Assembly (NCBI GenBank): GCA_964524955.1
Contig: CAZGEP010000003.1
Coordinates: 15-64,014 of the forward strand
Length of the DNA: 64,000 nucleotides
Origin: an uncultured Planctomycetota bacterium
GTDB taxonomy: Bacteria > Planctomycetota > CAZGEP01
Reading direction: 5' to 3'
Shown here piece after piece: positions 1 to 64,000 of this stretch. The notes below the pieces were generated by a model. It saw only the letters and a program-made list of their open reading frames with translations, had not been told where the DNA came from and made no database searches. The translations under genes and the position numbers were made by a program. How positions within the stretch are numbered: the first letter of the stretch is position 1; each line of letters starts with the position of its first letter.

Positions 1-1
1 T

Positions 2-184
2 GAAAGACTGCAGGATATCTCCGAACAGGATGCGAAAGCGGAAGGGGTTGAGGCATTTAAGCCTAATATAGAAGGTCTGAAACCATCCTATAAGGTAGGG
101 TTTTTAAGAAAATGGATGGAGATCTATGGTAAAGACACCGCCATAAACCCCTGGGTCTGGGTAATCAAATTTAAACATATATGA
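2..184 (+). CDS. 3' fragment of an ASCH-like (PUA-fold) domain protein; start lies upstream of the window
   Basis: Open frame 2 runs from the window edge to TGA at 182-184. Translation ...ISEQDAKAEGVEAFKP...YKVGFLRKWMEIYGKDT... resembles the C-terminal 'edAraEGf' block of ASCH domains. Confidence 0.35.
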   Translation, partial: ERLQDISEQDAKAEGVEAFKPNIEGLKPSYKVGFLRKWMEIYGKDTAINPWVWVIKFKHI

Positions 185-360
185 AATTTAAAATCGGAGG
201 CTTCCAGGTGATCATTCATCGTGACCGGCCTATAAACAAAAAACGGGTCGAGCAGGAACAAATTGATCGTGCCCGTAAGATCATGCGTGAAACCTTTCCT
301 GTTGATTATAGTGAGGCGTATTCAAAAAAGATCGCAGATAAATTGATAAAGAAATCCTGA
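181..360 (+). CDS. hypothetical small protein (59 aa, basic)
   Basis: ATG at 181 overlaps the upstream stop (ATGA). Uninterrupted 59-codon frame MKFKIGGFQVIIHRDRP...; below the 60-aa cutoff of the supplied ORF track. Confidence 0.35.
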   Translation: MKFKIGGFQVIIHRDRPINKKRVEQEQIDRARKIMRETFPVDYSEAYSKKIADKLIKKS

Positions 361-364
361 AATT

Positions 365-982
365 ATGTACTACGAACTACATGAATTTATCGAATCGGTA
401 GGCCAGGCCCACTGGAAGGATGATAAACATAAGGAGCATCTGTATTATCGGGATGAAATCAAGCCCTGGCAACGTGATGTGTGGGGATTCCATGTACGTG
501 GCCTTGGCGATCTGTGGTATAACACCCTAAGAATTATTATCGAAAAGATTGATAAGAGTGACTGGGCCTATCGAGCGTTCGATCATACCCTGGAGCATAT
601 GATTCAGGGTAAGCGGTGGCCCGATAAGCTGCAGGAGGGTAAAACCGATCATATAGCAAACAATAGACTCCAGAGAATATGGACCAGGCTGCTGTATAAT
701 ATGAACCTGCGAGCGACTAAGATGTATAGGGAGCAGCAGAGCATGACCCGTGACCCCTGGATCATGCTATATGCCTGTGCCATTCACCTTGGCAGAGATC
801 CCCGGACCCTTCCTTATCCGCAATGGTGGCTATATCGCCCCAGGGTATGGGCCTGGATAAGGGCACTAAAAGGAAAGCGAAACTGTTATCTGTTAATGGA
901 TAAAGTCAAACATAAAAAGACGTTCGTGCAGATATTAGATTATTTTATGAGGTGGAGTTATCAGTTAAACCAACAACTATGA
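365..982 (+). CDS. hypothetical protein (205 aa, W/R-rich)
   Basis: Long ORF packed tightly with its neighbours on the + strand; no recognisable motif. Confidence 0.5.
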   Translation: MYYELHEFIESVGQAHWKDDKHKEHLYYRDEIKPWQRDVWGFHVRGLGDLWYNTLRIIIEKIDKSDWAYRAFDHTLEHMIQGKRWPDKLQEGKTDHIANNRLQRIWTRLLYNMNLRATKMYREQQSMTRDPWIMLYACAIHLGRDPRTLPYPQWWLYRPRVWAWIRALKGKRNCYLLMDKVKHKKTFVQILDYFMRWSYQLNQQL

Positions 983-1176
983 AAAAAGAAGAACTAAAAA
1001 AGCTATTATATTTTGCTTATCTATGGGGACGTGACAATGGAGAGGGAAGGAGCGAGAAAAACTTCAATGATTTCTTGCAAACTTCAGCGATATCTAAAGA
1101 ATTGGATAAAGGTGAACCTGAATACAGAAACGTTGAAACAGAAAAACCTGGAGTAAAACGTGGTAGAACCTGTTAA
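979..1176 (+). CDS. hypothetical small protein (65 aa)
   Basis: In-frame ATG at 979 gives an ATGA overlap with the stop of the previous gene; the ORF-track start at 952 would overlap by 31 nt. Confidence 0.4.
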   Translation: MKKEELKKLLYFAYLWGRDNGEGRSEKNFNDFLQTSAISKELDKGEPEYRNVETEKPGVKRGRTC

Positions 1177-1206
1177 TGAGTACGCAACCTATAAAAACCA
1201 ACAATC

Positions 1207-1455
1207 ATGAGTAATAATTTACCGCCAGGAGTTTCTAATGGAGATATACCGGGCAATAGGCCAGAAAATGTATTATACGAAAAGTTGTTTGATAGATTAC
1301 CTTTTTCTATACAAAATGAAATTGAAAAAGAAACGGAATTAGGTAATCAATTAGAAAAATATTTTCAAAAATTAGTTGATTCCATTTTTACAGAAGAAGA
1401 TGTATTACAAGAAATGCAAAATATTGAACCGTATCTACATGAAAAATATGGTTAA
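1207..1455 (+). CDS. hypothetical small acidic protein (82 aa)
   Basis: ORF in operon context; no motif recognised. Confidence 0.4.
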   Translation: MSNNLPPGVSNGDIPGNRPENVLYEKLFDRLPFSIQNEIEKETELGNQLEKYFQKLVDSIFTEEDVLQEMQNIEPYLHEKYG

Positions 1456-1518
1456 TTAATGAGTATGGGGAATGGTTACGAAAAAGAATATCAAAACAAA
1501 TGAAACCTAACTTGTTTT

Positions 1519-1785
1519 ATGAAAACATCGACTTTAGTTATTATTGTATTGCTGTTGGCTATTATATTACAGAACTATGCCCAGCGATTAGAAACAGCAA
1601 GACATCATGAGCAGACCAGAGAGGAGCTGCTTGAAGTGCTGGCCGAACGCAATCAACTGGACTCTCTCTACCGTGATCATCTGGAACAATGCTCTTTTAT
1701 CTCTAAGAAAGAGGTAGCCGTTGATTCCAGGGGATATTTTTACTCAACATATCATAATAACCAATTGTTAACTCAAAACAATTGA
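1519..1785 (+). CDS. small membrane-anchored protein (N-terminal TM helix, 88 aa)
   Basis: N-terminal hydrophobic stretch TSTLVIIVLLLAIILQNY followed by a charged coiled region. Confidence 0.4.
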   Translation: MKTSTLVIIVLLLAIILQNYAQRLETARHHEQTREELLEVLAERNQLDSLYRDHLEQCSFISKKEVAVDSRGYFYSTYHNNQLLTQNN

Positions 1786-1796
1786 AAAAAGGCTGA

Positions 1797-2324
1797 ATGA
1801 ATCTGATTGATAAATACAATGTTTCCTGTTCAGAGGTTGATATGCAGAATTCAATAGTTGATTATATGATGAAAAAAGAATTCCGGCACCAGCAGGGTAG
1901 GTGGGTCGTTGATTATATTAAAGCAAAAGTATATACAGAAATTCATATACCAAAGATAAATCGCCGGAGTGATGTTGTAGTCAAGCTATCTGATAGGAAG
2001 ATCTTTAATATTGAATGTAAGATCAATAATGTAGATGGCGTTATTAGCCAGGCAGAAGATCACCTTTACTGGGCAAACTACTCATATGTATGCCTTCACG
2101 CCATGACGTACATCCCATCATATCAGATCAAAACAATGGTGGAAAAAGGAATCGGGCTGATGCTATGGCAGGATGAAAATATTCATAGCGATCCTCCACG
2201 GAAGACCTGCCTGGTTGATGTCTTTGGGGCTTCCAAAAGTGGAAAAATTAAAAAAGACCTTCGCAAAAAAGTATTGTCAACACTTCGTAAATACGATGTA
2301 ATACAACAAAAATTATCATTATGA
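1797..2324 (+). CDS. VRR-NUC / PD-(D/E)xK-type nuclease-like protein
   Basis: SDVVVK...RKIFNIECKINNVDGVISQAEDHLYW fits the VRR-NUC pattern D-h...h-E-x-K...G-x-h-S-x-x-Q...W. Confidence 0.45.
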   Translation: MNLIDKYNVSCSEVDMQNSIVDYMMKKEFRHQQGRWVVDYIKAKVYTEIHIPKINRRSDVVVKLSDRKIFNIECKINNVDGVISQAEDHLYWANYSYVCLHAMTYIPSYQIKTMVEKGIGLMLWQDENIHSDPPRKTCLVDVFGASKSGKIKKDLRKKVLSTLRKYDVIQQKLSL

Positions 2325-2569
2325 AAGAAAATTTTGGAGGAATTGGAATTGATGCCACAGGATCTGGCATATCCTTCTCATCAGAAGATGATCATTATAA
2401 ACTTGATGGGATAAAAATAGAACGAGTAATATTAGGGGGAAGCCTATGTTCTCAGAGAGATGTAGATCATCTGATAGATTTTTTGAAAATACTAAAATAT
2501 TCATTTCCCAATATTCGGCAGTATTCACCCACACCTGATGAATGCTACGAAAAACCTTCGGGAAAATAG
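2321..2569 (+). CDS. hypothetical small protein (82 aa)
   Basis: ATGA overlap with the upstream gene; no motif. Confidence 0.4.
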   Translation: MKENFGGIGIDATGSGISFSSEDDHYKLDGIKIERVILGGSLCSQRDVDHLIDFLKILKYSFPNIRQYSPTPDECYEKPSGK

Positions 2570-2638
2570 TATTTAATCCAAATAAATTTCGTATCTTTAT
2601 TTATAATTAACAATTATTATTAATAAAAAATTTCAGCT

Positions 2639-3319
2639 ATGGCAAGAGGACAATTTTTAAAGAAGGACTACCTGAATTGCACCAAGGGAAAATGGAGAAT
2701 GAAGGTCAGCGAGGGACACCCAGATGCAAAAACACGTATTGAGGATAACCCCTCAACAGGTGAAAAGGTAACATTACATGAAGTGGTCTATGATTTTATC
2801 TCCGGCACGGTGAAAAAGATCTGGACCGAAACCCATGAGAAATATGGCTCCAAATGGTGTCTGCAAGTTCATGATGGGGATGATATTGTGGTACTGAATA
2901 TCCCGATGAACTCCGGATACGCCAGTGCAACAATAACCAAGCTGCTAAATGCGGATATCACAAAGCCTATCAAGTTTGTGCCGTATTATTTCGAGGAGGA
3001 GAAGAAATCCCGTATGGTACTCTATCAGGACGATCAGAAAGTGGAGAGTCTATACACCAAGGATAGCCAGAAAGACTTTCCAATATTTCCGGCAAGTGAT
3101 GATCAGGATGATATTAACCTATGGAAGATCCAGGTGAACAAGTTTCTGAAAAATAAGGTTAAAGAAAAGATTATTCCTAAGTTACCTGATCTGGAGAATG
3201 ACAGCAAGGAAATGCTTGATTCCATACCACAGGCGACCTCTCCATCTACCACAGAGCAAAAAGATCAGGGGCCTCAAGATGTTCCCTTTCCGGATGATTC
3301 CGATGATCTCCCTTTTTAA
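2639..3319 (+). CDS. hypothetical protein (226 aa), acidic C-terminus
   Basis: Long ORF followed by an intrinsic terminator (3428-3458); no motif recognised. Confidence 0.5.
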   Translation: MARGQFLKKDYLNCTKGKWRMKVSEGHPDAKTRIEDNPSTGEKVTLHEVVYDFISGTVKKIWTETHEKYGSKWCLQVHDGDDIVVLNIPMNSGYASATITKLLNADITKPIKFVPYYFEEEKKSRMVLYQDDQKVESLYTKDSQKDFPIFPASDDQDDINLWKIQVNKFLKNKVKEKIIPKLPDLENDSKEMLDSIPQATSPSTTEQKDQGPQDVPFPDDSDDLPF

Positions 3320-3427
3320 CCATTTTGATTACCATTCTAATTACATTTTCGTATCTAAAGTTTTTGGATGATAATGGGTTTAAATACAGACATGTTATTT
3401 TTTGACCTGTAATGGTTAATCTTGCCA

Positions 3428-3458
3428 GGGGGGAGGTTTTCGGATCTCCCCCTTTTGG
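3428..3458 (+). terminator. rho-independent terminator (GGGGGAG/CTCCCCC stem + TTTTGG)
   Basis: 7-bp GC-rich stem gggggag..ctccccc with a ~10-nt loop followed by a T-run, immediately after the 2639..3319 gene. Confidence 0.6.
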
Positions 3459-3541
3459 TGTTTAAGACCATTAACGTAGGTAAAAATCACTTATGGGATA
3501 AAAAATTGTAATTTTTTGATGTGTTGTATTGTTAAATATTA

Positions 3542-3549
3542 TAGATTTG
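3542..3549 (+). promoter_or_regulatory. Bacteroidetes -7 box TAGATTTG (TAnnTTTG) with upstream TTTG at 3515-3518
   Basis: Exact TAnnTTTG match. The TTTG sits 23 nt upstream, slightly longer than the usual ~19-21 nt. The same TAGATTTGC occurs again at 3968. Confidence 0.35.
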
Positions 3550-3555
3550 CAGTAT

Positions 3556-3789
3556 ATGAGGAAAGCAATTAAATGTTTCTTTATTAGAACCTTCTATAGA
3601 AAGAGGGTTGTAAGGTTTAAATTGGATGCAGCAGAGTATCTGAAAGCCGGGGATATTATGCACGTTGCTGAAGATAATACCTCATATCAATTTCTTTGCC
3701 TGGGTAGGGGTAAGTTTATTCGCCAAAGTGCGATATCTAAGATATCGGTTAACATATCTCCGGGCAATTTAATGGATATTATGCTATGA
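3556..3789 (+). CDS. questionable small ORF (77 aa from the internal ATG; the ORF track gives 3529..3789)
   Basis: The ORF lies in an otherwise non-coding, structure-rich region and would be leaderless relative to the -7 box; may be spurious. Confidence 0.2.
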   Translation: MRKAIKCFFIRTFYRKRVVRFKLDAAEYLKAGDIMHVAEDNTSYQFLCLGRGKFIRQSAISKISVNISPGNLMDIML

Positions 3790-3929
3790 GATGCGAGTTC
3801 TGTACCATGTACTACAAAAAAGGGGAGTTAAAAAAGCACCTGAAAGTGTGCCGGAACGCCCCTAAGAAGAAGTATTCCCAGGAAGATCTGGACCGGCTAC
3901 ATGAACAGCAATACGGAGGTAGCGGATAA
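3786..3929 (+). CDS. possible small Cys-containing (zinc-ribbon-like) protein, 47 aa
   Basis: MRCEFCTMYYKKGELKKHLKVCRNAPKKK...; has a CxxC...C arrangement and is below the ORF-track size cutoff. Confidence 0.25.
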   Translation: MRCEFCTMYYKKGELKKHLKVCRNAPKKKYSQEDLDRLHEQQYGGSG

Positions 3930-3967
3930 TTTTTTAAAGATTATTTTTTTTATAAGAAATATTTTCA

Positions 3968-3975
3968 TAGATTTG
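3968..3975 (+). promoter_or_regulatory. Bacteroidetes -7 box TAGATTTG (second copy); no canonical -33 TTTG
   Basis: Exact TAnnTTTG lying ~90-140 nt upstream of the terminator hairpin at 4066-4117, with no ORF longer than 15 codons between them. Confidence 0.3.
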
Positions 3976-3981
3976 CTTAAA

Positions 3982-4117
3982 CGTTCATTCACATGATAGT
4001 TTATTTTCCACTCAGCAAGAGATTATGATATTGAGTAGACTCTCCCGGTCATACTCTACTAAAGTCCGATAACAACTTTTACTTCTTGCAGGGTGGATTG
4101 TTGTCGGGCTTTTTTTA
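3982..4117 (+). ncRNA. candidate small non-coding RNA (promoter box to intrinsic terminator)
   Basis: Two hairpins: agtaga/tctact around 4034-4058, and ccgataacaa/ttgttgtcgg at 4066-4107 followed by GCTTTTTTT. Only 11- and 15-codon ORFs lie inside. Confidence 0.25.
4066..4117 (+). terminator. rho-independent terminator-like hairpin + T7 run
   Basis: 10-bp stem (one G-U pair) ccgataacaa..ttgttgtcgg followed by gcttttttt. Confidence 0.5.
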
Positions 4118-4178
4118 TTGCCCCGTCCAACGTTTGTCCCCCTATTAAAATTGGAAGGCCATTCGACCAGGTAATATG

Positions 4179-4300
4179 TTTTTTTTTCTGAGAGAGAGAG
4201 CATCTTTTTCTTTTTCTCTTTTTTTTAATTTTTTTTTTCTGTTTTTCTTTTTCTGTTCTGAGTGGCTGAGGGGATGTAGGGATGTAAGGATGTGGCACAA
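4179..4300. repeat. low-complexity tract: T9, (GA)5, ~70-nt homopyrimidine run, then GGATGTR x3
   Basis: tttttttttctgagagagagag...ctttttctttttctcttttttttaattttttttttctgtttttctttttctgttctg, then ggggatgtagggatgtaaggatgtgg. A fourth GGGATGTAA lies at 4365-4373. Confidence 0.8.
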
Positions 4301-4429
4301 AAGAAAGAAACATAATAGCACGTAATATCATATCTTATTTTTAATCCTTAAATTTTTATGATAGGGATGTAAATGCAGCAAAAAATATATTAAAGCAGGG
4401 TATAAACATATTGTCGGGTTCAGGGACTG

Positions 4430-4567
4430 AATCCTACGTTAAGCAAAAACAAGGTGAGGCGTTGCCATCAGGTGAGTCTGCGACCCTTGAAGCCCAACCC
4501 ATCGGCTCTGCCGTGGGTGGGTAGTTCACTGGTAGAAAAAGGGAGGTGAATAACTTCCCTTTTTTTA
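4430..4567 (+). ncRNA. structured non-coding segment, possible second small RNA
   Basis: Imperfect 12-bp hairpin cccaacccatcggc/gccgtgggtggg (4493-4521), then terminator hairpin gggagg..cttccc + T8 (4541-4567). No ORF. Confidence 0.2.
4541..4567 (+). terminator. rho-independent terminator (6-bp stem, 7-nt loop, T8)
   Basis: gggaggtgaataacttccc followed by tttttttatt, just upstream of the 4622 gene. Confidence 0.5.
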
Positions 4568-4621
4568 TTTACAGTAATTTCATAAATTGCTAAACATTAA
4601 TGTTTAATTAAAAATCATATC

Positions 4622-4912
4622 ATGGCAAATTTGAAAAAAGAAGAAAGAGTATTGAACCACCTGGTTGATAAGATTCATCTTGCAGCCAGAAGGGGAGTTC
4701 TGAACAAAGAGGCCGGGTCCGTTACTAAAAAAACCATCAAGCGTTATCTCCAGGAGCTGGAAGCCCCTGCAGATGATGAAAAGCTGAAAAAAGAAATCAA
4801 ATCTCTCCAGGCATCCAAAGCTGCATTGACAAAATCCAACGATGATTTAAAGAAGAAGGTTGAGAAGTTGGAGGCTGAGAAAAAAGCTGAAAAAGATGCT
4901 GCAAAGGGTTAA
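4622..4912 (+). CDS. Lys/Glu-rich coiled-coil small protein (96 aa)
   Basis: KKEIKSLQASKAALTKSNDDLKKKVEKLEAEKKAEKDAAKG; first gene after the non-coding hub. Confidence 0.5.
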   Translation: MANLKKEERVLNHLVDKIHLAARRGVLNKEAGSVTKKTIKRYLQELEAPADDEKLKKEIKSLQASKAALTKSNDDLKKKVEKLEAEKKAEKDAAKG

Positions 4913-5249
4913 AAAATTTTTTAAATGGGTGATCGACTGGCTATGGACCAGGCCGGTCACCCGAAAAACAGAACCGAAGGCTACAGAGGTGATCCATAAC
5001 TACGAACTCATCGAATACCGTGGGATGAATATCACAATGACAAATCGTGAGAAATTCCTATGGGAGAATCACCTCAACAGGAAACAGAAGAACGATATCT
5101 TAAAGAATCATAAAAGGAAGTTACAAAAAGGCGAATTGATAATGGTCGAGATAAATGGCCAGATGGTCGCCGTAAAAAACAAGCAGTATGGTACTAACGC
5201 ACGAACAGATATCCGGGTTAAAGCCCATGAACAATCATGTACTGATTAA
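4896..5249 (+). CDS. hypothetical basic protein (~117 aa from the internal ATG; ORF-track start 4860)
   Basis: ORF overlaps the end of the previous gene; start ambiguous. Confidence 0.35.
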   Translation: MLQRVKKFFKWVIDWLWTRPVTRKTEPKATEVIHNYELIEYRGMNITMTNREKFLWENHLNRKQKNDILKNHKRKLQKGELIMVEINGQMVAVKNKQYGTNARTDIRVKAHEQSCTD

Positions 5250-5952
5250 ACTATCAAGAAAAAAAGATGAGATAAAGACTCCGGGTGGGGGTAAGTTATA
5301 TATAGATCCCACCTTCGAGGAGGAAAAACATTTTCCCGTTACTGGTTATGTGATCGCCAGACCACGATCACTATTCTATTCCGATAAGATAGGAGATTCA
5401 CATAGTATGCCCTGGAAGACCGACATTGAAATTAAAGAGGGTGATTATGTGATTTTTTATTATATGGCGGTCCTCAACTGCATGGGAACCCTGGATCAGC
5501 CAGGGGGAAACGGGAAGTATTTTAAAGATCCGGATGGCGGTGAGTATATCATGATCACGTATGATAATCTTTTTGTGGCCAAGCGTGATGATAAGATTAT
5601 ACCCTTGAATGGCTATTTACTACTGGAGGCCGTTGAGGATTATGAGTATCGATATCAAAAAGAGAGATTTGATAAGATGGGATTGACCTTGCCGCCAAAT
5701 TATACCCAGGCGTTCTCCAAAGAGGGAGTGGTTAAATTTATCGGAACACCTAACAGGGATTACAGAGACAGAAATAGAAGTGGAGATAAATATCATACCG
5801 ATGAGGGTATTGATATTGAAAGAGGGATGAAACTTATTATTCGCAAGGCAGCTGATATCCCATTGGAATATGAGTATCATGCCTCCCTGGAAGGAAGAAA
5901 GAAATTTTTAAGAGTGCAACGAAGATATATCCTGTATGCAGAATACGAATGA
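5226..5952 (+). CDS. protein with GroES/Cpn10-like N-terminal domain plus ~150-aa extension
   Basis: From the internal ATG: MNNHVLIKLSRKKDEIKTPGGGKLYID...PVTGYVIARP parallels GroES (P-L-x-D-R-V-L-V-K...E-x-K-T-x-G-G-I...G-x-V-x-A-V-G). ORF-track start is 5188. Confidence 0.35.
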
Positions 5953-6592
5953 GATATTTGCTGACAATGAGTTTGATAAGATGATGTTCAACGTGTACCG
6001 GGTACCACATAACCGGTCCGTTTTGAAAGCATTTGCAACCTTATCTAAATTGCCGGAGTTGAAAAAGAGACTCTCCGGTGGTCTGGATAAAAATAAGGTG
6101 CTGCGGTATATATGCTTCATGTATGATAAAAACTCCCCACTGCGTAAGCGATTTCCTAATATTATGAAACGCAAAATTGAATCAGCCAGGCTGGCCGGGT
6201 TCAAATTGGACGAGGAAGGGATCTTTACCGAGAATGTTGAGGATATGCTATCGGGGAAGAACAGATCAGTCAATAAAATGATTATTGCTGTGGTAAGATC
6301 TCATCGTAATGTGAAGTATTCATACCTGGTAAGTATTGAGGAGAGTTTCTATTTTATGATGGAGGAGGTGGTCGGTGGGGAGATGAAAAACATGGGCCGC
6401 CTGAAAGAAGTGCAGAATGAGATTGAGGAGACAGTTTTGGAAATGATGAATGAGGATGATAATCCTCTTATTAAAGAGGAACTGTTTAAGTACATGGAAG
6501 AAGAGAGATTGAACTTACGACCGGAGGATATCGCAAGGAAAAATCGGAAGAGAGATGAAAAATCTGAGGGAGATAATACAGAGGAATCCTGA
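5936..6592 (+). CDS. hypothetical protein (218 aa); terminase small subunit by position only
   Basis: Immediately precedes the putative large terminase; acidic C-terminus; no motif. Confidence 0.3.
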   Translation: MQNTNEIFADNEFDKMMFNVYRVPHNRSVLKAFATLSKLPELKKRLSGGLDKNKVLRYICFMYDKNSPLRKRFPNIMKRKIESARLAGFKLDEEGIFTENVEDMLSGKNRSVNKMIIAVVRSHRNVKYSYLVSIEESFYFMMEEVVGGEMKNMGRLKEVQNEIEETVLEMMNEDDNPLIKEELFKYMEEERLNLRPEDIARKNRKRDEKSEGDNTEES

Positions 6593-8792
6593 TATTGATC
6601 CGAACATACTATTGGATTACGAAGATCCGGAAACACATGTTTTGATAAATAATGGGGATAGAGATCTTATCCCTATACGTATTGACCTACCTAAAGCTCC
6701 GGAGCCAGAGAAGATAATAAACTTCGGTCTGCCGGCAAAAAAGCAGAAATGGAGACCTCCCAGGATGCCTAAGCGTTTGAAATACATCGAAAGGCAACAT
6801 GATTCGATTGATCAGATATGGGATTACCTGGAGGAGAACAAGGATATTTACAGTAAGGAGATCGAATGGATCAATAAAATGTGGGATTACCGGTTGAAAG
6901 GGGCCTGGATCTATATCAACGGTAAGCCTACATATATGGATGGATGGCATTTCTTCTATTGTGGATTCTGGACGATAGATGTTGGGTTGCCATTATACCG
7001 GGATAGAGATCGTAGGTGGTTCCTTGCAGCCCGATTTTTTTACAATGAAACTCGTACATTCAAAGATTTTGATGAGGATGGGAACGCCATACCAAATAAG
7101 CAGGGAGTTTATGAGTATGTAGATACGTATCACCGGTTATTCTATGGGTTCAACTATCCTAAGCATAGGAGGGAGGGAGCGACATACCGGGCCGAATGTA
7201 TCAATTATGAAGTTATCTCTCGCACGGAGAACGCCATGGGGGGGATTCAATCAATGAATGATACATCATCCAGGAAAGCCTTTCGAAAGCATCTGGTGTT
7301 CCCATGGAAAAGATTACCGTTTTTCTTTAAGCCGAATTACGAAGGATCAACGGATCCAAAATCAGAATTATCATTTAATCCTCCGGCCATACGTATATCC
7401 TCCAAAGGATCTCTGGCAATATCAAATTTTGGCCTTGAATCACTGATTAATTATGAGGTCGCAGATAAGGGGGCATATGATGGTGATAAACTGATCTTTC
7501 ATCATGATGATGAGGTGGGCAAGTTAAAGCCTCCCTTTGATTGCTGGGAGCGTCACCAGGTAGTCAAGGAATGTCTGGTCCAGGGGGCTGATATCGTTGG
7601 GTTTTCAATAAAAACCTCAACAGTGGGAGAGATGGAGCGTGGTGGTGGACGGAAATTTGAACATCAATGTAAATTATCAGATTATTATAAACGAACAGCC
7701 AATGGACAGACCGTATCAGGACTTGCAAATCTATTTTTCTCAGCTGCAGATGGGATGGAAGGGTTTATCGGACCATATGGAGAAAGCATTATTAATACCC
7801 CAACTAAAGAGCAAGCGGATTTTATTCGCAGGAAAATCGGGGCGAAAGAATTTTTACTCAACAGGAGAAAAGGATATATTGATGCTGGGGACTTTGAAGG
7901 TTTATCAGAAGAAATCCGATTATACCCTATGTCTTTCAAAGAATGCTTCCGTACCGGTGCCAAGCAATCAGGGTTCAACCTTAGAATTTTAGAGGAGAGG
8001 ATTGATCAGCTTCGATTTGAGAAAAAGACACATACCAGAGGGAATTTCCGTTGGGTAGATAATGTGCGTGATGGGGAGGTGGAGTTTGTCGAAACGCCAT
8101 CGGGAAAGTTTTTAGTTTCTCAACAGCTGGATGAGGGAGAGAGTAATCGCAAAGAATGGGATCCTTATATCGAATCCTGGGTTCCACTTAACACATCCTG
8201 GGGGGCAGCCGGCGGTGACCCGTTCAAATTTATGAAAACAGAGTATAATCGGAAATCAAATGGGGGTGGTGCGGTAATCAGAAAGAGGAATTATTCTAAA
8301 GATATGAACACCAAAAGGAAGTTCGTATGCACTTATAATGTTCGCATAGGAGATAAGAATATCTATGCCGAGGATATGCTTATGATGTGTGTATATTTTG
8401 GCGTTCAGATGTTCCCGGAGATAAACGTTCCGCTGTTATGGGATTATTTTGACGCCAGGGGATATCGGGCATTTTTATTGCACAAAATAAATCCTCATAC
8501 TATGACAACAAAAATTACTCCCGGATCAAACACATCAGATCAGTTTAAGCAGGATCTGTTTTCTGAATATATGACATGGATAGAGAATGAGGCCATAGAG
8601 GAAACGCATGTTGAATTGCTGGAGGAATGTAAGGATATTGGAGGTATAGAGGAGATGCCGGATTATGACCTTTTTACAGCTGGGGGATATGCTCTGATGG
8701 CTACTTTGAGTGTGTATGATGAGATTCAGAAGTTAAGCAGGGAGGAAAAGAGTGTTGATAGATTTTTTAAGAAAAAGGTTTATCGGAGGTAA
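6555..8792 (+). CDS. putative terminase large subunit (745 aa)
   Basis: Size and position directly upstream of portal-scaffold-capsid genes. Walker-B-like KLIFHHDDE and a later G-x-D nuclease-like start (WGAAGGDPFKF). No canonical Walker A seen, so the call is tentative. Confidence 0.4.
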   Translation: MKNLREIIQRNPDIDPNILLDYEDPETHVLINNGDRDLIPIRIDLPKAPEPEKIINFGLPAKKQKWRPPRMPKRLKYIERQHDSIDQIWDYLEENKDIYSKEIEWINKMWDYRLKGAWIYINGKPTYMDGWHFFYCGFWTIDVGLPLYRDRDRRWFLAARFFYNETRTFKDFDEDGNAIPNKQGVYEYVDTYHRLFYGFNYPKHRREGATYRAECINYEVISRTENAMGGIQSMNDTSSRKAFRKHLVFPWKRLPFFFKPNYEGSTDPKSELSFNPPAIRISSKGSLAISNFGLESLINYEVADKGAYDGDKLIFHHDDEVGKLKPPFDCWERHQVVKECLVQGADIVGFSIKTSTVGEMERGGGRKFEHQCKLSDYYKRTANGQTVSGLANLFFSAADGMEGFIGPYGESIINTPTKEQADFIRRKIGAKEFLLNRRKGYIDAGDFEGLSEEIRLYPMSFKECFRTGAKQSGFNLRILEERIDQLRFEKKTHTRGNFRWVDNVRDGEVEFVETPSGKFLVSQQLDEGESNRKEWDPYIESWVPLNTSWGAAGGDPFKFMKTEYNRKSNGGGAVIRKRNYSKDMNTKRKFVCTYNVRIGDKNIYAEDMLMMCVYFGVQMFPEINVPLLWDYFDARGYRAFLLHKINPHTMTTKITPGSNTSDQFKQDLFSEYMTWIENEAIEETHVELLEECKDIGGIEEMPDYDLFTAGGYALMATLSVYDEIQKLSREEKSVDRFFKKKVYRR

Positions 8793-8824
8793 TTAATTTC
8801 ATATATTTAGAGAAACCGCAGAAT

Positions 8825-11158
8825 ATGATTGAGGCATATAACGGATATAAAAATGGTCTATTTCCTTTTCCTAAGCATGATATAGATCCAAAGTTGAAAC
8901 TCAAAAAAGAGTGGCATCTACAATATTCAAAGGCTATTATTGCCTCATGGCTCCAGGGGAAAACAGGTATTGCCTACAATTCAACATTACAATTTAAAGG
9001 TTTGCGACAATTTGCGGATGGCGAACAGCCGCCTGAAAAATATATGGAGATCTTATTGGATGAGGAGGAGTCGGATGCTGGAGAGCGTAAAGGATGGATG
9101 AATGTTAATTGGGAGATTTTTAGTGTGGCCCCAAAATTTATGAACGTTGTTATCGGTATGTTCGAGGAACAGGAATTTGATGTTTCAGCTTCTGCGGTTG
9201 ACCCCATATCGAGCATGGAGAGGGAAGAGAAAAAATGGAGTACGTGGTTTAATTCCGTACATCGGGGTAAACTAAAAGATATTCGTAAGAAAATGGGAGT
9301 GCCTCCTCCCGATGATGGTTATCTTCCCGAGTCAATCCAGGAGCTGAATCTATTTGAGGAGTTGGGAGGATTTAAGTTGGGTAAAGAGATATCAATGGAG
9401 AATGGTATTGATTATACCCTATATATCTCTGATTGGAAAGAGATCAAAAGAAAAATGATCCGGGATTTATTGGCATGTGGGGCGACTGCCGTAAGGGATT
9501 ATGTTGATAAGACAACACAGAAGGTTCGGGTGAAATATTCTGATCCTGAAAGAACAATTATTCAGCAGAGCGAGGTGAATAATCATAAGGATGCCTCCTG
9601 GGGTGGATATATTGAAAAAGTGCCTATTCATGTGTTGCGTATGGAGACCGACCTGGATGAGGATCAGCTGTATGAGATCGCTATGTTGTATTCGGGGAGT
9701 AACAATAATATCGATATCAGCGAGATGCCCAGCGATGATATGAAACTATCAGATGGATCATATAAGTATGATTACATGACAGTTGATGTTCTGGAGGCTG
9801 AGTTTGTAAGTGTGAATAGTGAATATAAGACTAAACGGAAAAATAATCGTGGAGAGGAATATTACTTCGATGAGACGTTTGGTAAATTTCACAATTCCGA
9901 AAAGAAAAAGACTGAGGTACAGAAAAAACATCAGGTTTATGCGTCAAAGCTGATCTTAGGAACGGATTATATCTATGATTACGGATATCAATATGACGTT
10001 CCTCGTCCGGGCAAGAAAGAGGTTAGGTTGTCTTTCCATGTGTATAAGGTTCCCGGGAGATCCTTGATATCAAATATCATCCCTAACCTTGATAACCTGC
10101 AGATTGCCTGGCTGAAATTTCAGAACAACCTGGCTCAGGCATCGGCACCCGGTCTTGCTGTTGAATATTCATCTTTGCAGAATATGCTGTTGGGAGGACA
10201 TAAAGCGGCTCCCATGGAGATATTAAGTGTTCGTAGAGACACCGGTGATCTGATATATCGTGCGACAACACACCGGGGTCTTGTTAATAGCCCCCATGCT
10301 GGCAAACCGGTCGTTGAACTTGAAGGAGGAATGGGGAGATCCCTGGATGAGTTTGTCAGGATATTTGAAATGAATCTTGCTTTTATACGTGAGTTTACCG
10401 GGATAAATAAAATTGCTGACGCCTCTGATCCTAATCCTCAACAAAGTGTAGGTGGATCGCAACTGGCGGTAGCTGCAACAGCCAATGCGTTAAAGCCAGT
10501 CTATTCAGGATATATATCGATCAAAGAACGCACGGCATTGAATGTAGCTTTACGTATGCAGATTGTTATTAAATATAATAAACAGGCATATAAGGGATAT
10601 TATCCCGTGTTGGGACAGTCCGGGGTGAAGTTACTTTCTATTGGGGCAGAGGTGGTTGATGTTGATTTTGCTTTTAAGTTGGAGGCCAGGCCGGATGATG
10701 AGATGAAACAGACTATTCGCAATGCAGCGATCCAGGCGATGCAGCCTGACAGGGATGGGCATGCAGGAATAGAGATGCCTGATTACCTGATGGTCGAAAG
10801 ATTGATGGATTTGGGAAATTTGAAGTTGGCTCAGGCGTTGTTATCTGAAAGGATTCGTAAGAATAAACAGCTGACGATGGAACGCCAACGGGAGAATATG
10901 GAATTGGATGCCAAACGGGAACAGGAAGCCATACAGCTGAAAGAGCAGATGGAGGAGAAAAAAGATGTAAGGGAGAATGAATTAAATAAAGACTTTGAGA
11001 CCCACAAGCATAAATTGAAAATGCAGGAGTTGGAGAAAGAGGGAGAGATTGAGGCGAACAAAATGCAAGTAGAAAAAACGATTGATGCGGTTGTGGCTGA
11101 ACAGGAAAATAAGCAAGAGACTAATTCAAATAAACAGGAAGGCAAACCAAATAATTAA
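8825..11158 (+). CDS. putative portal protein (777 aa) with long C-terminal K/E-rich coiled coil
   Basis: Size, and position between the terminase-like and scaffold/capsid genes; no sequence motif used. Confidence 0.4.
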   Translation: MIEAYNGYKNGLFPFPKHDIDPKLKLKKEWHLQYSKAIIASWLQGKTGIAYNSTLQFKGLRQFADGEQPPEKYMEILLDEEESDAGERKGWMNVNWEIFSVAPKFMNVVIGMFEEQEFDVSASAVDPISSMEREEKKWSTWFNSVHRGKLKDIRKKMGVPPPDDGYLPESIQELNLFEELGGFKLGKEISMENGIDYTLYISDWKEIKRKMIRDLLACGATAVRDYVDKTTQKVRVKYSDPERTIIQQSEVNNHKDASWGGYIEKVPIHVLRMETDLDEDQLYEIAMLYSGSNNNIDISEMPSDDMKLSDGSYKYDYMTVDVLEAEFVSVNSEYKTKRKNNRGEEYYFDETFGKFHNSEKKKTEVQKKHQVYASKLILGTDYIYDYGYQYDVPRPGKKEVRLSFHVYKVPGRSLISNIIPNLDNLQIAWLKFQNNLAQASAPGLAVEYSSLQNMLLGGHKAAPMEILSVRRDTGDLIYRATTHRGLVNSPHAGKPVVELEGGMGRSLDEFVRIFEMNLAFIREFTGINKIADASDPNPQQSVGGSQLAVAATANALKPVYSGYISIKERTALNVALRMQIVIKYNKQAYKGYYPVLGQSGVKLLSIGAEVVDVDFAFKLEARPDDEMKQTIRNAAIQAMQPDRDGHAGIEMPDYLMVERLMDLGNLKLAQALLSERIRKNKQLTMERQRENMELDAKREQEAIQLKEQMEEKKDVRENELNKDFETHKHKLKMQELEKEGEIEANKMQVEKTIDAVVAEQENKQETNSNKQEGKPNN

Positions 11159-11164
11159 CAAGCT

Positions 11165-12442
11165 ATGACAGAAGATGAAAAAAGATTAAAGCAACAGGAG
11201 AGGGAATCCTCTCCGGAGTACCAGGCACTGAAAGATCTCACTGGAGATGGATTTTCAGTTAAGAACCTGGTAGATGGAGACAGTGGTGACGCCGGTGAGG
11301 TCGGTGAGGCCGGTGACGCTGGTGATGCTGGTGATGCTGGTGGCCAAGGTGACGCTGGTGACGCTGGTGACGCTGGAAAATCGGGAACCATCAAAAATGA
11401 ACAGCACCCGGAACCTGATAAAGGAAAATCCGAAGAAGATAAGGAAAAAGGAAAACAGCCTCCCCCGGGTGAAACGGATAAAAATACTTTCCCTCTGAAT
11501 GAGATATTTGGAGATAGGTTTAAATCCGTTGATGAACTGAAGGAGGCTGATATTGCCGGTCAACTTGAAGAACTCGAGACCCTGAGACAGGAGAACGAGT
11601 CGCTCAAAGGTGAGGTCGAGAACCCAACACTGGGGTTTGCGGACGATAACGTAGCCCTATATAATGAGTTTGTAAAAGAGACCGGCGTTCGGGACTACAA
11701 TCTATTTTCAAAACTTAACGGCCTAAACATGGAATCATCTGATAATTTGGATGTCATGGTCATGTCGCAGGTTTTGAAGAACCCCCGTTTGGCTGGGAAA
11801 GAGCCATTGTTGAGGAAAAATCTTGAAAGACAATACAAGGTGGATCCTCAGCTGGTTGAGGATGGTGATCTTGATGAGGAACAGCTTGAACTGAATCAAT
11901 TATCACTTGAAGATGCTGCCGGTGATGCAAAGAAATCCATTGCGGAAATCAAGGAAAAGCTGAAATTACCAGAGAAGAGAGAAGTCTCAACTCCGGGTTC
12001 AAAGAAGCTGTCACCGGAGGATCGGGCCAAACTGGAAGATGGATGGGGTCAGGTAACTAAGGCCATCGGTGATGAATGGAAATCTATCCCACTCACTCCG
12101 GAAGGTGCAAAGGAGCCAATTATTGACTATGTCATTGACGACAAGGTGAAGGCTGATTTGATTCAGCAGTCTAAAGCGTATGCCATTGAGAACCAGATGG
12201 AACTTAATGAGGATAACATGAAGGCTGTTTTTGGTATGATGCAACGTGATTTTGTCACCGCCAATCTACCAAAGATCATTCATTCGGTAGCCAATAAAGT
12301 GTCATCTATGACAAAGGAAGAGGTTGACGCCATCTATACTAACCCTTCTGCCCTGAATTATAACCAGGGCGGTAGTGGTGGTTCGCAGGAGCCTGATCCT
12401 ATAGATGATGTCTTTGAGAAGGAAAAACAGCAACTTGGGTAA
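11165..12442 (+). CDS. acidic scaffold-like protein containing a (GDAG)n tandem repeat
   Basis: pI clearly acidic; DGDSGDAGEVGEAGDAGDAGDAGGQGDAGDAGDAG repeat; located between portal and capsid genes. Confidence 0.4.
   Translation: MTEDEKRLKQQERESSPEYQALKDLTGDGFSVKNLVDGDSGDAGEVGEAGDAGDAGDAGGQGDAGDAGDAGKSGTIKNEQHPEPDKGKSEEDKEKGKQPPPGETDKNTFPLNEIFGDRFKSVDELKEADIAGQLEELETLRQENESLKGEVENPTLGFADDNVALYNEFVKETGVRDYNLFSKLNGLNMESSDNLDVMVMSQVLKNPRLAGKEPLLRKNLERQYKVDPQLVEDGDLDEEQLELNQLSLEDAAGDAKKSIAEIKEKLKLPEKREVSTPGSKKLSPEDRAKLEDGWGQVTKAIGDEWKSIPLTPEGAKEPIIDYVIDDKVKADLIQQSKAYAIENQMELNEDNMKAVFGMMQRDFVTANLPKIIHSVANKVSSMTKEEVDAIYTNPSALNYNQGGSGGSQEPDPIDDVFEKEKQQLG
11284..11377. repeat. tandem 9-nt repeat (GGTGAYGCY) x ~10 inside the scaffold-like gene
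   Basis: ggtgacgccggtgaggtcggtgaggccggtgacgctggtgatgctggtgatgctggtggccaaggtgacgctggtgacgctggtgacgct; also explains the spurious minus-strand ORFs 11155..11394 and 11255..11563. Confidence 0.85.
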
Positions 12443-12500
12443 AGCTACACAGTGAAAGCAAGGAGGCATGTATTATTATGAATTTTAAATTATAATTTTT

Positions 12501-13892
12501 ATGACTCCAGATTCTATTGCACAAATATATGCCTCAGATATTGTATCAGGTTTTGATATTTACAAGCCTGAGAAAATGAACGAATTGTTCACGAGGTATG
12601 ACGACCAGGGATTGAGCATGTTCAATGTTATTCGTTCCCTGGGCTTCGAGAAAGAGGTGGCCTTAGATACTTATGGTCACTATGAGGACAACAAGATCCA
12701 TGAGACCATTAAGGTCAGGAATATTGTTTCTCAACCCTCTGTTGGTGATGATATTGTATTTGTACTCGATGCAGATTCCTTGGATGCGAATAATAATTTC
12801 TATCCACGGATGTATGACACGATCTTATTTGCGAATGAGGTCACCGGGTATATTTCCGATATCGATGTCACAACCCCTGCCGATCCGGCAATCACCGTTA
12901 CCCTTAACGATTCTACGGATCAGTTCCCTGCCCTTGCTGCAGACGAACATCTGGCTATTATCTCTAATGCGTTCTCAGAAGGATCCGGTCAACCCGATGG
13001 AGCCATCAGGGGCGTATGGGAGTATGATAACGATGCTCAGATCATCAAGGAGACCATTGGGTTTACTGGATCTGAAATGGTTAATCAGGATTGGTTTAAT
13101 GTTACCTCGGACGGACAGAAGATCCCGGCATATTATTTTCTCGGACAAACTGATATTGATTATCGGATCGCCCTGAAAATTGACGGTGCCCTTTTGTTTC
13201 AAAAGAGGACGGCAAACGCAACTGCTATTGACCCGGACACCGGTAGGTTAATTAAGACCACTGAAGGACTTATTCCTTACACACGAAGAGTTGGAAACGT
13301 TCATCCCTACACGGTAGGATCAATGGATATTTCTGATTTTGATGAGATCAACCTCATGCTTGATAGAAATTTCGCAGGGAATTATATCATGTCGATGTTA
13401 GGGATTAAGGCCCAGCAGGAGATGGAAGATCTGTTGAAATTGTATTTCGCAGATACTAACATCAACTTTACCAGGCAGGCTGTCAATAATGCTCTTTTCA
13501 ATAAGAATGAGTCCTTGGCTGCCTCTGTGAACTTTAAGTACCTGACCAAAAATGAGAGGACTTTCCTCTTTAAGCGGTTCGGGAACTTGAGTAATCCGCA
13601 GACCTTTGGTGCTTATACTGGTTCAGCGTATCAGTATGATTTCCCATCCATGGGTGTATTCCTTCCTATTAACCGGAAGAAGGATCCTAAAACCAAAAAC
13701 CTGGTCGAATCAATCGGTGTAAGGTATCGTGGTTTAGGAAACTACAACCGCAGGATGGAAGTATGGCAGGTTGGTGGTGCCGGACCGGGAATGAAAGTAA
13801 CCGAGTTTGATAGTCGGTACACCTATCAGAGAACCCATATTGGTGCCCATTTCCGGGGTGGTAATCAGTTTGTTTTATTGGATCCTGCATAG
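12501..13892 (+). CDS. putative major capsid protein (463 aa)
   Basis: Position after the scaffold-like gene; followed by a strong intrinsic terminator. No motif-level evidence. Confidence 0.45.
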   Translation: MTPDSIAQIYASDIVSGFDIYKPEKMNELFTRYDDQGLSMFNVIRSLGFEKEVALDTYGHYEDNKIHETIKVRNIVSQPSVGDDIVFVLDADSLDANNNFYPRMYDTILFANEVTGYISDIDVTTPADPAITVTLNDSTDQFPALAADEHLAIISNAFSEGSGQPDGAIRGVWEYDNDAQIIKETIGFTGSEMVNQDWFNVTSDGQKIPAYYFLGQTDIDYRIALKIDGALLFQKRTANATAIDPDTGRLIKTTEGLIPYTRRVGNVHPYTVGSMDISDFDEINLMLDRNFAGNYIMSMLGIKAQQEMEDLLKLYFADTNINFTRQAVNNALFNKNESLAASVNFKYLTKNERTFLFKRFGNLSNPQTFGAYTGSAYQYDFPSMGVFLPINRKKDPKTKNLVESIGVRYRGLGNYNRRMEVWQVGGAGPGMKVTEFDSRYTYQRTHIGAHFRGGNQFVLLDPA

Positions 13893-13920
13893 GATTCTAT
13901 TTGATAAATCTGAAAAGTCT

Positions 13921-13947
13921 CTCCCCATTATGGGGAGGGGCTTTTTA
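13921..13947 (+). terminator. rho-independent terminator (CTCCCCA/TGGGGAG stem + T-run)
   Basis: ctccccattatggggag then gggcttttta. Confidence 0.55.
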
Positions 13948-13962
13948 TAAAAAACAGAAACT

Positions 13963-14889
13963 ATGTTATACAAGAATGGCTCTCCGTATGAAATGACGGA
14001 TAAAGAAAAAAAGACATTGAAGGAGAATTTTACATTTCCGGTCTACCTTCGTTATCCTCCTCACTTTATTAAACCCAGCAGATTAAACCCTTTACCGGAC
14101 AAGCCGGCAGGAATAAATATTCCGCTAAAGTCTATTATCCGGGAGGATGGTACCACTGTAGAGTGGAGGTGGGCACAGTCAACAACTCTTGGACAAAATG
14201 GGAGGACAATGTTTTCTCCCAGGGTAATCCCATTCCAGGGAGACTGGTCCGTTCGTGATTTGGACCTGGATCTCCTGTATTTTCTCTATTATAAATCCCC
14301 ATACTGCTTAAATGGGGAGTTGGATCAACGCCAAAAAAAGAAAGCGTACTTTGAGATTGAAGATTTGGCACAGGCTGCAAGCCAAAAGGTCAAAACTCGT
14401 AAGCTGGAAGGCCGGGTACGTACACTGATCGATGATGATGATCTTGGATTATCAGAGAGGAAGCTACGGGCTGTAGCGAAAGCATATTTCGTTCCCAATG
14501 CCGATCGCCTTACCTTGGATCAGTTGAGGGTTGTCCTGGATCTTGAAGTTCGTAAGGACAAAAAGAATGGATTTCAGAAATTCCTTGACATGGTCAACGC
14601 TGATGAGATGATTAAAAACAGGGGATTTATCCGTACAGCCGTGGATGAAGGTGTTGTTAAGTGGGATCTAAAAACTAAAACCTGGCATTTTGCCCATCCA
14701 GAAAAGGGGAATAAGAAGGGTGATCCCATATGCAAGGTGAATAAGATCGAACCCATGGCAGGACTCGTTGAGTTCTATAATGGGAATGATGAGTTTCACC
14801 AGCGGCTCGATGCTGAGATGGAAGGGATTTTTTCAACCGAAGTTGTATCAAAAGTTATTGACGATGGGAGTGAAGTAAAGAAAACGTGA
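13963..14889 (+). CDS. hypothetical virion-module protein (308 aa)
   Basis: ORF between the capsid and tail-fibre genes; ends at a terminator. Confidence 0.45.
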   Translation: MLYKNGSPYEMTDKEKKTLKENFTFPVYLRYPPHFIKPSRLNPLPDKPAGINIPLKSIIREDGTTVEWRWAQSTTLGQNGRTMFSPRVIPFQGDWSVRDLDLDLLYFLYYKSPYCLNGELDQRQKKKAYFEIEDLAQAASQKVKTRKLEGRVRTLIDDDDLGLSERKLRAVAKAYFVPNADRLTLDQLRVVLDLEVRKDKKNGFQKFLDMVNADEMIKNRGFIRTAVDEGVVKWDLKTKTWHFAHPEKGNKKGDPICKVNKIEPMAGLVEFYNGNDEFHQRLDAEMEGIFSTEVVSKVIDDGSEVKKT

Positions 14890-14914
14890 TGAATAATCGT
14901 TCATATAACCCAGA

Positions 14915-14955
14915 GAGAGAATGCTGCAGTGATGTGGTATTCTCTCCTTTTGTTT
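14915..14955 (+). terminator. rho-independent terminator (GAGAGAAT/ATTCTCTC 8-bp stem + CTTTTGTTT)
   Basis: Perfect 8-bp inverted repeat with a 16-nt loop followed by a T-rich tract. Confidence 0.5.
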
Positions 14956-14962
14956 AAAAACA

Positions 14963-17900
14963 ATGACAAACGAAGAAGTTTTAATACGGACAAGATTTAG
15001 GCTGGATCTAACACCTAAGAGGGTAGTTTTTACTGATGATATTGATTATACTGTAGCCGGGGATGATATAGATGATTTTTCCGGGGTGATTCGTATTTCC
15101 GGGCCTAATGGATTGATATATGAGAATACGGATTTTGGTGATCCGGATATTGTTCCGGGAACATCTCGGGAGTCATTAATTTTGATAACTCTTCCTGTTG
15201 ATCCGCAAAATGGGTACCAGGTGTATGATGGCACATATACGGTCAAATATACTATTCGTAATAATAGCACGTTGGCCACTTATGAGGAGACCTTTGTGTA
15301 TGGGTTTCATTTTGAAGAACCCACTATGCTGCATGATGTTGACTCTGGACCTTTTACAGCTACCCTTAGAAGTCGGGATCTGACCAATTATGGATCTCAT
15401 ATAGATACTCTTACACGGGTACACACACTTCACTATCCAGAAGGAATAACCCCTTCTCCTCCGGCTGATATCGTTACAGCCTTGGATGATTACACCGTTG
15501 ATCCTGCTTATTCAAATTTGTGGGAGATAACCATTGAAACGAATGTTCTATATATCCAGCCCGATCAACTTGAATATCGGTGGATAGGATCGATCTATAC
15601 GGAGCATTGCGTGTTTGGGTCATGTATAAATGACATGGCCGATGTGCTGGGTATTATGTTTGATCTGTATATCGGATATACCACTACGAACCCGGCTAAA
15701 GCGGCACAGTTTCGTGAACGCCTTATAAAATCCTCAACAGCATATTCTTTAATGGAGATTGCCTGGAGGGCTGGCGATTATGAGGAGGCTGATAAGCAGA
15801 TCAATATTATTCAGGACCAGGTTCAGCTTAGTGGAGTCACATCATGTGTCCAGGGTGGACCCAGCTCAGAGGTTATACCATGTGGGCCATGGGATGGAAC
15901 CGGTATAGCATCACCTGAATATACGTTTAATAATGCCATAACAGAGGTAGCTGGTGTTGTTAGCCTCGGGGGATCATTGATCAATGATACCAATATAGTT
16001 GCCGGAGGATATCATTTTGATGTTTCTGGTGCCTCGGTAGGACATTCGGTGCAGATGCGTATCGATGCTGCTAATCCACATATATTTATTGCAGCTGATG
16101 ATGGATCTAATCAGGGCAAGGTATTGGTCTATGAGAATGGCGTTGATCTGGAGTATAACGATCTGGGAACGCCAGCAAACAATAAGAAATATTCATTAGG
16201 ATCATCGGGGCTGGTTGAGAACGCTGATTACATAAGCGATTATGTTAATCGGTCCCTGGTAAGCAAGGAGTATGTCGATAGCAGCATTCCGGATGTGGCC
16301 GTTGTTTCAGATGCCTCCCTTACGGGTGATGGTAGTGTGGGGGATCCTCTGCAGGTTGCTGTACCCTTCCCGGGATTTACAGATCTAAGTACAGATTATG
16401 GATATAGTGAACCGACACATGCTTTTTCGGAGATTACATCAACACCAACGACACTTGCTGGATATGGCATAACGGATGCTGTTGAGGATTTTCTTGGACT
16501 ATCTGATACCCCATCGGCATATACCGGTGAGGGAGAAAAGTTTCTAAAGGTAAATGCCGGTGAAACAGCAGTTGAGTTTTCGTCTGCATCGGGGTTTGTT
16601 CCTGATACCGGTGGCACGTTTACCGGCCAGGTGACAATATTTACATCGGAAAATTATCCTTTAATTCTTCAACAGGTCGGTAGTGGAGAGACCGTAGGCG
16701 TTGCAGACCCCAGTATTAATCAGATACAGTTTCAAGATAATGATGGTGATGTGCAGGGAGTGATTGGGATCGATGGTACCGGTAATTTAATGTTAGAGAC
16801 AAATGTCTCTGGCCAGCTGGTTCAGGTTGGTGGGGATTTTGATGTGCTTGGTGATATTACTGTGTCGGGGACCGTTGATGGTGTTGACATAAATGCTTTT
16901 AAAACATTGTTTGATGCACATACACATGATTTTGCTGATATTACCAGCACACCAACAACCTTGTCTGGGTATGGTATAACGGATGCAATGTTAAATACGG
17001 CAGAATCATGGCTGACAGAATTTGATGAAAAGATTGGAGTAACAATATCTGATCGCCTGGTTATCGAAGATGTGGCTGATAGTGGAACAAAGAAATATGT
17101 ATCTGTAGGTGAGCTGCCTAATTCAGCTGCTACATTTTTAGCATTAACGGATGCTCCATCCAGCTTTTCGGGTTCTGGCGATTATGTAGTTACGGTAAAC
17201 ACCGCAACAACAGCATTGGAGTTTACTGATTATAGTGGTTTGCACATAACAACCGCAGATGGAACATTGAACGCCTATTCTGAAAAAGTTCTACCAACAA
17301 TCAATGATGTGCTGATCATTGAAGATGCTGCAGACTCATATGAACAGAAAAAAATATACATAGGAAATCTTCCTTCATCTGGTGGAGGATCCGGAGTTGC
17401 CTTGTATTACAGGTTTGATAACACCACGGCAAAAGCAGATCCTACAGCTGGACGTTTTCGATTAAATAACGCCACATTAGCAGATGTGACGGAGATCTAT
17501 GTTGATGATCTGGCCTATAATTCAATTGATATAAGTACTATCATTGAAAATATTTACGTTGGAGATTATTTGTATATCCAGCAGCTGGACTCTACATCTA
17601 ATGTGGTTATTTATAGAGTAACAGCCATAGCGGTTGATGAGGTTGGTTATTATACTGTTGCTGTAGAATATGTTTCTGAAGGTGGTGATGGGCCTGATAA
17701 TAATGCTGATTGTGGTATCATAATTCAGCCTTCCATAACATCGGCCTATACTTTTCAACATTCTATTGAAGAATCATCGGGTATTGTAAATCTCGTTAAT
17801 GATGAGGTCAGCCCTGGTAACAGTAAGCTATATGGAACGGATGGTTCGGGAGCCAAGGGGTGGTTTGATATTACAGGTGATCATGATGCGGTAACTATTG

Positions 17901-20900
17901 GTAGCCCTGCTAATGGATTATCATTATCTACACAGGAATTATCTCTCGCTCTTGCCTCTACCTCAACAACGGGGGCTTTAAGCTCTACCGACTGGAATAC
18001 TTTTGATGGTAAAGCGGAGTTTCCACTTGTTAATTCAGGCGGTACATATCCCACTCCTTCTGCAAGTTTTGGGGATGGAGATACGTTTTTAAGAGAATCA
18101 GCAGATGATGTGCTTGATCTGTATGTTGCTAATAGTAAGATACTACATTTTGACAGCGAAGGGGTTGATTTTGTAAATGGGAAAGGAATAAGTTTTTATT
18201 CTGATAACGGATCGACAAGAATTGCTAATATAACTCCCTTTAGTGATGATATATACTTTTCTCTTGATACAGGTATGCTCTATTTAGGAGGTGATGAAGT
18301 AATAGTTAGTAGTTCAACAGGGTTTAGGGCACAGGGTACTGTAAGATTTGCTGATGGTGCAACAGCAGGGTATTATTTAAAATGTACGGATAGTATTGGC
18401 ACTGCAGAGTGGGCAGCTGTAACTGCTTCACAAACGTATAAGGGTGTCTGGGATGCAGATACCAATGATCCTACCCTTGCTGATGGTACAGGTACAGCTG
18501 GGGATTATTACAGAGTGACGGTAGCAGGTACTCAGGATCTTGGTTCAGGTAATATTACTTTTAGCGTTGGTGATGATGTAACCTATGATGGTAGCGTATG
18601 GAATAGAATACCTGCTGCGACAATAGTAGGTAACGCCTTAACAAAAACCGATGATACTAATGTTACACTGAGCCTTGGTGGCTCCGCATCTACAGCATTG
18701 GTAAACGCTGCCTCTATTACAGTTGGGTGGACGGGAACTCTTGCTGATGAACGTATTGCGAGTGCTTCTAATTGGAATACCGCCTATGGATGGGGTGATC
18801 ATGCCGGGTTATATGATGATTATGATCATTGGAACCTTAAAACCAATAATGTTCACAGAACAACGATAGGATCGGATGGCGACCTGGATATTGTCGCTGG
18901 CACCAACGTGACGGTATCTTATAGTGCTGGTGGTGTGGTGACGATCAGCTCTACCGACACCGATACAGATACAACCTATACGGCTGGAGATGGCCTGGAT
19001 CTAACGGGCACTGAGTTTTCTGTTGATCTGGTTACCGATGGTGGATTAAAAATTACCACTGGGCAATTAGAGGTTGATCTATTGAATATCGATCATGATA
19101 ATTTATTAAACTTTACTGAGGATGAGCATTTTGTCCAGGGAGATATTACAACTGTTGGAACGATTGCTACAGGGGTATGGAACGGAACTGCATTAACGGC
19201 TAATTATGTGCCTGATCATGATGATCTGAACAACGTATCTGCCAATGAACATATTGACTGGACAATTGATCAGGGGGCAACAAACATTCATTCTGGTAAT
19301 TATACTGATACGACATATTCAGATGGACAGGGGATTAATCTTGTAGGTACTGTTTTTGAAGTTAATGCTGGATCAGGATTAATTCAATATTCTACCGGGC
19401 TTTCTCATGATAATACAACCTCTGAGGTTAGTAGTAACAATAGTGGTAGGACATATATACAGGATATTCTTATTGATTCGTTTGGCCATGTGACGGGAAT
19501 AACTACCGCCACGGAAACAGTTGTTAATACGGATACCCATTATTATTTGATTGGCGTTACTGTAAATGCTATTAATGATGTTGATTTTATAGTATCAGGG
19601 GCAGCAGATATTGAGGCAGTAGATTTTAGTCATGATCATGCATGGTCAGATATAACAAGTGGTGTTCCTACTGATATAACTGATATGACCCTCTATGATA
19701 CCGATAATTTAGGTGAGGGGGCAATAAATTTATATTATACAGAGGCCAGGGTAAACGCCAACACAAATGTCGCAGCCAATACAGCGGCCCGGCATGATGC
19801 AGTAACTATTGGTAGCCCTGCTAATGGATTATCATTATCTACACAGGAATTATCTCTCGCTCTTGCCTCTACCTCAACAACGGGGGCTTTAAGCTCTACT
19901 GATTGGAACACATTTAATGATAAGGTTTCGTTTCCCGGGTTTGATTCTTTGCTTAATGATTATGGTTATGTAGAGCCAACTCATGCTTTAGATGAATTGA
20001 CAGATGTCGTTATTTCCGCACCCTCTCCTGATGAAATATTGATATTTAATGGTGAATGGTGGATCAACAACACCTTTGCAGAGGCCGGCATACAGCCAGC
20101 TGCAACTGCGGTAACAACATCAACCTCTTTTGGTGGAGATGTCAGTGGAACATATGATGCTATAGTGGTTGCTGATGATAGTCATACGCACGATACAAGG
20201 TATTATACTGAGACGGAATCAGATGCCAGGTTTGTAGAGGTTGCTGGTGATACGATGAGTGGTACCTTAATTCTTCCATCAATTAGGATAACAACCGGTG
20301 CTACGGATGGTTATTATCTGCGTTCTGATATAAATGGTAATGGTACCTGGGCGGCCGTATCTGCCTCTCAGACTTACAAGGGTACTTGGGATGCAGACAC
20401 CAATGATCCTACCCTTGCCGATGGTACAGGAACGGCTGGTGATTATTACAGGGTAACGGTGGCCGGTACACAAGATCTTGGATCAGGAAATATTACTTTT
20501 AATGTTGGGGATGATGTATCTTATGATGGCAGTGTTTGGGAAAGAATACCTGCAGCAACTATTGTTGGAAATGCTCTAACAAAAACCGATGATACTAATG
20601 TTACACTGAGCCTTGGTGGCTCCGCATCTACAGCATTGGTAAACGCTGCCTCTATTACAGTTGGGTGGACGGGAACTCTTGCTGATGAACGTATTGCGAG
20701 TGCCTCTAATTGGAACACTGCTTATGGATGGGGGGATCATGCAGCTGCTGGATATTTAACTACTCCATATGTTCATCCAGATCATACAGGACAAGTTTTA
20801 TCAAATGGGGATGGAGATACAATTTTAGATGTTAGTGCAATATCAGGTCAAACAGATGATTCTGTTTGTAGTTCAACTGATCAGTTATTATATAACAAGG

Positions 20901-22027
20901 GAGGTAGTCTACGCAGGATGGATATATCTGTTCTTGAAACATACATGCAGGATAATCTGTCTTTTGATGATTATAATGGATGGAGATTGTATACAGACGG
21001 AACCTTCAGAGATACAGTTAATACAAATGAGATTGTTAATTTAGAGGGTGGTAATGTTATTAGTTTAACTTACGATTCTACACTTAATACAATTACCATA
21101 GATCATGATAATCATACAGGACAAGTTTTATCAGATGGTACTGGCGTTACAACCTTAGATGTTAGTGCAATATCAGGTCAAACAGATGATTCTGTTTGTG
21201 GTTCGACTGACCAATTATTATATAATAAGGGAGGTAGTTTACGTAGGATGGATATATCTGTTCTCGAAACATATATGCAGGATAATCTTACTTTTGGGGG
21301 ATCAATATCTTATGGTGGAACTTATCAGATTCCGTATACTAATACGACATCGACTGCTTATCTACATTCATCGAATCTTACTTTTGACGGGTCAACATTA
21401 ACCTTGTCTGGGTCGTTGAGTGCTACAAATATTGGGGCCTTTAATTCAACAGGAACAATTAGCAGATCTACTACAGCAGATGATCAGGATATCATAAGCA
21501 TAACTGGTGGTGGAAGTTATAATACTAATATTTGGAAGATAGGATTAAATAATGCTACTACTTATGGTTTTTATCTCCAATATTATGGTGCAGGTACAGG
21601 AAATTTAAATGGTTTAAGGTTATATACTCACAACCAGACTGGGACAGATGTAATGGCTTATGAAATATTGCAGGATGGAACGGTAACATTTACACAGGAA
21701 ATCACCGCTGCTGATTTTGCTTTAGCATCGGATCCCAGGTTAAAGATTGTTGAATCGCCAGTTACTAATGGACTTGAAATAATTGAGGCGTTGAACCCGG
21801 TTAATTATACCTGGAAAGATAAAAGAGATGATTATAGTCATATTGGATTTCTTACAACAGATGTTGAGAAAGTGCGACCTGAATTAGTTATAAAGGGACA
21901 AGAAACCGATTCTCTTTCATATATGAGGTTTACGGCTATTAATACAGCAGCTATAAAAGAGTTAAATGATCAGATTAAAGAATTGCAGGATCAATTAAAA
22001 GAATTAAAAAATGGCTACAGTACCTAA
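14963..22027 (+). CDS. giant tail fibre (2354 aa) with internally duplicated modules and a C-terminal intramolecular-chaperone (peptidase S74-like) domain
   Basis: Repeated protein modules (HDAVTIGSPANGLSLSTQELSLALASTSTTGALSSTDWNTF x2; QTYKG.WDADTNDPTLADGTGTAGDYYRVTVAGTQDLGSGNITF...SNWNTAYGWGDHA x2; HTGQVLS.G.G.T.LDVSAISGQTDDSVC.STDQLLYNKGGSLRRMDISVLETYMQDNL x2). C-terminus ASDPRLKIVESPVTNGLEIIEALNPVNYTWKD...LKEL matches the auto-cleaving chaperone domain of endosialidase/T5-type fibres. Confidence 0.8.
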   Translation: MTNEEVLIRTRFRLDLTPKRVVFTDDIDYTVAGDDIDDFSGVIRISGPNGLIYENTDFGDPDIVPGTSRESLILITLPVDPQNGYQVYDGTYTVKYTIRNNSTLATYEETFVYGFHFEEPTMLHDVDSGPFTATLRSRDLTNYGSHIDTLTRVHTLHYPEGITPSPPADIVTALDDYTVDPAYSNLWEITIETNVLYIQPDQLEYRWIGSIYTEHCVFGSCINDMADVLGIMFDLYIGYTTTNPAKAAQFRERLIKSSTAYSLMEIAWRAGDYEEADKQINIIQDQVQLSGVTSCVQGGPSSEVIPCGPWDGTGIASPEYTFNNAITEVAGVVSLGGSLINDTNIVAGGYHFDVSGASVGHSVQMRIDAANPHIFIAADDGSNQGKVLVYENGVDLEYNDLGTPANNKKYSLGSSGLVENADYISDYVNRSLVSKEYVDSSIPDVAVVSDASLTGDGSVGDPLQVAVPFPGFTDLSTDYGYSEPTHAFSEITSTPTTLAGYGITDAVEDFLGLSDTPSAYTGEGEKFLKVNAGETAVEFSSASGFVPDTGGTFTGQVTIFTSENYPLILQQVGSGETVGVADPSINQIQFQDNDGDVQGVIGIDGTGNLMLETNVSGQLVQVGGDFDVLGDITVSGTVDGVDINAFKTLFDAHTHDFADITSTPTTLSGYGITDAMLNTAESWLTEFDEKIGVTISDRLVIEDVADSGTKKYVSVGELPNSAATFLALTDAPSSFSGSGDYVVTVNTATTALEFTDYSGLHITTADGTLNAYSEKVLPTINDVLIIEDAADSYEQKKIYIGNLPSSGGGSGVALYYRFDNTTAKADPTAGRFRLNNATLADVTEIYVDDLAYNSIDISTIIENIYVGDYLYIQQLDSTSNVVIYRVTAIAVDEVGYYTVAVEYVSEGGDGPDNNADCGIIIQPSITSAYTFQHSIEESSGIVNLVNDEVSPGNSKLYGTDGSGAKGWFDITGDHDAVTIGSPANGLSLSTQELSLALASTSTTGALSSTDWNTFDGKAEFPLVNSGGTYPTPSASFGDGDTFLRESADDVLDLYVANSKILHFDSEGVDFVNGKGISFYSDNGSTRIANITPFSDDIYFSLDTGMLYLGGDEVIVSSSTGFRAQGTVRFADGATAGYYLKCTDSIGTAEWAAVTASQTYKGVWDADTNDPTLADGTGTAGDYYRVTVAGTQDLGSGNITFSVGDDVTYDGSVWNRIPAATIVGNALTKTDDTNVTLSLGGSASTALVNAASITVGWTGTLADERIASASNWNTAYGWGDHAGLYDDYDHWNLKTNNVHRTTIGSDGDLDIVAGTNVTVSYSAGGVVTISSTDTDTDTTYTAGDGLDLTGTEFSVDLVTDGGLKITTGQLEVDLLNIDHDNLLNFTEDEHFVQGDITTVGTIATGVWNGTALTANYVPDHDDLNNVSANEHIDWTIDQGATNIHSGNYTDTTYSDGQGINLVGTVFEVNAGSGLIQYSTGLSHDNTTSEVSSNNSGRTYIQDILIDSFGHVTGITTATETVVNTDTHYYLIGVTVNAINDVDFIVSGAADIEAVDFSHDHAWSDITSGVPTDITDMTLYDTDNLGEGAINLYYTEARVNANTNVAANTAARHDAVTIGSPANGLSLSTQELSLALASTSTTGALSSTDWNTFNDKVSFPGFDSLLNDYGYVEPTHALDELTDVVISAPSPDEILIFNGEWWINNTFAEAGIQPAATAVTTSTSFGGDVSGTYDAIVVADDSHTHDTRYYTETESDARFVEVAGDTMSGTLILPSIRITTGATDGYYLRSDINGNGTWAAVSASQTYKGTWDADTNDPTLADGTGTAGDYYRVTVAGTQDLGSGNITFNVGDDVSYDGSVWERIPAATIVGNALTKTDDTNVTLSLGGSASTALVNAASITVGWTGTLADERIASASNWNTAYGWGDHAAAGYLTTPYVHPDHTGQVLSNGDGDTILDVSAISGQTDDSVCSSTDQLLYNKGGSLRRMDISVLETYMQDNLSFDDYNGWRLYTDGTFRDTVNTNEIVNLEGGNVISLTYDSTLNTITIDHDNHTGQVLSDGTGVTTLDVSAISGQTDDSVCGSTDQLLYNKGGSLRRMDISVLETYMQDNLTFGGSISYGGTYQIPYTNTTSTAYLHSSNLTFDGSTLTLSGSLSATNIGAFNSTGTISRSTTADDQDIISITGGGSYNTNIWKIGLNNATTYGFYLQYYGAGTGNLNGLRLYTHNQTGTDVMAYEILQDGTVTFTQEITAADFALASDPRLKIVESPVTNGLEIIEALNPVNYTWKDKRDDYSHIGFLTTDVEKVRPELVIKGQETDSLSYMRFTAINTAAIKELNDQIKELQDQLKELKNGYST
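17882..17990. repeat. tail-fibre internal repeat A, copy 1 (~108 nt, near-identical to 19793..19899)
   Basis: catgatgcggtaactattggtagccctgctaatggattatcattatctacacaggaattatctctcgctcttgcctctacctcaacaacgggggctttaagctctac. Confidence 0.85.
18431..18806. repeat. tail-fibre internal repeat B, copy 1 (~375 nt, paired with ~20373..20745)
   Basis: Core 18641..18765 (125 nt) is identical to 20579..20703; flanks are diverged, mostly synonymously. Confidence 0.8.
19793..19899. repeat. tail-fibre internal repeat A, copy 2
   Basis: One mismatch relative to copy 1. Confidence 0.85.
20373..20745. repeat. tail-fibre internal repeat B, copy 2
   Basis: See copy 1. Confidence 0.8.
20783..20960. repeat. tail-fibre internal repeat C, copy 1 (paired with ~21113..21290)
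   Basis: Identical blocks atcatacaggacaagttttatca and ttagatgttagtgcaatatcaggtcaaacagatgattctgtttgt in both copies; the spurious twin ORFs 20829..21044 and 21159..21401 are a footprint of this repeat. Confidence 0.8.
21113..21290. repeat. tail-fibre internal repeat C, copy 2
   Basis: See copy 1. Confidence 0.8.
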
Positions 22028-23135
22028 TACTGATACTTTTACGCTACAGGATGTTGAAGATGTTATTACAACTATAGGTAATAGTTTAGTTGCTTGTTTT
22101 GCTGATGCCGATGCTGATAAATTTGATGAGAAGTATGAAGGGTCGAAGGATAGATTGTCTAATTTTCGTAATTACGGACATGTAGGATCAACATTTACTT
22201 ATTTATATTATCAAGATGGCCCAGCTGTATCTTTATATGGACAGGCAATTCATGGTGAGAAAGGAAGTAGTTATTTTCATGTTATTAGTAATGCATCTGG
22301 AAATCATGGAATAAGAACATATTACATAAATAGTTCAGGTGCAATGTTTTTAATGGATACTTATTCAGGATCTGCTTCGAGGGGGTTATGGGTAAAAAGT
22401 GATTCTGAGATTTTATATTTACAAAAAAATGATTTAAGGGTTTTGAAGTATGACTCAGGAAGTTTGTCGTTGGAAGATAGTATTTCTTTACCTTTTGGTT
22501 ATGATCCTGCTGATCTAACATCAGCAGGAGGTGCTATATATGTTCGGGGAGATTGGAGTGCAGGAGAAACTGAATTATTGATATATAATATTGATTTAAG
22601 TAGTCAATTAACAAAGAATGTTAGTAGTTTAGATCTGGGAGTGTCAATATACTCTATTTATACGCAAGGAGGTTATTTGTTTTTCTCAGCGTTCGTGTCT
22701 TCACAAAACAGGTTGTATGCATATTCTATTGATCCTGTTACTGGTGATCTAAGTTATGCCTCACATATAGAGACAGATTATCTTATTTTACGAATAACTG
22801 GTAATAAAGATGGATTGTTGTATTGTAGTATTAATAGTACAATAATTGAATGTTATAGTGTTACTTCAGCAGGATCAATTTCTCGTAGGGATCAAATATC
22901 TACTTTTAGTAGTTCAACTGGAAGTTTATCATATAAAGAGTTTTCTAATTTTATTTTTGCTAATAAGGACGGATACATATACGCTTTTAGAACAGATGAA
23001 AATGATGATTTTATACAAAGAGCTTTAATGTATGATTCGATTTTTCATAATGGAGATATATACGCTGATTTTGATAATGATATTATTGTGATATCTGACG
23101 AAGATTTCAATTTACGATCTTATCGACTTGAATAA
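22011..23135 (+). CDS. Ser/Tyr-rich beta-propeller-like protein (374 aa), probably tail-associated
   Basis: Recurring h-Y-x-h-S-x-D...G blade-like segments (LYAYSIDPVTGDLS, IYAFRTDEND, LYCSINST); overlaps the tail-fibre stop by 17 nt. Confidence 0.4.
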   Translation: MATVPNTDTFTLQDVEDVITTIGNSLVACFADADADKFDEKYEGSKDRLSNFRNYGHVGSTFTYLYYQDGPAVSLYGQAIHGEKGSSYFHVISNASGNHGIRTYYINSSGAMFLMDTYSGSASRGLWVKSDSEILYLQKNDLRVLKYDSGSLSLEDSISLPFGYDPADLTSAGGAIYVRGDWSAGETELLIYNIDLSSQLTKNVSSLDLGVSIYSIYTQGGYLFFSAFVSSQNRLYAYSIDPVTGDLSYASHIETDYLILRITGNKDGLLYCSINSTIIECYSVTSAGSISRRDQISTFSSSTGSLSYKEFSNFIFANKDGYIYAFRTDENDDFIQRALMYDSIFHNGDIYADFDNDIIVISDEDFNLRSYRLE

Positions 23136-23143
23136 CTGAATAG

Positions 23144-23917
23144 ATGAGAGATTTTAGGAAAATGAGAAACCCAGGTCAAAAGCACCATAGAAAATCACAT
23201 TCTACAATGGAGGTAGATTTTCCAATGGGGTATGTTTTTGTATGGTGTACTTCTCGGTCCGGTCATAACTTTATTATTAATAACATTTATTCATGGTTGG
23301 GGGATCCTGATAGGAAACAAAGAAGATATGTAAATGGGGAGGATTCCTGGCCGGATAGGCTCTATACGGTGGTTAATTGGAATGCCTTTAATCGAAGTCC
23401 GGGATCAATAAAGATTATTTTGATTCGGGATCTGCTGAATTGGTTTGCATCTAAGGTTTATCGAAAACGTCTTCACGATAAACCAAAGGACGTGGAGATG
23501 AAAGCTATCAGGGCAGATATTCAAAGATGGAAGAAGATCGCCAACTATTATTTCAGTGATTTACATCCTTTAATGTCTGGGGCCTACAAAATAAATTATG
23601 ATGAGTTTGTCATATCAGAGGATTATCGCAGGAAAATATGTTCGGAGATCGGGGGCACCTATAATGAAGATTATTTACACATTGTAACTAAAGAGGGGGG
23701 AGGCAGCTCTTTTACTGGATTAAATCAGATAAATGGCAATTACACGGATGTTATTAACCGATATAAGAAACTGGAAGGACTGGATGAGGTTGTGAGTTTG
23801 TTGTTCGAAGATCCGGAGGTTTTGTACCTTTATCTGGATAATTTTGATGTAAGTAAAGAGAAAGATGACTTTTTGGAAAGGCAAATGTTTAAAAGTACCG
23901 ATTGGGGAAATCCTTAG
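23144..23917 (+). CDS. Stf0-family (Sulfotransfer_3-like) sulfotransferase-like protein
   Basis: VWCTSRSGHNFII resembles the Stf0 PAPS 5'-phosphate-binding C-x-x-R-S-G-S-T block; LIRDLLNWFASKVY resembles R-R-D-x-x-x-Q-A-x-S; KINYDEFVISEDYRRKICSEIG resembles the C-terminal YE-x-L-x-x-x-P...LG. The true start may be the internal ATG at 23207. Confidence 0.4.
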   Translation: MRDFRKMRNPGQKHHRKSHSTMEVDFPMGYVFVWCTSRSGHNFIINNIYSWLGDPDRKQRRYVNGEDSWPDRLYTVVNWNAFNRSPGSIKIILIRDLLNWFASKVYRKRLHDKPKDVEMKAIRADIQRWKKIANYYFSDLHPLMSGAYKINYDEFVISEDYRRKICSEIGGTYNEDYLHIVTKEGGGSSFTGLNQINGNYTDVINRYKKLEGLDEVVSLLFEDPEVLYLYLDNFDVSKEKDDFLERQMFKSTDWGNP

Positions 23918-23954
23918 TATTATGTATATTGAGTAATAAATAAAAATCAGAGAC

Positions 23955-24476
23955 ATGGCAAAAGTAAAAATGACAAAAGAACAGGTTCTGAGGCTACACG
24001 CAGGTCTGTCAAAATCCAGGTTGACTGGTCATAGGTTTACCTATGCGGTAACAAAAAACAAAGAATCTCTGGCTCCGGAGGTCAAGGCAATTAGAGAATC
24101 GTTAAAGCCCTTGGAGAAGTATAAGGATTACGAAGAAAGGATCCAGGAGTTAAACGAAAAATTTGCAAACAAAGATAAAAAAGGGAACCCTGTCAGATTT
24201 GATCTTGGCCAGGGGCGTTTTGCATATGATATTCCTGGGGCAAACAGTTCGGAGAGTGAATATTCAAAAGCTGTTGATAAGGTCAAAAAAGAATTTAAGG
24301 ATATCATTGATAAGCAGGAGAAAAAAATTGAGGAAGATAAAAAGTTTCTCCAGGAAGAATCCACTGTTGATATCATGAAGATCTCTCTTAAAATTGTTCC
24401 TGAAGACGCTCCCCAGGAGGTCATGGATGGACTGTTTTTTATGATTAAGGAACCCACTGAAGCTGATATGGAATGA
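23955..24476 (+). CDS. hypothetical structural-module protein (173 aa, K/E-rich)
   Basis: ORF in an overlapping-gene operon. Confidence 0.45.
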   Translation: MAKVKMTKEQVLRLHAGLSKSRLTGHRFTYAVTKNKESLAPEVKAIRESLKPLEKYKDYEERIQELNEKFANKDKKGNPVRFDLGQGRFAYDIPGANSSESEYSKAVDKVKKEFKDIIDKQEKKIEEDKKFLQEESTVDIMKISLKIVPEDAPQEVMDGLFFMIKEPTEADME

Positions 24477-25171
24477 CACTATTTGAAGCATATGAGTTCA
24501 TGTTGTTTGTCCTGGATAAGGATTATAATGGAGATATTCTTACTCCGGCATATTACAATAGATTGTTACAAGCATCTAACTTGATGTATTATAAGTTAAA
24601 GTTTGGTCTACCCGAAGAATATCAGGTAGGCCGACCTGCTCCCAGGCAAGCCCCAGAGATTACTCGTAAGCTGAAAGATGATATTCGACAATTTAAAACG
24701 TTTTCAACTGTAGCTATTGATGGTAATGGTGATGGAGATTTTCCCGACAATTATGGTCATACGGATGCTGTTAGTTATGATAGAATAGTTTCTATTGACG
24801 GGGTGAGTCATACATATCGGTCACCGATTGATGAATTGACACAATCGGAGGCTGATGATCGCCTGGGGAACTATACTAAGATGCCGACCACGAAATATCC
24901 CATTTTAGTATATACCAGTGATGGTATTCGTGTATATCCAACGACAATAACGGTGGTTAATCTTTCTTATTATCGTTTGCCTATTCAGCCGGTGTTTGAT
25001 TATTCGATTGTCGATGATGAGATCTTAGTCGGTGAAGATCCTGTAGAGTGGGATTGGCCGGAAGATTGTCATATGGATATTGTTCGTATTATGCTTTCTG
25101 ATATGGGAGTGAACATTGGCAGTCAATTAATTACGCAGTATTCTGAAATGAAATCACAAAAAGGAGTCTGA
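24473..25171 (+). CDS. hypothetical structural-module protein (232 aa)
   Basis: ATGA overlap with the upstream gene. Confidence 0.45.
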   Translation: MTLFEAYEFMLFVLDKDYNGDILTPAYYNRLLQASNLMYYKLKFGLPEEYQVGRPAPRQAPEITRKLKDDIRQFKTFSTVAIDGNGDGDFPDNYGHTDAVSYDRIVSIDGVSHTYRSPIDELTQSEADDRLGNYTKMPTTKYPILVYTSDGIRVYPTTITVVNLSYYRLPIQPVFDYSIVDDEILVGEDPVEWDWPEDCHMDIVRIMLSDMGVNIGSQLITQYSEMKSQKGV

Positions 25172-25283
25172 TGAAAAGAACAATTATAAGAGGTCGCCAG
25201 AAAAAAACTGATCCATCTAAGGAAAAAAGTTCGCAAGAAAAGCCTGTCAGCTCTAATTCGAAAAGTGAAAAAACAATTAAGAA

Positions 25284-25919
25284 ATGAGAAAGATCCAGTT
25301 GACAGAAATGATAGTTGATTATCTCGCCGGAGGTGATGCCCCATCCGATGTGAGGGGGCGTTATCATGGGGCGATGATCGATCAGTATGTTAACATTGCC
25401 TATAATGATTTAATATACAATGTATATGTTGAGGGTCAGGAGATAGGTGATTACTCTCAGCTGGACTCTTTTGCAAGGGCATTTAGGGCTATTACGGTGT
25501 CTGATGATGGTGATAGGGACCTTAAATACGCTATCCTTCCATTCCCACCGGTCCAGCTTCCCGATAACATGGGTATTCGCTTGATATGTCCTAATGATGA
25601 TCCTACGACAGCATTTGCCTATTTGGATAACAACTCTGTGGCGGTTTTTAGTGCATTGGAGGTATCAAGTGTTGATGATTTGCCTGGGTTCTGGATTGAG
25701 AAAATGGATGATAATGAGTATCGGGTGTATTTTGATAACCCCGGAGATGTTTTGGCCAGTATAATGGCAAAGTTAATTCTGCCCCTGGGACAATATGATG
25801 ATTTTGATGAGGTACCGATGCCGGCAGGAAAAGATATGCACATTTGTGATCTTATTGTTAAACGCCTGAGAGAAAAACCAATGGAAGATCTTATTAATGA
25901 TAATGTACCTAAAACATGA
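25284..25919 (+). CDS. hypothetical structural-module protein (211 aa)
   Basis: ORF; no motif. Confidence 0.45.
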   Translation: MRKIQLTEMIVDYLAGGDAPSDVRGRYHGAMIDQYVNIAYNDLIYNVYVEGQEIGDYSQLDSFARAFRAITVSDDGDRDLKYAILPFPPVQLPDNMGIRLICPNDDPTTAFAYLDNNSVAVFSALEVSSVDDLPGFWIEKMDDNEYRVYFDNPGDVLASIMAKLILPLGQYDDFDEVPMPAGKDMHICDLIVKRLREKPMEDLINDNVPKT

Positions 25920-26677
25920 GTACAGAAAGTCCAAAAACAGCCGGGTATGTCAGTATACGATATGTAGTAATGTCTATTTTAAATAGGCGTAAAGACTACA
26001 CAATGCGACATTATAAGCATATTGCTCAATTGGTGATTGAGGGGTTTACCTCACTTAATATGTTTCACCTTCCCAATATCGAGGTGGAATATTTGTATAT
26101 GACCAGTAATAAAAGAGTATCAGTTCCTTTGGATTTTGTTGATTGGATTAAGGTTGGAGTGCCTATTAATGGTAAATTAAGGGTTCTTACAAAAGATGAT
26201 AAGATACTTCTTCCCCGGGAGTTTAGCGATGGTGCTGATGTTGGGAATGCTGATGCTGTTAATGTTAATCAAAATGTATTTTTTACTGATCATTTTAATG
26301 GTGGACAGTATGTAGGTGGGCTATATGGAATGCGAGGAGGTGTGAATACCGCCTATTATCGTTATGATGAGGAATCCCGGCAGTTTGTGTTTACCGGTAA
26401 CATACCACGGTCAGAGGTGGTTTTGGAATATATCTCTTCCGGAGTAAGTCTATCAGGATCCACGGTGATACCCAGGATAGCACATATGCCGCTTGTGACA
26501 TATGTTGATTGGTGGGAGGCAGAGAATGATCGTAGAGTATCCCTGGGAGAGAAAGAAAGGAAAAAAAGAAATCATTTTGAAGAGGTTGAGGCTGCCAGAT
26601 CGTTTGTGAGTACGCCAACTATTGAGGAATACAAAGATAGCCTATACAGAAGCATGAAGCAAACAGCTAAACGATGA
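25916..26677 (+). CDS. hypothetical structural-module protein (253 aa)
   Basis: ATGA overlaps on both sides. Confidence 0.45.
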   Translation: MSTESPKTAGYVSIRYVVMSILNRRKDYTMRHYKHIAQLVIEGFTSLNMFHLPNIEVEYLYMTSNKRVSVPLDFVDWIKVGVPINGKLRVLTKDDKILLPREFSDGADVGNADAVNVNQNVFFTDHFNGGQYVGGLYGMRGGVNTAYYRYDEESRQFVFTGNIPRSEVVLEYISSGVSLSGSTVIPRIAHMPLVTYVDWWEAENDRRVSLGEKERKKRNHFEEVEAARSFVSTPTIEEYKDSLYRSMKQTAKR

Positions 26678-29600
26678 TTAAAGAAGTCAACATATCATTT
26701 CCGGGAGGCATGGATTCTGATTCCGATGATGCAAATATTGCACGGGGTGATTATCGCATGTTAAAGAATATGAGAAATGGCATTTCTTCTGATGGCAAGG
26801 GTGGTACTATTGAGAATTTTCCGAACGTATCTCAGATTACAATGTCTGCTATATCCGGAGCAACGTTCTTGGGAGCGGCTGAAGATCATGAAAATGATGT
26901 GGTATATCTGTTATATAGTAATAATTATCTTGTTAGCTTAGATAAAGACAGAAGCCTTGTTTATATTTTAAAAGGTGAGTCGGCATTAAATCTCAACGAG
27001 TCATATCCTATTTACAACGCCAGGTATCTCGATGGAAAGGTTTATTTTACAGATAATAATAGCGAGCCAAAGGTAGTTGATATTCAGAGGGCAATTAATT
27101 ATACAGAGAATTTCGAAGGAAGGACATTTAGGGGGCAGTATATTACAACAATGTATTTTATAGGTGATGTAGTTACTTTTGGTAATTATTATTATACCCC
27201 CAAGCAAGATGGATTAATAGGAACATTACCTTATTCGACAGCACATTGGGAACAATTGTCAAAGATTTCCGAAAGCTATGCTCCGGATCTACAGGAACAG
27301 GATTTGTATATCATTACAAAGCCACCAATGAATCCTCCGGAATATTATTTTATTACCGATTCATCATATAGAGGAAATAGAACCAGGAACAAGAATTTTC
27401 AATTTGCATACAGATATGTATATCAGGATTTCCGAAAAAGTGTTTTCAGTCCTGCTTCTCAATTAGTAGTGGAGGGTAATTATGAAAATATTTATGGGAC
27501 ATTTCCAATAGATAGGGGTTATGGAGAAGTTAATAATGCTATAAGAGTTGAGTTTCATACGGGTTCCTTTGAAGTACAGTTTATTGAAATTATTTACAGG
27601 AGTACCGATGATATGTCAACGTGGTATTTATTTAAAACTGTTGAAAAAAGAGATTTTGATGGTCGGGTTTTGTTAGCTGATGATATAGAATGGTTTGAGA
27701 TTTTTCACAATGATACATTAAATATTCCGGTATCAGATACAGAGGTGTATAAGCCCTATCATTATGTACCTGAAAAAGCCGGGTTTTTAGAATTAATCGA
27801 TGATAATCATTTGGTGTTTGCGGATGTAGTTGAAGGCAAGGATCCGGTTACTACAGATGTGTCTTACGAACTTAGTGTTAAAGATGTATCTTCATCATTA
27901 AATAATAAATTTAATCTTATTGCCGGTGTAGTTAAAAGATATACAGCGGAATCAGATGGTACTATAGAAACGGAGGCTCAATGGTATATTAAGCATCCAA
28001 GTTTTCATGTTTTATATCCAGGAGAAGGCAATATAGTTGTTAAACAATATTATGACGGGGGAATCAAAACCGCAACAATAAGCTATAGTGCAGCAGATGC
28101 TTCTATTGCCGATACAGTAAGTAGATTAAGGAATGAGTGTATTGCCCAAGGAATGGATGTAGATACTGCTTTTGAAGTAGCGTGGGATGAAGATCGAGTT
28201 TGTTTTAATACTCAAAGGTCTTATACGAGTGTTGAAGATAAATATTATGATCAAGGTTATAGTGTTATTGCTTATGTATCACCCGTAGTTAATACAGAAA
28301 ATGTAGCGAAAGTCTTAAAACAAGGAGCCATTCATTCATGTGGTCTTGTATATATGGATGATAGTAGAAGAGCTTCTTCGATTGTTGGTCAAGATCAGAT
28401 GAAAGCATATGTTCCTTTTATGACTGAAGACACTGAATATGGATCCTTATTACCAAATCATAGGTTTTCGTTAAAGTTTATTATAAACCACAAGCCTCCT
28501 TCTTGGGCCACGAAATACATGGTCGTGTATCAAGGTTCTAATATATCTACTTTTTGGTGTGCCAGATCAGATGTGTCGATAATTTATGGATCGGGGTTTC
28601 AAGGGTTGAGGATTTTTGAGTGGTATGATAAAATGAAGGAACAATGGGAAGATTTTTCGCAAGAGCCATATGAGTTTCAAGAAGGTGATCGTGCCAGATT
28701 ATTAGGGATCGCTGATTTCTCTGCGGATAATTTTGTTCCAGCTGATGAATTTATTGATGTTCCGGTTTTAGGGTTAAAAAACAGAGAGGTAATGGAGGAT
28801 GGGGAATTGGTAGAGAAAGAACCGTATGTAATGGTGACTTTACCTTCTGGTTATAGTTATAGCGGTGACGAGTCTGTTTGGGAAATATATCGTCCTAAGA
28901 AGACTGATGATATGCTTTTTTATGAGACCGGCCAGGTGTGGGATATATCTGAAACTGGTAATGGATTTGTTCATGAAGGAAATACTGATCAGGTATTAGA
29001 TATTGATGGAAATGTCACCACATCTGCTGTAGTAAATGTTGATTTTGGAGATGCTTACAAATATATGATGCCGTTTTTTGAAACTGCTACTCGGGTACTC
29101 ACGTTTATGGAAAATCCATATTCCGCAATTTTTGGAAGTAAATATAAAATAGAAGACTTGGGTTTTCCGAAGGTTTTTGATGAGTTTTTGAAAAACAAAA
29201 GATTGAATAACCGTTATCGTTATGGAGGATCATTGCAGCTGGGGACGAAAAATAATCAAATAGCTGATTTTGAGTATGGCGATTATGGTGATCTGGAAGG
29301 TAATTACGGGATTATAAATGGTTTGGAGAAAGTTGGGTTTGTGCTTAAATTATTGCAATCTCACAGGGTTTGGAGTATATATATCAAAAGAACATCATCA
29401 TTTAACCCGGATGGATCCGAATCTCTGATATTGACCGATGCTATTTTGGGTACAAAGCGGCCTGATTCTCAAATATGGGGGTTGCAGGATCGTGGTGCTG
29501 TTGCCGTTCATGAGAGGCATATGTATTTCTGGGATAGATCCCGGGGGCTTATTCTTCGTGATAGTGCAAATGGTCTTTTCCCGATATCGGATTATAAGAT

Positions 29601-30279
29601 GATCAATTATTTCAGAGACCTTTCATTTGATGCTGCTGCGGATATGCAATGCAGAATTGGCTTTAATGAGGCATATGATGAGGTGTATTTCTGTTTTTAT
29701 GAAGAAGGAGGATCTGATAATAAGATCGTGGTATTTCTGGAAGATCAGCAGAGGCCCAGGTGGACGCATGAGATAGAAATCGAGTGTAGTGGTATTGCAA
29801 ATATAGGTAATCGGTTATTTACTTTCCTGGGTAATATTATTGACAGTTGGTTTAATGATACCTCTTATTCTGGATTTTTAAGGGCAGAATATCCGGATCC
29901 TGAATTTGAGTTTGTTGTAAATGTTGATCCGGAGAAAGTGAAAAGGTGGAGGGCATTATCATATGATGCCTCTCATAAGTTTTATGCTCCTAATGTTGGA
30001 GATATATCAACGCCGGCCAATGATAATTACGGATCTGGGATGGAGACCAGGTTACTGGAGGCCAGTGTAAAAAGCAAGGAGGGAGTGTACTATGCTTCGA
30101 TAAAAAACGATGCTAATACTCCGGGGGCAGCTGATGTGGCCGAGGCTATCGTTAATGGCAGACCATTAAGGGGAAAGACCATAAAGATTAAATTAACTCT
30201 GGATGCCAGTGATCATAATAATGAGTATATAAATTTTGAAAATGTGAAAATAGTATATTCAGATAGTGAAAAAAGTTAA
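26674..30279 (+). CDS. large virion protein (1201 aa), candidate tail/internal-core component
   Basis: Translationally coupled to the upstream gene and followed by the Gly-rich and giant-protein genes. Confidence 0.45.
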   Translation: MIKEVNISFPGGMDSDSDDANIARGDYRMLKNMRNGISSDGKGGTIENFPNVSQITMSAISGATFLGAAEDHENDVVYLLYSNNYLVSLDKDRSLVYILKGESALNLNESYPIYNARYLDGKVYFTDNNSEPKVVDIQRAINYTENFEGRTFRGQYITTMYFIGDVVTFGNYYYTPKQDGLIGTLPYSTAHWEQLSKISESYAPDLQEQDLYIITKPPMNPPEYYFITDSSYRGNRTRNKNFQFAYRYVYQDFRKSVFSPASQLVVEGNYENIYGTFPIDRGYGEVNNAIRVEFHTGSFEVQFIEIIYRSTDDMSTWYLFKTVEKRDFDGRVLLADDIEWFEIFHNDTLNIPVSDTEVYKPYHYVPEKAGFLELIDDNHLVFADVVEGKDPVTTDVSYELSVKDVSSSLNNKFNLIAGVVKRYTAESDGTIETEAQWYIKHPSFHVLYPGEGNIVVKQYYDGGIKTATISYSAADASIADTVSRLRNECIAQGMDVDTAFEVAWDEDRVCFNTQRSYTSVEDKYYDQGYSVIAYVSPVVNTENVAKVLKQGAIHSCGLVYMDDSRRASSIVGQDQMKAYVPFMTEDTEYGSLLPNHRFSLKFIINHKPPSWATKYMVVYQGSNISTFWCARSDVSIIYGSGFQGLRIFEWYDKMKEQWEDFSQEPYEFQEGDRARLLGIADFSADNFVPADEFIDVPVLGLKNREVMEDGELVEKEPYVMVTLPSGYSYSGDESVWEIYRPKKTDDMLFYETGQVWDISETGNGFVHEGNTDQVLDIDGNVTTSAVVNVDFGDAYKYMMPFFETATRVLTFMENPYSAIFGSKYKIEDLGFPKVFDEFLKNKRLNNRYRYGGSLQLGTKNNQIADFEYGDYGDLEGNYGIINGLEKVGFVLKLLQSHRVWSIYIKRTSSFNPDGSESLILTDAILGTKRPDSQIWGLQDRGAVAVHERHMYFWDRSRGLILRDSANGLFPISDYKMINYFRDLSFDAAADMQCRIGFNEAYDEVYFCFYEEGGSDNKIVVFLEDQQRPRWTHEIEIECSGIANIGNRLFTFLGNIIDSWFNDTSYSGFLRAEYPDPEFEFVVNVDPEKVKRWRALSYDASHKFYAPNVGDISTPANDNYGSGMETRLLEASVKSKEGVYYASIKNDANTPGAADVAEAIVNGRPLRGKTIKIKLTLDASDHNNEYINFENVKIVYSDSEKS

Positions 30280-30291
30280 AAAGGAGAAATT

Positions 30292-30930
30292 ATGAGTGTT
30301 ATAGGTACAGCAGCGTTGGTATCATCTATCCCTTCCATATTAAAGGCGGGTACTGGTATCTGGCAAATGATAAAAGGGGGAGGGGCAATTAATAATCGCC
30401 CTGAAATGCCCGTTCCTGATTCTGTTAATCAGATGATATCTCTACTTACCCGAAACGCAAATCAATCGAGGATGCCCGGGCAGGATGTCATTGAGGGAAA
30501 TATTCGTGGATCTACCGCTACCGGCATTGAAGGAATGCAGGATGCATCAGCTGGAGGTGAGGGGCTGGGTGCTATTGCCCAGATGATCGCCAGCCAGCAG
30601 GATCAATTTTCTAACCTGGGGGCACAGGGGGCACAGATGAAAAGACAGGCTGAAAACACATTGGCGAGTGGTTTGGGGCAGAAAGGTCAGTATGAACAGG
30701 CTGCCTGGGAGTGGAATGAGAAAGGCAAGTATGATGAGGCCATGGCTCTGTTTGGCTCCGGGATGCAAAATGTAATGGGAGGTGTCAGTGAAGGTGCAAA
30801 AACGGGAACCCTTGGAGTGTTAGCTGGGAATAAAGATGTTCAGAATGCTGTAGGTGGTATGGATTCTGAACAGTTTGGATCTTTACTTAAAGCATTAGGA
30901 CCATTATTGGGTGCGGGATCTTCTAAATAA
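30292..30930 (+). CDS. Gly/Ala/Gln-rich small virion protein (212 aa)
   Basis: Low-complexity composition (GAQGAQ..., LGAGSSK) typical of internal/ejection or tip proteins. Confidence 0.4.
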   Translation: MSVIGTAALVSSIPSILKAGTGIWQMIKGGGAINNRPEMPVPDSVNQMISLLTRNANQSRMPGQDVIEGNIRGSTATGIEGMQDASAGGEGLGAIAQMIASQQDQFSNLGAQGAQMKRQAENTLASGLGQKGQYEQAAWEWNEKGKYDEAMALFGSGMQNVMGGVSEGAKTGTLGVLAGNKDVQNAVGGMDSEQFGSLLKALGPLLGAGSSK

Positions 30931-30935
30931 TAGTT

Positions 30936-32495
30936 ATGGCGAATTTAATTGGATATGGTGCAGCACAAATTTTTCCGGAACAAGATACCGGGACTGCTAT
31001 TCGTGAATACATGAAGGCCAAAGCTGCTGGAAAAGCCAAAAGGAGAGAAGAACAGGGCAGTTATGGTGATGAACCTTTTGAGGTTCCAGATATAAAACGA
31101 TGGGAAGATGAGAAAAATTTTAATGAGATTACGCAAATGGAGGGAACCCTTCGTGATGTCTGGAACAAGTCATATCAATCGGGATATAATATAAGAAACC
31201 CACAAACGCCACAGGATGCTGTTTTATCAAAAAGATATTATGATTCATGGAAAAAGTATGAGGAGGCTGTTGATCTATATACGACTCAAGGAGAAAGGGT
31301 AAATGATGTTATTGGGCAAATAGATAAGATGGACCCGGAGGAGTATGATGTAGAGGCAACACGGGAAAATTTAGAAAGGTATATTGACGCACCTTCTGTT
31401 TTTGATCGGGCAGGAATGGTGGACAGCATTATAGTTCGTAAAGAAGAGGAGTTTGATGGATTGGAATATATAACTGAGATGTTTCCAAAGTTGACCTCAA
31501 CAAGTAAATATATCACATCGGAAGATATCGATCCGGAGACGGGGAAAATACGAAAAGAAACCTGGGAGGGAATTCCGGAGACTGTCAGAAAAGATGCTAT
31601 TAGAACAATGTATAACGCCGGTGATGCTCGATTCAAAACTTATGTTGATGATTTGAGGGAATCCAATAAAGATGCAACATTAGATAACCCCAATTGGGAT
31701 AATGCTGAATTTGCAGCGAATTATTTCTCTGATATTAAGAAGGGTGGAAAAGAAAATTTAGTGTTTTATTCAACCGGTGGTGGAGACTTTAACCTGGGCA
31801 TAGGATATGGTAATGGCAAGCCCCAAAAACTGGAAGATGGACAGTATGTTAGCAATGAAGAATCGGTATGGTTGTATAATAAAAATAGTGCCGGAAAGAC
31901 TGAACATACATCTCCATTCCAGGTGAATTTGAATAATGATGAGTTGTTTGGAAAGTCAACTTCGCATGTGCAGATGCCAATAACAGATGAGGTTATTAAT
32001 GCCGAAACCGGAAAAAGGGAGGCCGTAAGTTCGCAGTCTTTATTTCGACCTAATAAAATTGTATGGCTTCCGGTTGTGTCTGGAGAACAGAAAAAAGGTG
32101 GTGCTGGATTATGGGATAATGTTACTACCATGTTAAACCCAAACAAATATACCAGGGGAGCTATATTAGGCGATGAGGATTTGCAAAAACTTCAAAATGC
32201 AATGCAGGAAAATCCAGGGACTGCATCAGGCTATGTTTGGCGTCCATATGTTATAGGAACGATGGGATATAAAAGAAAAGAAGGAGAAGTTGGTGGTAAA
32301 GAGCGAATTCTTAATTTGAATCGAAGTGTATATGTTCCATATGAAGATATGTCTGATGAGTTAATAGGCAAGTTTGGGCCGAAATGGGACAAAGCCATTG
32401 GAGATGATGTTACAGAGATCACAAAACAGGCTAATTTTGGTTTAACATCAACACAGGAAAATCAAGAAATAGATTTTAATTCATTAGGATTATAA
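30936..32495 (+). CDS. hypothetical virion protein (519 aa)
   Basis: Its stop overlaps the giant gene start by 1 nt (TAATG). Confidence 0.45.
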   Translation: MANLIGYGAAQIFPEQDTGTAIREYMKAKAAGKAKRREEQGSYGDEPFEVPDIKRWEDEKNFNEITQMEGTLRDVWNKSYQSGYNIRNPQTPQDAVLSKRYYDSWKKYEEAVDLYTTQGERVNDVIGQIDKMDPEEYDVEATRENLERYIDAPSVFDRAGMVDSIIVRKEEEFDGLEYITEMFPKLTSTSKYITSEDIDPETGKIRKETWEGIPETVRKDAIRTMYNAGDARFKTYVDDLRESNKDATLDNPNWDNAEFAANYFSDIKKGGKENLVFYSTGGGDFNLGIGYGNGKPQKLEDGQYVSNEESVWLYNKNSAGKTEHTSPFQVNLNNDELFGKSTSHVQMPITDEVINAETGKREAVSSQSLFRPNKIVWLPVVSGEQKKGGAGLWDNVTTMLNPNKYTRGAILGDEDLQKLQNAMQENPGTASGYVWRPYVIGTMGYKRKEGEVGGKERILNLNRSVYVPYEDMSDELIGKFGPKWDKAIGDDVTEITKQANFGLTSTQENQEIDFNSLGL

Positions 32496-35400
32496 TGAAA
32501 GAAGAAGAAAAAATTAATACGGATCCTCAAAGTCAAATAGAGGGAGAAGAGAAAGAGAAGACTCAATCGAAACCTAAAGATAATGGCGTTGATACTGGTG
32601 TCCAGCCTAAAGTCAATATGGCCAGGGACAGATATCTGAGGGCGAAAAATGCATTGTACTCTAATAAGGAGTTCAAACGCATGGATGATGAGGGTAAACT
32701 TGAACGCCTGGGTAAATTCTATGATGTTCATGGTGTTCCGTATGTAAAGAGTGCAGGGGTAAGTGATCCGGAGAAGATCAATGAATTCAAAGATAAGTTT
32801 CTCGAAAAAGAGTCAGCTGGATTTAAATCAAAAAAAAAAGAGGGTTTCGACTTATCGGAAGAAGACGTGGAGGAAGAAAAATGGCACAGGCCGGATTATC
32901 TGGAAGCGGATCTTGATGCCGTTCCTTCTAATTACAATCCTATTGATGTTATAAAGCCGGTAATTGATGATTTTGAAGTAGAGAATGATGAACTCTACAG
33001 AGAAACTATGGCCGAGAAGAAGGCCGAAGAACAAGCAGAAGCCGAACAGAAAGAGGAAAACGTTCATCAGGCGGTCACTGATATTACCCAGAGCGATCAG
33101 TTTAAGTATGTAAATGATAATCCGGAGGGGTTTTTGTTTAACCTCAATCTGGGAGAGGGCAAAAATATCATTAAGCATTTACGTAAAGAGGGGTATGAGA
33201 AAGATGTTGCCCGGGCAGCCCTGAATCAACTTCGTAATGCATCCAGTAATAAGTTAGTATCAAACAATCTACGCAACTTATCTGCGGAGTTCGGTACCTA
33301 TCAGAATCTATTAGACCATGCGGAAGAGCAGGGTATGCCATTCACAGAAGGGTATCAGCCTGGGACGTTCCTGGATCCGGAGACAGGTGAGAGGCGTGAA
33401 CCGCAAACTGATGAGGAGGCTGATTACGTGGGTAGGATGGAAGGTTTTATGAACAATGTTTCTGATGAGCAAAAGGTGGAAGATTTGTTCATGGATGCCT
33501 ATGCTAAGTATGACTATTGGGATAAGAGGGTTTCAAGTATGGAGGCAAGGAAAGATGATCCATCCATAGGAACTGACTATTCACAGAAAGCCTATTTTGA
33601 AGCATATCGCCAAAGAAAAGATGCAGAGGCAGAGTTTCAGGCCGCCAGTTTGATGCATCTGAAAAATGTCGGACCGGCCAATATAGAAAAAGATAAAGAT
33701 TTTAAACTGGGGGTATTTGCATCCAGTTTTACCGAATCCATGTTAGGGGAGAATCTGGCTGCTATGGATGATAATTCTCAAAGGGAGATGCTCAACAAGA
33801 TGGTTGAGATCGGCCAGAAAGAGTTTAAGCTGACAGAGGAGGAGATGGATGCCCTGAGTGTTGATTTTTATGAGGGGGCAGCCAGTTTGGGAGGGATGCT
33901 TATGCCCGAGGTTCCATCGTTATTGTTAATGGGAGGTACTGCTAATATACTAAAATCTTTAGCCTATACTAAGCGGATGCAGCAGGGGTATAAGATTATA
34001 AGAAATACCGTTCGAACTGATAAAGTTAAAAATGTTGGTAAAAAAGTTAAAGCAGCAAAGCAGGTTATTTCATATAATGATCCTATTCCTACCGGATGGG
34101 AGGTTATAAAAAAAGTACCATCTACGGGTGGTATGAAGTTATTGGGATATGGGTCTGATATTCTCATTAATGAAGCGGTTTTTACTGGTGTTGGAGGATT
34201 TGCTCCAGGTACCATTTCCGGTATGCATGCAGCACACTGGGTTCTTCCGAATTTAAGAATTGGAGGTAAGTATGGTGCTATTCTGCAGCCATATATGGAT
34301 ATGGTTTATAAGAGTGGTTTCGGTGCTACAGTTGGTATGGAGGCTGGAGGGATGTCTGCATCTGCTGTTGATGATCTGATGGGGAACTCTGAATTTAAAG
34401 AGTATTGGCAGCAACAGTACGGTGATTTTTCTGAGGCAGGACAAAGGGTGTTAGCAGAGGTAGCGGTGAACTCCCTGGTGTTTGGTGGCATGCATTTATA
34501 TACTACCAATTCCCGTAAAGTTTTAAACAATCCTATTGGTAATGGTAATAGCGTGGCATATCTGTCTCCTAAGTATCGTAAACGGGTATATGAGACTGCC
34601 CGGGAGGCTGATCGCCTGGGATATACTGATCTTGCCAAAGATTTGGATAACTGGCTTGATATAGCAAAGCAGCCGGTAACAGGTGAGGAAGTACGTAATC
34701 AGAAAATTACTGAGTTGACTAATTTGTCTAAGATCATGCCTGATCAGACGCTAAAGGGAACGTTACGAAATATTGATGTATCTCTACAGGCTCTGGATGC
34801 TCTTCGTAATCATCCAATGTATGAGAAGGGCAATATCTTTAAAAAGCAGGAGTTGTGGCCCATAACAATTCGATATCGCAATAATGAGGTTGTATCTATC
34901 AAAACAGCTAAAGAGGAGGCTCCACCGGTCAAAGGAGAGGGGTTTATTATTATTGATGCCAAGAAAGATATGCCGGGAGGCGTTATTGTTCGGGATCCTT
35001 TTCAGGCTAATTTAATGATGGAGGAATTGCTTCTGCAACGGAAGGTGTTTGAACATGAGGTAGGAGTAAGAAAGGCATCCGGTAAGTTTGGCCAGGAAAA
35101 AGTATCCACAACCAGTAAAGAGCCAACCTTATCAGAATTGCCGGAAGGATCTAATCTTCCCGTATATCCCGATCAGACAATTGCCGTGAAGGGGGATCCT
35201 AAAGGAGGAGAAAAGGTTGCCTTTAAAGATAATCGTTTTGGCATACCATCAGAGGTGTCGAAAAGAACTCCTAAGCAGCTTGCCGATGAGTATCAACGCC
35301 AGCGATCCAAGGTTGAGGAACAGACCAAGGGGATGGAAGATGAGATCACTGAGATGGAGGAGACCCGGAAGGAACAGTTTAAAGGCCGTATAGTAGACAT

Positions 35401-38400
35401 TCAGCAGAGAAAAGAGAGAGATGAGGCTGATGAGGCTATCTCCATGAAACGTCAGGAGGTTGACAAGTTAAAAGGGAGCCTGAATAAAGAGTGGCAGGAT
35501 GTGATTTCCGCAGTTCAGGGAGGAGTAAAGGATCGTTTGAAAAATGTCGTTCCGGAGGAGGATCTGGAAGAATCTTCGGCAGCTGTGTATGATGAGGTGT
35601 TTGCTGAGAGAAATGCTGATAGGTTTGGAGATATGCCTTATGAGGAGGCTGTTGAGGAAATTATTGGGGAGGTTGAGGAGACATATAACCGCCCGGTAGT
35701 AAAAGAGCCAACTGATAAGCTGGTGGACAGTTATATCGCTTATGAGATATCACAGCTGGAAAAACAAGCAGAGGAATATCCCGACCAGGCAGAAGGATTT
35801 CTGCAGGATATAAAAGATCTGAAAAATGATCCGGTAGAATATTTCAGGGATGTGTCTGAACTATACAAGGACGAACCGCTTAATCCTTATAAGATTGAGG
35901 TTGACGCCGTGCTGGGGCACCTGGAAAGTAAGCCTAAGCATGAAGGGAAACCCATTGAGAGTAAACCTAAAGAGAAGAAAGTGCCACCGCCAGAACACAC
36001 GGAGGATGTTCGGTGGACCCTGGAGAATGAAACTGATCCTAAGAAGGTAAAGGTTCTTCATGATGAGTTGATTAGTCGAAATGAGGAGAGATTAGAACCA
36101 TGGCAATGGGATCTGTTATCATATAAGATTGATCCGAATTCATTTAATAGATTTGCTGATCGCAATGAGGTAGGAATGAATCTTGCCAGAAATTGGTTTG
36201 CCAAGAAAGGAGAAACCGGGTATGCCACACATGAGAAACTTGATGTTATTGCACAGGAGATTGGTATTGAGGTACAGGATGCTGTTGATTTTATTATCGC
36301 CAATCCTGTCAAAAGAAAAGCAGCAGAGAATCCGGATATAGCAGATCTTGCCCGTAAATATAGGGAAATGACTGGCCAGCCTATTAGTAAGGCAGAAGTT
36401 GAGGAGAAAGGAGATACAACCCCAATTTCAAGCACAGTTGAGAATATCATGGAATTGGAAAATATTTCTTCATTGGCAGACCTGGAGGCCAAGAAAGGAA
36501 TGTTTGAGGGATTTCCATTTGTTAAAGAGGAGTATGATGCTGTCAAGAAACATCTTGAAAGTCAGGAGGAGAAGCCCAAAGATGAACCATCAAAGCCAGG
36601 GGTTAGTAAATTTGATATGTTGCAAAGCATTACTCCAAAGCAAATGGAGGCTCCGGAGGGAGAGTTTCCATTTAATCATCCTGCTCGTTCTATTTTGGTT
36701 GGTGAGACAATGGATCATTTTAATATGGATCCTGACATACCATTGGGTGAGAACATGGTTGAAAATGAAAATGATCTTGCTCAACTAAGAACATTGGCTG
36801 ATCGGATGGAGGAATTCGCGGTTTTGAATATGGAAGAGGCATCCGAAGGGACAGGCGAATACAAGGGTATAAATCCAGTGGAACGTAAGGATTACGCAGA
36901 TAAGTGGGCCAGGATCGCTGAATGGACAAAGAGGTATCAACTGGAACTGGATGATTGGTTTGATGAAAAGTTTGATGAGAAAAAGAAACCGGAAGTTGAA
37001 AAGTCTACAATTAAGAAACCCGAATCCTCAGAGACCAGGGAGAGGGATGATCTGGATGATGATTTGGACGCCTTATCAAGTTTGATCGATGGTATTGATA
37101 AGCCATTCGGTGCCCCAGGTGCGTCCGCTACGGATCCGGCCCAGGAGATCGAGATCAACAAGGCAGCCAACAGAGTTATAGCCAAGCTGATAGAGAAGGG
37201 AGATTACCGGCTCCCATCTATCATGTCAAAATTAGCTGATCGCCTTGAACAGGTACGCCTGGAGGCGATGTTCCCATATATAAAAGGACAGTATGGTTCG
37301 TACTTTACAGAGAGGGCTACGGCTAAAGAGGCTGAACAGATGGATATCATGGAGGCCCGTAACTTTCAGAAAAGTGATATTGAAAAGCTATATCAGGAAA
37401 AGCATAAGCCCGAGAAGGTCGAATCGGGGGTAGATCCTCAGACATACGTGGGTAAGAGATATCATATTCCGAACGCCAAAGAAAAAAATCTGCAGCATAT
37501 TGAGATTTTAAGAGTTGAGGAGTGGGATGATGTTGATCAGGCAGAGTTAAAGTATGGCGGTCCGCTATTCAGAGAAAAGCCTGAAGGACAAAAGATTCTT
37601 GTTGCTGTATATAATGACTTATCACGTCTGGGATATGGTAAAGAGGGAGTACCTGTTGATCAACTTGAAAAATTGATTAAGGCTGGCGAGGCAACAGAAC
37701 TACCTCCATTTGAGAATTTGGATGATTGGAAACATGAGATGGGGGTTTTAGCTGATCTGGAACTTAGGATTGGTAATGTTGAGAGGGCGAAAAAAATACA
37801 AGATAAGATAGAGAAGGGGCCAACAATTCAGGATCAGGTTAATATTATTGATGGGCAGCCCGAGTGGAAAAGAACTGTGGAAAACGCCCAGGCATCGGCC
37901 AGAAATAGGTTAAAGGCTGCCAAGATACATTCAGGTGAGGTAATATTAAAACCTAACGACAGGCCATTAAAGGACGTATCTGAGGAGGGTATTGTCATGG
38001 CGTTGGATGAAGGGAGGAAACAGCCCATTGGTGCATTCTTAAAAAATGCCGATCCGGAACTATTCGATAAGTTTGTTGAATTGCAGAAAGAGTCTGCATG
38101 GGTACAACAGCAATCAGGAACAAATCCACAGATGGCAGAGGAAAACTATGCCCTGGCTGATTATGTATCTTATTTTAATATGCTTAATGCTCCTGGCAAT
38201 GGAGATATTATGGCATACCAGCAGAAGGCCAAGGATCTTAACTATAAAGATTTTGATCAGAAAAGGTATGATTATGTTAAGAAGATTTATAAAGAGGGTA
38301 TTCAGGCGTATGAACAACATATAAATCGCAAGAAAAACTTTCTTACCCGGCAGAAGATCAAAAATATGATGATTAATGGGGAGAGGGTTGATTTCAAAAC

Positions 38401-41400
38401 TGTTAAAAATATAGCTGATAGTTACCGACTAAACTTGTCTGACTCCGAATTAAGGGAGACATTGGAGTTTGCTATTACTGAGAGGTTCCGGGATATCGGA
38501 ATGAACCGACTCCGGGATGTTGATAAGAGGTTTAATGATGTTGTCAATTTCTACATAGCACAGCCCAGCCTGGGTAAACTTACCAGTGAGGCGAAGTCCA
38601 AGCAGCAGTACAGCACTCCGGCACCGCTGGCCTTTTCGATGAATGAATATCTTAATGGATCTTCGATAAGAAGCATTTTTGATACAGCAGCCGGGAATGG
38701 GATGCTGCTTGTATTCTCTGATGGTAGAGGTAAATCATTTACCCTGGACCGTGGATATAATAGTGGGATCTACGCCAATGAGATATCTGAATCCAGAGTA
38801 AGGAATTTAAAGGAATTGGGATTTGAGGTGTATAATAGCGATGCGTCTAAACCGGTAAGCGAAACTGGTTATAGTTGGGGAATAGGACATGCTGATGCAT
38901 TGGCATTAAATCCTCCTTTTGGAACAATACCCCAGGAGAGTATTGATGGGTACAAAATCAAAAAGCTGGAACATAAGATCATCATGAATTCCATGCCTCT
39001 GATGAATGATACCGGCAAGGCAGCTATTATTGTTGGAGAACATATGACCGTGGATGAGGATGGATATATTACCGGTGATGAGAAATATTTCTATAACTGG
39101 TTATCCAAAAATTACAATGTTGATGGTGTTATTAATATTGATAGTGGCCTATATAGTAAGATGGGTACATCGTTTCCCGTTCGTGCGATCCTTATTAACG
39201 GAAGAAAGCCGGTTCCCGAGTCCCAGGCGTTAAGATTCAAAGAAGAAGATCTAAAACCAAAAGTTACCTGGCCGGAGGTTTATGAGACGATAAAATCTAT
39301 AAAATCAGATCCAAATGAAAGCAATGTATTACGACCCAGCGTGGATGATATCGGAAGAACTGATACTTCTGTTCGCCCTGAACCACCGGCTGAGGAAACC
39401 TCCGAAAAGCCCACAGGAGATAGTACCGTACCTGTACCCGAAGGTGGACAACCTGGTGAGGGAATGGAGGAACAAAGACCAGATGCCACTGGTGGAGGTG
39501 TACCAGGAAACGTTCCCCCATCTGTATCACCGAAAAGAGGACGAACTGGCACCGAAACTGGTTCAATCACCGGAACTACAGGGGGCGTTGAGGGAAGCGT
39601 ACCATCGCCGGGAACCCAACCTACCGAAACCAATGTCGGAGAAACAGGTGTACCGCCTATTGAACGCAGCGACAATGCAGGGGTATCTACACGCTCTGAG
39701 AGAACTAAACGACTATCGGAACGCATCGCAGGAGGTGTAGAGAAATATCGCCCCATATCATCCGGCCCATCGGGAGAGACCGTCTTACCATCCTCTCAGG
39801 CTAATGAGATGGAGGATGCATTATTACAACTGAAAGATGAGATTGGCAATTTTGATGAATATGTCCGGGATAAGCTGGGCTATGACACAATATCAGATCT
39901 TCATAAAGGATGTTTTGCCGAACAGGTAGATGGTATTGCATTGGCGATCTATAATATTGAGAATGGAGAAGGAATGATCATAGGTGATCAGACCGGCGTT
40001 GGTAAAGGAGGGGTTGCAGCTGGTGTATTGACGTATGCTCATAAGCAGGGATTGAAGCCTATCTTCATAACCAAGGACGCCACACTATATACGGATATCT
40101 ACAGGGATTTCAATCGGATGGGTAAAGGAGATCTTAAACCGTTTATAATGAACGCTAAGTTTCCTAATGGGCAAAAGACCACTATAACGGATCCTGATGG
40201 GAAAGTATTATATGAGGCTGATCCTGCAGTATTAAGTAAGGCGTTACAAGAAGGTAATATTCCGGAGGAGTATGATCTGATGGTGATGTCTTATTCGCAG
40301 ATAAATACAGACAGAACAATAGGTGCTGCAGCAAGGAGGCAGTTATTTACCAATCTGGCCAGGGGGAATATTGTTGTGTTGGATGAGAGTCATCTGGCAT
40401 CCGGACAAAGTAATACTGGTATATTCCTTCGGGAAACGCTTCAAGACGCAAAAGGGGCTGTATTTCTCTCAGCTACATATGCAAAGAGACCTGATAACCT
40501 GGCTTTATATTCTGCCAAGACGGTTATGAGAGAGGCCGGTCTTACCGATGAGGAGCTGTCTGAGGTAATCAAAGCCGGCGGTCCTGCTTTAATGGAGATT
40601 ATATCAGGTCAGCTGGTGGAGTCCATGCAGTTTATTCGTAGGGAACGTAGCATGGAGGGGATCCCCAACAATTGGATAGTGTATGGAGAGGATCCGGCTA
40701 CCGGGAAACGCCTTTCCCATGGCGAGGAGATGGTTCGTAAATACGATCAGATTACTGAGGTTGTTCGGGATATCATTGATTTTCAGGATATGTTCGTGAA
40801 TCCGGTAATCAAGGAGATGAAAAAACAAGCGAAACAGCAGAATAAAGAGGTTAAAGAAAGAGGAGGTACCTCCCGGATGGGGGTTAATAATACTCCATAT
40901 TTCAGTAAGGTGTATAATGTTATTCAACAGCTGCTGTTTGCCATCAAGGCTCCATATGTTGTGGAGGATTCTATGAGAGATCTTGCCAAAGGCAGAAAAC
41001 CGTTTATTGCCTTTACAAATACCATGGAGGCTATGTTAAAGGATATGCTTGACCAGGGTCTTGTGGAAATGAATACAGAGATATCAACTGATTTTGCTTA
41101 TGTATTGGAGAAAGGGTTGAAAGGAACGCTTACCTATACAGAAACCAGCGAGGAGGGGATCCCTTCTAAAGAGGAGTTTGATCCCAGCGATTTGGGAGAG
41201 AATGGACAAAGGACATATTATAACCTGGTTGACCGTATTAAAGAGATGACTTCGGGGATCCCGATCAGTCCCATTGATGTTATGAGGACTAAGTTCGAGG
41301 AACAAGGAGTGACCTTTTTGGAGGTTACCGGTCGAGGGGTGATGATTGAATATACTACTCCGGACTTTTCAAAAGGAAAGATTGTAACCAGGAAAAAAGA

Positions 41401-44400
41401 CAACAAGACGGATATTGTTCGCAAGTATAACAATACTCCGAATACTGTTATTGCTGGTAATACTGCCATATCAACCGGGCTGTCAGCACATTCATCAATT
41501 GATTTTAAGGATCAGTCTGTCAGGGTAGGAAAGATGATGCAGCCGAATCCGGAGATCAATACATACATGCAGACCCTGGGACGGATTAACAGGGCAGGAC
41601 AAGTTAATCTGCCTATCTTCGATCATATCAGTTCGGTGATCCCGGCCGAGAAACGCCTGATGATGATGACTAAGCAGAAGTTGGGATTATTGGATGCCTC
41701 AACTACCAGTAATCAGAAGCAGAGTGATGATCGTTTATCTATCGTTGATTTCTTTAATAAGTATGGCGATCAGGTCATTGAGGAGTATCTGATGGATAAT
41801 CCGGAGGTTAACAGGATGATCGGGGATCCATTGGGATTGCTGGATGATTCTAAAGAGCCGCCTGCAGAACCACATCGCAAGGTTACTAATGAAATAAGCA
41901 TCGTTCCGACAAAGGTTCAGGAGTCTTTTTATGAAGATATTATAAACAGGTATAAGACATTAATGGACTTTCTGAATTCCCAGGATATGAATGACCTGGA
42001 GGTTAAGACCATGGATATTAAGGCCGAATCAATTTCCAAGGATCTGATTGTCCAGGGCCGTGGTGGGCGTAGTCGTCTGGGTGATGATAGTCATATAGAG
42101 ATCATGGAGATCAATTCTCTAAGAAAGCCAATGAACATCGAAGAGATCAATAATAATGTGCAGAAAGAACTTGCCGGTCGTACAGGGAGGGATTATGTGT
42201 CAGATCTGTATGATAAGTTTCGTAAAGGGGCACAGGAGAAAGTGGATCAGAGGCTGAAAGACATGAATGATCATTATGACGTCAAAATAAAGGATGAACA
42301 TGATCTGTATGAGAAAAAAGTCAGAGAGGGAAAGGATGAGCTGGACGCCAGGAGAAAAAGAGATGAGAATATAGAGAGGATCGAGGACACACGGAAGGCC
42401 AGGCATGATGGGTTAGTTGACATTCATACCTATAACGTAGGATTTGTAAAAAATACGTTGCAGTATTTTATACCGGGAGAAGTATATGAGGTGCCTTTTA
42501 ATAGTAACAAGGGATCTATTACCAGGATGAACAAGGGAGTGGTTATTGGATATGAGTTTAATGATAAAGTTGAGAACCCGTATGTGCTGAGTAACTTAAA
42601 GATCAAGTTTGCTACACAGGATTCACGCAGGGCGTTTTCAGTTCCTTTAAGTAAGAACCAATATATCAATACTATTAAGTCAAGCAGTATGTCGCTGACT
42701 GAAGGGGAGAAAGAGTCTACCAAGCAGGAATGGAATACAATGTCCAGTGGCAAGGCCCGGGTAAAAAGGTTTATTGTTACCGGGAATATCCTACAGGCGT
42801 TTGCCAGTCATAAGGGGCAGCTGATTGAGTTCACCATGAAAAATGGGTCTGTTAAGAAGGGAATTCTGATGCCAGAGAATTTTGATTATAAACCTTCTGA
42901 GGGGGTGACTATTGGTATTAAGGATGCTGCCAATGTTATTAAGGCCCTGGCAGAGGGTGATTTTGTGGAGACTACCGATGGGAGAGTGAGTATTCACAGG
43001 GGAGTATCCTGGTCAATGAATAGATACACCAGTCCGGGAGAGATTTATTATACTGTTAAGGTGCCATCCAGTAGGGATAAAGGAAGAAAATACTGGGATC
43101 CGGCAATCAGTGATCTGCCGGAGTTGATGAACAGAGGAGAATTTTCTGATACCCAGGGGAAGATGGTTGGGATATTTACCGAACAGACAATGCAGGATGT
43201 TCTGGATGAACTGGATAAGCACCGTCTTACCATTATAACCAAAAATCATAACGTATCACGGAGTCAGCCTAATTCAGCAGAGGTGCATTTCGGACAGACC
43301 TCCGTTGTTAAAGAACGCCATGAGGACATCGAGGAGGTGATGGAGGATGCTGATCAGAAAGAGAGGGAGAAGAATCAGAAGATCGTTATGAATGATACTG
43401 GTATGACGGATCGTATTGCCCCGGCTCCGATATCAGGGAAACAGCCTAAAAAGCTATGGGAGATCCAGGCAGAGATACCTAAGAAATTCAATCGACCGGT
43501 ACGTTATGGACAGCCACGGAGTAGGAAGGCTGCCGGGACATATTCTCCCGGGGAAGGTCTTATAACTTTGAAATATAATGGCGATCTGGACGTGACGGCA
43601 CATGAATTGGGTCATTTGACTGATGATTTATTCGGTCTGGTTAGCCCGGAGTTCAGGTATAGATTTCCGGATTTTCAAGATGAATTGGATAAATTGTCAC
43701 AATGGGGTAGCAAACCAGATAAGAATGCTCCCAAAGAACAGCAGGAGATGTATAAGAGGGCTGAGGGAGTGGCAGAGTACCTTCGTGCATGGATGATCAA
43801 TCCTACAGAGACCGAAGCTCAGTACCCGAGATTTACCGAATGGTTTAAGGATAGAGTTGATGATGAGATGCTGGATATCATACGTGAGTTTGGTGATGAT
43901 ATACGTGCCTGGGTAGGATCAACCAATATGGAAAAGGTAGGGGCCAATGTGGGTAGTAAACTTGAAGATAAACATTTTCAGCCTATATGGGCCAGGATAT
44001 TTGCTCAATCAGAAGGTAATCCGTTAGGGATGAGATGGAGATGGAGCGATAAGTTTATATGGGGATGGAGTAATGACCAGTGGCCATGGATGAAGGCTGC
44101 CATTGAGGCAATGAAGGTTAAAGGTTTAGCCAAAGGGCCGGTATCAGCATGGAATCCAGAGAACATGCGTCCAAGTGAGAATCCATTATATGTTGGATCT
44201 TTACTGCCTGGACATACTGAGAAGGTAGTTAGGATGATGACAGATGGTATTAGCATGCCTAATGGGAATGTTCTCTATGATACACAATCGCCAGATAAAA
44301 CCAGGTCCAGGTTAACAGTAAGGTTTATAATGGAACCACTGGATAAGACTGATCAGAAAACTTTTATTAAGGCATATAATGATGCCGTGAGGTTTATGGT

Positions 44401-46846
44401 GGCAGAGAGGGCTATTGAGTACCCCTGGAAGATGGAGGATAAGCAGATGCGGTTGGACCTTGAACAGTTTGAAGATAAACTGCCTCCCATGGAGGTACTG
44501 GATCGCCATCCACATGTGCGTAAACGTTATCAGGGGAAGATTGAGAAAATTCTTAATTGGGCATTGGAGAATGATATTTCGGAAAGTGAACTATTCTTAC
44601 CTATCAAGAGATATACCCGATTTGAAAATGATATATCCACGGGTATTGGTGCAGGTATTTTTACGGACCTTGAAGTTGCAAAAGGGGCTTATGAGGAAGT
44701 TAAAGCGGACCCGGCCAAATTTGAAATGTATAATGAGTTTGCTCGTAGGTATCGGGCATACGGAGATGGGGTTATGCTGTACGCCATGCAAAGTGGTTTA
44801 ATTAAAGCAGAGGCATATGAGTTTATCAAGGAGACCAACTTGTCATATGTAATGCTGCAGAGAATGATGAATACAGATCCAACAGAGATTGTCATGGATA
44901 TTAAGGGTTCTCATAAGGCTCCAGATAATTTAGGTGGCGGTGATGCTATTGGTCTTATAAATGATCCATCATGGACTCATGCTTTTACAGGCAGCTCTAA
45001 GGGGATCAAAGATCCGGTGGATCAGATTATGAACGCCTTATATAATACGGTGCAGAATGGTGATAAAAATCACTTCATGGCGATATTTACTGATTTGTTT
45101 AAGTCCACCAGGAGTATGTATGATCCACAGCATAACGCCTTATCAGACCTGGGCCGCCGGGTACCATATAAGACGAAAAACTCAGTAAGTCTTAAAAGGC
45201 TGGGATATGAGGAACATTGGGAGTTTGATCCGGTGGTAAAAAAAGCTCTTACCGAGACGGTTAAGAGTATTCCTATTCCTGTGTTAAAGCAATTTGCTGA
45301 TGTATTTCGTTATGGAATTGTCAACAACGTGGTGTTCGCAATCAGGAATGTTCAGCGAGATACTCCATGGAACTGGATCCTTAATCCTCATCCATATAAG
45401 TTGAGGCATTGGGGAGATCCTAAGCAGCAGAAATTTGCATCGGAGTCAGTGGATCGCATGGGAGGTGGTCAGTTTGGTTGGTATATGACTACCCAGACTC
45501 AGTATTATGGGTTGATGCATAAGGTGATGATTGATTTGTTGGAGAATAAGAATAACTTAATCCTTGATCCCAGATATATAAAAACATCATTGTGGGATAA
45601 GGGATATATGGAAATGCTTAAATTTTTTGAACGCTGGCCCAGGTTAGCTACTTTCAGTTCTTCATTCGATTGGATGAAAAAGAAAGGGAAAACTAAAAAG
45701 GGAGATAAGTATACCGATAAGGATGCGATGATCTATGGTGCAGTAAAAGCTCGAAAGACAATGGATTATCATGTGGCCGGGCATTATATTAGGCAGATCA
45801 TGACTAATACGCCATTTCTAAACCCGAAGATCCGTGGTCTGGTCAGGAGTGTATGGGCTGTTAGATCAGGTTCATATGGTATCTTTTTAAGGCTGGGTAT
45901 TTTATCGCTCATTGGAACTGCTTTACAGACGGCGTTAATATTGGCTACAAAGAATAAATCAGACATGTTGAAGGAGTATAAGCAGTTTAAGCCGTGGCGT
46001 AGAGATTTGTTTTATAACTTCCCAACCCCGGGAGGTGGATGGATCACGATTCCCAGGGCTTTTGATTTGGGGATATTAACAAGTGCCATGCAAAGGGGGG
46101 CTGATAAACTCATGCTGGGGGATGATCGTGCTTTTGAGAATTATATTGGTAGAACGTTATTCAACCTGGTTATGCCATTTCAGTTCACCGATATGACATC
46201 GGCTGTATCAGGACCTGTGATTGTGGCTACCGGAAAAGATTACTTCCGGGATAGATATGTAATACCGCCTGATGAACAGAAGACTGATATAAGAACTCGT
46301 GATACAGACCGTGCCAGTCAGTTTGGGAAAGATGTACAGGACGTTACTGGAAGGTTAAATGAGAAGTTGGGGGGCCAGCAGAAACCCTGGTTTGATGCCA
46401 GGATGATTGATGCGTTCATACAGGCTCAGTTTGGATATTATGGAAAGCAGGGATTGGATGCGTATCAGGATATTCATGGAAAAGATGATGATAGCTACTT
46501 TGGGTTTGATTGGTCAGATACCGGTCAGTTTAAATACTCTAATGTCTACCAGGCCAAAGATGTTCAGTATGTGATTGAAGAGGCTCAAAAGTGGCCACAC
46601 CTATACCGGGATCCCGGGTATCGTGCTTTCAAAGATCAGGTATCTAATTATTTCGAGACAGATAAAGGTTCAAGGCAAAGAACCAATGCCGGTGTTGAAT
46701 TGATGGATTACGCCACCAATTTAAGATCGCAATGGGAAGAAAGAGATATGTTTGAGGAGTGGCAGGAGATTCAGAATAAAGAATCTGATGGAAAGATCAC
46801 TTTTGGGAATCAGGGGGAAATAGGGCCAACGAAGAAGTTTGATTGA
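32495..46846 (+). CDS. giant polyvalent protein (4783 aa): N6-adenine-MTase-like + SNF2/DEAD-like helicase + HExxH zincin domains; DarB-like anti-restriction/ejection candidate
   Basis: Uninterrupted 14,352-nt ORF. MTase motif I IFDTAAGNGMLL (~aa 2062) and motif IV LNPPFG (nt 38906-38923). Helicase motif I IIGDQTGVGKGG (~nt 39985-40010), motif II VVLDESH (nt ~40372-40392), motif VI QTLGRINRAGQ (~nt 41570-41601). Zincin HELGH (nt 43601-43615). K/E-rich N-terminal ~2000 aa with Gly-rich hydrophobic segments; Pro/Gly/Thr linker at aa ~2290-2400; TM-like helix near aa ~4490. Confidence 0.75.
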   Translation: MKEEEKINTDPQSQIEGEEKEKTQSKPKDNGVDTGVQPKVNMARDRYLRAKNALYSNKEFKRMDDEGKLERLGKFYDVHGVPYVKSAGVSDPEKINEFKDKFLEKESAGFKSKKKEGFDLSEEDVEEEKWHRPDYLEADLDAVPSNYNPIDVIKPVIDDFEVENDELYRETMAEKKAEEQAEAEQKEENVHQAVTDITQSDQFKYVNDNPEGFLFNLNLGEGKNIIKHLRKEGYEKDVARAALNQLRNASSNKLVSNNLRNLSAEFGTYQNLLDHAEEQGMPFTEGYQPGTFLDPETGERREPQTDEEADYVGRMEGFMNNVSDEQKVEDLFMDAYAKYDYWDKRVSSMEARKDDPSIGTDYSQKAYFEAYRQRKDAEAEFQAASLMHLKNVGPANIEKDKDFKLGVFASSFTESMLGENLAAMDDNSQREMLNKMVEIGQKEFKLTEEEMDALSVDFYEGAASLGGMLMPEVPSLLLMGGTANILKSLAYTKRMQQGYKIIRNTVRTDKVKNVGKKVKAAKQVISYNDPIPTGWEVIKKVPSTGGMKLLGYGSDILINEAVFTGVGGFAPGTISGMHAAHWVLPNLRIGGKYGAILQPYMDMVYKSGFGATVGMEAGGMSASAVDDLMGNSEFKEYWQQQYGDFSEAGQRVLAEVAVNSLVFGGMHLYTTNSRKVLNNPIGNGNSVAYLSPKYRKRVYETAREADRLGYTDLAKDLDNWLDIAKQPVTGEEVRNQKITELTNLSKIMPDQTLKGTLRNIDVSLQALDALRNHPMYEKGNIFKKQELWPITIRYRNNEVVSIKTAKEEAPPVKGEGFIIIDAKKDMPGGVIVRDPFQANLMMEELLLQRKVFEHEVGVRKASGKFGQEKVSTTSKEPTLSELPEGSNLPVYPDQTIAVKGDPKGGEKVAFKDNRFGIPSEVSKRTPKQLADEYQRQRSKVEEQTKGMEDEITEMEETRKEQFKGRIVDIQQRKERDEADEAISMKRQEVDKLKGSLNKEWQDVISAVQGGVKDRLKNVVPEEDLEESSAAVYDEVFAERNADRFGDMPYEEAVEEIIGEVEETYNRPVVKEPTDKLVDSYIAYEISQLEKQAEEYPDQAEGFLQDIKDLKNDPVEYFRDVSELYKDEPLNPYKIEVDAVLGHLESKPKHEGKPIESKPKEKKVPPPEHTEDVRWTLENETDPKKVKVLHDELISRNEERLEPWQWDLLSYKIDPNSFNRFADRNEVGMNLARNWFAKKGETGYATHEKLDVIAQEIGIEVQDAVDFIIANPVKRKAAENPDIADLARKYREMTGQPISKAEVEEKGDTTPISSTVENIMELENISSLADLEAKKGMFEGFPFVKEEYDAVKKHLESQEEKPKDEPSKPGVSKFDMLQSITPKQMEAPEGEFPFNHPARSILVGETMDHFNMDPDIPLGENMVENENDLAQLRTLADRMEEFAVLNMEEASEGTGEYKGINPVERKDYADKWARIAEWTKRYQLELDDWFDEKFDEKKKPEVEKSTIKKPESSETRERDDLDDDLDALSSLIDGIDKPFGAPGASATDPAQEIEINKAANRVIAKLIEKGDYRLPSIMSKLADRLEQVRLEAMFPYIKGQYGSYFTERATAKEAEQMDIMEARNFQKSDIEKLYQEKHKPEKVESGVDPQTYVGKRYHIPNAKEKNLQHIEILRVEEWDDVDQAELKYGGPLFREKPEGQKILVAVYNDLSRLGYGKEGVPVDQLEKLIKAGEATELPPFENLDDWKHEMGVLADLELRIGNVERAKKIQDKIEKGPTIQDQVNIIDGQPEWKRTVENAQASARNRLKAAKIHSGEVILKPNDRPLKDVSEEGIVMALDEGRKQPIGAFLKNADPELFDKFVELQKESAWVQQQSGTNPQMAEENYALADYVSYFNMLNAPGNGDIMAYQQKAKDLNYKDFDQKRYDYVKKIYKEGIQAYEQHINRKKNFLTRQKIKNMMINGERVDFKTVKNIADSYRLNLSDSELRETLEFAITERFRDIGMNRLRDVDKRFNDVVNFYIAQPSLGKLTSEAKSKQQYSTPAPLAFSMNEYLNGSSIRSIFDTAAGNGMLLVFSDGRGKSFTLDRGYNSGIYANEISESRVRNLKELGFEVYNSDASKPVSETGYSWGIGHADALALNPPFGTIPQESIDGYKIKKLEHKIIMNSMPLMNDTGKAAIIVGEHMTVDEDGYITGDEKYFYNWLSKNYNVDGVINIDSGLYSKMGTSFPVRAILINGRKPVPESQALRFKEEDLKPKVTWPEVYETIKSIKSDPNESNVLRPSVDDIGRTDTSVRPEPPAEETSEKPTGDSTVPVPEGGQPGEGMEEQRPDATGGGVPGNVPPSVSPKRGRTGTETGSITGTTGGVEGSVPSPGTQPTETNVGETGVPPIERSDNAGVSTRSERTKRLSERIAGGVEKYRPISSGPSGETVLPSSQANEMEDALLQLKDEIGNFDEYVRDKLGYDTISDLHKGCFAEQVDGIALAIYNIENGEGMIIGDQTGVGKGGVAAGVLTYAHKQGLKPIFITKDATLYTDIYRDFNRMGKGDLKPFIMNAKFPNGQKTTITDPDGKVLYEADPAVLSKALQEGNIPEEYDLMVMSYSQINTDRTIGAAARRQLFTNLARGNIVVLDESHLASGQSNTGIFLRETLQDAKGAVFLSATYAKRPDNLALYSAKTVMREAGLTDEELSEVIKAGGPALMEIISGQLVESMQFIRRERSMEGIPNNWIVYGEDPATGKRLSHGEEMVRKYDQITEVVRDIIDFQDMFVNPVIKEMKKQAKQQNKEVKERGGTSRMGVNNTPYFSKVYNVIQQLLFAIKAPYVVEDSMRDLAKGRKPFIAFTNTMEAMLKDMLDQGLVEMNTEISTDFAYVLEKGLKGTLTYTETSEEGIPSKEEFDPSDLGENGQRTYYNLVDRIKEMTSGIPISPIDVMRTKFEEQGVTFLEVTGRGVMIEYTTPDFSKGKIVTRKKDNKTDIVRKYNNTPNTVIAGNTAISTGLSAHSSIDFKDQSVRVGKMMQPNPEINTYMQTLGRINRAGQVNLPIFDHISSVIPAEKRLMMMTKQKLGLLDASTTSNQKQSDDRLSIVDFFNKYGDQVIEEYLMDNPEVNRMIGDPLGLLDDSKEPPAEPHRKVTNEISIVPTKVQESFYEDIINRYKTLMDFLNSQDMNDLEVKTMDIKAESISKDLIVQGRGGRSRLGDDSHIEIMEINSLRKPMNIEEINNNVQKELAGRTGRDYVSDLYDKFRKGAQEKVDQRLKDMNDHYDVKIKDEHDLYEKKVREGKDELDARRKRDENIERIEDTRKARHDGLVDIHTYNVGFVKNTLQYFIPGEVYEVPFNSNKGSITRMNKGVVIGYEFNDKVENPYVLSNLKIKFATQDSRRAFSVPLSKNQYINTIKSSSMSLTEGEKESTKQEWNTMSSGKARVKRFIVTGNILQAFASHKGQLIEFTMKNGSVKKGILMPENFDYKPSEGVTIGIKDAANVIKALAEGDFVETTDGRVSIHRGVSWSMNRYTSPGEIYYTVKVPSSRDKGRKYWDPAISDLPELMNRGEFSDTQGKMVGIFTEQTMQDVLDELDKHRLTIITKNHNVSRSQPNSAEVHFGQTSVVKERHEDIEEVMEDADQKEREKNQKIVMNDTGMTDRIAPAPISGKQPKKLWEIQAEIPKKFNRPVRYGQPRSRKAAGTYSPGEGLITLKYNGDLDVTAHELGHLTDDLFGLVSPEFRYRFPDFQDELDKLSQWGSKPDKNAPKEQQEMYKRAEGVAEYLRAWMINPTETEAQYPRFTEWFKDRVDDEMLDIIREFGDDIRAWVGSTNMEKVGANVGSKLEDKHFQPIWARIFAQSEGNPLGMRWRWSDKFIWGWSNDQWPWMKAAIEAMKVKGLAKGPVSAWNPENMRPSENPLYVGSLLPGHTEKVVRMMTDGISMPNGNVLYDTQSPDKTRSRLTVRFIMEPLDKTDQKTFIKAYNDAVRFMVAERAIEYPWKMEDKQMRLDLEQFEDKLPPMEVLDRHPHVRKRYQGKIEKILNWALENDISESELFLPIKRYTRFENDISTGIGAGIFTDLEVAKGAYEEVKADPAKFEMYNEFARRYRAYGDGVMLYAMQSGLIKAEAYEFIKETNLSYVMLQRMMNTDPTEIVMDIKGSHKAPDNLGGGDAIGLINDPSWTHAFTGSSKGIKDPVDQIMNALYNTVQNGDKNHFMAIFTDLFKSTRSMYDPQHNALSDLGRRVPYKTKNSVSLKRLGYEEHWEFDPVVKKALTETVKSIPIPVLKQFADVFRYGIVNNVVFAIRNVQRDTPWNWILNPHPYKLRHWGDPKQQKFASESVDRMGGGQFGWYMTTQTQYYGLMHKVMIDLLENKNNLILDPRYIKTSLWDKGYMEMLKFFERWPRLATFSSSFDWMKKKGKTKKGDKYTDKDAMIYGAVKARKTMDYHVAGHYIRQIMTNTPFLNPKIRGLVRSVWAVRSGSYGIFLRLGILSLIGTALQTALILATKNKSDMLKEYKQFKPWRRDLFYNFPTPGGGWITIPRAFDLGILTSAMQRGADKLMLGDDRAFENYIGRTLFNLVMPFQFTDMTSAVSGPVIVATGKDYFRDRYVIPPDEQKTDIRTRDTDRASQFGKDVQDVTGRLNEKLGGQQKPWFDARMIDAFIQAQFGYYGKQGLDAYQDIHGKDDDSYFGFDWSDTGQFKYSNVYQAKDVQYVIEEAQKWPHLYRDPGYRAFKDQVSNYFETDKGSRQRTNAGVELMDYATNLRSQWEERDMFEEWQEIQNKESDGKITFGNQGEIGPTKKFD
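32830..32839 (+). repeat. A10 homopolymer inside the giant ORF
   Basis: tcaaaaaaaaaagaggg at codon ~112-115 (KSKKKEG). Confidence 0.9.
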
Positions 46847-46908
46847 TGTTTATAATTTATCATTGCCCTGTAATGAGTTATTGAGTATATTACTTAAAAT
46901 TAGAAGCT

Positions 46909-47214
46909 ATGACAAGAGCAAAAATGAATGTAAGTGCAAACGGTATGGGGATTCCTGCATTGATGCCTAAAAATGGTGGAGGAGGAACAGAGGCCGTTGC
47001 TGCTGGAAACGCATCTTCTGTATTTACCAGCAATGTTGTTCGGATATTATTTTCGTCCGGATCCCCCAGGATCAGATTTGGACCCAATCCTACTACCGCT
47101 GATGCCACTGATATATTGGTGTCTGATGGTATGGTTGAGTATTTTAGCGTTAATGTAGGGGATAAGCTATATGTTACCGGTGGGAATATTGAAGTGACAA
47201 ATTTTGAAGTATAA
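46909..47214 (+). CDS. hypothetical small protein (101 aa), Gly-rich N-terminus
   Basis: ORF on the + strand in operon context; the longer antisense ORF 46890..47405 is considered a shadow. Confidence 0.4.
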   Translation: MTRAKMNVSANGMGIPALMPKNGGGGTEAVAAGNASSVFTSNVVRILFSSGSPRIRFGPNPTTADATDILVSDGMVEYFSVNVGDKLYVTGGNIEVTNFEV

Positions 47215-47217
47215 GTT

Positions 47218-47733
47218 ATGCTTGTAGGAAACGCAGGTACATTAGGAGTGTTAAGTTGGTCCGCTATGAATGGGATCAAGAGATACCTCGAAGAAGTTAT
47301 GTCAGCCTTCTGGTATAAAGTAGACGGTACAGATATGATTGACATGCTTGAAGGCGATCCCTTAACGTTATCAGCTGATCCAGGGACTACATATATCCCG
47401 GCCACCTATGCAGGAACGATTACTGCACCTGATGTTGCCGGTCTGAAAACTGCTGATGTAAATAATGTATTGTTTGATGCAGGTGGAACTCCCCGGGCAT
47501 TATCTGTAAGTGATTTTATTGATGCTGATTTAGAAAGAATACCTGTTCAATATGATGATGACGCTCCACATCATATTCGTGCAATAGGTCTTATTGATGA
47601 TACTGTGTATGCCGGTCTGACTACAATTGATAAAAAGAAAATAAGTAACTACATGAACCTATGGGTATTGTATTGGGATAATTATCTTGATGCAGGTAGT
47701 TTTGAAAAAGAAAATAGAACGTGGGATGATTGA
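47218..47733 (+). CDS. hypothetical protein (171 aa)
   Basis: Tightly follows the previous gene. Confidence 0.4.
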   Translation: MLVGNAGTLGVLSWSAMNGIKRYLEEVMSAFWYKVDGTDMIDMLEGDPLTLSADPGTTYIPATYAGTITAPDVAGLKTADVNNVLFDAGGTPRALSVSDFIDADLERIPVQYDDDAPHHIRAIGLIDDTVYAGLTTIDKKKISNYMNLWVLYWDNYLDAGSFEKENRTWDD

Positions 47734-47751
47734 TCCCCTAAATAAAACACA

Positions 47752-49509
47752 ATGAAAAAATTACTTGTAACATTTATGGTATTGATTGCAGGAATTAACC
47801 TGTTTAGTCAAGCAGAGGTATGGGAAGATAATACCGCCCCCGGGACAATCAGGGCTGCTGTAAACGCAAAGTTTGTGGCATTGCAGGATAGCCTTATTGA
47901 TGCACATGATTCGATAAATGTGTTTTCGGATTCAATCATTGCCTTTTCCGGTACTCTTGTCGTTCATAGGGGGTTGATTGATCTGAATTATGCTTGGATA
48001 TATGATATAATGAATGATTCGCTTCCCAGGCTTACTGATTCAGTTAGTATTTTCTCAGATAGTATTTATTCGTATGATACGAGGATAACATCGGCTGCAG
48101 CAAGTGGAGGAGGTTCGATGGTCTATCCTGGTGCAGGAATACCATTATCAACTGGTTCCGGATGGGGTACGTCAATAACCGATAATAGTGAAAATTGGAA
48201 TACTTCATTTGGATGGGGGGATCATGCCGTGCCAGGTTATTTAACATCTGTAGGTATAAGCGATTTAACAGCAACAGGAACTGCATCTTCATCTACTTAT
48301 TTAAGAGGGGATAATACTTGGGCTACTGTTGCTGGTAGTTCATACACATTCAGTGATGGGTTGAATGAAGATGCTGGTACTATAACCTGGGATAGCACGG
48401 AGGTGTATCGTGTGCAGGACAGCATAAAGACGGCCTTGGCCGACACCGGACAAATAGGAGACTATGCCTTTGTGTTTGCAGATACTACGGGATCAGGAAA
48501 AGAACTGGCCACCTCATACGATACAGACACTCTCGCCACTAATGCCTATGCAGCGATGGGAGGGGGATCAACTGACACGACCAATCTCAGTCGCAGGATT
48601 GACAGCCTTGCCACCGAGCTTACCAATTTGGAAGGAAAATTTGATCAAATTCTTACTTCGCTTGAAACGTTGGACAGCGATGTGGTTGCTCCACAGCTAA
48701 CCAGTATAGAGATTGGAACGTATGATGATAGCATCTTTGTAATGCTGTTTGATACCACGGACATACATCAGGACAGTGTGCCGTTAGTGGCTGATTTTGA
48801 CGTTACCGAGGACGGCAATTCCTACGGCATAACCACCAGTGGGGTAAGCATTTCATTGGATACGGTATTCCTTGCAATGGATAGTGCGGGACTGGCCGGG
48901 GCAACCTACCTGGTGGACTACACGAAGGGCATTCCGGCATTGCAGGACAGTACCGGGAATGAAACGGCCAGTTGGACCGATGAGAGTGTGACGAATAATA
49001 TTACAGAAGCGTCACCGGAGCAGAACCTTGTCTTGTATAGCGAACAGATAGATGATGCGGAATGGGCGAAAACGAACCTGACTATTTCTACCAATGTTAC
49101 TGATGATTTGGATGGAGAAACTACCATAGACAGGTGTACCCCTGAGTCCTCTGAGGAGGCTTATTTGGAACAGGATATATCTGATTTGTCAGCATCTACT
49201 GATTATGTTTTTGCCTTCGATGCAGCGCATGACGGTAGTTGGGGGTCTAACGATTTAATTGCTGTGGTAGAAAATCGTGGTGATTTTTCTACAATAGTAG
49301 ACAGCACGTATCATACGAGTATAAGTTCCTCAATAACACGCATAGAAATAGAATTTACGACTCCTTCTGGATTGTCAAGTGATGTTCGTTTCAAGATAAT
49401 TACTTGTTCTTGGCTTGATGATTATGTCGAAGTAGGCAGGGTGCATGTATATGAAGGAGAGATTGGTGATAAGTCTTATGTAACTACGACAGATACCGCT
49501 GAAGAATGA
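47752..49509 (+). CDS. secreted/tail-fibre-like protein with N-terminal signal peptide (585 aa); shares the NWNTxxGWGDHA module with the giant tail fibre
   Basis: MKKLLVTFMVLIAGINLFSQA signal-like N-terminus; ENWNTSFGWGDHAVPGYLT (nt 48194-48235) parallels SNWNTAYGWGDHAAAGYLT in the tail fibre (18770.., 20709..); T/S/D-rich. Confidence 0.5.
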   Translation: MKKLLVTFMVLIAGINLFSQAEVWEDNTAPGTIRAAVNAKFVALQDSLIDAHDSINVFSDSIIAFSGTLVVHRGLIDLNYAWIYDIMNDSLPRLTDSVSIFSDSIYSYDTRITSAAASGGGSMVYPGAGIPLSTGSGWGTSITDNSENWNTSFGWGDHAVPGYLTSVGISDLTATGTASSSTYLRGDNTWATVAGSSYTFSDGLNEDAGTITWDSTEVYRVQDSIKTALADTGQIGDYAFVFADTTGSGKELATSYDTDTLATNAYAAMGGGSTDTTNLSRRIDSLATELTNLEGKFDQILTSLETLDSDVVAPQLTSIEIGTYDDSIFVMLFDTTDIHQDSVPLVADFDVTEDGNSYGITTSGVSISLDTVFLAMDSAGLAGATYLVDYTKGIPALQDSTGNETASWTDESVTNNITEASPEQNLVLYSEQIDDAEWAKTNLTISTNVTDDLDGETTIDRCTPESSEEAYLEQDISDLSASTDYVFAFDAAHDGSWGSNDLIAVVENRGDFSTIVDSTYHTSISSSITRIEIEFTTPSGLSSDVRFKIITCSWLDDYVEVGRVHVYEGEIGDKSYVTTTDTAEE

Positions 49510-51593
49510 AAAAACTAATATATATATTGATATTCGTTTCTGCTTCTGCCATTGGGCAGACTACGTACTATATATCACAAGAGGATGGGGATGCGGATTA
49601 TACTTCTTATGATGCGTTGATATCAAGTGTAGGGACTTTAACCCCTGGGGATAGTATATTGTTCAGGGCCGGAGAGACGTGGCGTGATGACTATTCTATT
49701 ACAGAAAGTGGTTCAGAGGGCAATTACATATATTTTGGTCGATATGGGACCGGAGATAACCCCAAGTTTCTTGGCTCACGTAGGGAACCTTCATGGTCTG
49801 CTTCGGGAACAGATAATGTATGGCAATCTTCATCCAGTGATTACAGTAGTGATTGGTTTGACAATTATTATTCAGCTCGCATATTCTTCATGCAGGATGA
49901 TAGTGTTACGTGGGGAGAGTTTGAAACATATACATCCGGATATACGAATCTAACTGAGGAATATGACTTTACTTACAACGGTGGGCGGGTGTATGTGTAC
50001 TCAACTACCGATCCAGACAATGTTTATGATTCTATCGAGGTTACTGTTCGTAGCAGAATATGGTCTTTTGAAGACTCGAATCCTGAAAGCTATATCGAGT
50101 TTAATGGAATAGACATGAAGTTCCCCAGATTATCGTGCTTTTATTCGGGCTATCCCGAGGTGGCGGGGGCAACAGACCTTATATTTCGGAATTGTACCAT
50201 TGGTTATGTTGGATATAAAGGGAGTGGATATGGATATGGATTAGAGGTGTTTCATTCTAATTTCTTAGTGGAGGATTGTTTTTTCTCAGATTGTGGCCGT
50301 AGGGCCATATCATATAATCTCTATGATGGTACAAGAACGGAGAGTGATTATGCGTATCTTTCTAATATAATTGTAAGAGACAATACGTTTAAGCGGGGGT
50401 ATCACACATCTTCTTTAGACCTCTCGTCACAACAAACCGAATATGATACGATTGTTGATGTATATTTCTACAATAATGTTGTTGATGATAGTGAAATAGC
50501 TGACATAGGTAGCTGGGCTCCTTCTAATCAGGTGTTTCTCCAGAATGGAAGTAATGTTTGTTGGATTAATAATGTTTACGTTGTCGGTAATGTGTTTATA
50601 CATTCGACAGGGGCTAATATTCTTTTTGAAGGCACCGACACGTCTTATGCTTACAATAATACTATTATAGGACACCACCCTGATTTGACTGAATCGCCGC
50701 AAGTTAATGTGGTCTGGCAGTATGGAGATGGGGTTGGATCATATGTCAACAATGTATTATATGATAACCTACCGGACAACGCTCTTAACAATCAGGGAGT
50801 ACAACAATATTACGCAGAAGATGGGGAGGGCGAGCCTGTACATAATTATACATTCGAAGAAAAAGATTACAACCTTTATTACCAAGAAAACCCCGGCGTG
50901 GCTGGTGGTGACAGGAATTTTTCAGCGCATAGAGCAAATAATACAGGGGGCAATGGGTATTGGGACATTACGGAGTGGGAAACCTATCTATCTGAAAACT
51001 CCACCGCAGGGTTTGAAGCCAACTCACCTGACCCTACATGGATGAACTTCGCAGATACCGCAAACCATGACTATAGCCTGACCGATTCTTCTGATGCTGT
51101 AGGAACGGGCACCGCTATTAATTGGATCATCACAGGAGCCTTTCATGATGTACCCGCAGATACGATTAACAAGTATGATATTACCGGATATGAGTATGAC
51201 CGCAGCTCTGTTGATCTTGGTGCTTATGCGTATCAAGGGGTAGACTCAACGGCAACCGATATAACTTCGTTTGGGTTACCGGAACAGACCGGCTCTGGAA
51301 CAATCAACACGACCAACCACACGGTAAGCATAGAGGTAAGTTACGGAACAGACCTATCTGCCCTAACCCCGACTATAACGATCAATGGAGAATCAATTAG
51401 TCCGGCATCGGGAGTGGAGCAGGACTTCACCTCTACTGTAACTTACACCGTAACCGCTTATAATAGCACCACACAGGATTGGGAGGTGACTGTTACCGAG
51501 GCATCAGAACCCGAAGAACCCACCTCTACCGGTACATGGATTAAGTCCGGGGGAGTGTGGCTGAAAAGTAATGGAACGTACATAAAACTATAA
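49506..51593 (+). CDS. signal-peptide-bearing right-handed beta-helix protein (695 aa), tailspike/polysaccharide-depolymerase-like with C-terminal Ig-like domain
   Basis: MKKLIYILIFVSASAIGQ N-terminus; periodic h-x-N/D-N-x-h turns (NNVYVVGNVFIHS, NNTIIGHH, FRNCTIGYVG); C-terminal TxTVTAYNSTTQDWEVTVTE Ig-like segment. Confidence 0.45.
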   Translation: MKKLIYILIFVSASAIGQTTYYISQEDGDADYTSYDALISSVGTLTPGDSILFRAGETWRDDYSITESGSEGNYIYFGRYGTGDNPKFLGSRREPSWSASGTDNVWQSSSSDYSSDWFDNYYSARIFFMQDDSVTWGEFETYTSGYTNLTEEYDFTYNGGRVYVYSTTDPDNVYDSIEVTVRSRIWSFEDSNPESYIEFNGIDMKFPRLSCFYSGYPEVAGATDLIFRNCTIGYVGYKGSGYGYGLEVFHSNFLVEDCFFSDCGRRAISYNLYDGTRTESDYAYLSNIIVRDNTFKRGYHTSSLDLSSQQTEYDTIVDVYFYNNVVDDSEIADIGSWAPSNQVFLQNGSNVCWINNVYVVGNVFIHSTGANILFEGTDTSYAYNNTIIGHHPDLTESPQVNVVWQYGDGVGSYVNNVLYDNLPDNALNNQGVQQYYAEDGEGEPVHNYTFEEKDYNLYYQENPGVAGGDRNFSAHRANNTGGNGYWDITEWETYLSENSTAGFEANSPDPTWMNFADTANHDYSLTDSSDAVGTGTAINWIITGAFHDVPADTINKYDITGYEYDRSSVDLGAYAYQGVDSTATDITSFGLPEQTGSGTINTTNHTVSIEVSYGTDLSALTPTITINGESISPASGVEQDFTSTVTYTVTAYNSTTQDWEVTVTEASEPEEPTSTGTWIKSGGVWLKSNGTYIKL

Positions 51594-51636
51594 AAAAAAT
51601 TATTCAAAGCCATGTAGAATTATAATCTTACTAATT

Positions 51637-52050
51637 ATGTCAGACGAAAACGAAAAAATCCATGAAGTGAGATACGAAGCATTGGCACAGTTAATGGCAC
51701 AGAACCAGGAGGATCAAAAAGACCATTGGAAGCGTTTTGAGAAAAATTTCGATGAGTTTAAGAAAATATTATACAAAGATCTTAACGAGTTAAAGGATTA
51801 CAACACAAAACAGAACGGACACATTCAAGAAGCTATCCATAGGCTTAATGTATTGGAAAAAGCAGACGCTACTCATTTAATAGATTGCCCATTAAACGAA
51901 AAGGTGCGTACCTTGGAGGACGCTCAAGAATCAAATAAAGCAATTAAGAGATGGGTTAAAACCGTATTATGGAGTATAAGTATTATACTTGGTATTATAT
52001 GGATATTATTTCAGGTAGCAATAAGAATATATGATATACCAGTGAAATGA
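51637..52050 (+). CDS. lysis-cassette membrane protein (137 aa; N-terminal coiled coil, C-terminal TM), holin-like
   Basis: C-terminal VLWSISIILGIIWILFQVAI; ATGA-coupled to the endolysin gene. Confidence 0.35.
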   Translation: MSDENEKIHEVRYEALAQLMAQNQEDQKDHWKRFEKNFDEFKKILYKDLNELKDYNTKQNGHIQEAIHRLNVLEKADATHLIDCPLNEKVRTLEDAQESNKAIKRWVKTVLWSISIILGIIWILFQVAIRIYDIPVK

Positions 52051-52490
52051 ATTACACCATATCACATATAGAGATGTTTGCTCACGCCATGAGTTATTAT
52101 GGAATAAGAGAAATTCCCGGAGAGGAGCATAACAAAGAGATATTAAAGTTTTTTGAAGAGATTGGTCATGCATGGGTCAAGACAGATGAGACGTCCTGGT
52201 GTAGTGCGTTTATCAATTACCTGGCAAAGGTAAATGGATATGAGTATTCCGGGAAGCTGGATGCCCGTAGCTGGCTAAATGTAGGGCATAAAGTAATGTT
52301 GCCTAATCCTGGTGATATTGTAATATTTTGGCGTGAACATATTACCTCATGGAAAGGGCATGTTGGCCTGTTTGTCCGGGATGATGGAACGGAAATATAT
52401 ACCCTGGGGGGTAATCAGAATAATTCAGTATGTATTAAACCATACCCGAAATATAGGGTACTTGAATATAAAATGCTAAATAAGATATAA
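52047..52490 (+). CDS. endolysin, TIGR02594-type (CHAP/NlpC-P60-superfamily) cell-wall hydrolase
   Basis: YYGIREIPGEEHNKEILKFFEEIGHAWVKTDETSWCSAFINY...WKGHVGLFV matches the conserved 'GVREVPGSKHNPEIL...DDETAWCSAFVNW' block with putative Cys and His catalytic residues. Confidence 0.65.
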   Translation: MNYTISHIEMFAHAMSYYGIREIPGEEHNKEILKFFEEIGHAWVKTDETSWCSAFINYLAKVNGYEYSGKLDARSWLNVGHKVMLPNPGDIVIFWREHITSWKGHVGLFVRDDGTEIYTLGGNQNNSVCIKPYPKYRVLEYKMLNKI

Positions 52491-52496
52491 GTCCTA

Positions 52497-52838
52497 TTGT
52501 TAAACATAAATCTTAAAATTATGGAATTTCTATTATTGTTTCTTTGTGGCCTTGGCGGTATCTTGTTTCACGTCATAGCGAAATTCAGGGACGCTCTATC
52601 AAAAGAACCCAAAAAAAATCAGACACCAATGAAACGGTTAAGGGTAGTCTGGACAAAGTTTGATGTATTGGGTAATCTATCTTATGCATTATTTGCTGTG
52701 TTGTTGATTTTAGTTGTGATTGGACTAAGAGATACCCTGAATGCTGTTGGCATACCGGTCACCTACATTACGTTAATCTTTTACGGCTATGCAGCTGACA
52801 GTGCGTTTAAGAATCTTAAACCGGAAAACGTTAACTAA
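52497..52838 (+). CDS. holin-like multi-TM small protein (113 aa)
   Basis: 2-3 predicted TM helices (EFLLLFLCGLGGILFHVIA; LSYALFAVLLILVVIGL; VTYITLIFYGYAA). Confidence 0.4.
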   Translation: MLNINLKIMEFLLLFLCGLGGILFHVIAKFRDALSKEPKKNQTPMKRLRVVWTKFDVLGNLSYALFAVLLILVVIGLRDTLNAVGIPVTYITLIFYGYAADSAFKNLKPENVN

Positions 52839-52844
52839 TACGAC

Positions 52845-53582
52845 ATGAAATGGTTATCTGACTTTTTAGACTGGTTCAATAAGCAGCTGGGGCGAATCAA
52901 AACCATAGCTGTTATTGTCCTGGTAATTTTATTTGCTGTTGCAGCGATCAATAACGGCTGCCAGAGAGAGTACGCCAATGATCTTGTTGAGAGGGTAACC
53001 GGGCTGAATGTGCAGAACGATATTCTCAAAAAAGAGAACAAGGAGATAATACAGGATTTAGATAGTCTTAAAACAGCCTACAGAGAGCTTGTATTGAAGT
53101 ATGAGAGGACAGATAGTATAAGAGACGTCTATGGGGAGATCATAGCTGATTTAAAGTATCAGCGTGATACATTGAAGGATTACATACGAAAAACACCCAC
53201 GAATGAACTGTATGAATGGCTTGATAAAATCCGGTTTCCCTACCAGGGAGAAAAGATTTATAAGTTTAACCAGCCACAGGTTAGTGATATTTATTATGTA
53301 ACCCAAGATTATGATATTGTAAAAGAGGAGAACGAGGTGCTATCTGATGATATTAGTCAATGTGATTACCAGCTTGCGTTAAAGGATAGTCTGCTTAATA
53401 ACAGGATGCAGTCAATGGCGTTAATGAAATCAACTGTTCGAAATAATAATGAGATCATACTCAACCTGGAAGAGAAGGTTGAGGTTACAGAAGATCAGGT
53501 GAAAAGATATAAACGTAAGTTATTCTGGTGGAAATTAGGAACAGGGGTTGCTGTTGTGGGTGGAATTATTCTTGCATTGTAA
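52845..53582 (+). CDS. spanin-like/lysis-associated bitopic protein (245 aa): N-terminal TM ending ...NNGC, coiled coil, C-terminal TM
   Basis: IKTIAVIVLVILFAVAAINNGC ... heptad-rich middle ... WWKLGTGVAVVGGIILAL. Confidence 0.35.
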   Translation: MKWLSDFLDWFNKQLGRIKTIAVIVLVILFAVAAINNGCQREYANDLVERVTGLNVQNDILKKENKEIIQDLDSLKTAYRELVLKYERTDSIRDVYGEIIADLKYQRDTLKDYIRKTPTNELYEWLDKIRFPYQGEKIYKFNQPQVSDIYYVTQDYDIVKEENEVLSDDISQCDYQLALKDSLLNNRMQSMALMKSTVRNNNEIILNLEEKVEVTEDQVKRYKRKLFWWKLGTGVAVVGGIILAL

Positions 53583-53589
53583 TTTTTTG

Positions 53590-53597
53590 TATATTTG
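53590..53597 (+). promoter_or_regulatory. -7 box TATATTTG upstream of the 53633 gene
   Basis: Exact TAnnTTTG 36 nt before the ATG; no well-spaced -33 TTTG. Confidence 0.3.
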
Positions 53598-53632
53598 TTA
53601 TAAATCCAGTATTAATTTAAAAATTAGAAATC

Positions 53633-53923
53633 ATGAAATTAGATGTTCCGAAAAGACGTTTCGACAAGCCTGAAACAAGTAAGGTTCAATTTCAGACTCC
53701 TACTGGTGGTCGCAAAAGTATTGGTCAAACCGAAGATTATCAGTTCTGTGAACTGCCCTTCCAGGTTCCGACATATACCGTTGCTACTGCCCCGGATGCT
53801 GATACTGCTGTAGGGGCGATTATCTATGTCTCCGATGGAGATGCAGGTTCCGCTACCCTGGCGTTCTCTGATGGCACCAATTGGAAAGCGGTAGCCACAA
53901 ATGCCAATATTGCCACCAGCTAA
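53633..53923 (+). CDS. hypothetical small protein (96 aa)
   Basis: ORF followed by a terminator. Confidence 0.45.
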   Translation: MKLDVPKRRFDKPETSKVQFQTPTGGRKSIGQTEDYQFCELPFQVPTYTVATAPDADTAVGAIIYVSDGDAGSATLAFSDGTNWKAVATNANIATS

Positions 53924-53972
53924 TAATTACTTCGTAGGTAGTTTTTAGTTTATCATGGTTATTGGTGCAGAG

Positions 53973-53999
53973 GGAGATCTATATGGTCTCCCTTTTTTT
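53973..53999 (+). terminator. rho-independent terminator (GGGAGA/TCTCCC stem + T7)
   Basis: gggagatctatatggtctccc then ttttttt. Confidence 0.55.
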
Positions 54000-54009
54000 A
54001 TCACAAATA

Positions 54010-54041
54010 TTTGTAAACAAAAATATTTTGTTATAGCTTTG
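54010..54041 (+). promoter_or_regulatory. Bacteroidetes sigma-A-type promoter: -33 TTTG (54010-54013) and -7 TAGCTTTG (54034-54041), 20-nt spacing
   Basis: Both consensus elements at canonical spacing, ~25 nt upstream of the first gene of the replication module (54067). Confidence 0.55.
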
Positions 54042-54066
54042 AAGTATCTAAACAAATATATTAAAA

Positions 54067-54408
54067 ATGAAAAACGAAGTAGGATTAGTTCATCCCTTTG
54101 ATATGAAGCTGGTAAAGACGGACCCTGCTTTGGTTGAGAAGATCGCCAAGCAAAGAAAATTGGATCCCGAGTATGTCAAAAATGTCATGCGGCATAATCG
54201 GTTTACCTTCAATCAATTTGCTGATCTGACAGGTCGTAGTATTCATACTATCACCAATTACACCAGACAGATAGAGATGATCGGGGACAAGCCTTCCACA
54301 AGGTTGCAGTATTGCAGACCCTATCCAGATATGAATGGACTGGGGCCAAAGTTTATCGTCCGCAATGAAAATTCAGAAAAGTTTTTGCTACAGACCATAA
54401 AGGAGTAA
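54067..54408 (+). CDS. helix-turn-helix DNA-binding protein (113 aa)
   Basis: FTFNQFADLTGRSIHTITNYTRQ HTH-like segment; first gene after the promoter. Confidence 0.45.
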   Translation: MKNEVGLVHPFDMKLVKTDPALVEKIAKQRKLDPEYVKNVMRHNRFTFNQFADLTGRSIHTITNYTRQIEMIGDKPSTRLQYCRPYPDMNGLGPKFIVRNENSEKFLLQTIKE

Positions 54409-54409
54409 T

Positions 54410-56392
54410 ATGGAATTTAGTGATTTAGGCATAAAAACTGACCTGACCAAGGAGCAGTCATATACCACATGTCCCGAATGTAGCCACGATCGAAAGAAGA
54501 AGAATGAGCCTTGTTTAACCGTGCATAATGAAACGGGGAACCGGTGGTTTAAATGTCACCATTGTGGCTATTCAGGTAACCTGGAGATCATGGGTAGGTA
54601 TGATAAAGTGCGTAAGAACGCCATGATGCCAAAAAATATTGGCCCGGGCAGGGCATTTGGGGTTGATTTTTCAAAGTATATTTCTAAAAGAGGTCTATCA
54701 TCACGTACATTATCCAAAGAGGGGATCTATGAAACATCCGATGGTAAGCTGATTGGTTTTCCGTATTACCAGGGGCAGACTCTTGTCAATGTGAAGTTCT
54801 ATGTTCCTAAACCTAAACCGCCAAGGTACCTGAAATGGTTTCAGATGAAACAGGAACATGGCACCAAGGTGTGTTTTTTAGGTATGCAGAATATCTCTAT
54901 TGATAAGACACCGCCACACCTGAGAGATCATAAAAACACTGTTATTATTACTGAGGGAGAATGGGATTTTCTGACATGGAAAGAGGTTGGAAAGGATAAC
55001 GTCTTATCAGTACCTATGGGGGCACCGGCTGAGAATGCCAAAGATTTTCGTAAGGAGTTTCAATATATACATGATGATGGCTATTTCAAAGGAATGGCTA
55101 AACATATTGATCTGTTCTATTTGTCCGTTGATGATGATAGTCCGGGGCATCTTTTAAAAGAACACCTGGCCAAGATCCTGGGACCGCATAAATGTATGGT
55201 GGTGAATTACCCTGATGGGTATAAGGATATCAATGAGGTTCTTATTGGTGATGAGAAGAAACAACTACCGGCATTGGGTAAGGAGGGCGTTCTACAATGT
55301 TACCGTAATGCCAAGGCATATCCTATTAAGGGAATAATATCTATCTCTCAGCTATCGGATGATCTTGAGTTATTTCAAAAAACAGGACTGACGGCCGGGT
55401 TAAAGATTGGCGTTCCTGAAATAGATTGGCTTTTTACTGTTAAGCGTAAGCATTTATCCTTCTGGACAGGGATCCCCGGTATGGGGAAGACAGTTGCCCT
55501 TCGTTGGTATCTGATCAAGCTACTACTGAATAATCCTGATGAGGACCTGAAGTTTGCTTTATTTACTCCTGAGAACCGGCCCCCGGCCAGGGAGATTGTT
55601 AAGATGGCTGAATTGCTGGTTGGTAAAAGGTACATGGAGGGGCGTCCGGATTCAATGACTGATAAGGAACGGGAACATGCATTGAACTTTATAAGAAAGC
55701 ATTTCTTTATCATCTCTCCTGATCGGTTTAATTTTGAGAGTTTTGAGGGGGAGATAGGCAATGGATCAGTGAACAGCACTCAATCGATCTTTAACTATAT
55801 ATCCTATTTGGCCAAGACGCACAATATCTTTGGATATGTCATTGACGCCTTTAACAAGCTGGACAATGAACAACCACGTAACCGGACAGAGACGCAATAT
55901 GTATCACAGATCCTGGACTACTTCATTGATTTTAATGAGGCACATAATGTTCACGGATATATTGTAGCCCATCCCACCAAAACATCGAAGGATTCCAATG
56001 GGAATTATATGATGCCGGCCTTATATGATATCGCAGGATCCAGGGCATGGTATGAAAAGGCTGATATAGGGCTGATCATGCACCGGTATAAGTATATGGT
56101 TAATGAGGATGCATCTGATGATGGCGATGATTTGAAATATAAGGCCAGGACCCATACACCGCTTTATGTAAAATGTGAGAAGATCAGATTCGAAGAACTG
56201 GGAAACATAGGTATTACCAGGCTGAATATTGATCGATATTCTAATTTTACCGTTCATCCTGATGATGTTGGAAAGCACCTGCAGCATGTCACAGAGGATG
56301 ATACTCCCGGGGAACAGGAAATACGTTTATGGGATGATGATGATAACCGGGATCCGTTAGGTGGAGATGTGCCAAATGATTTACCATTTTAA
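54410..56392 (+). CDS. DNA primase-helicase (zinc-ribbon + TOPRIM primase fused to DnaB/T7-gp4-like P-loop helicase)
   Basis: CPEC-x15-CHHC zinc ribbon; TOPRIM VIITEGEWD and SVDDDSPG; Walker A GIPGMGKT; Walker B GYVIDAFNK; IAGSRAWYEKADIGLIMHR helicase motif. Confidence 0.8.
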   Translation: MEFSDLGIKTDLTKEQSYTTCPECSHDRKKKNEPCLTVHNETGNRWFKCHHCGYSGNLEIMGRYDKVRKNAMMPKNIGPGRAFGVDFSKYISKRGLSSRTLSKEGIYETSDGKLIGFPYYQGQTLVNVKFYVPKPKPPRYLKWFQMKQEHGTKVCFLGMQNISIDKTPPHLRDHKNTVIITEGEWDFLTWKEVGKDNVLSVPMGAPAENAKDFRKEFQYIHDDGYFKGMAKHIDLFYLSVDDDSPGHLLKEHLAKILGPHKCMVVNYPDGYKDINEVLIGDEKKQLPALGKEGVLQCYRNAKAYPIKGIISISQLSDDLELFQKTGLTAGLKIGVPEIDWLFTVKRKHLSFWTGIPGMGKTVALRWYLIKLLLNNPDEDLKFALFTPENRPPAREIVKMAELLVGKRYMEGRPDSMTDKEREHALNFIRKHFFIISPDRFNFESFEGEIGNGSVNSTQSIFNYISYLAKTHNIFGYVIDAFNKLDNEQPRNRTETQYVSQILDYFIDFNEAHNVHGYIVAHPTKTSKDSNGNYMMPALYDIAGSRAWYEKADIGLIMHRYKYMVNEDASDDGDDLKYKARTHTPLYVKCEKIRFEELGNIGITRLNIDRYSNFTVHPDDVGKHLQHVTEDDTPGEQEIRLWDDDDNRDPLGGDVPNDLPF

Positions 56393-56413
56393 ACTATTAT
56401 CGTAAACTACCCA

Positions 56414-56674
56414 TTGGCTAAAAGACCAATGGGTTTCCTTGCCGAAAGAGTTATGAAACGAATACAACGAACAGCGTTAAGGAGAGTTATCTGGGATCAT
56501 TTTGATAAAGGAGCAGATCGCAATAAGCTAATGGATGAGATGGTTGAGTTCATTGAGAAACACTATGCGGAGGTTAGTTTAACTAACAACCAGGTATTAA
56601 GTGAACTTATCATTGATATCAAAGACAGTGGAGGTTTAAACCGATGGAAACAAAGGTTAGGTCAAAATGAATAA
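56414..56674 (+). CDS. hypothetical small protein (86 aa)
   Basis: ORF overlapping the rusA start. Confidence 0.4.
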   Translation: MAKRPMGFLAERVMKRIQRTALRRVIWDHFDKGADRNKLMDEMVEFIEKHYAEVSLTNNQVLSELIIDIKDSGGLNRWKQRLGQNE

Positions 56675-57056
56675 TCAAGTCCTCATATTTACAGGTGATG
56701 TTGTCGGAAAACCCAGAATGACAAAAAAGGATAAGTGGAAGGCCAGGACCGCCACCTCTAAATATTGGGCATTTAAGGATTTATTGACAATAATAGCCAG
56801 ACAGCAGAGGTTCACTTTGAGTAACAGAATATCTATAGAGGTTGAGATCGCCATGCCTAAATCATGGACTCCAACACGGAAAAAAGCAATGTCCATGCAG
56901 CCACATATGCAGAAGCCTGATATTGACAACATCTTAAAATCCATTCAGGATATATTACTTAAAGATGATTCAGGAATATGGGAGGTTCATATAATCAAGC
57001 GATGGACAATAATACCGGAGAGTCGATTAATCATTATAAATTTAGGTGATGAGTAA
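56667..57056 (+). CDS. rusA: RusA-family Holliday-junction resolvase
   Basis: KPDIDNILKSIQDILLKDDSGIWEVHIIKRW aligns with E. coli RusA [34 protein letters not shown] (catalytic D-x-D-N and DD). Confidence 0.7.
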   Translation: MNNQVLIFTGDVVGKPRMTKKDKWKARTATSKYWAFKDLLTIIARQQRFTLSNRISIEVEIAMPKSWTPTRKKAMSMQPHMQKPDIDNILKSIQDILLKDDSGIWEVHIIKRWTIIPESRLIIINLGDE

Positions 57057-57201
57057 AATAAAGGGCAAGTGCATTTGTGGCAATAAAGCTACTTCGGAAT
57101 GGGTGATATATGAAGGAGATTGGGCAAGAACTATGAAATGGTGTAATAAGTGTAGGCCCAAAAGAGAAACAAAAGATTTAGTCAAAATACATTCGGAATA
57201 G
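57049..57201 (+). CDS. small zinc-ribbon protein (50 aa), not in the ORF track
   Basis: MSKIKGKCICGNKATSEWVIYEGDWARTMKWCNKCRPKRETKD...; CxC-x20-CxxC; fills the rusA to 57204 gap exactly (ATGAGTAA overlap). Confidence 0.35.
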   Translation: MSKIKGKCICGNKATSEWVIYEGDWARTMKWCNKCRPKRETKDLVKIHSE

Positions 57202-57203
57202 TC

Positions 57204-64000: not shown

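Follow-up and report, generated by a model that had tools for sequence, protein, structure and literature searches.

The leftover guide-RNA end of a TnpB transposon in a spacer upstream of phage packaging genes

What is the role of 1.3 kb of mostly non-coding DNA lying directly upstream of the packaging genes of a phage? A preliminary description of this segment (positions 3320-4621, here called the hub) had proposed an origin of replication and/or a pac/cos site, and one or two small regulatory RNAs. The analysis reported here leads to a plainer answer. Very probably (about 85%) the hub is an ordinary regulatory spacer, a mosaic of common parts to which one mobile-element relic has been added.

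The hub and its surroundings

Judged from its sequence, the window (the whole 64-kb stretch of DNA analysed) belongs to an uncultured Bacteroidota phage with a genome of ~72 kb, of which ~8 kb falls outside the window. TerL and the portal protein were assigned to PHROG families by profile match. The TerL is 26-30% identical to the TerL of Cellulophaga, Flavobacterium, Maribacter and Tenacibaculum phages; an initial guess that the phage is crAss-like was dropped once this comparison had been made. A search for closer relatives of the phage gave a best TerL identity of 66-67%, in IMG/VR and the JGI metagenomes. The sole near-identical DNA was a Logan contig of 9.8 kb, which does not differ from the window, and comparison of the hub DNA with 50,697 phage records gave no match. 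No tRNA or tmRNA was found in the window. Rfam searches, at the gathering threshold and with E-values up to 5, returned chance-level matches only. The placement of the hub directly 5' of the packaging module was borne out as a real boundary, and all genes 3' of the hub are on the same strand. The features outside the mobile-element relic are the following.

3427-3464, + strand: terminator-like hairpin with a 12-bp stem and a T-rich tail, after the upstream gene (2639-3319)
3542-3550, + strand: Bacteroidota-type -7 box TAGATTTGC, 6 nt before the ATG at 3556
3556-3789, + strand: 77-aa orphan ORF, called as a gene in the NCBI contig of 72,087 bp
3786-3929, + strand: 47-aa orphan ORF with a CxxC...HxxxC zinc-finger-like pattern
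3968-3976, + strand: second, identical -7 box
3982-4117, + strand: putative non-coding promoter-to-terminator unit; hairpin at ~4018-4057, terminator hairpin at 4061-4112, then U7
4121-4262, + strand: clade-conserved non-coding core with CCCGTCCAACGT (4122-4133), TTCGACCAGG (4162-4171), T9, (GA)5 and a pyrimidine tract
4271-4293, + strand: tandem GGGATGTA, 2.9 copies (TRF)
4541-4567, + strand: putative phage intrinsic terminator, GGGAGG..loop..CTTCCC followed by T7, just beyond the transposon end
6555-8792, downstream of the hub: TerL
8825-11158, downstream of the hub: portal

The sequence features of the preliminary description were all recovered at their coordinates, including the two exact -7 boxes and the three T-run hairpins (3427-3464, 4061-4117 and 4541-4567), which are terminator-like. 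The -7 consensus of Bacteroides promoters is TAnnTTTG. The exact 9-mer TAGATTTGC occurs four times in 64 kb against ~0.75 expected (a composition estimate), and the generic consensus shows no enrichment in the window (53 observed, 54.8 expected). Between 3000 and 5000 there are five terminator-like sites against 2.4 +/- 1.7 in shuffled sequences. The match at 4190-4218 is of low complexity.

Consensus matches of this kind predict promoters, terminators and expression of the transposon-derived RNA described below, all of which are putative. The 3427-3464 hairpin would end transcription of the upstream genes, and the first -7 box would drive the two tiny orphan genes, which share an ATGA start/stop overlap. 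The spacing of 6 nt between this box and the ATG at 3556 implies a leaderless or near-leaderless mRNA. Neither product had homologues other than itself among 5.8 billion proteins. A minus-strand 90-aa ORF (4059-4331), called on the Logan contig, was discarded as being of low complexity and not conserved. A transcript from the second promoter would meet a strong terminator ~135 nt on, and 4541-4567 would be the final terminator preceding the first late gene.

A TnpB transposon relic in the hub

The hub had been described as non-coding apart from two doubtful mini-ORFs, but 4360-4524 is an in-frame 3' remnant of tnpB. Similarly, the segment 4430-4567, reported as one structured, terminator-ended unit, does include sequence encoding a structured RNA (4413-4529), but it joins two different things, a transposon end extending to 4529 and the phage terminator. 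The suggestion that this segment encodes a regulatory sRNA of the phage is not upheld, as the structured RNA is the omega RNA (reRNA) scaffold of an IS200/IS605-family TnpB. The parts of the relic and its borders are listed below.

4355-4359, + strand: TTTAT, identical to the inferred TAM of the family, immediately 5' of the relic
4360-4524, + strand: tnpB 3' remnant of 54 codons plus TAG, DRDVNAAKNILKQG...EAQPIGSAVGG*, with the RuvC-III motif DRDVNAAKNIL
4411-4529, + strand: omega RNA scaffold (~118 nt) and transposon right end, overlapping the tnpB 3' end
4417-4433, 4450-4454/4485-4489 and 4458-4466/4471-4478, + strand: omega RNA stems
4492-4499/4515-4522, + strand: right-end hairpin
4525-4529, + strand: terminal motif TTCAC; the right end reads ...GGGTAGTTCAC
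4530-4545, + strand: putative guide flank TGGTAGAAAAAGGGAG, placed according to the TnpB mechanism (PMC8612924, PMC10055086)

The identity of the remnant was established by comparison with complete proteins and with an intact gene. Translated 4357-4521 aligned with TnpB residues 354-408, the C-termini of 400-aa TnpBs, at 70% identity (E ~1e-19). An in-frame stop codon is located upstream at 4342-4344, and only positions 344-396 of the 396 in the TnpB profile are covered. At the DNA level 4360-4531 is 93.6% identical to L153, an intact phage-borne copy in which tnpB runs on upstream. All four differences in the purely coding part are synonymous, and the seven in the RNA part are in loops or bulges or leave the pairing intact.

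The right end defines a transposon family. The pattern GTNGGTNGGTAGTTCACT was found at more than 120 loci in viral contigs, conservation ends sharply after the TTCAC of ...GGGTAGTTCAC in ~100 independent flanks, and in ~29 non-redundant loci an ORF of ~400 aa ends at a TAG inside the right-end motif. One such ORF scored 446 bits against NCBIfam IS200_TnpB (cut-off 425). The same ORF of the family contains the Pfam domains OrfB_IS605, Cas12f1-like TNB and HTH, and the family TnpB matched the ISDra2 TnpB structures 8H1J and 8BF8 at 2e-80. One copy, L147, also carries a tnpA (136 aa, divergent) and, at its left end, a hairpin homologous to that at the right end. The right-end 18-mer was found mainly in Bacteroidota genomes. 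The TAM of the family, TTTAT, was inferred from 28 left-end flanks; its occurrence next to the relic was noticed post hoc.

The omega RNA consensus, built from 22 copies, has 27 covariation-supported pairs in four helices, with compensatory change at 16 of them. In the alignment 95.4% of the cells are paired, compared with 36-47% when the partners are slid. The window copy forms all 27 consensus pairs.

An intact IS200/IS605 TnpB contains the RuvC-I, -II and -III motifs and a zinc ribbon. The window was found to contain neither a full-length TnpB ORF nor a left-end hairpin nor a Y1 (HUH) TnpA. Apart from the remnant there was no TnpB or TnpA signal in the 64 kb, and 3000-4700 held no tnpB fragments in other frames. 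A tblastn search of the window with the L147 TnpA gave no match below E = 0.49, and the left-end HMM scored only the right-end hairpin. On this sequence evidence 4360-4529 is what a decayed IS200/IS605 (TnpB) transposon has left behind, namely its guide-RNA end.

As to its origin, an element of this family, with a Y1 TnpA and the RNA-guided nuclease TnpB, would have inserted 3' of the TTTAT target. The left end and the first ~343 tnpB codons would have been lost later, and the tail coding for RuvC-III, the complete omega RNA scaffold and the right-end hairpin would be what survived. On this model the empty site would read ...AAATTTTTAT joined to TGGTAGAAAAAG.... The deletion might have arisen by aberrant excision between the left end and a cryptic site inside tnpB that resembles a right end, ...(G/A)TTCAC|GATAGA, which would leave TTTAT|GATAGG. 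This history of insertion and deletion is inferred, the best relative having a TerL identity of 67%. The purely synonymous changes in the dead coding part speak for recent truncation and against long maintenance, and the relic is probably young and non-functional.

The closest known parallels are ISDra2 of Deinococcus radiodurans and ISGst of Geobacillus stearothermophilus, in which the scaffold likewise overlaps the tnpB 3' end and stops exactly at the right end. The subterminal hairpins at the two ends are homologous, the TAM is 5 nt long (TTTAT in this family, TTGAT in ISDra2), and autonomous copies carry a divergent Y1 tnpA. In contrast to these elements, the window copy retains the last 54 codons only and lacks a left end and tnpA. 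The family also differs in having an omega RNA for which there is no Rfam model, and in being carried largely by Bacteroidota and their phages. PATEs are mini IS200/IS605 elements in which the omega RNA persists without any ORF (Meers et al. 2023, PMC10055086). The window derivative resembles them in being protein-less, in keeping the right end and the complete omega RNA, and in that it could work only with TnpB supplied in trans. However, a PATE has both ends and can be mobilised by TnpA, whereas no left-end hairpin was detectable in the window copy, which makes it a one-ended, immobile relic and not a PATE. Relics and ORF-less mini-elements keeping the omega RNA are common in phage contigs, and true mini-elements of the family were found in related phage contigs (L080, L084, L124, L136 and L211). 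The relic is a further instance of already known element types.

Candidate functions within the hub

With 4360-4529 assigned to the transposon, the core at 4121-4262 is the hub's only candidate for a genuine cis-element of the phage. The T9-(GA)5-polypyrimidine tract is present as first described, from 4179 to ~4262, with T9 at 4179-4187, (GA)5 at 4190-4199 and a pyrimidine run of ~60 nt ending at ~4262. At least 90% pyrimidine over 60 nt occurs at one site in the 64-kb window, 4200-4260. In L185 and L186, the closest relatives, the corresponding gap aligned with the core. The nhmmer matches were 2e-30 for L186, 2e-28 for L185 and a weak 0.05 for L193, a conservation that rests on only three or four sequences. 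Lack of conservation in relatives had been named beforehand as a ground for rejection; for the core this ground falls away, since it is conserved in both position and sequence in L185 and L186. A gapped-pattern search for further copies in viral contigs gave 120 matches, all of them chance, and the core HMM recognised none. A tRNA suspected after the pyrimidine tract of L186 was not called by ARAGORN.

A role as origin or packaging site could concern this conserved core only. It might be a replication origin, in which a DNA-unwinding pyrimidine/AT tract is activated by a promoter as in T7, or a pac/cos site; we consider this possible, if doubtful. The core is single-copy, and no other long pyrimidine tract occurs in the 64 kb. 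Its distance from TerL, which lies 3' of it, is 2.3-3.0 kb in L185, L186 and L193 as in the window, in each case with a TAnnTTTG box 100-300 nt upstream, and its place before the packaging genes would suit a pac/cos site. However, GC skew is positive before and after the hub and does not inflect there (its cumulative maximum is at 63.07 kb), neither an initiator nor a TerS gene was identified beside the core, and the tract is missing in more distant relatives having 6 kb of upstream sequence. An iteron-type origin consists of several direct repeats of ~17-22 bp and an AT-rich unwinding element, with a skew switch or a neighbouring initiator. The hub has a T-rich tract, but its repeats are 8-mers in 2.9 copies, which are not convincing iterons, and it shows no skew inflection and no initiator. 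A pac/cos site is recognised by virion DNA termini or terminase cleavage mapping there. The likeness to T7-type origins consists in a promoter followed by a strand-asymmetric T-rich tract.

The unit at 3982-4117 may be a short RNA, or else the late operon's terminated leader. A stand-alone sRNA gene would have a promoter and a terminator to itself, sequence or structure conserved among relatives, and a transcript that can be detected; a -7 box and a terminator are present here. The predicted fold of the unit has an energy of -34.7 kcal/mol, with a z-score of only -2.8, and it gave no Rfam match. The 3' arm of its terminator and the T-run align with L186, where synteny is only loose. Together, the promoter at 3968 and the terminator at 4061-4117 could form a checkpoint like PR'/tR' of lambda. 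A short leader RNA would then be made constitutively, and an antiterminator of the phage would carry transcription across the hub and on into the operon for packaging and structural proteins. We regard this as a tentative reading and a rather unlikely one. The layout is suggestive, with a promoter-like box, then ~135 nt that have no coding capacity, then a strong terminator, preceding genes that are all on one strand, and a comparable terminator (GTCGGG plus T-run) directly precedes the conserved block in L186. On the other hand, no antiterminator was identified, two further terminator-like sites (the low-complexity 4190-4218 and 4541-4567) stand before the first late gene, and the sequence of the unit is conserved no further than the terminator arm. 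Lambda PR'-tR', the source of 6S RNA, is likewise a promoter with a short terminated non-coding transcript directly 5' of late and packaging genes. The parallels with lambda and with T7-type origins are analogies of layout only, as there is no sequence or protein homology and neither an antiterminator nor an initiator was identified here.

Without a nuclease or a left end, the relic itself is incapable of moving or cutting unaided. Its omega RNA, if transcribed, would use the adjacent phage sequence as guide, and could act only with TnpB supplied in trans. It is therefore conceivable, though improbable, that the orphan RNA has been retained and is used. Bound to a TnpB that the host, a co-infecting phage or the unseen 8 kb provided, it would direct the cutting of relatives carrying an insertion-free TTTAT-TGGTAGAAAAAGGGAG, and the outcome would be homing or the exclusion of competitors. 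An intact TnpB may exist elsewhere in the phage, as the window leaves out ~8 kb of its genome. The fully intact scaffold (27/27 pairs), the terminator after the guide region and the commonness of ORF-less mini-elements that keep a promoter and omega RNA are consistent with such use. PATE-borne omega RNAs, too, would need TnpB in trans (PMC10055086), and non-restorative homing between co-infecting phages is a theoretical possibility (PMC13565253). Against it stand the dead coding part, which differs from the intact copy by synonymous substitutions only, the absence of a consensus -7 box 5' of the omega RNA, 64 kb without TnpB, and the failure to find a second target, as the window holds no other copy of TGGTAGAAAAAGGGAG.

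More broadly, it seems to us unlikely that the clade keeps one-ended or ORF-less omega RNA modules as trans-acting guides and that, separately, the core is a new type of origin or packaging signal. If it were so, the intact scaffold and a TnpB in trans would amount to an RNA-only device for homing or exclusion, directed against competitor genomes free of the insertion at this locus.

Least likely of all is a function of the GGATGTR copies as iterons or as repeats bound by a protein, or else their origin as a vestige of the transposon left end: the three tandem copies at 4271-4293 (2.9 by TRF) are real, but the array is just 23 nt long, too short and with too few copies for iterons, it is not conserved in L185, L186 or L193, and the distant 'fourth' copy, GGGATGTAA at 4364-4372, is the Arg-Asp-Val codons of the tnpB relic. 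The 10-mer AGGGATGTAA, repeated at 4277 and 4363, is at about chance level in 1.3 kb (~0.8 expected, an estimate). GGGATGTAAGG..CACAAA does resemble the inner flank of the L147 left end, but 4268-4300 was undetected by the left-end HMM, and the TAM-like TTTAT at 4355-4359 puts the transposon boundary 3' of the repeats.

Implications for TnpB elements in phages

Under the preferred reading of the hub as a spacer with a transposon relic, the part worth testing as a phage cis-element is narrowed to 4121-4262. For phage genomes generally, the finding means that what looks like a 'structured sRNA' between genes can turn out to be the end of a decayed TnpB transposon, where its guide RNA is encoded. 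Two marks allow such ends to be recognised: an in-frame DRDxNAAxNI tail, and a conserved 3' boundary that is sharp. The family documented here is an IS605 family of Bacteroidota and their phages, with the TAM TTTAT, a right end reading ...GGGTAGTTCAC and an omega RNA not represented in Rfam. In viral contigs its intact copies do not outnumber its relics and mini-elements, which bears on how TnpB spreads and decays in phages.

The phage and the signals of its non-coding gap

Judged from the PHROG family matches of TerL and portal and from the TerL identities, which are only 26-30% to cultured Cellulophaga, Flavobacterium, Maribacter and Tenacibaculum phages and 66-67% to the best uncultured relatives, the window is part of an uncultured Bacteroidota phage. 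L184, a 9.8-kb Logan contig, is identical to positions 1-9484. In the window ORF scan every ORF of at least 150 aa from 1 to ~63 kb was found on the + strand, and the structural region contains two giant ones (14963-22027, 2354 aa; 32495-46846, 4783 aa). The sole skew and strand switch within the window is at ~63073: GC skew and AT skew both reach their cumulative maximum there, at the first sizeable minus-strand ORF (63074-63574). A 254-aa protein (5188-5952) encoded between the hub (the mostly non-coding gap 3320-4621) and TerL is conserved in relatives (36-43% identity) and gave a weak Pfam match to Cpn10 (GroES-like; E 4e-5, 23.9 bits, cut-off 21.1).

Features of the hub and the packaging genes (position, strand, feature, source)
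3427-3454, +, terminator-like hairpin (terminator scan)
3542 and 3968, +, -7 box TAGATTTGC (sequence)
3556-3789, +, mini-ORF 1, 77 aa (ORF call)
3786-3929, +, mini-ORF 2 (CxxC...HxxxC pattern)
4061-4112, +, terminator-like hairpin, then U7 (fold)
4179-4262, +, T9, (GA)5, pyrimidine run (sequence)
4271-4293, +, GGGATGTA x2.9 (tandem-repeat detection)
4364, +, further GGGATGTAA copy (sequence)
4541-4567, +, phage terminator with hairpin 4541-4558, just outside the transposon element (terminator scan)
6555-8792, +, TerL (PHROG family match)
8825-11158, +, portal (PHROG family match)

All hub features listed in the preliminary description were found in the sequence; they differ in statistical weight. 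The window shows no enrichment of TAnnTTTG (53 observed, 54.8 expected), the exact 9-mer TAGATTTGC occurs four times, and only one 60-nt run is 90% or more pyrimidine. The "fourth iteron" at 4364 is present as a sequence and represents tnpB codons, not an iteron. In the related contig L193 the terminator closing the equivalent gap (~1420-1455, GGGGGGATGTTTGGTCGGCATCCCCC + T8) includes GGGATGT, whose resemblance to the GGATGTR copies of the window may be a coincidence. A second sizeable non-coding gap (53582-54410) has five matches to TAnnTTTG, spread over the two strands (53590, 53713, 54018, 54034, 54053), and shows short AT-rich similarities to the hub.

The two mini-ORFs share an ATGA overlap. 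The ATG of the 77-aa ORF, which is recorded in one NCBI contig only (72,087 bp), lies 6 nt downstream of the G of the -7 box (box and start codon together span 3542-3558), a spacing implying a predicted leaderless or near-leaderless mRNA. Since neither mini-ORF had a homologue or a family match in protein database and family searches, they are plausible but unproven genes.

The structured segment at 4360-4529

Positions 4400-4567 fold unusually well (z = -4.2). A blastn comparison with TerL-related loci detected a copy of 72% identity, in which compensatory changes can be seen, in two of them, L030 and L032; it is inverted there and located between TerL and portal. A relative with 31% TerL identity carries the identical 3' 22-mer of the segment at its contig end. 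The pattern GTNGGTNGGTAGTTCACT matched more than 120 loci in the viral-contig search; in nearly all of these, conservation reaches ~40-120 nt upstream and ends exactly after TTCAC. In-frame translation upstream of this right-end motif gave DRDVNAAKNILKQGINILSG...EAQPIGSAVGG*, and at ~29 non-redundant loci this frame forms an ORF of ~400 aa terminating at the TAG within GGGTAGTTCAC. The protein of one such locus, L147, is a TnpB by three tests: NCBIfam IS200_TnpB (446 bits, cut-off 425), the Pfam domains OrfB_IS605, Cas12f1-like TNB and HTH_OrfB_IS605, and a match to the ISDra2 TnpB structures 8H1J and 8BF8 at 2e-80. Elements of this type also encode a divergent 136-aa Y1 tnpA, and the hairpins at their left and right ends are homologous.

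The window keeps only TnpB residues ~344-396 (4357-4521, 70% identity), and no other TnpB or TnpA signal was found within the 64 kb. The best DNA match is L153, a viral locus 93.6% identical over 4360-4531, in which the homologous sequence runs on upstream as an intact tnpB.

The RNA consensus was derived from an alignment (A2) of 22 diverse copies. It consists of four helices with 27 pairs, 16 of them with compensatory changes, and the window copy forms all 27. Paired cells amounted to 95.4%, compared with 36-47% when the 3' partners were slid, and the covariation score was 0.598 (slid controls ~0.1). On four of five measures none of 500 shuffles reached the observed value; on the fifth, the number of pairs with both bases changed, 9 of 500 did. 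Because homology of the ORF-less mini-elements and of the L030 copy starts at the equivalent of 4411-4413, the scaffold is ~118 nt long, a size typical for TnpB omega/reRNA. As guide, the RNA would carry the flank from 4530, TGGTAGAAAAAGGGAG, which the window contains only once.

The structure noted at 4430-4567 is real, and the most striking "sRNA" of the hub, at 4360-4529, is not a phage sRNA: the tnpB frame and the covariation identify it as the end of tnpB, a TnpB omega-RNA relic.

The conserved pyrimidine core

Alignment of the window with the equivalent gaps of the relatives L186 and L185 revealed a conserved core (4121-4262) consisting, in order, of CCCGTCCAACGT, ~28 nt, TTCGAYCAGG, a GA-rich stretch and a ~60-90-nt pyrimidine tract. 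The core HMM scored 2e-30 with L186, 2e-28 with L185 and 0.05 with L193; L193 and L186 have the string CTTTCCTTTTTGGTCCCTTTTTCCTTTCT in common. In the window each block is single-copy. In the window, L185 and L193, TerL follows the tract at a distance of 2.4-3.0 kb, and each time there is a TAnnTTTG box 100-300 nt before the tract. The tract was absent from the more distant relatives examined, and a pattern scan of viral contigs found no further core copy. Conservation of this DNA between phages whose neighbouring proteins are only 35-50% identical argues for a candidate functional cis-element or leader.

The proposed origin or pac role is a possibility for this core, to which it would be restricted. 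The putative 3968 promoter and 4061-4117 terminator may produce a small RNA or, just as well, form a checkpoint resembling lambda PR'/tR', where a promoter is likewise followed by a terminator ahead of the late operon. L186 has only the terminator arm in common with the 3968-4117 unit. The hub shows no sign of being a bidirectional origin, since GC skew stays positive along the window up to its turn at 63.07 kb. Altogether, the preliminary description was partly confirmed in its observation and partly supported in its interpretation.

Formation, age and spread of the relic

The transposon-adjacent motif of the family, deduced from 28 independent left-end flanks, is TTTAT, and in the window TTTAT (4355-4359) immediately adjoins position 4360, where the relic begins. 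The closest intact genes have ...GTTCAC (L114), ...ATTCAC (L294) or ...CATCAC (L153) ahead of the homologous GAT-AGA-GAT, matching the right-end terminal motif ...GTTCAC. Aberrant TnpA excision, with cuts at the left-end site and at a cryptic internal tnpB site, would yield the junction TTTAT|GATAGG, as in the window. This source of the relic is a hypothesis, because the pattern was spotted post hoc and no hairpin turned up in the vicinity of the cryptic site.

Between the relic and L153 there are 11 differences. The four within the purely coding part are all synonymous, and each of the seven within the RNA part either falls in a loop or bulge or preserves pairing; most of the divergence would therefore be older than the loss of tnpB, which suggests that the relic is young and not long domesticated.

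Among 103 non-redundant right-end matches, tnpB is intact in ~29. Many are 3' remnants, which vary in length and in several cases end near profile positions 344-359, and several (L080, L084/L123, L124, L136, L066, L159) are true mini-elements that combine a left end and the tnpB promoter with the omega RNA and a right end. In L211, a relative whose TerL is 60% identical, the pre-packaging gap itself contains a complete ORF-less mini-IS (1232-1586), an independent insertion with another flank; it comprises a left-end hairpin, a spacer of ~190 nt, the omega RNA and the right end. A second L211 relic sits between TerL and portal (L211 6848-6967, corresponding to L030 4608-4727 and L032 2243-2362); in reverse orientation within the ~280-nt spacer, it overlaps the TerL stop codon with its 3' end. 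Minimal elements of ~55 nt (L069, ~6960-7017; L109; L125; L135) consist of the left-end 5' sequence (TTTAT|AAAGGTGAGCGTAAAA) and one hairpin, with the 3' end of the right end (GGGTAGTTCAC) attached directly; they have the appearance of recombinants between left and right end, formed across the hairpin that the two ends share. The viral contigs IMGVR_UViG_3300004805_000021 (L117, L127, L148, L153) and IMGVR_UViG_3300026311_000001 (L060, L088, L091) contain 3-4 copies of this IS family each, intact and remnant, with two copies 116 nt apart in L091. Genomes in which the right-end 18-mer was found are mainly those of Bacteroidota; MAGs of Chitinophagaceae and Spirosomataceae have many copies.

PATEs, ORF-less mini IS200/IS605 elements, often encode omega RNAs that would need TnpB in trans (Meers et al., PMC10055086). 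Since such RNAs were already noted, and since remnants and mini-elements are common in the survey, the relic belongs to an already known type.

Follow-up and report, generated by a model that had tools for sequence, protein, structure and literature searches.

Gene neighbourhood

The DNA analysed here, to which all coordinates refer, is a stretch of 64,000 nucleotides (the window). Its plus strand carries the gene for a 2,354-residue tail fibre (14963..22027), which according to the ORF listing and a Pfam scan ends in a C-terminal Peptidase_S74 intramolecular chaperone domain. The end of this gene is overlapped by orf374 (22011..23135, plus strand), encoding a 374-residue protein that resembles a receptor-binding protein (RBP). 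The N-terminus of the orf374 product is a conserved adaptor (phrog_21885), and its C-terminal part is all-beta and compositionally foreign (GC3 0.163); its AF2 model, made from a single sequence, shows only beta structure, but the pLDDT of 39 is too low to bear out the beta-propeller label given in the earlier note. Eight nucleotides past orf374, and hence downstream of the tail fibre as an earlier note on this DNA had placed it, lies an ATG-to-TAG ORF of 257 codons (23144..23917, plus strand; ORF listing of the window). We refer to its product as the window protein and to the sulfotransferase-fold family that contains it as FAM, an assignment that draws on the ORF call, a family profile, the AF2 model and fold matches.

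The window FAM gene (GC 0.379, GC3 0.384, codon-usage correlation 0.86) is native to the phage by composition and sits in an operon, with intergenic gaps of 8 nt and 37 nt on either side. Around it, promoter-like and terminator-like matches do not exceed their frequency in shuffled sequence. The co-directional genes that follow (23955..30279, plus strand) comprise a 173-residue ORF and then ORFs with 'virion structural protein' PHROG matches (14543, 13977 and 14478); with the fibre module upstream, this puts late structural genes on either side of the FAM gene. No integrase match was found in a Pfam scan of 39 window proteins, which represent every non-nested ORF of 100 residues or more other than terminase and portal; approximately 8 kb of the 72-kb contig lies outside the window. 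Because the gene is in line with virion-structural genes and no integrase was matched, a role in lysogenic conversion, which the earlier note had considered, is unlikely. The window encodes no PAPS-synthesis gene, and sulfation would therefore depend on host PAPS.

Sequence searches and family assignment

Searches with the window protein gave no match in Pfam (E ≤ 1), no match of any kind in PHROGs, noise alone in NCBIfam, and no match in PADLOC or, using phmmer, in the PDB. The gene had been proposed to encode a Sulfotransfer_3/Stf0 enzyme, a proposal that a negative HMM search was to count against; the window protein matched neither PF13469 (Sulfotransfer_3) nor PF09037 (Stf0), let alone above the gathering score. 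Since Pfam, NCBIfam, PHROGs, PADLOC and the PDB all lack a sequence match to it, this family assignment fails. Among 84 relatives, PF13469 was matched by 2 only, at E 0.14, and PF09037 did not feature among the 25 Pfam families matched most often. The only recurrent Pfam signal was PF17784 (Sulfotransfer_4), the S. mansoni-type sulfotransferase family, which 22 of the 84 matched weakly (best E 7.1e-5) over the strand-turn-helix of the 3'-phosphate-binding motif (3'-PB) and the helices after it. When 10 members were examined singly, five PF17784 matches were obtained (12.6 to 18.9 bits, profile positions 89 to 172 of 215), all below the gathering score of 22.8 bits. With no match for the window protein, and sub-threshold matches of partial coverage for its relatives, the window protein does not qualify as a member of Sulfotransfer_4 either.

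FAM is large and unannotated, with 87 profile matches and 2,566 cluster representatives at E ≤ 1e-3. The FAM profile retrieved noise alone from PDB sequences (PF0455, rhodanese and halogenases, E > 0.07), and a PHROG scan of 84 members revealed no corresponding family; the few matches were to single members and none was a chaperone. No FAM gene was found in 50,697 GenBank phage records (megablast of positions 22000 to 26000; tblastn with three divergent members), and two pattern scans of GTDB species genomes gave no relatives. FAM does occur in metagenomic phage contigs, one of them crAss-like. Judged from sequence comparison, the window protein belongs to a previously unannotated and unnamed family, found almost only in viruses, rather than to Stf0. 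The view that sulfotransferases are uncommon in phages was only partly right: FAM has thousands of metagenomic members, viral proteins with sulfotransferase domains are among the BFVD matches described below, and canonical sulfotransferases have repeatedly been described among viral auxiliary genes without an assigned role, those of marine phages usually being PF13469 proteins (PMC10580990).

Predicted fold and PAPS site

Hallmarks of PAPS-dependent sulfotransferases are a central parallel beta-sheet of 3 to 5 strands with flanking helices, a strand-loop-helix 5'-phosphosulfate-binding (PSB) loop with Lys or Arg and Gly, and a strand-turn-helix 3'-PB with Arg and a helix Ser (PMC11625862). The AF2 model of the window protein (pLDDT 87.2, pTM 0.84) has a basic N-terminal extension of low confidence (residues 1 to 28) and a predicted catalytic core of about 230 residues (approximately 29 to 250), in which a 4-strand sheet (strands 30-34, 61-64, 89-94 and 148-151) is flanked by helices. 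Its top 19 Foldseek matches in the PDB are all sulfotransferases, mostly tyrosylprotein sulfotransferases, with a best E of 3.6e-4 and TMq values of 0.48 to 0.50; they include TPST1/2, tick TPST, SULT1A3 and the CurM ST. RadA and kinase structures have low probability and rank beneath the sulfotransferases. Giant-virus and marine-virus proteins with a sulfotransferase domain are among the best BFVD matches. Model and fold matches thus both display the sheet of the PAPS-dependent superfamily.

The two binding sites can also be located in the model. Strand 30-34, the loop S37-R38-S39-G40 and helix 41-51 have the PSB arrangement, and CTSRSGHN (residues 35-42; 23246..23269, plus strand) is the predicted PSB loop for PAPS, of the R-x-G type, on the basis of the model, the conservation among 221 aligned relatives and the TPST2 alignment described below. 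R38 is conserved in 98% of these relatives (K in 2%), G40 in 100%, H41 in 93% and N42 in 65%; the H41-N42 pair is unusual and takes the place of the T-T or S-T of known enzymes. Strand 89-94, R95-D96 and helix 97-110, which carries S103, have the 3'-PB arrangement. The model, conservation (R95 and S103 both 100%) and hhalign to TPST2 make RDLLNWFASKVY (residues 95-106; 23426..23461, plus strand) the predicted 3'-PB. E66 (codon 23339..23341, plus strand), just past strand 61-64 and 92% conserved, is a candidate catalytic base; among His and Glu residues, H41 is the other conserved candidate.

Further along, YDEFV...YRRKICSEIGG (residues 152-171; 23597..23656, plus strand) covers strand 4 and the helices after it, with YDEFV at 152-156 and EIGG at 168-171; here Y152 is conserved in 93%, F155 in 85% and R162 in 100% of the 221 sequences. 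The GGGSSF motif (residues 185-190; 23696..23713, plus strand; S188 100%, F190 98%) is a family-specific invariant loop in a flexible segment of low pLDDT and probably acts as a lid over the active site. R206 is 100% conserved as well. The three motifs from which the earlier note started are therefore present in the ORF in the order it gave and, conserved in 221 relatives, are not chance strings. The data support a sulfotransferase fold with a predicted PAPS-type pocket: this part of the original proposal stands, apart from the Stf0/Sulfotransfer_3 membership, and instead of the pocket-less fold that would have spoken against it, the AF2 model contains both the R-S-G and the R...S site.

Comparison with known sulfotransferases

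The best structural matches are TPST1 and TPST2 (PDB 3AP1-3, 5WRI/J and 8W5Z; Foldseek E 3.6e-4 to 1e-2, TMq 0.46 to 0.50). An hhalign comparison of FAM with TPST1/2 gave the expected collinear alignment at 11 to 14% identity with a probability of only 4 to 7%, a low value because the TPST template profile was built from only one or two sequences. In this alignment, for which the human TPST2 sequence was verified against 3AP3, TPST2 PRSGTT is paired with SRSGHN, so that R78, S79 and G80 correspond to R38, S39 and G40, and T81-T82 are replaced by H41-N42. TPST2 VRDGRASVHS aligns with IRDLLNWFAS, placing R183...S191 opposite R95...S103 with an R-to-S spacing of 8 in both proteins. YYEQLV...LDFLG of TPST2 is collinear with YDEFV...YRRKICSEIGG, and PGGVSLS aligns with GGGSSF. 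As for the catalytic set of TPST and RaxST, R38 is the equivalent of R78, while E99, K158 and S285 lie opposite gaps or in unaligned parts of this low-probability alignment. The window protein is smaller than TPST, with its 4-strand sheet, and is cytoplasmic and viral, whereas TPST is a Golgi enzyme. The arginine PSB loop (R-x-G) and an RD...S 3'-PB are common to FAM and the Stf0/Sulfotransfer_3 enzymes (NodH and phage 'AMG' sulfotransferases); cytosolic SULTs have lysine in the PSB loop instead of arginine (PMC11625862).

Gene order among relatives

The gene order fibre, small protein, variable RBP-like protein, FAM and large structural protein is shared by at least 17 of the 43 non-redundant loci. 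The FAM proteins of this order form one neighbour-joining (NJ) clade that includes the window gene, and one fibre-adjacent member (L038) belongs to the other NJ clade. Related metagenomic phages have homologous fibre genes upstream of FAM, and orf374 holds the position of the variable proteins (A_up195) that come before FAM elsewhere. The gap between RBP-like gene and FAM is 4 to 26 nt in most related loci, and some called ORFs overlap. Relatives that keep FAM beside an RBP are only 26 to 39% identical; FAM is conserved, whereas the RBP upstream is hypervariable. The enzymes of the tail clade carry an N-terminal extension of 25 to 70 residues that is absent from other members. We conclude that, in the clade of the window gene, FAM is inherited together with tail fibre and receptor-binding genes; the conserved synteny may reflect vertical inheritance only.

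Outside this clade the surroundings differ. In crAss-like phages and others, FAM members of 200 to 220 residues mostly have short early-type ORFs around them. For many members the neighbours are small non-structural genes and tail genes are absent from the vicinity, so the link to the tail characterises the clade and not the family. Other members adjoin, or are fused to, a nucleotidyltransferase (NTase)-like protein and a SAM methyltransferase (Methyltransf_8), and a single polypeptide exists in which NTase-like, sulfotransferase-like and methyltransferase parts are fused. A radical SAM enzyme is also among the partners. At one locus (L012), FAM starts 2 nt downstream of a UDP-GlcNAc 2-epimerase gene (E 6e-54 to 6VLB). 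In filamentous cyanobacteria, the genes of distant cellular relatives come after one for an alpha/beta hydrolase rather than after glycan genes. The partner families A_up195 (RBP-like), B_160 (NTase-like), D_108, C_big and F_205 have no Pfam matches, and B_160 and F_205 have none in the PDB; the nucleotidyltransferase label of B_160 derives from a G[GS]...DxD...D motif alone.

Possible function

We infer that the window gene encodes a late-expressed, PAPS-dependent sulfotransferase, most likely with an adsorption-linked glycan as acceptor, and assign this reading a probability of roughly 58%. The gene would probably be transcribed along with the late tail genes. Host-made PAPS would be bound at its 5'-phosphosulfate by the R38-S39-G40-H41 loop and at its 3'-phosphate by R95/S103, and the GGGSSF loop would close over the active site. 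A general base (E66 or H41) would deprotonate the acceptor hydroxyl, which would then attack the sulfuryl group in line. The acceptor could be a host surface polysaccharide recognised by the neighbouring RBP or a glycan on the virion. Hints towards a glycan are the epimerase neighbour in L012 and the fusion to, or adjacency with, the NTase-like protein and the Methyltransf_8 enzyme, i.e., one locus and partner enzymes of unproven function. Several observations weigh against this assignment: the sequence of the window protein matches no sulfotransferase model or structure significantly, structural similarity is moderate (TM-scores of about 0.5), hhalign probabilities are 4 to 7%, H-N occupies the PSB loop and a catalytic base could not be assigned.

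P22-like and Sf6-like temperate phages carry O-antigen-modifying genes (gtrABC and oac) next to their tailspike genes. The window resembles them in that an enzyme that possibly alters a surface glycan is encoded beside a receptor-binding gene. The gtrABC and oac products are membrane glycosyl- and acetyltransferases, expressed from the prophage and from their own promoters; the window protein, unlike these, is soluble, has a sulfotransferase fold and is encoded in line with late structural genes. We know of no demonstrated case of phage-encoded sulfation of a virion or receptor. A bolder reading, possible if doubtful, is that the tail module contains a dedicated, lineage-conserved sulfation step directed at the virion receptor-binding apparatus (protein or attached glycan) or at a host receptor glycan, as part of a wider, undescribed viral tailoring toolkit whose other forms would be the adjacent partner genes and the one fused polypeptide.

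If active, the window protein defines a new, abundant, virus-restricted branch of sulfotransferases with thousands of metagenomic members, currently missed by Pfam, NCBIfam and PHROGs. In Bacteroidota-type podophages its conserved location is next to hypervariable receptor-binding genes, which hints that sulfation may play a part in adsorption or virion-surface chemistry; the hosts of many such phages are presumably marine bacteria that deal with sulfated polysaccharides. The recurrent partners (NTase-like protein and methyltransferase, with the UDP-GlcNAc epimerase from a single contig) hint at a viral tailoring pathway of modular build. Should FAM be merely another auxiliary sulfotransferase, the practical gain would be an HMM that annotates a large block of viral dark matter.

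Instead of acting in adsorption, a true sulfotransferase could be an accessory enzyme whose acceptor is a small molecule, a metabolite or a nucleotide, serving for instance in counter-defence or in making a host compound harmless or inactive; the tail-side position would then stem from an insertion-tolerant region, followed by inheritance with the module. We regard this as possible, if doubtful. It accords with the early-type surroundings of the 200- to 220-residue members, with the hydrolase next to the cyanobacterial relatives, and with the partners: the radical SAM enzyme, the SAM methyltransferase and the NTase-like protein, which is minimal and has the size of an antibiotic NTase, are all of kinds that typically tailor small molecules. 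It does not readily account for the retention of FAM beside the RBP across such divergent relatives, for a second fibre-adjacent FAM lineage or for the N-terminal extension gained by the tail clade. The PADLOC result also speaks against it to the extent that, PADLOC models covering defence systems only, a known defence protein is excluded, but not a role in counter-defence.

An improbable alternative is a protein sulfotransferase that, like TPST or RaxST, O-sulfates Tyr (or Ser/Thr) residues of the phage's own RBP or fibre before assembly and thereby tunes receptor binding. Virion glycosylation in mycobacteriophages is a precedent for virion-modifying enzymes in structural operons. The nearest structural neighbours are tyrosylprotein sulfotransferases, the FAM gene directly follows the RBP-like gene, the N-termini of RBP-like proteins have Tyr in acidic contexts ('DADADKFDEKYEG' in orf374 and 'DFYGY' in A_up195 proteins), and the tail-clade extension could serve as a docking element. 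However, the TPST match may reflect a shared minimal core only, E99, K158 and S285 have no mapped counterparts, and the N-terminal domain with the acidic-Tyr motif is probably widespread in phages that have no FAM enzyme. Nor would this alternative explain the epimerase neighbour or the FAM members that are encoded outside tail modules.

Equally unlikely is that FAM is not a sulfotransferase at all: a degenerate P-loop-like kinase or nucleotide-dependent transferase would suit the lack of a sulfotransferase HMM above threshold and the placement of H41 and N42 at the Walker A Lys and Ser/Thr positions, and a non-catalytic fibre assembly factor that keeps the fold would suit a location where fibre chaperones are often encoded, but the loop reads C-T-S-R-S-G-H-N rather than GxxxxGK[ST], FAM members have no chaperone PHROG match and also occur far from any fibre gene, the family is conserved beside a hypervariable RBP, unlike cognate chaperones, and the invariance of the 3'-phosphate residues R95 and S103, together with R162, S188 and R206, in all 221 sequences argues for a retained ligand site.

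An unannotated gene in the tail module

The gene at 23144..23917 (+), which together with its relatives we call FAM, runs from ATG to TAG in the ORF listing and encodes 257 aa. As the earlier note had proposed, it lies in the tail region; the tail fibre and a receptor-binding-like protein (orf374) are on one side of it and virion structural genes on the other. The 2354-aa protein at 14963-22027 (+) is taken to be the tail fibre because of its C-terminal Peptidase_S74 chaperone domain; orf374 (374 aa, 22011-23135, +) overlaps its end and stops 8 nt before the FAM start. On the 3' side, a gap of 37 nt is followed by a 173-aa ORF and three proteins matching "virion structural protein" PHROGs. Every gene between approximately 365 and 63138 is on the + strand, with terminase and portal matches upstream of FAM. 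The portal is approximately 25% identical to those of Cellulophaga, Flavobacterium, Maribacter and Tenacibaculum podophages, a kinship that marks the window as a Bacteroidota-type phage. Across 21500-25500, sequences resembling promoters or terminators are no commoner than in shuffled sequence, with zero terminator-like sites on the + strand.

FAM is native to the window in composition (GC3 0.384), while orf374 deviates strongly (GC 0.317 and GC3 0.163, versus about 0.38-0.42 in its neighbours), suggesting that orf374 may be a receptor-binding cassette exchanged recently next to a resident enzyme. The first 59 residues of orf374 match phrog_21885, and the remainder is all-beta in a low-confidence prediction.

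FAM falls outside Stf0, Sulfotransfer_3 and Sulfotransfer_4

The motifs from which a PAPS-dependent sulfotransferase had been proposed are present in the protein, with CTSRSGHN at residues 35-42, RDLLNWFASKVY at residues 95-106 and YDEFV at residues 152-156, followed by EIGG. The more specific assignment to Stf0 (PF09037) or Sulfotransfer_3 (PF13469), for which the earlier note had named a missing HMM match beforehand as refuting evidence, fails: the protein matches no Pfam family at E<=1 and is therefore not to be filed under either. Searches against PHROG and PADLOC gave no match, NCBIfam returned only noise, and no PDB chain was found at E<=10.

Relatives are nevertheless numerous. Besides the protein itself, phmmer found 4, a profile search 87, and an exhaustive profile search 2,566 cluster representatives at E<=1e-3 (1,459 of them at E<=1e-10), none of them informatively named or with a precomputed Pfam assignment. 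No PHROG family corresponds to the members scanned. When 84 members were scanned singly, 22 gave weak matches to PF17784 (Sulfotransfer_4; best E 7.1e-5) and two matched PF13469. Among 10 members checked, PF17784 was matched in five, always over the same middle part (profile positions 89-172 of 215) and under the 22.8-bit cut-off. By these tests FAM belongs to none of Stf0, Sulfotransfer_3 and Sulfotransfer_4.

A predicted sulfotransferase fold with a PAPS-type site

From the alignment of 84 sequences, AlphaFold2 gave a confident model (pLDDT 87.2, pTM 0.84) that is weak only in residues 1-20 and the loop around 180-200. In a Foldseek search of the PDB (best E 3.6e-4), the best 19 matches are all sulfotransferases, ahead of any other P-loop protein; they include TPST2, TPST1 and tick TPST (TMq 0.46-0.50) and, at TMq 0.31-0.43, other sulfotransferases such as SULT1A3, the CurM sulfotransferase domain, SULT7A1, SULT1C1, oestrogen sulfotransferase and Sult2a8. 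Among predicted viral structures, an uncharacterised Hokovirus protein is the best match (TM 0.56/0.61), followed by proteins of giant and marine viruses that are named as sulfotransferases.

Four features define the superfamily (PMC11625862): a sheet of 3-5 strands; a strand-loop-helix that binds PAPS through a loop with conserved Lys/Arg and Gly; a strand-turn-helix that binds the 3'-phosphate and has a conserved Ser in its helix; and a base, His or Glu, that lies on a variable loop. The model shows the first three: strand 30-34 leads through the loop S-R38-S39-G40 into helix 41-51, and strand 89-94 through R95-D96 into helix 97-110, which contains S103. Over 221 family sequences, G40, R95, S103, R162, S188 and R206 are conserved at 100%, R38 (otherwise K) and F190 at 98%, S39 and H41 at 93%, and E66 at 92%; E66 and H41 are candidates for the catalytic base. 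In hhalign of the family with human TPST2 (sequence identical to 3AP3), R95 pairs with R183, S103 with S191, YDxF with YYEQL and GGGSSF with PGGVSLS, and a greedier setting also pairs R38-S39-G40-H41-N42 with R78-S79-G80-T81-T82. With a probability of only 4-7%, this alignment is corroboration, not proof. The loop has no Walker A lysine; H and N stand at the K and S/T positions, as T-T does in known sulfotransferases. On this model, FAM is a sulfotransferase-fold protein with an intact predicted PAPS-type site, and we regard the fold assignment as solid. Its RSGHN and GGGSSF loops set it apart from the described families.

Distribution and tail-module synteny

FAM members were found on metagenomic viral contigs: a crAss-like one of 84 kb, phage contigs of 42-93 kb, 9 IMG/VR loci and 38 metagenome loci. 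Tblastn with three divergent members found nothing in 50,697 GenBank phage records, and two pattern scans of 185,579 GTDB species genomes revealed no relative.

ORFs were called in all fetched loci and clustered by BLASTP, and the FAM neighbours were labelled in 43 non-redundant groups. In the closest relatives, the gene order is tail fibre (a homologue of the one in the window), a 108-aa protein, the variable A_up195 (160-300 aa), FAM, sometimes a 160-aa protein (B_160), and a large structural protein. A_up195 combines a conserved N-terminus, MA[LM]PxSG...[DE]FYGY, with variable C-termini rich in Cys or Ser/Thr. Of the 14 groups with A_up195 in the gene cluster around FAM, 11 have it directly upstream; in the window its position is taken by orf374, and locus L009 encodes an equivalent protein. 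With fibre-adjacent cases included, FAM has tail or receptor-binding genes around it in at least 17 of the 43 groups. In a neighbour-joining tree, the tail-context FAMs, including the window gene, form a single clade; the fibre-adjacent L038 member is placed in the other. Most tail-clade FAMs have a basic N-terminal extension of 25-70 residues, whereas those outside the clade begin directly at strand 1. The MALPTSG-type receptor-binding-like protein at L002:411-1331 has a C-terminal half that by eye resembles a Hint/intein-type domain (CLAGETLI...VDHPF).

Sulfotransferases of canonical type, of unknown function, are on record from phage genomes (PMC10580990). Our literature search found no report of the FAM family, nor of sulfation linked to phage tails. 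In our assessment, FAM is a virus-restricted family that had not been described before; its cofactor loop is a variant one, and in one clade its position in the tail module is conserved.

Partner genes

B_160-type proteins (160-200 aa) adjoin FAM in 6 non-redundant groups (L002:1343-1936; L025:1641-2186; L027:1556-2035; L030:1199-1732; L031:1419-1895; L044:1219-1698). Their pattern G[GS]-x(12-16)-D-x-D...D is invariant, as in Pol-beta-type nucleotidyltransferases; since Pfam and PDB gave no match, we infer no more than a nucleotidyltransferase-like protein. A homologue of B_160 (E 2.8e-26) forms the N-terminal domain (residues 13-175) of P0100, a fused member of 637 aa in which the FAM domain (residues 215-436) and a terminal Methyltransf_8 domain (E 6e-19) follow. 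The same three activities are encoded by separate adjoining genes in L002/L003, in the order B_160, FAM, methyltransferase. In L012, FAM lies 2 nt 3' of a UDP-GlcNAc 2-epimerase (E 5.8e-54 to 6VLB), and a second ORF after it has sulfotransferase-like GPHRSG and YRDINDIIKS motifs; the three are tightly packed (L012:550-2805) on an AT-rich viral contig.

A 200-aa family with KRWPD and MTRDP motifs (invariant GxGDL, KRWPD and RxQxxxxRDP) and no match in Pfam or the PDB lies one or two genes upstream of FAM in three groups (L005:9038-9616; L013:1712-2320; L014:5739-6671; L043:1079-1717); the window copy (365-982) is 22 kb from FAM. Radical-SAM-type proteins (GCPNxCxWC) are encoded immediately upstream of FAM at L043:7087-8007 and two genes downstream at L014:9193-10317.

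Proposed activity and acceptor

The model suggests that FAM works like a PAPS-dependent sulfotransferase. FAM would probably be expressed late along with the tail genes; most likely, host-made PAPS would be held in the predicted site formed by R38/S39/G40/H41 and R95/S103 and its sulfate passed to a hydroxyl group of an acceptor, with the invariant GGGSSF loop probably acting as a lid. We favour an adsorption-linked carbohydrate as acceptor, either a host receptor polysaccharide or a virion glycan, because the receptor-binding neighbourhood is conserved, an epimerase gene adjoins FAM in L012, and FAM also occurs fused to other enzymes of tailoring type. A small-molecule sulfotransferase unrelated to adsorption is a rival reading that we consider rather unlikely.

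TPSTs are the closest structures to FAM, and sulfation of a tyrosine of the receptor-binding protein would fit this likeness. In the low-probability alignment with TPST2, R38 corresponds to the catalytic R78, and E99, K158 and S285 fall in gaps or unaligned stretches. We find tyrosine an improbable acceptor. Use of the fold for something other than sulfotransfer seems equally doubtful. Sulfation of a carbohydrate stays our preferred reading; a demonstration of virion or receptor sulfation, so far inferred, would make the biology notable.

Other features of the window and of distant loci

A Pfam scan of 39 window proteins (all non-nested ORFs >=100 aa except terminase and portal) gave no nucleotidyltransferase, methyltransferase, PAPS-synthesis or integrase match, and HMMs from the B_160 partner found no homologue in the window. 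Pfam matches of other ORFs include YqaJ exonuclease, RusA, CHAP, Cpn10, DNA pol beta thumb, an I-HmuI-like homing endonuclease and DUF5018, a domain typical of Bacteroidota surface proteins. The tail fibre (14963-22027) has two long internal duplications: a block of approximately 120 aa beginning SQTYKGVWDADTNDPTLADGTGTAGDYYRVTVAGTQDLGSGNITF is present twice, as is HDAVTIGSPANGLSLSTQELSLALASTSTTGALSSTDWNTF. A giant polyvalent protein of 4783 aa at 32495-46846, in this podophage-like genome of approximately 72 kb, combines an LPD38 "large polyvalent protein" domain with Strawberry-notch-type helicase domains (AAA_34, Helicase_C_4). Finally, distant FAM relatives of 314-338 aa are present on filamentous cyanobacterial chromosomes (L007:10001-10945, L008:10001-10966, L056:10001-11017), where in each case an alpha/beta-hydrolase gene directly precedes them and genes for cobalamin adenosyltransferase and FraC are close by.

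What the first reader, a model, noticed from the sequence alone, without database searches (positions are those of the whole stretch)
32495..46846. Single 14.35-kb ORF for a 4783-aa polyvalent MTase-helicase-metallopeptidase protein in a virion operon
One uninterrupted frame combines an N6-adenine methyltransferase-like module (FDTAAGNG ... NPPF) and an SNF2/DEAD-like helicase (GxGKG, DESH, QTLGRINRAGQ). The MTase precedes the helicase, the same order as phage P1 DarB. Further downstream is an HExxH zincin (TAHELGHLTDD). The N-terminal ~2000 aa are K/E-rich with Gly-rich hydrophobic stretches, and a TM-like helix lies near the C-terminus. The gene sits at the end of a run of translationally coupled virion genes (26674-46846). 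This fits the polyvalent protein class (Iyer et al. 2017): packaged and co-injected with DNA to neutralise host restriction or other defences. At roughly twice the size of DarB it would be among the largest phage proteins. The domain combination and the unexplained ~2000-aa N-terminus and ~1000-aa C-terminus may hold undescribed anti-defence or ejection functions.
Basis: partly seen in the sequence, partly recalled or inferred. Interest (0 to 1): 0.85.

Follow-up and report, generated by a model that had tools for sequence, protein, structure and literature searches.

The report
Giant phage polyvalent cargo protein
A real, intact 4783-residue phage gene fuses a DNA-methylase/helicase pair and a zinc protease onto a conserved carrier; it most likely rides in the virus particle and is injected to blunt host restriction, a protein class already described.

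Summary
Six full-length colinear orthologues (4035-5364 aa) in independent assemblies share the architecture, so it is not an assembly artefact.

It has three parts:
- a conserved N-terminal region (aa ~50-1830; Gly/Ala/Met-rich block 380-760) with no Pfam family;
- a complete NPPF adenine-methylase plus Strawberry-notch-type SF2 ATPase cassette (aa ~1950-3575), 36-40% identical to free-standing ~1555-aa Bacteroidota proteins;
- a ~1150-aa C-terminal module with an invariant HExxH lethal-factor-like zincin and LPD38.

The gene sits in a fixed slot of a Bacteroidota podophage virion operon: muzzle-like gene, two small genes, then the giant. Relatives in that slot keep the N-block but carry other payloads.

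Three corrections apply. It resembles P1 DarB in architecture only, since the helicase family differs and there is no sequence match. It is not exceptional in size (BS-TP4 gp3 5391 aa; Bcep22 gp75 4602 aa, virion-proven). The termini are not orphans.

Packaging and anti-restriction activity are inferred, not shown. Verdict: new member of a known kind; interest moderate.

The parts
32495..46846 (+). Whole gene: 4783-aa polyvalent protein. Its start overlaps the stop of the upstream 519-aa gene by 1 nt (TAATG).
   Evidence: colinear orthologues P0139/P0140/P0142/P0147/P0152/P0143
32642..34744 (+). Conserved N-terminal region (aa ~50-750). The core 'N-block' spans aa ~380-760 and is rich in Gly/Ala/Met. 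Motifs: FEAxSRM..N.EGP, GWxV.K, DEAxFxGxGGFxxGxxTGMNxA, KSGxGATxGMEAG, SKRVLxExxVNSLxFGGM, YxSPxxRxxVYxAAxE..WLD. It has no Pfam, PHROG or PDB relative.
   Evidence: (35 hits; giants of 2725-5558 aa)
34745..38341 (+). Acidic, weakly conserved middle of the N-terminal part (aa ~751-1949). It contains a recurring block at aa ~1150-1300 that is also found in other 1800-3100-aa proteins. It also contains a window-specific insert at aa ~1350-1500. Met1835 marks the fission/fusion point seen in relative L016.
   Evidence: aa 1789-1950 conserved at 44% in contig L008
38342..39334 (+). N6-adenine-type methyltransferase domain (aa ~1950-2280), with motif I FDTAAGNG (2062) and motif IV NPPF (2139).
   Evidence: Pfam N6_Mtase E 1.6e-3, below cut-off; motifs invariant in 31 relatives; profile vs PDB gives METTL5 at E 4e-3
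39335..39751 (+). Pro/Gly/Thr-rich linker (aa ~2281-2419). It is an insertion relative to the free-standing Bacteroidota homologues.
39752..43219 (+). Strawberry-notch-type SF2 ATPase/translocase with its C-terminal extension (aa ~2420-3575). Walker A is at 2497, DESH at 2630 and motif VI at 3026.
   Evidence: AAA_34 3.3e-12, Helicase_C_4 4e-11, DEAD 1.6e-5; PHROG 14770 1e-65; 455+ homologues; motifs invariant
43415..44419 (+). Zincin metallopeptidase (MPTase) sub-module (aa ~3640-3975). HELGH is at 3703 with Asp three residues after the motif. The probable third ligand is in AEGVAE (aa 3756-3761).
44420..46846 (+). Alpha-helical C-terminal sub-module (aa ~3976-4783). It includes the hydrophobic helix 4467-4485 and LPD38 (4494-4664).
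   Evidence: LPD38 2.5e-15; profile hits to Bacillus phage Page gp20 (8e-64) and Vibrio phage 44E38.1 p13 (4e-50); end-to-end BFVD matches; no PDB match
26674..30279 (+). 1201-aa muzzle/nozzle-like tail protein that anchors the conserved slot.
   Evidence: phrog_14478 virion structural protein 1e-42; weak crAss_MUZ_C E 4e-3; homologous to phi19:3 gp120; same position in L004, L009, L012-L018
30292..32495 (+). Two small genes (212 aa and 519 aa) between the muzzle-like gene and the giant. Their position corresponds to the crAss001 cargo proteins gp45 and gp46.
   Evidence: conserved in L009, L016, L017, L018; PMC10172136

Best explanation
The gene encodes a phage-type polyvalent protein. This is a virion-packaged cargo or ejection protein that is delivered into the host cell ahead of or together with the DNA.

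It is built as a carrier plus a payload. The carrier is the conserved N-terminal region (aa ~50-1830) together with the C-terminal MPTase-LPD38 module (aa ~3640-4760). Both recur in other phage giants that sit in the same genomic slot. The payload here is a complete adenine-methylase plus Strawberry-notch ATPase cassette (aa ~1950-3575).

Proposed mechanism (inferred):
- Late in infection the protein is made together with the tail and cargo genes and is incorporated into the capsid.
- At infection it is extruded through the muzzle-type tail.
- The ATPase translocates along the entering double-stranded DNA, and the fused methylase modifies or shields it. This protects the DNA in cis from restriction, as proposed for the methylase-helicase dyad of P1 DarB.
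- The lethal-factor-like zincin cleaves the polyprotein, either in the head or after delivery, to free the modules.

What is shown:
- The gene is intact.
- The domain identities are established, and the catalytic motifs are conserved.
- The gene lies inside the virion operon, and its slot is conserved.
- The modular build and payload swapping are observed in relatives.

What is inferred:
- Packaging and ejection.
- The methylase's substrate.
- Anti-restriction activity.
- Autoproteolysis.
For: Domains:
- Pfam gives LPD38, AAA_34 and Helicase_C_4.
- MTase and helicase motifs are invariant in 31 family members and in 6 orthologues.
- HExxH..D plus a downstream Glu helix are invariant.

Context:
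- TerL, portal and virion structural genes lie upstream.
- The muzzle-like gene, two small genes and the giant follow one another, with a TAATG junction at the giant's start.
- The same order is found in L004, L009, L012-L016, L017 and L018.
- In crAss001 the genes after the muzzle gene encode cargo proteins detected in virions (PMC10172136).

Modularity:
- P0145 and P0141 keep the N-block and the C-module without the dyad. P0149 carries LPD5 and LPD1 instead.
- C-module relatives carry InPase, ART-PolyVal or SAM-MTase heads.
- BFVD matches carry RelA/SpoT, lytic transglycosylase or methylase heads.

Precedent:
- Iyer et al. 2017 describe MPTase, SNF2 ATPase and N6A methylase as hub domains. 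They report LPD38 only in phage-type proteins, and a phage MPTase clade with Asp three residues after HExxH (PMC5512222).
- P1 DarB is packaged and protects against EcoB/EcoK (PMC9024508).
- JC1 gp69 (4515 aa, DarB-like) was detected in purified virions with 51 unique peptides (PMC9144972).
- Homologues of the C-module sit in the ejection-protein slot of a P22-like Vibrio phage, and as the last virion gene of Bacillus phage Page.
Against: - There are no proteomic or functional data for this protein or for any sequence-level homologue.
- The virion-proven giants are either only analogous (P1 DarB; no match) or very weakly related (Bcep22 gp75; best i-E 2.5e-4 in a single-target search).
- The phi19:3 giant in the same slot, annotated as virion structural, is not homologous.
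- The MTase scores below Pfam's cut-off, and its nearest solved relative is an rRNA methylase. Several sources name the homologues 'predicted RNA methylase'. The substrate is therefore open.
- The closest relatives of the dyad are chromosomal or mobile-element proteins of Bacteroidota that are not obviously packaged.
- crAss_MUZ_C scores below its threshold on the window's own protein.
Confidence: 0.72

Rival explanations
1. The protein is primarily an ejectosome or genome-internalisation machine, not an anti-defence effector. The N-block and the helical C-module would form or line the trans-envelope conduit, as T7 gp14/15/16 and P22 gp7/16/20 do. The Sno ATPase would act as a motor that pulls the genome in, analogous to transcription-driven entry in T7 and N4. 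Methylation would be secondary.
For: - The slot corresponds to ejection-protein positions in a P22-like Vibrio phage and after the crAss-type muzzle gene (PMC10172136).
- The N-block has conserved Gly/Ala/Met-rich, moderately hydrophobic segments.
- The N-block and C-module are kept when the dyad is absent. This suggests the carrier has an essential role of its own.
- No phage RNA polymerase was identified in the window.
Against: - No hydrophobic segment in the N-block reaches a transmembrane-like score (maximum KD 1.2).
- The C-terminal hydrophobic helix is not consistently hydrophobic in relatives.
- There is no structural match to any solved ejectosome protein.
- If the dyad were the entry motor it should not be dispensable, yet relatives in the same slot lack it.
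- The dyad's best homologues are free-standing proteins of mobile elements.
Confidence: 0.17
2. The protein is a non-packaged intracellular enzyme that happens to be encoded in the late operon. It could be a phage DNA-modification or remodelling enzyme that methylates progeny genomes before packaging, or a superinfection-exclusion or host-takeover factor.
For: - The dyad is closest to free-standing chromosomal or mobile-element proteins.
- There is no direct evidence of packaging.
- Late expression would suit methylation of progeny DNA.
Against: [quoted passage not shown]
- The gene has an invariant position between tail and cargo genes, with overlapping stop and start, in nine or more related genomes.
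- A 540-kDa fusion to carrier modules is hard to explain for a soluble modification enzyme.
- Analogous giants are found in virions (PMC9144972).
Confidence: 0.08
3. The single ORF is an artefact of assembly or sequencing that fuses two or three adjacent genes.
For: - One relative (L016) encodes the N-terminal ~1.9k aa and the remainder as two ORFs.
- Another relative (L014) has a frameshift.
Against: - Six orthologues of 4035-5364 aa from different samples are colinear over aa 33-4780.
- L012, L013 and L015 keep one frame.
- The L014 break is a one-base homopolymer difference from L013 and L015.
- The L008 break is a 100-N gap.
- The helicase-to-MPTase junction is crossed in a single frame in L008.
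Confidence: 0.03

Closest known systems
Phage-type polyvalent proteins (Iyer, Burroughs, Anand, de Souza, Aravind 2017, J Bacteriol; PMC5512222)
   Same: - Giant multidomain protein in a phage packaging/late-gene context.
- Zincin MPTase, an SNF2-clade ATPase and an N6A methylase, which are the three hub domains of the class.
- LPD38, a phage-only domain.
- Asp three residues after HExxH.
- Variable effector heads joined to shared modules.
   Different: - The ATPase is the Strawberry-notch type, which the paper reports in polyvalent proteins only 'in a few instances'.
- The ~1800-aa N-terminal region, including the conserved N-block, matches no Pfam LPD family.
- The conserved C-terminal unit is ~1150 aa, far larger than the 189-position LPD38 model.
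Phage P1 DarB (2255 aa; defence against restriction)
   Same: - Order of an N-terminal adenine MTase followed by an SF2 helicase-like ATPase.
- Phage-encoded.
- DarB is packaged (~40 copies) and protects incoming DNA in cis from Type I R-M (PMC9024508, PMC5512222).
   Different: - No detectable sequence similarity (phmmer E > 1).
- DarB's ATPase is classical SNF2 (SNF2-rel_dom plus Helicase_C), not AAA_34 plus Helicase_C_4.
- DarB has no MPTase-LPD38 module and no N-block.
- No homologues of the accessory proteins DarA, DdrA, DdrB, Hdf or Ulx were seen.
- P1 is a myovirus.
Bcep22-like (Lessievirus) 'DarB-like antirestriction protein' (Bcep22 gp75 4602 aa; JC1 gp69 4515 aa)
   Same: - Same size class, in a podophage.
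- Located late in the virion morphogenesis module on the same strand.
- Virion-associated by mass spectrometry (PMC9144972).
- An HExxH upstream of a region that aligns weakly and colinearly with the C-module.
   Different: - Only marginal sequence relationship (best i-E 2.5e-4).
- No match to the Sno dyad profile.
- Different host phylum and a different virion gene set.
Bacteroides phage BS-TP4 gp3 (5391 aa, 'hypothetical protein'; PQ571277)
   Same: - The only cultured-phage protein with a clear match. The MTase-Sno cassette aligns over aa 1982-3575 at 31% identity.
- Fragments of the C-module are present.
- Bacteroidota host.
   Different: - Its N-terminal 2560 aa are unrelated.
- No HExxH sub-module was detected.
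- The genomic position differs: gene 3, just upstream of the portal gene.
- It is a temperate phage.
Free-standing Bacteroidota 'strawberry notch family' / 'predicted RNA methylase' proteins (~1555-1730 aa)
   Same: They align end-to-end with window aa ~1950-3575 at 36-40% identity, with all MTase and ATPase motifs invariant.
   Different: - They lack the N-terminal region and the MPTase-LPD38 module.
- They are often fused to RadC/JAB or MutS-I instead.
- They are encoded on Mb-scale bacterial contigs.
- They lack the Pro/Gly/Thr linker.
crAss001 cargo proteins gp45/gp46 and vRNAP-associated gp47/49/50 (PMC10172136)
   Same: Giant alpha-helical proteins encoded directly downstream of the muzzle gene. 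They are present in virions and are proposed to be extruded partly unfolded through the tail.
   Different: - No sequence homology was tested or found.
- The payload there is an RNA polymerase, not a methylase-helicase.
- The window's muzzle assignment is weak (crAss_MUZ_C E 4e-3, below threshold).
- The phage's TerL groups with Pachyviridae-like flavobacterial podophages.

Membership tests
Polyvalent proteins, phage type (Iyer et al. 2017) | Several unrelated enzymatic or effector domains in one very large polypeptide | tested here: met
   MTase, Sno ATPase, zincin and LPD38 in 4783 aa
Polyvalent proteins, phage type (Iyer et al. 2017) | Encoded in a phage packaging/late (virion) gene context | tested here: met
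   TerL, portal, structural and tail genes lie upstream on the same strand, with an overlapping stop and start. The same slot is found in nine or more related loci.
Polyvalent proteins, phage type (Iyer et al. 2017) | Presence of class-specific domains (LPD38; zincin MPTase with HExxH plus a downstream Glu helix) | tested here: met
Polyvalent proteins, phage type (Iyer et al. 2017) | Protein is packaged in the virion and delivered into the host on infection | not testable with these tools
   Support comes only from synteny and analogy (PMC10172136, PMC9144972, PMC9024508).
P1 DarB family | Sequence homology to DarB | tested here: not met
   phmmer of the whole protein against DarB gave no hit at E <= 1. 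The module profiles gave E 5.7.
P1 DarB family | N6A MTase followed by an SF2 helicase-like ATPase in one polypeptide | tested here: met
   The window has the MTase at 2031-2239 and the ATPase at 2484-3100. DarB has the MTase at 144-289 and SNF2/Helicase_C at 832-1516.
P1 DarB family | Classical SNF2-type ATPase (SNF2-rel_dom plus Helicase_C) | tested here: not met
   The window hits AAA_34 and Helicase_C_4 (Strawberry notch type), not SNF2-rel_dom or Helicase_C.
P1 DarB family | Protects incoming DNA in cis from Type I restriction | not testable with these tools
   This needs plating assays on restricting hosts.
Strawberry notch (Sno) SF2 ATPases | AAA_34 N-terminal lobe and Helicase_C_4 C-terminal lobe with intact Walker A, DExH, SAT and motif VI | tested here: met
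   Both Pfam hits are above their cut-offs (46.4 vs 27; 43.6 vs 30.5). The motifs are invariant.
N6-adenine (amino) methyltransferases, (D/N)PP(Y/F) class | Rossmann fold with SAM-binding motif I (xxGxG) followed by catalytic motif IV NPPF | tested here: inconclusive
   Both motifs are present, 77 aa apart, and invariant in the family. Pfam N6_Mtase scores 18.3 bits, below its 20.4 cut-off. The family profile against PDB gives METTL5 at E 4e-3. No structure model of this domain was made.
Zincin metallopeptidases (anthrax lethal factor-like / gluzincin) | HExxH helix plus a downstream helix that supplies a Glu ligand, on the zincin fold | tested here: met
Crassvirales cargo proteins | Encoded downstream of a muzzle protein with the crass fold | tested here: inconclusive
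   crAss_MUZ_C is recorded for the syntenic 1070-aa gene of L004. It scores only E 4e-3, at 18 bits against a cut-off of 27, on the window's 1201-aa protein. TerL relatives are flavobacterial podophages, not annotated crassviruses.
Known anti-phage defence systems (PADLOC) | Match to any defence-system protein model | tested here: not met
   There were 0 families at E <= 0.01.

The most novel reading that the evidence does not exclude
The conserved N-terminal region has no family assignment and no structural relative. It spans the N-block at aa ~380-760 and continues to ~1830, and it is separable as its own gene in L016. Together with the ~1150-aa MPTase-LPD38 module, it may form a dedicated protein-delivery chassis of muzzle-tailed Bacteroidota podophages. 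In this reading the N-terminal part would lead extrusion through the tail and across the envelope. The C-terminal part would dock the protein in the capsid, and the zincin would release whatever payload is inserted between them. That would be a natural, modular, programmable system for injecting proteins of more than 150 kDa into Bacteroidota cells.
Probability: 0.3. Interest if true: 0.65.

Novelty: new member of a known kind. Interest (0 to 1): 0.42.

Why it matters
Polyvalent proteins are thought to be the first phage proteins a host cell meets, yet almost none has been studied outside P1 and N4. This locus gives a clean natural experiment. The genomic slot is fixed, the N-terminal and C-terminal carrier modules are fixed, and the middle is swappable: a methylase-helicase here, LPD5/LPD1 or nothing in relatives.

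That makes three questions directly testable in Bacteroidota phages, which dominate gut and marine viromes:
- What targets such giants to the capsid?
- How does a 540-kDa protein get through a short tail?
- Does the methylase-helicase dyad really protect incoming DNA?

Practical points:
- The 5391-aa gp3 of the cultured Bacteroides phage BS-TP4 is currently annotated as 'hypothetical'. It can now be annotated, and it offers an experimental handle.
- The N-block is a candidate new domain family.

Tried and rejected
- The whole-protein search of the 5.8-billion-protein set timed out, so I split the query.
- The word-indexed search with aa 1-1968 found nothing, as did tblastn against phages and PDB. 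I provisionally called the N-terminus an orphan. The exhaustive HMMER search overturned that.
- I found no internal repeats in the N-terminus.
- I expected the C-module to match the N4 vRNAP C-terminal encapsidation region and P1 DdrB. Neither is significant.
- I expected the phi19:3 giant gp129, a virion structural protein in the same slot, to be a homologue. It is not.
- Frame breaks in relatives could have suggested the ORF is a fusion artefact. They turned out to be a 100-N gap (L008), a contig-end artefact (L008, at nt 6481) and a homopolymer indel (L014). Only L016 looks like a real fission.
- Megablast of 24 kb of the virion module against 50,697 phage records found no match.
- The promoter and terminator scan showed no enrichment over shuffles and was uninformative.
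- PADLOC and NCBIfam gave no hits.
- Foldseek against PDB with the 1158-aa model found nothing significant.
- I looked for a crAss-type RNA-polymerase DxDGD motif in the giant and found none.
Full report
**Observation**

The window contains an uninterrupted ORF at 32495..46846 on the + strand, encoding 4783 aa. All quoted motifs are present:
- FDTAAGNG at aa 2062
- NPPF at 2139
- GDQTGVGKG at 2497
- DESH at 2630
- QTLGRINRAGQ at 3026
- HELGH at 3703, the only HExxH in the protein

The ATG overlaps the TAA of the upstream 519-aa gene (TAATG). The N-terminal 2000 aa are charged and net acidic, with a Gly-rich stretch at aa 501-750. One hydrophobic 19-mer lies at aa 4467-4485.

**What the element is**

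The window is a phage. It encodes the following, all on the + strand:
- large terminase (6555-8792)
- portal (8825-11158)
- structural proteins
- a 2354-aa fibre with an S74 chaperone domain
- further virion proteins
- lysozyme, primase/helicase, and RecE-like and RecT-like genes downstream

Megablast finds no close relative among 50,697 phage records. TerL is 26-30% identical to podophages of Cellulophaga, Flavobacterium, Maribacter and Tenacibaculum. The virion genes at 24473, 25916 and 26674 are homologous, in the same order, to gp118, gp119 and gp120 of Cellulophaga phage phi19:3 (Pachyviridae). The host is therefore most likely a member of the Bacteroidota.

**Domain content**

Pfam gives these hits:

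| Family | Residues | E-value | Note |
|---|---|---|---|
| LPD38 | 4494-4664 | 2.5e-15 | |
| AAA_34 | 2492-2723 | 3.3e-12 | |
| Helicase_C_4 | 2983-3100 | 4e-11 | |
| DEAD | – | 1.6e-5 | |
| N6_Mtase | 2031-2239 | 1.6e-3 | 18.3 bits, cut-off 20.4 |

The helicase is therefore the Strawberry-notch (Sno) branch of the SNF2 clade.

A search with aa 1969-3625 found more than 455 homologues. The best are ~1555-1730-aa 'strawberry notch family' or 'predicted RNA methylase' proteins of Bacteroidota, at 36-40% identity. Many lie on Mb-scale contigs and many are fused to RadC/JAB or MutS-I. They align end-to-end with window aa ~1950-3575. This part of the giant is thus a complete copy of a free-standing protein, with a Pro/Gly/Thr linker (aa ~2281-2419) inserted between the methylase and the ATPase.

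In a 31-sequence alignment, MTase motifs I and IV and helicase motifs I, II, III and VI are invariant. The family profile's only solved-structure match is METTL5, an NPPF-type m6A methylase (E 4e-3).

**C-terminal module**

Residues 3576-4783 retrieved 18 metagenomic proteins of 1200-2060 aa, at 27-31% identity and up to 95% coverage. Nearly all carry LPD38. Their N-terminal heads differ: InPase, ART-PolyVal plus LPD1, or SAM-MTase.

HExxH, the Asp pair that follows it and a downstream E..E are invariant.

A profile of the module detects it in several phage giants:
- at the C-terminus of Bacillus phage Page gp20 (E 8e-64), the last gene of that phage's virion module
- in Vibrio phage 44E38.1 p13 (E 4e-50), which lies between the tail-stabilisation genes and the tailspike
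- as fragments in BS-TP4 gp3

It does not detect N4 vRNAP, P1 DdrB or P1 DarB.

An AlphaFold model of aa 3626-4783 (pLDDT 66, mostly alpha-helical) has no significant PDB neighbour. It does match, over about 1000-1300 aligned columns, the C-terminal fragments of many phage polyvalent proteins in BFVD (E down to 6e-22). Those proteins have RelA/SpoT, lytic-transglycosylase or methylase heads.

**N-terminal region**

The word-indexed search found nothing. The exhaustive HMMER search with aa 381-1580 found 35 proteins. Residues ~380-780 are 29-47% identical to the same relative position in giants of 2725-5558 aa.

Local comparison shows six full-length colinear orthologues with the same three-part architecture:

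| Protein | Length (aa) |
|---|---|
| P0139 (aligned with window aa 33-4780) | 4655 |
| P0140 | 4634 |
| P0142 | 4825 |
| P0147 | 4987 |
| P0152 | 5364 |
| P0143 | 4035 |

All catalytic motifs are conserved in these orthologues.

Other proteins keep the N-block but not the dyad. P0141 and P0145 have the N-block and the C-module only. P0149 carries LPD5 and LPD1.

The N-block has strongly conserved motifs. It has no Pfam, PHROG or PDB relative. Its Gly/Ala/Met-rich segments are only moderately hydrophobic.

**Synteny**

The order 'muzzle-like ~1100-1250-aa gene, ~210-aa gene, ~510-570-aa gene, giant' recurs in these loci:
- L009 (P0139)
- L004 (P0001, where the large gene carries Pfam crAss_MUZ_C)
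- L017 (P0145) and L018 (P0149)
- five IMG/VR contigs

In L017 and L018 the giant's start shares a coordinate with the upstream gene's end, as in the window. The window's own 1201-aa protein hits crAss_MUZ_C only weakly (E 4e-3).

In the solved crAss001 virion, the genes after the muzzle gene encode cargo proteins gp45 and gp46 and the giant RNAP-associated proteins. All were found in virions by mass spectrometry and are proposed to be extruded partly unfolded (PMC10172136).

**Integrity of the frame**

- Three IMG/VR loci keep one frame to the end of the stored DNA.
- The break in L014 is a one-base homopolymer difference from L013 and L015.
- The break in L008 is a 100-N gap, and its terminal stop interrupts an invariant motif at the contig end.
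- L016 is the exception. ORF1 ends in TAATAA, and a new frame opens about 30 nt later with a Met that aligns with window Met1835.

So the N-terminal ~1.9k aa and the rest can exist as two genes. The fusion seen in the window is one state of a variable family.

**Comparison with known systems**

The protein fits the phage-type polyvalent proteins of Iyer et al. 2017. MPTase, SNF2-clade ATPase and N6A methylase are the network hubs of that class. LPD38 is restricted to phages. The 'DNA methylase-helicase dyad' is proposed to bind and methylate injected DNA, and Sno-type ATPases are noted 'in a few instances' (PMC5512222).

P1 DarB shares only the domain order. Its ATPase is classical SNF2, and no sequence similarity is detectable.

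The size is not exceptional:
- BS-TP4 gp3: 5391 aa
- Bcep22 gp75: 4602 aa, and JC1 gp69: 4515 aa, the latter detected in virions with 51 unique peptides (PMC9144972)
- Metagenomic relatives: up to 5558 aa
- A plasmid polyvalent protein: 12,242 aa (PMC5512222)

Bcep22 gp75 shows only a weak colinear match to the C-module profile. No PADLOC or NCBIfam model matches the window protein.

**Mechanism and confidence**

Shown:
- The gene is intact and conserved.
- The domain identities and the catalytic motifs are established.
- The gene sits in a fixed position within a virion operon.
- It has a carrier-plus-payload organisation with payload swapping.

Inferred:
- Incorporation into the capsid and ejection.
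- Cis protection of incoming DNA by the translocating methylase.
- Processing by the zincin.
- A role of the N- and C-terminal modules in delivery and encapsidation. This is by analogy with N4 vRNAP, whose MPTase-containing region is needed for encapsidation (PMC5512222), and with DarB's N-terminal capsid-targeting signal (PMC9024508).

I put about 0.72 on the cargo/anti-restriction reading and about 0.17 on a primarily ejectosome/motor role. The rest is split between a non-packaged enzyme and an artefact.

**Verdict**

The finding is a new member of a known class. The additions are a conserved N-terminal domain with no family assignment, and the evidence for a fixed slot with swappable payloads in Bacteroidota podophages. 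Interest is moderate (0.42). A specialist would not be surprised by the class, but the carrier/payload system is experimentally attractive.

Noticed in passing
window 14963-22027: A 2354-aa tail-fibre-like ORF ends in a Peptidase_S74 intramolecular-chaperone domain (aa 2256-2309). That implies a self-cleaving fibre or spike.
   Followed up: partly
window 11165-12442: A 425-aa ORF between the portal gene and the probable capsid gene has a collagen-like triple-helix repeat and weak tail-fibre PHROG hits.
   Followed up: no
window 1-64000: Nearly all substantial ORFs from 365 to 63138 are on the + strand, and GC skew is positive throughout. The skew falls to about 0 only in 62001-64000, where two minus-strand ORFs (63074-63574 and 63558-63971) begin. 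This is a probable boundary between transcription or replication modules.
   Followed up: no
window 47752-51593: Two ORFs (585 and 695 aa) just downstream of the giant have weak Ig-like/DUF5018 hits. In the relative L009 the equivalent region holds a Pel9A-like beta-helix protein. The virion module therefore seems to continue past the giant.
   Followed up: partly
L016 13900-14160 (IMG/VR UViG_3300028835_002196): In this related phage the giant is split into two ORFs. ORF1 ends in a tandem stop (TAATAA), and the second frame opens at a Met that aligns with window Met1835. This looks like a natural gene fission or fusion point.
   Followed up: partly
L001 1511-17686 (Bacteroides phage BS-TP4, PQ571277): gp3 of this cultured temperate gut phage is 5391 aa and annotated only as 'hypothetical protein'. 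It carries the methylase-Strawberry-notch cassette and fragments of the C-terminal module, so it is a tractable experimental model.
   Followed up: partly
L007 1-17226 (GCA_020852255.1, Bacteroidia MAG): The free-standing RadC-methylase-Sno protein P0022 is the second-to-last large gene of a co-directional block of small unannotated genes that includes an Amidase_2. Ordinary host genes follow. This looks like a prophage or integrated element.
   Followed up: no
window 57923-62085: A YqaJ/RecE-like exonuclease and a RecT-like annealase form a recombination module. The YqaJ gene is also conserved downstream of the giant in relatives L009 and L018.
   Followed up: no
window 32495-38398 (method note): The word-indexed homology search returned no hit for the N-terminal 1968 aa. 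The exhaustive HMMER search found 35 relatives, 14 of them at E <= 1e-30. 'Orphan' calls from the indexed search alone are unsafe for fast-evolving phage proteins.
   Followed up: yes
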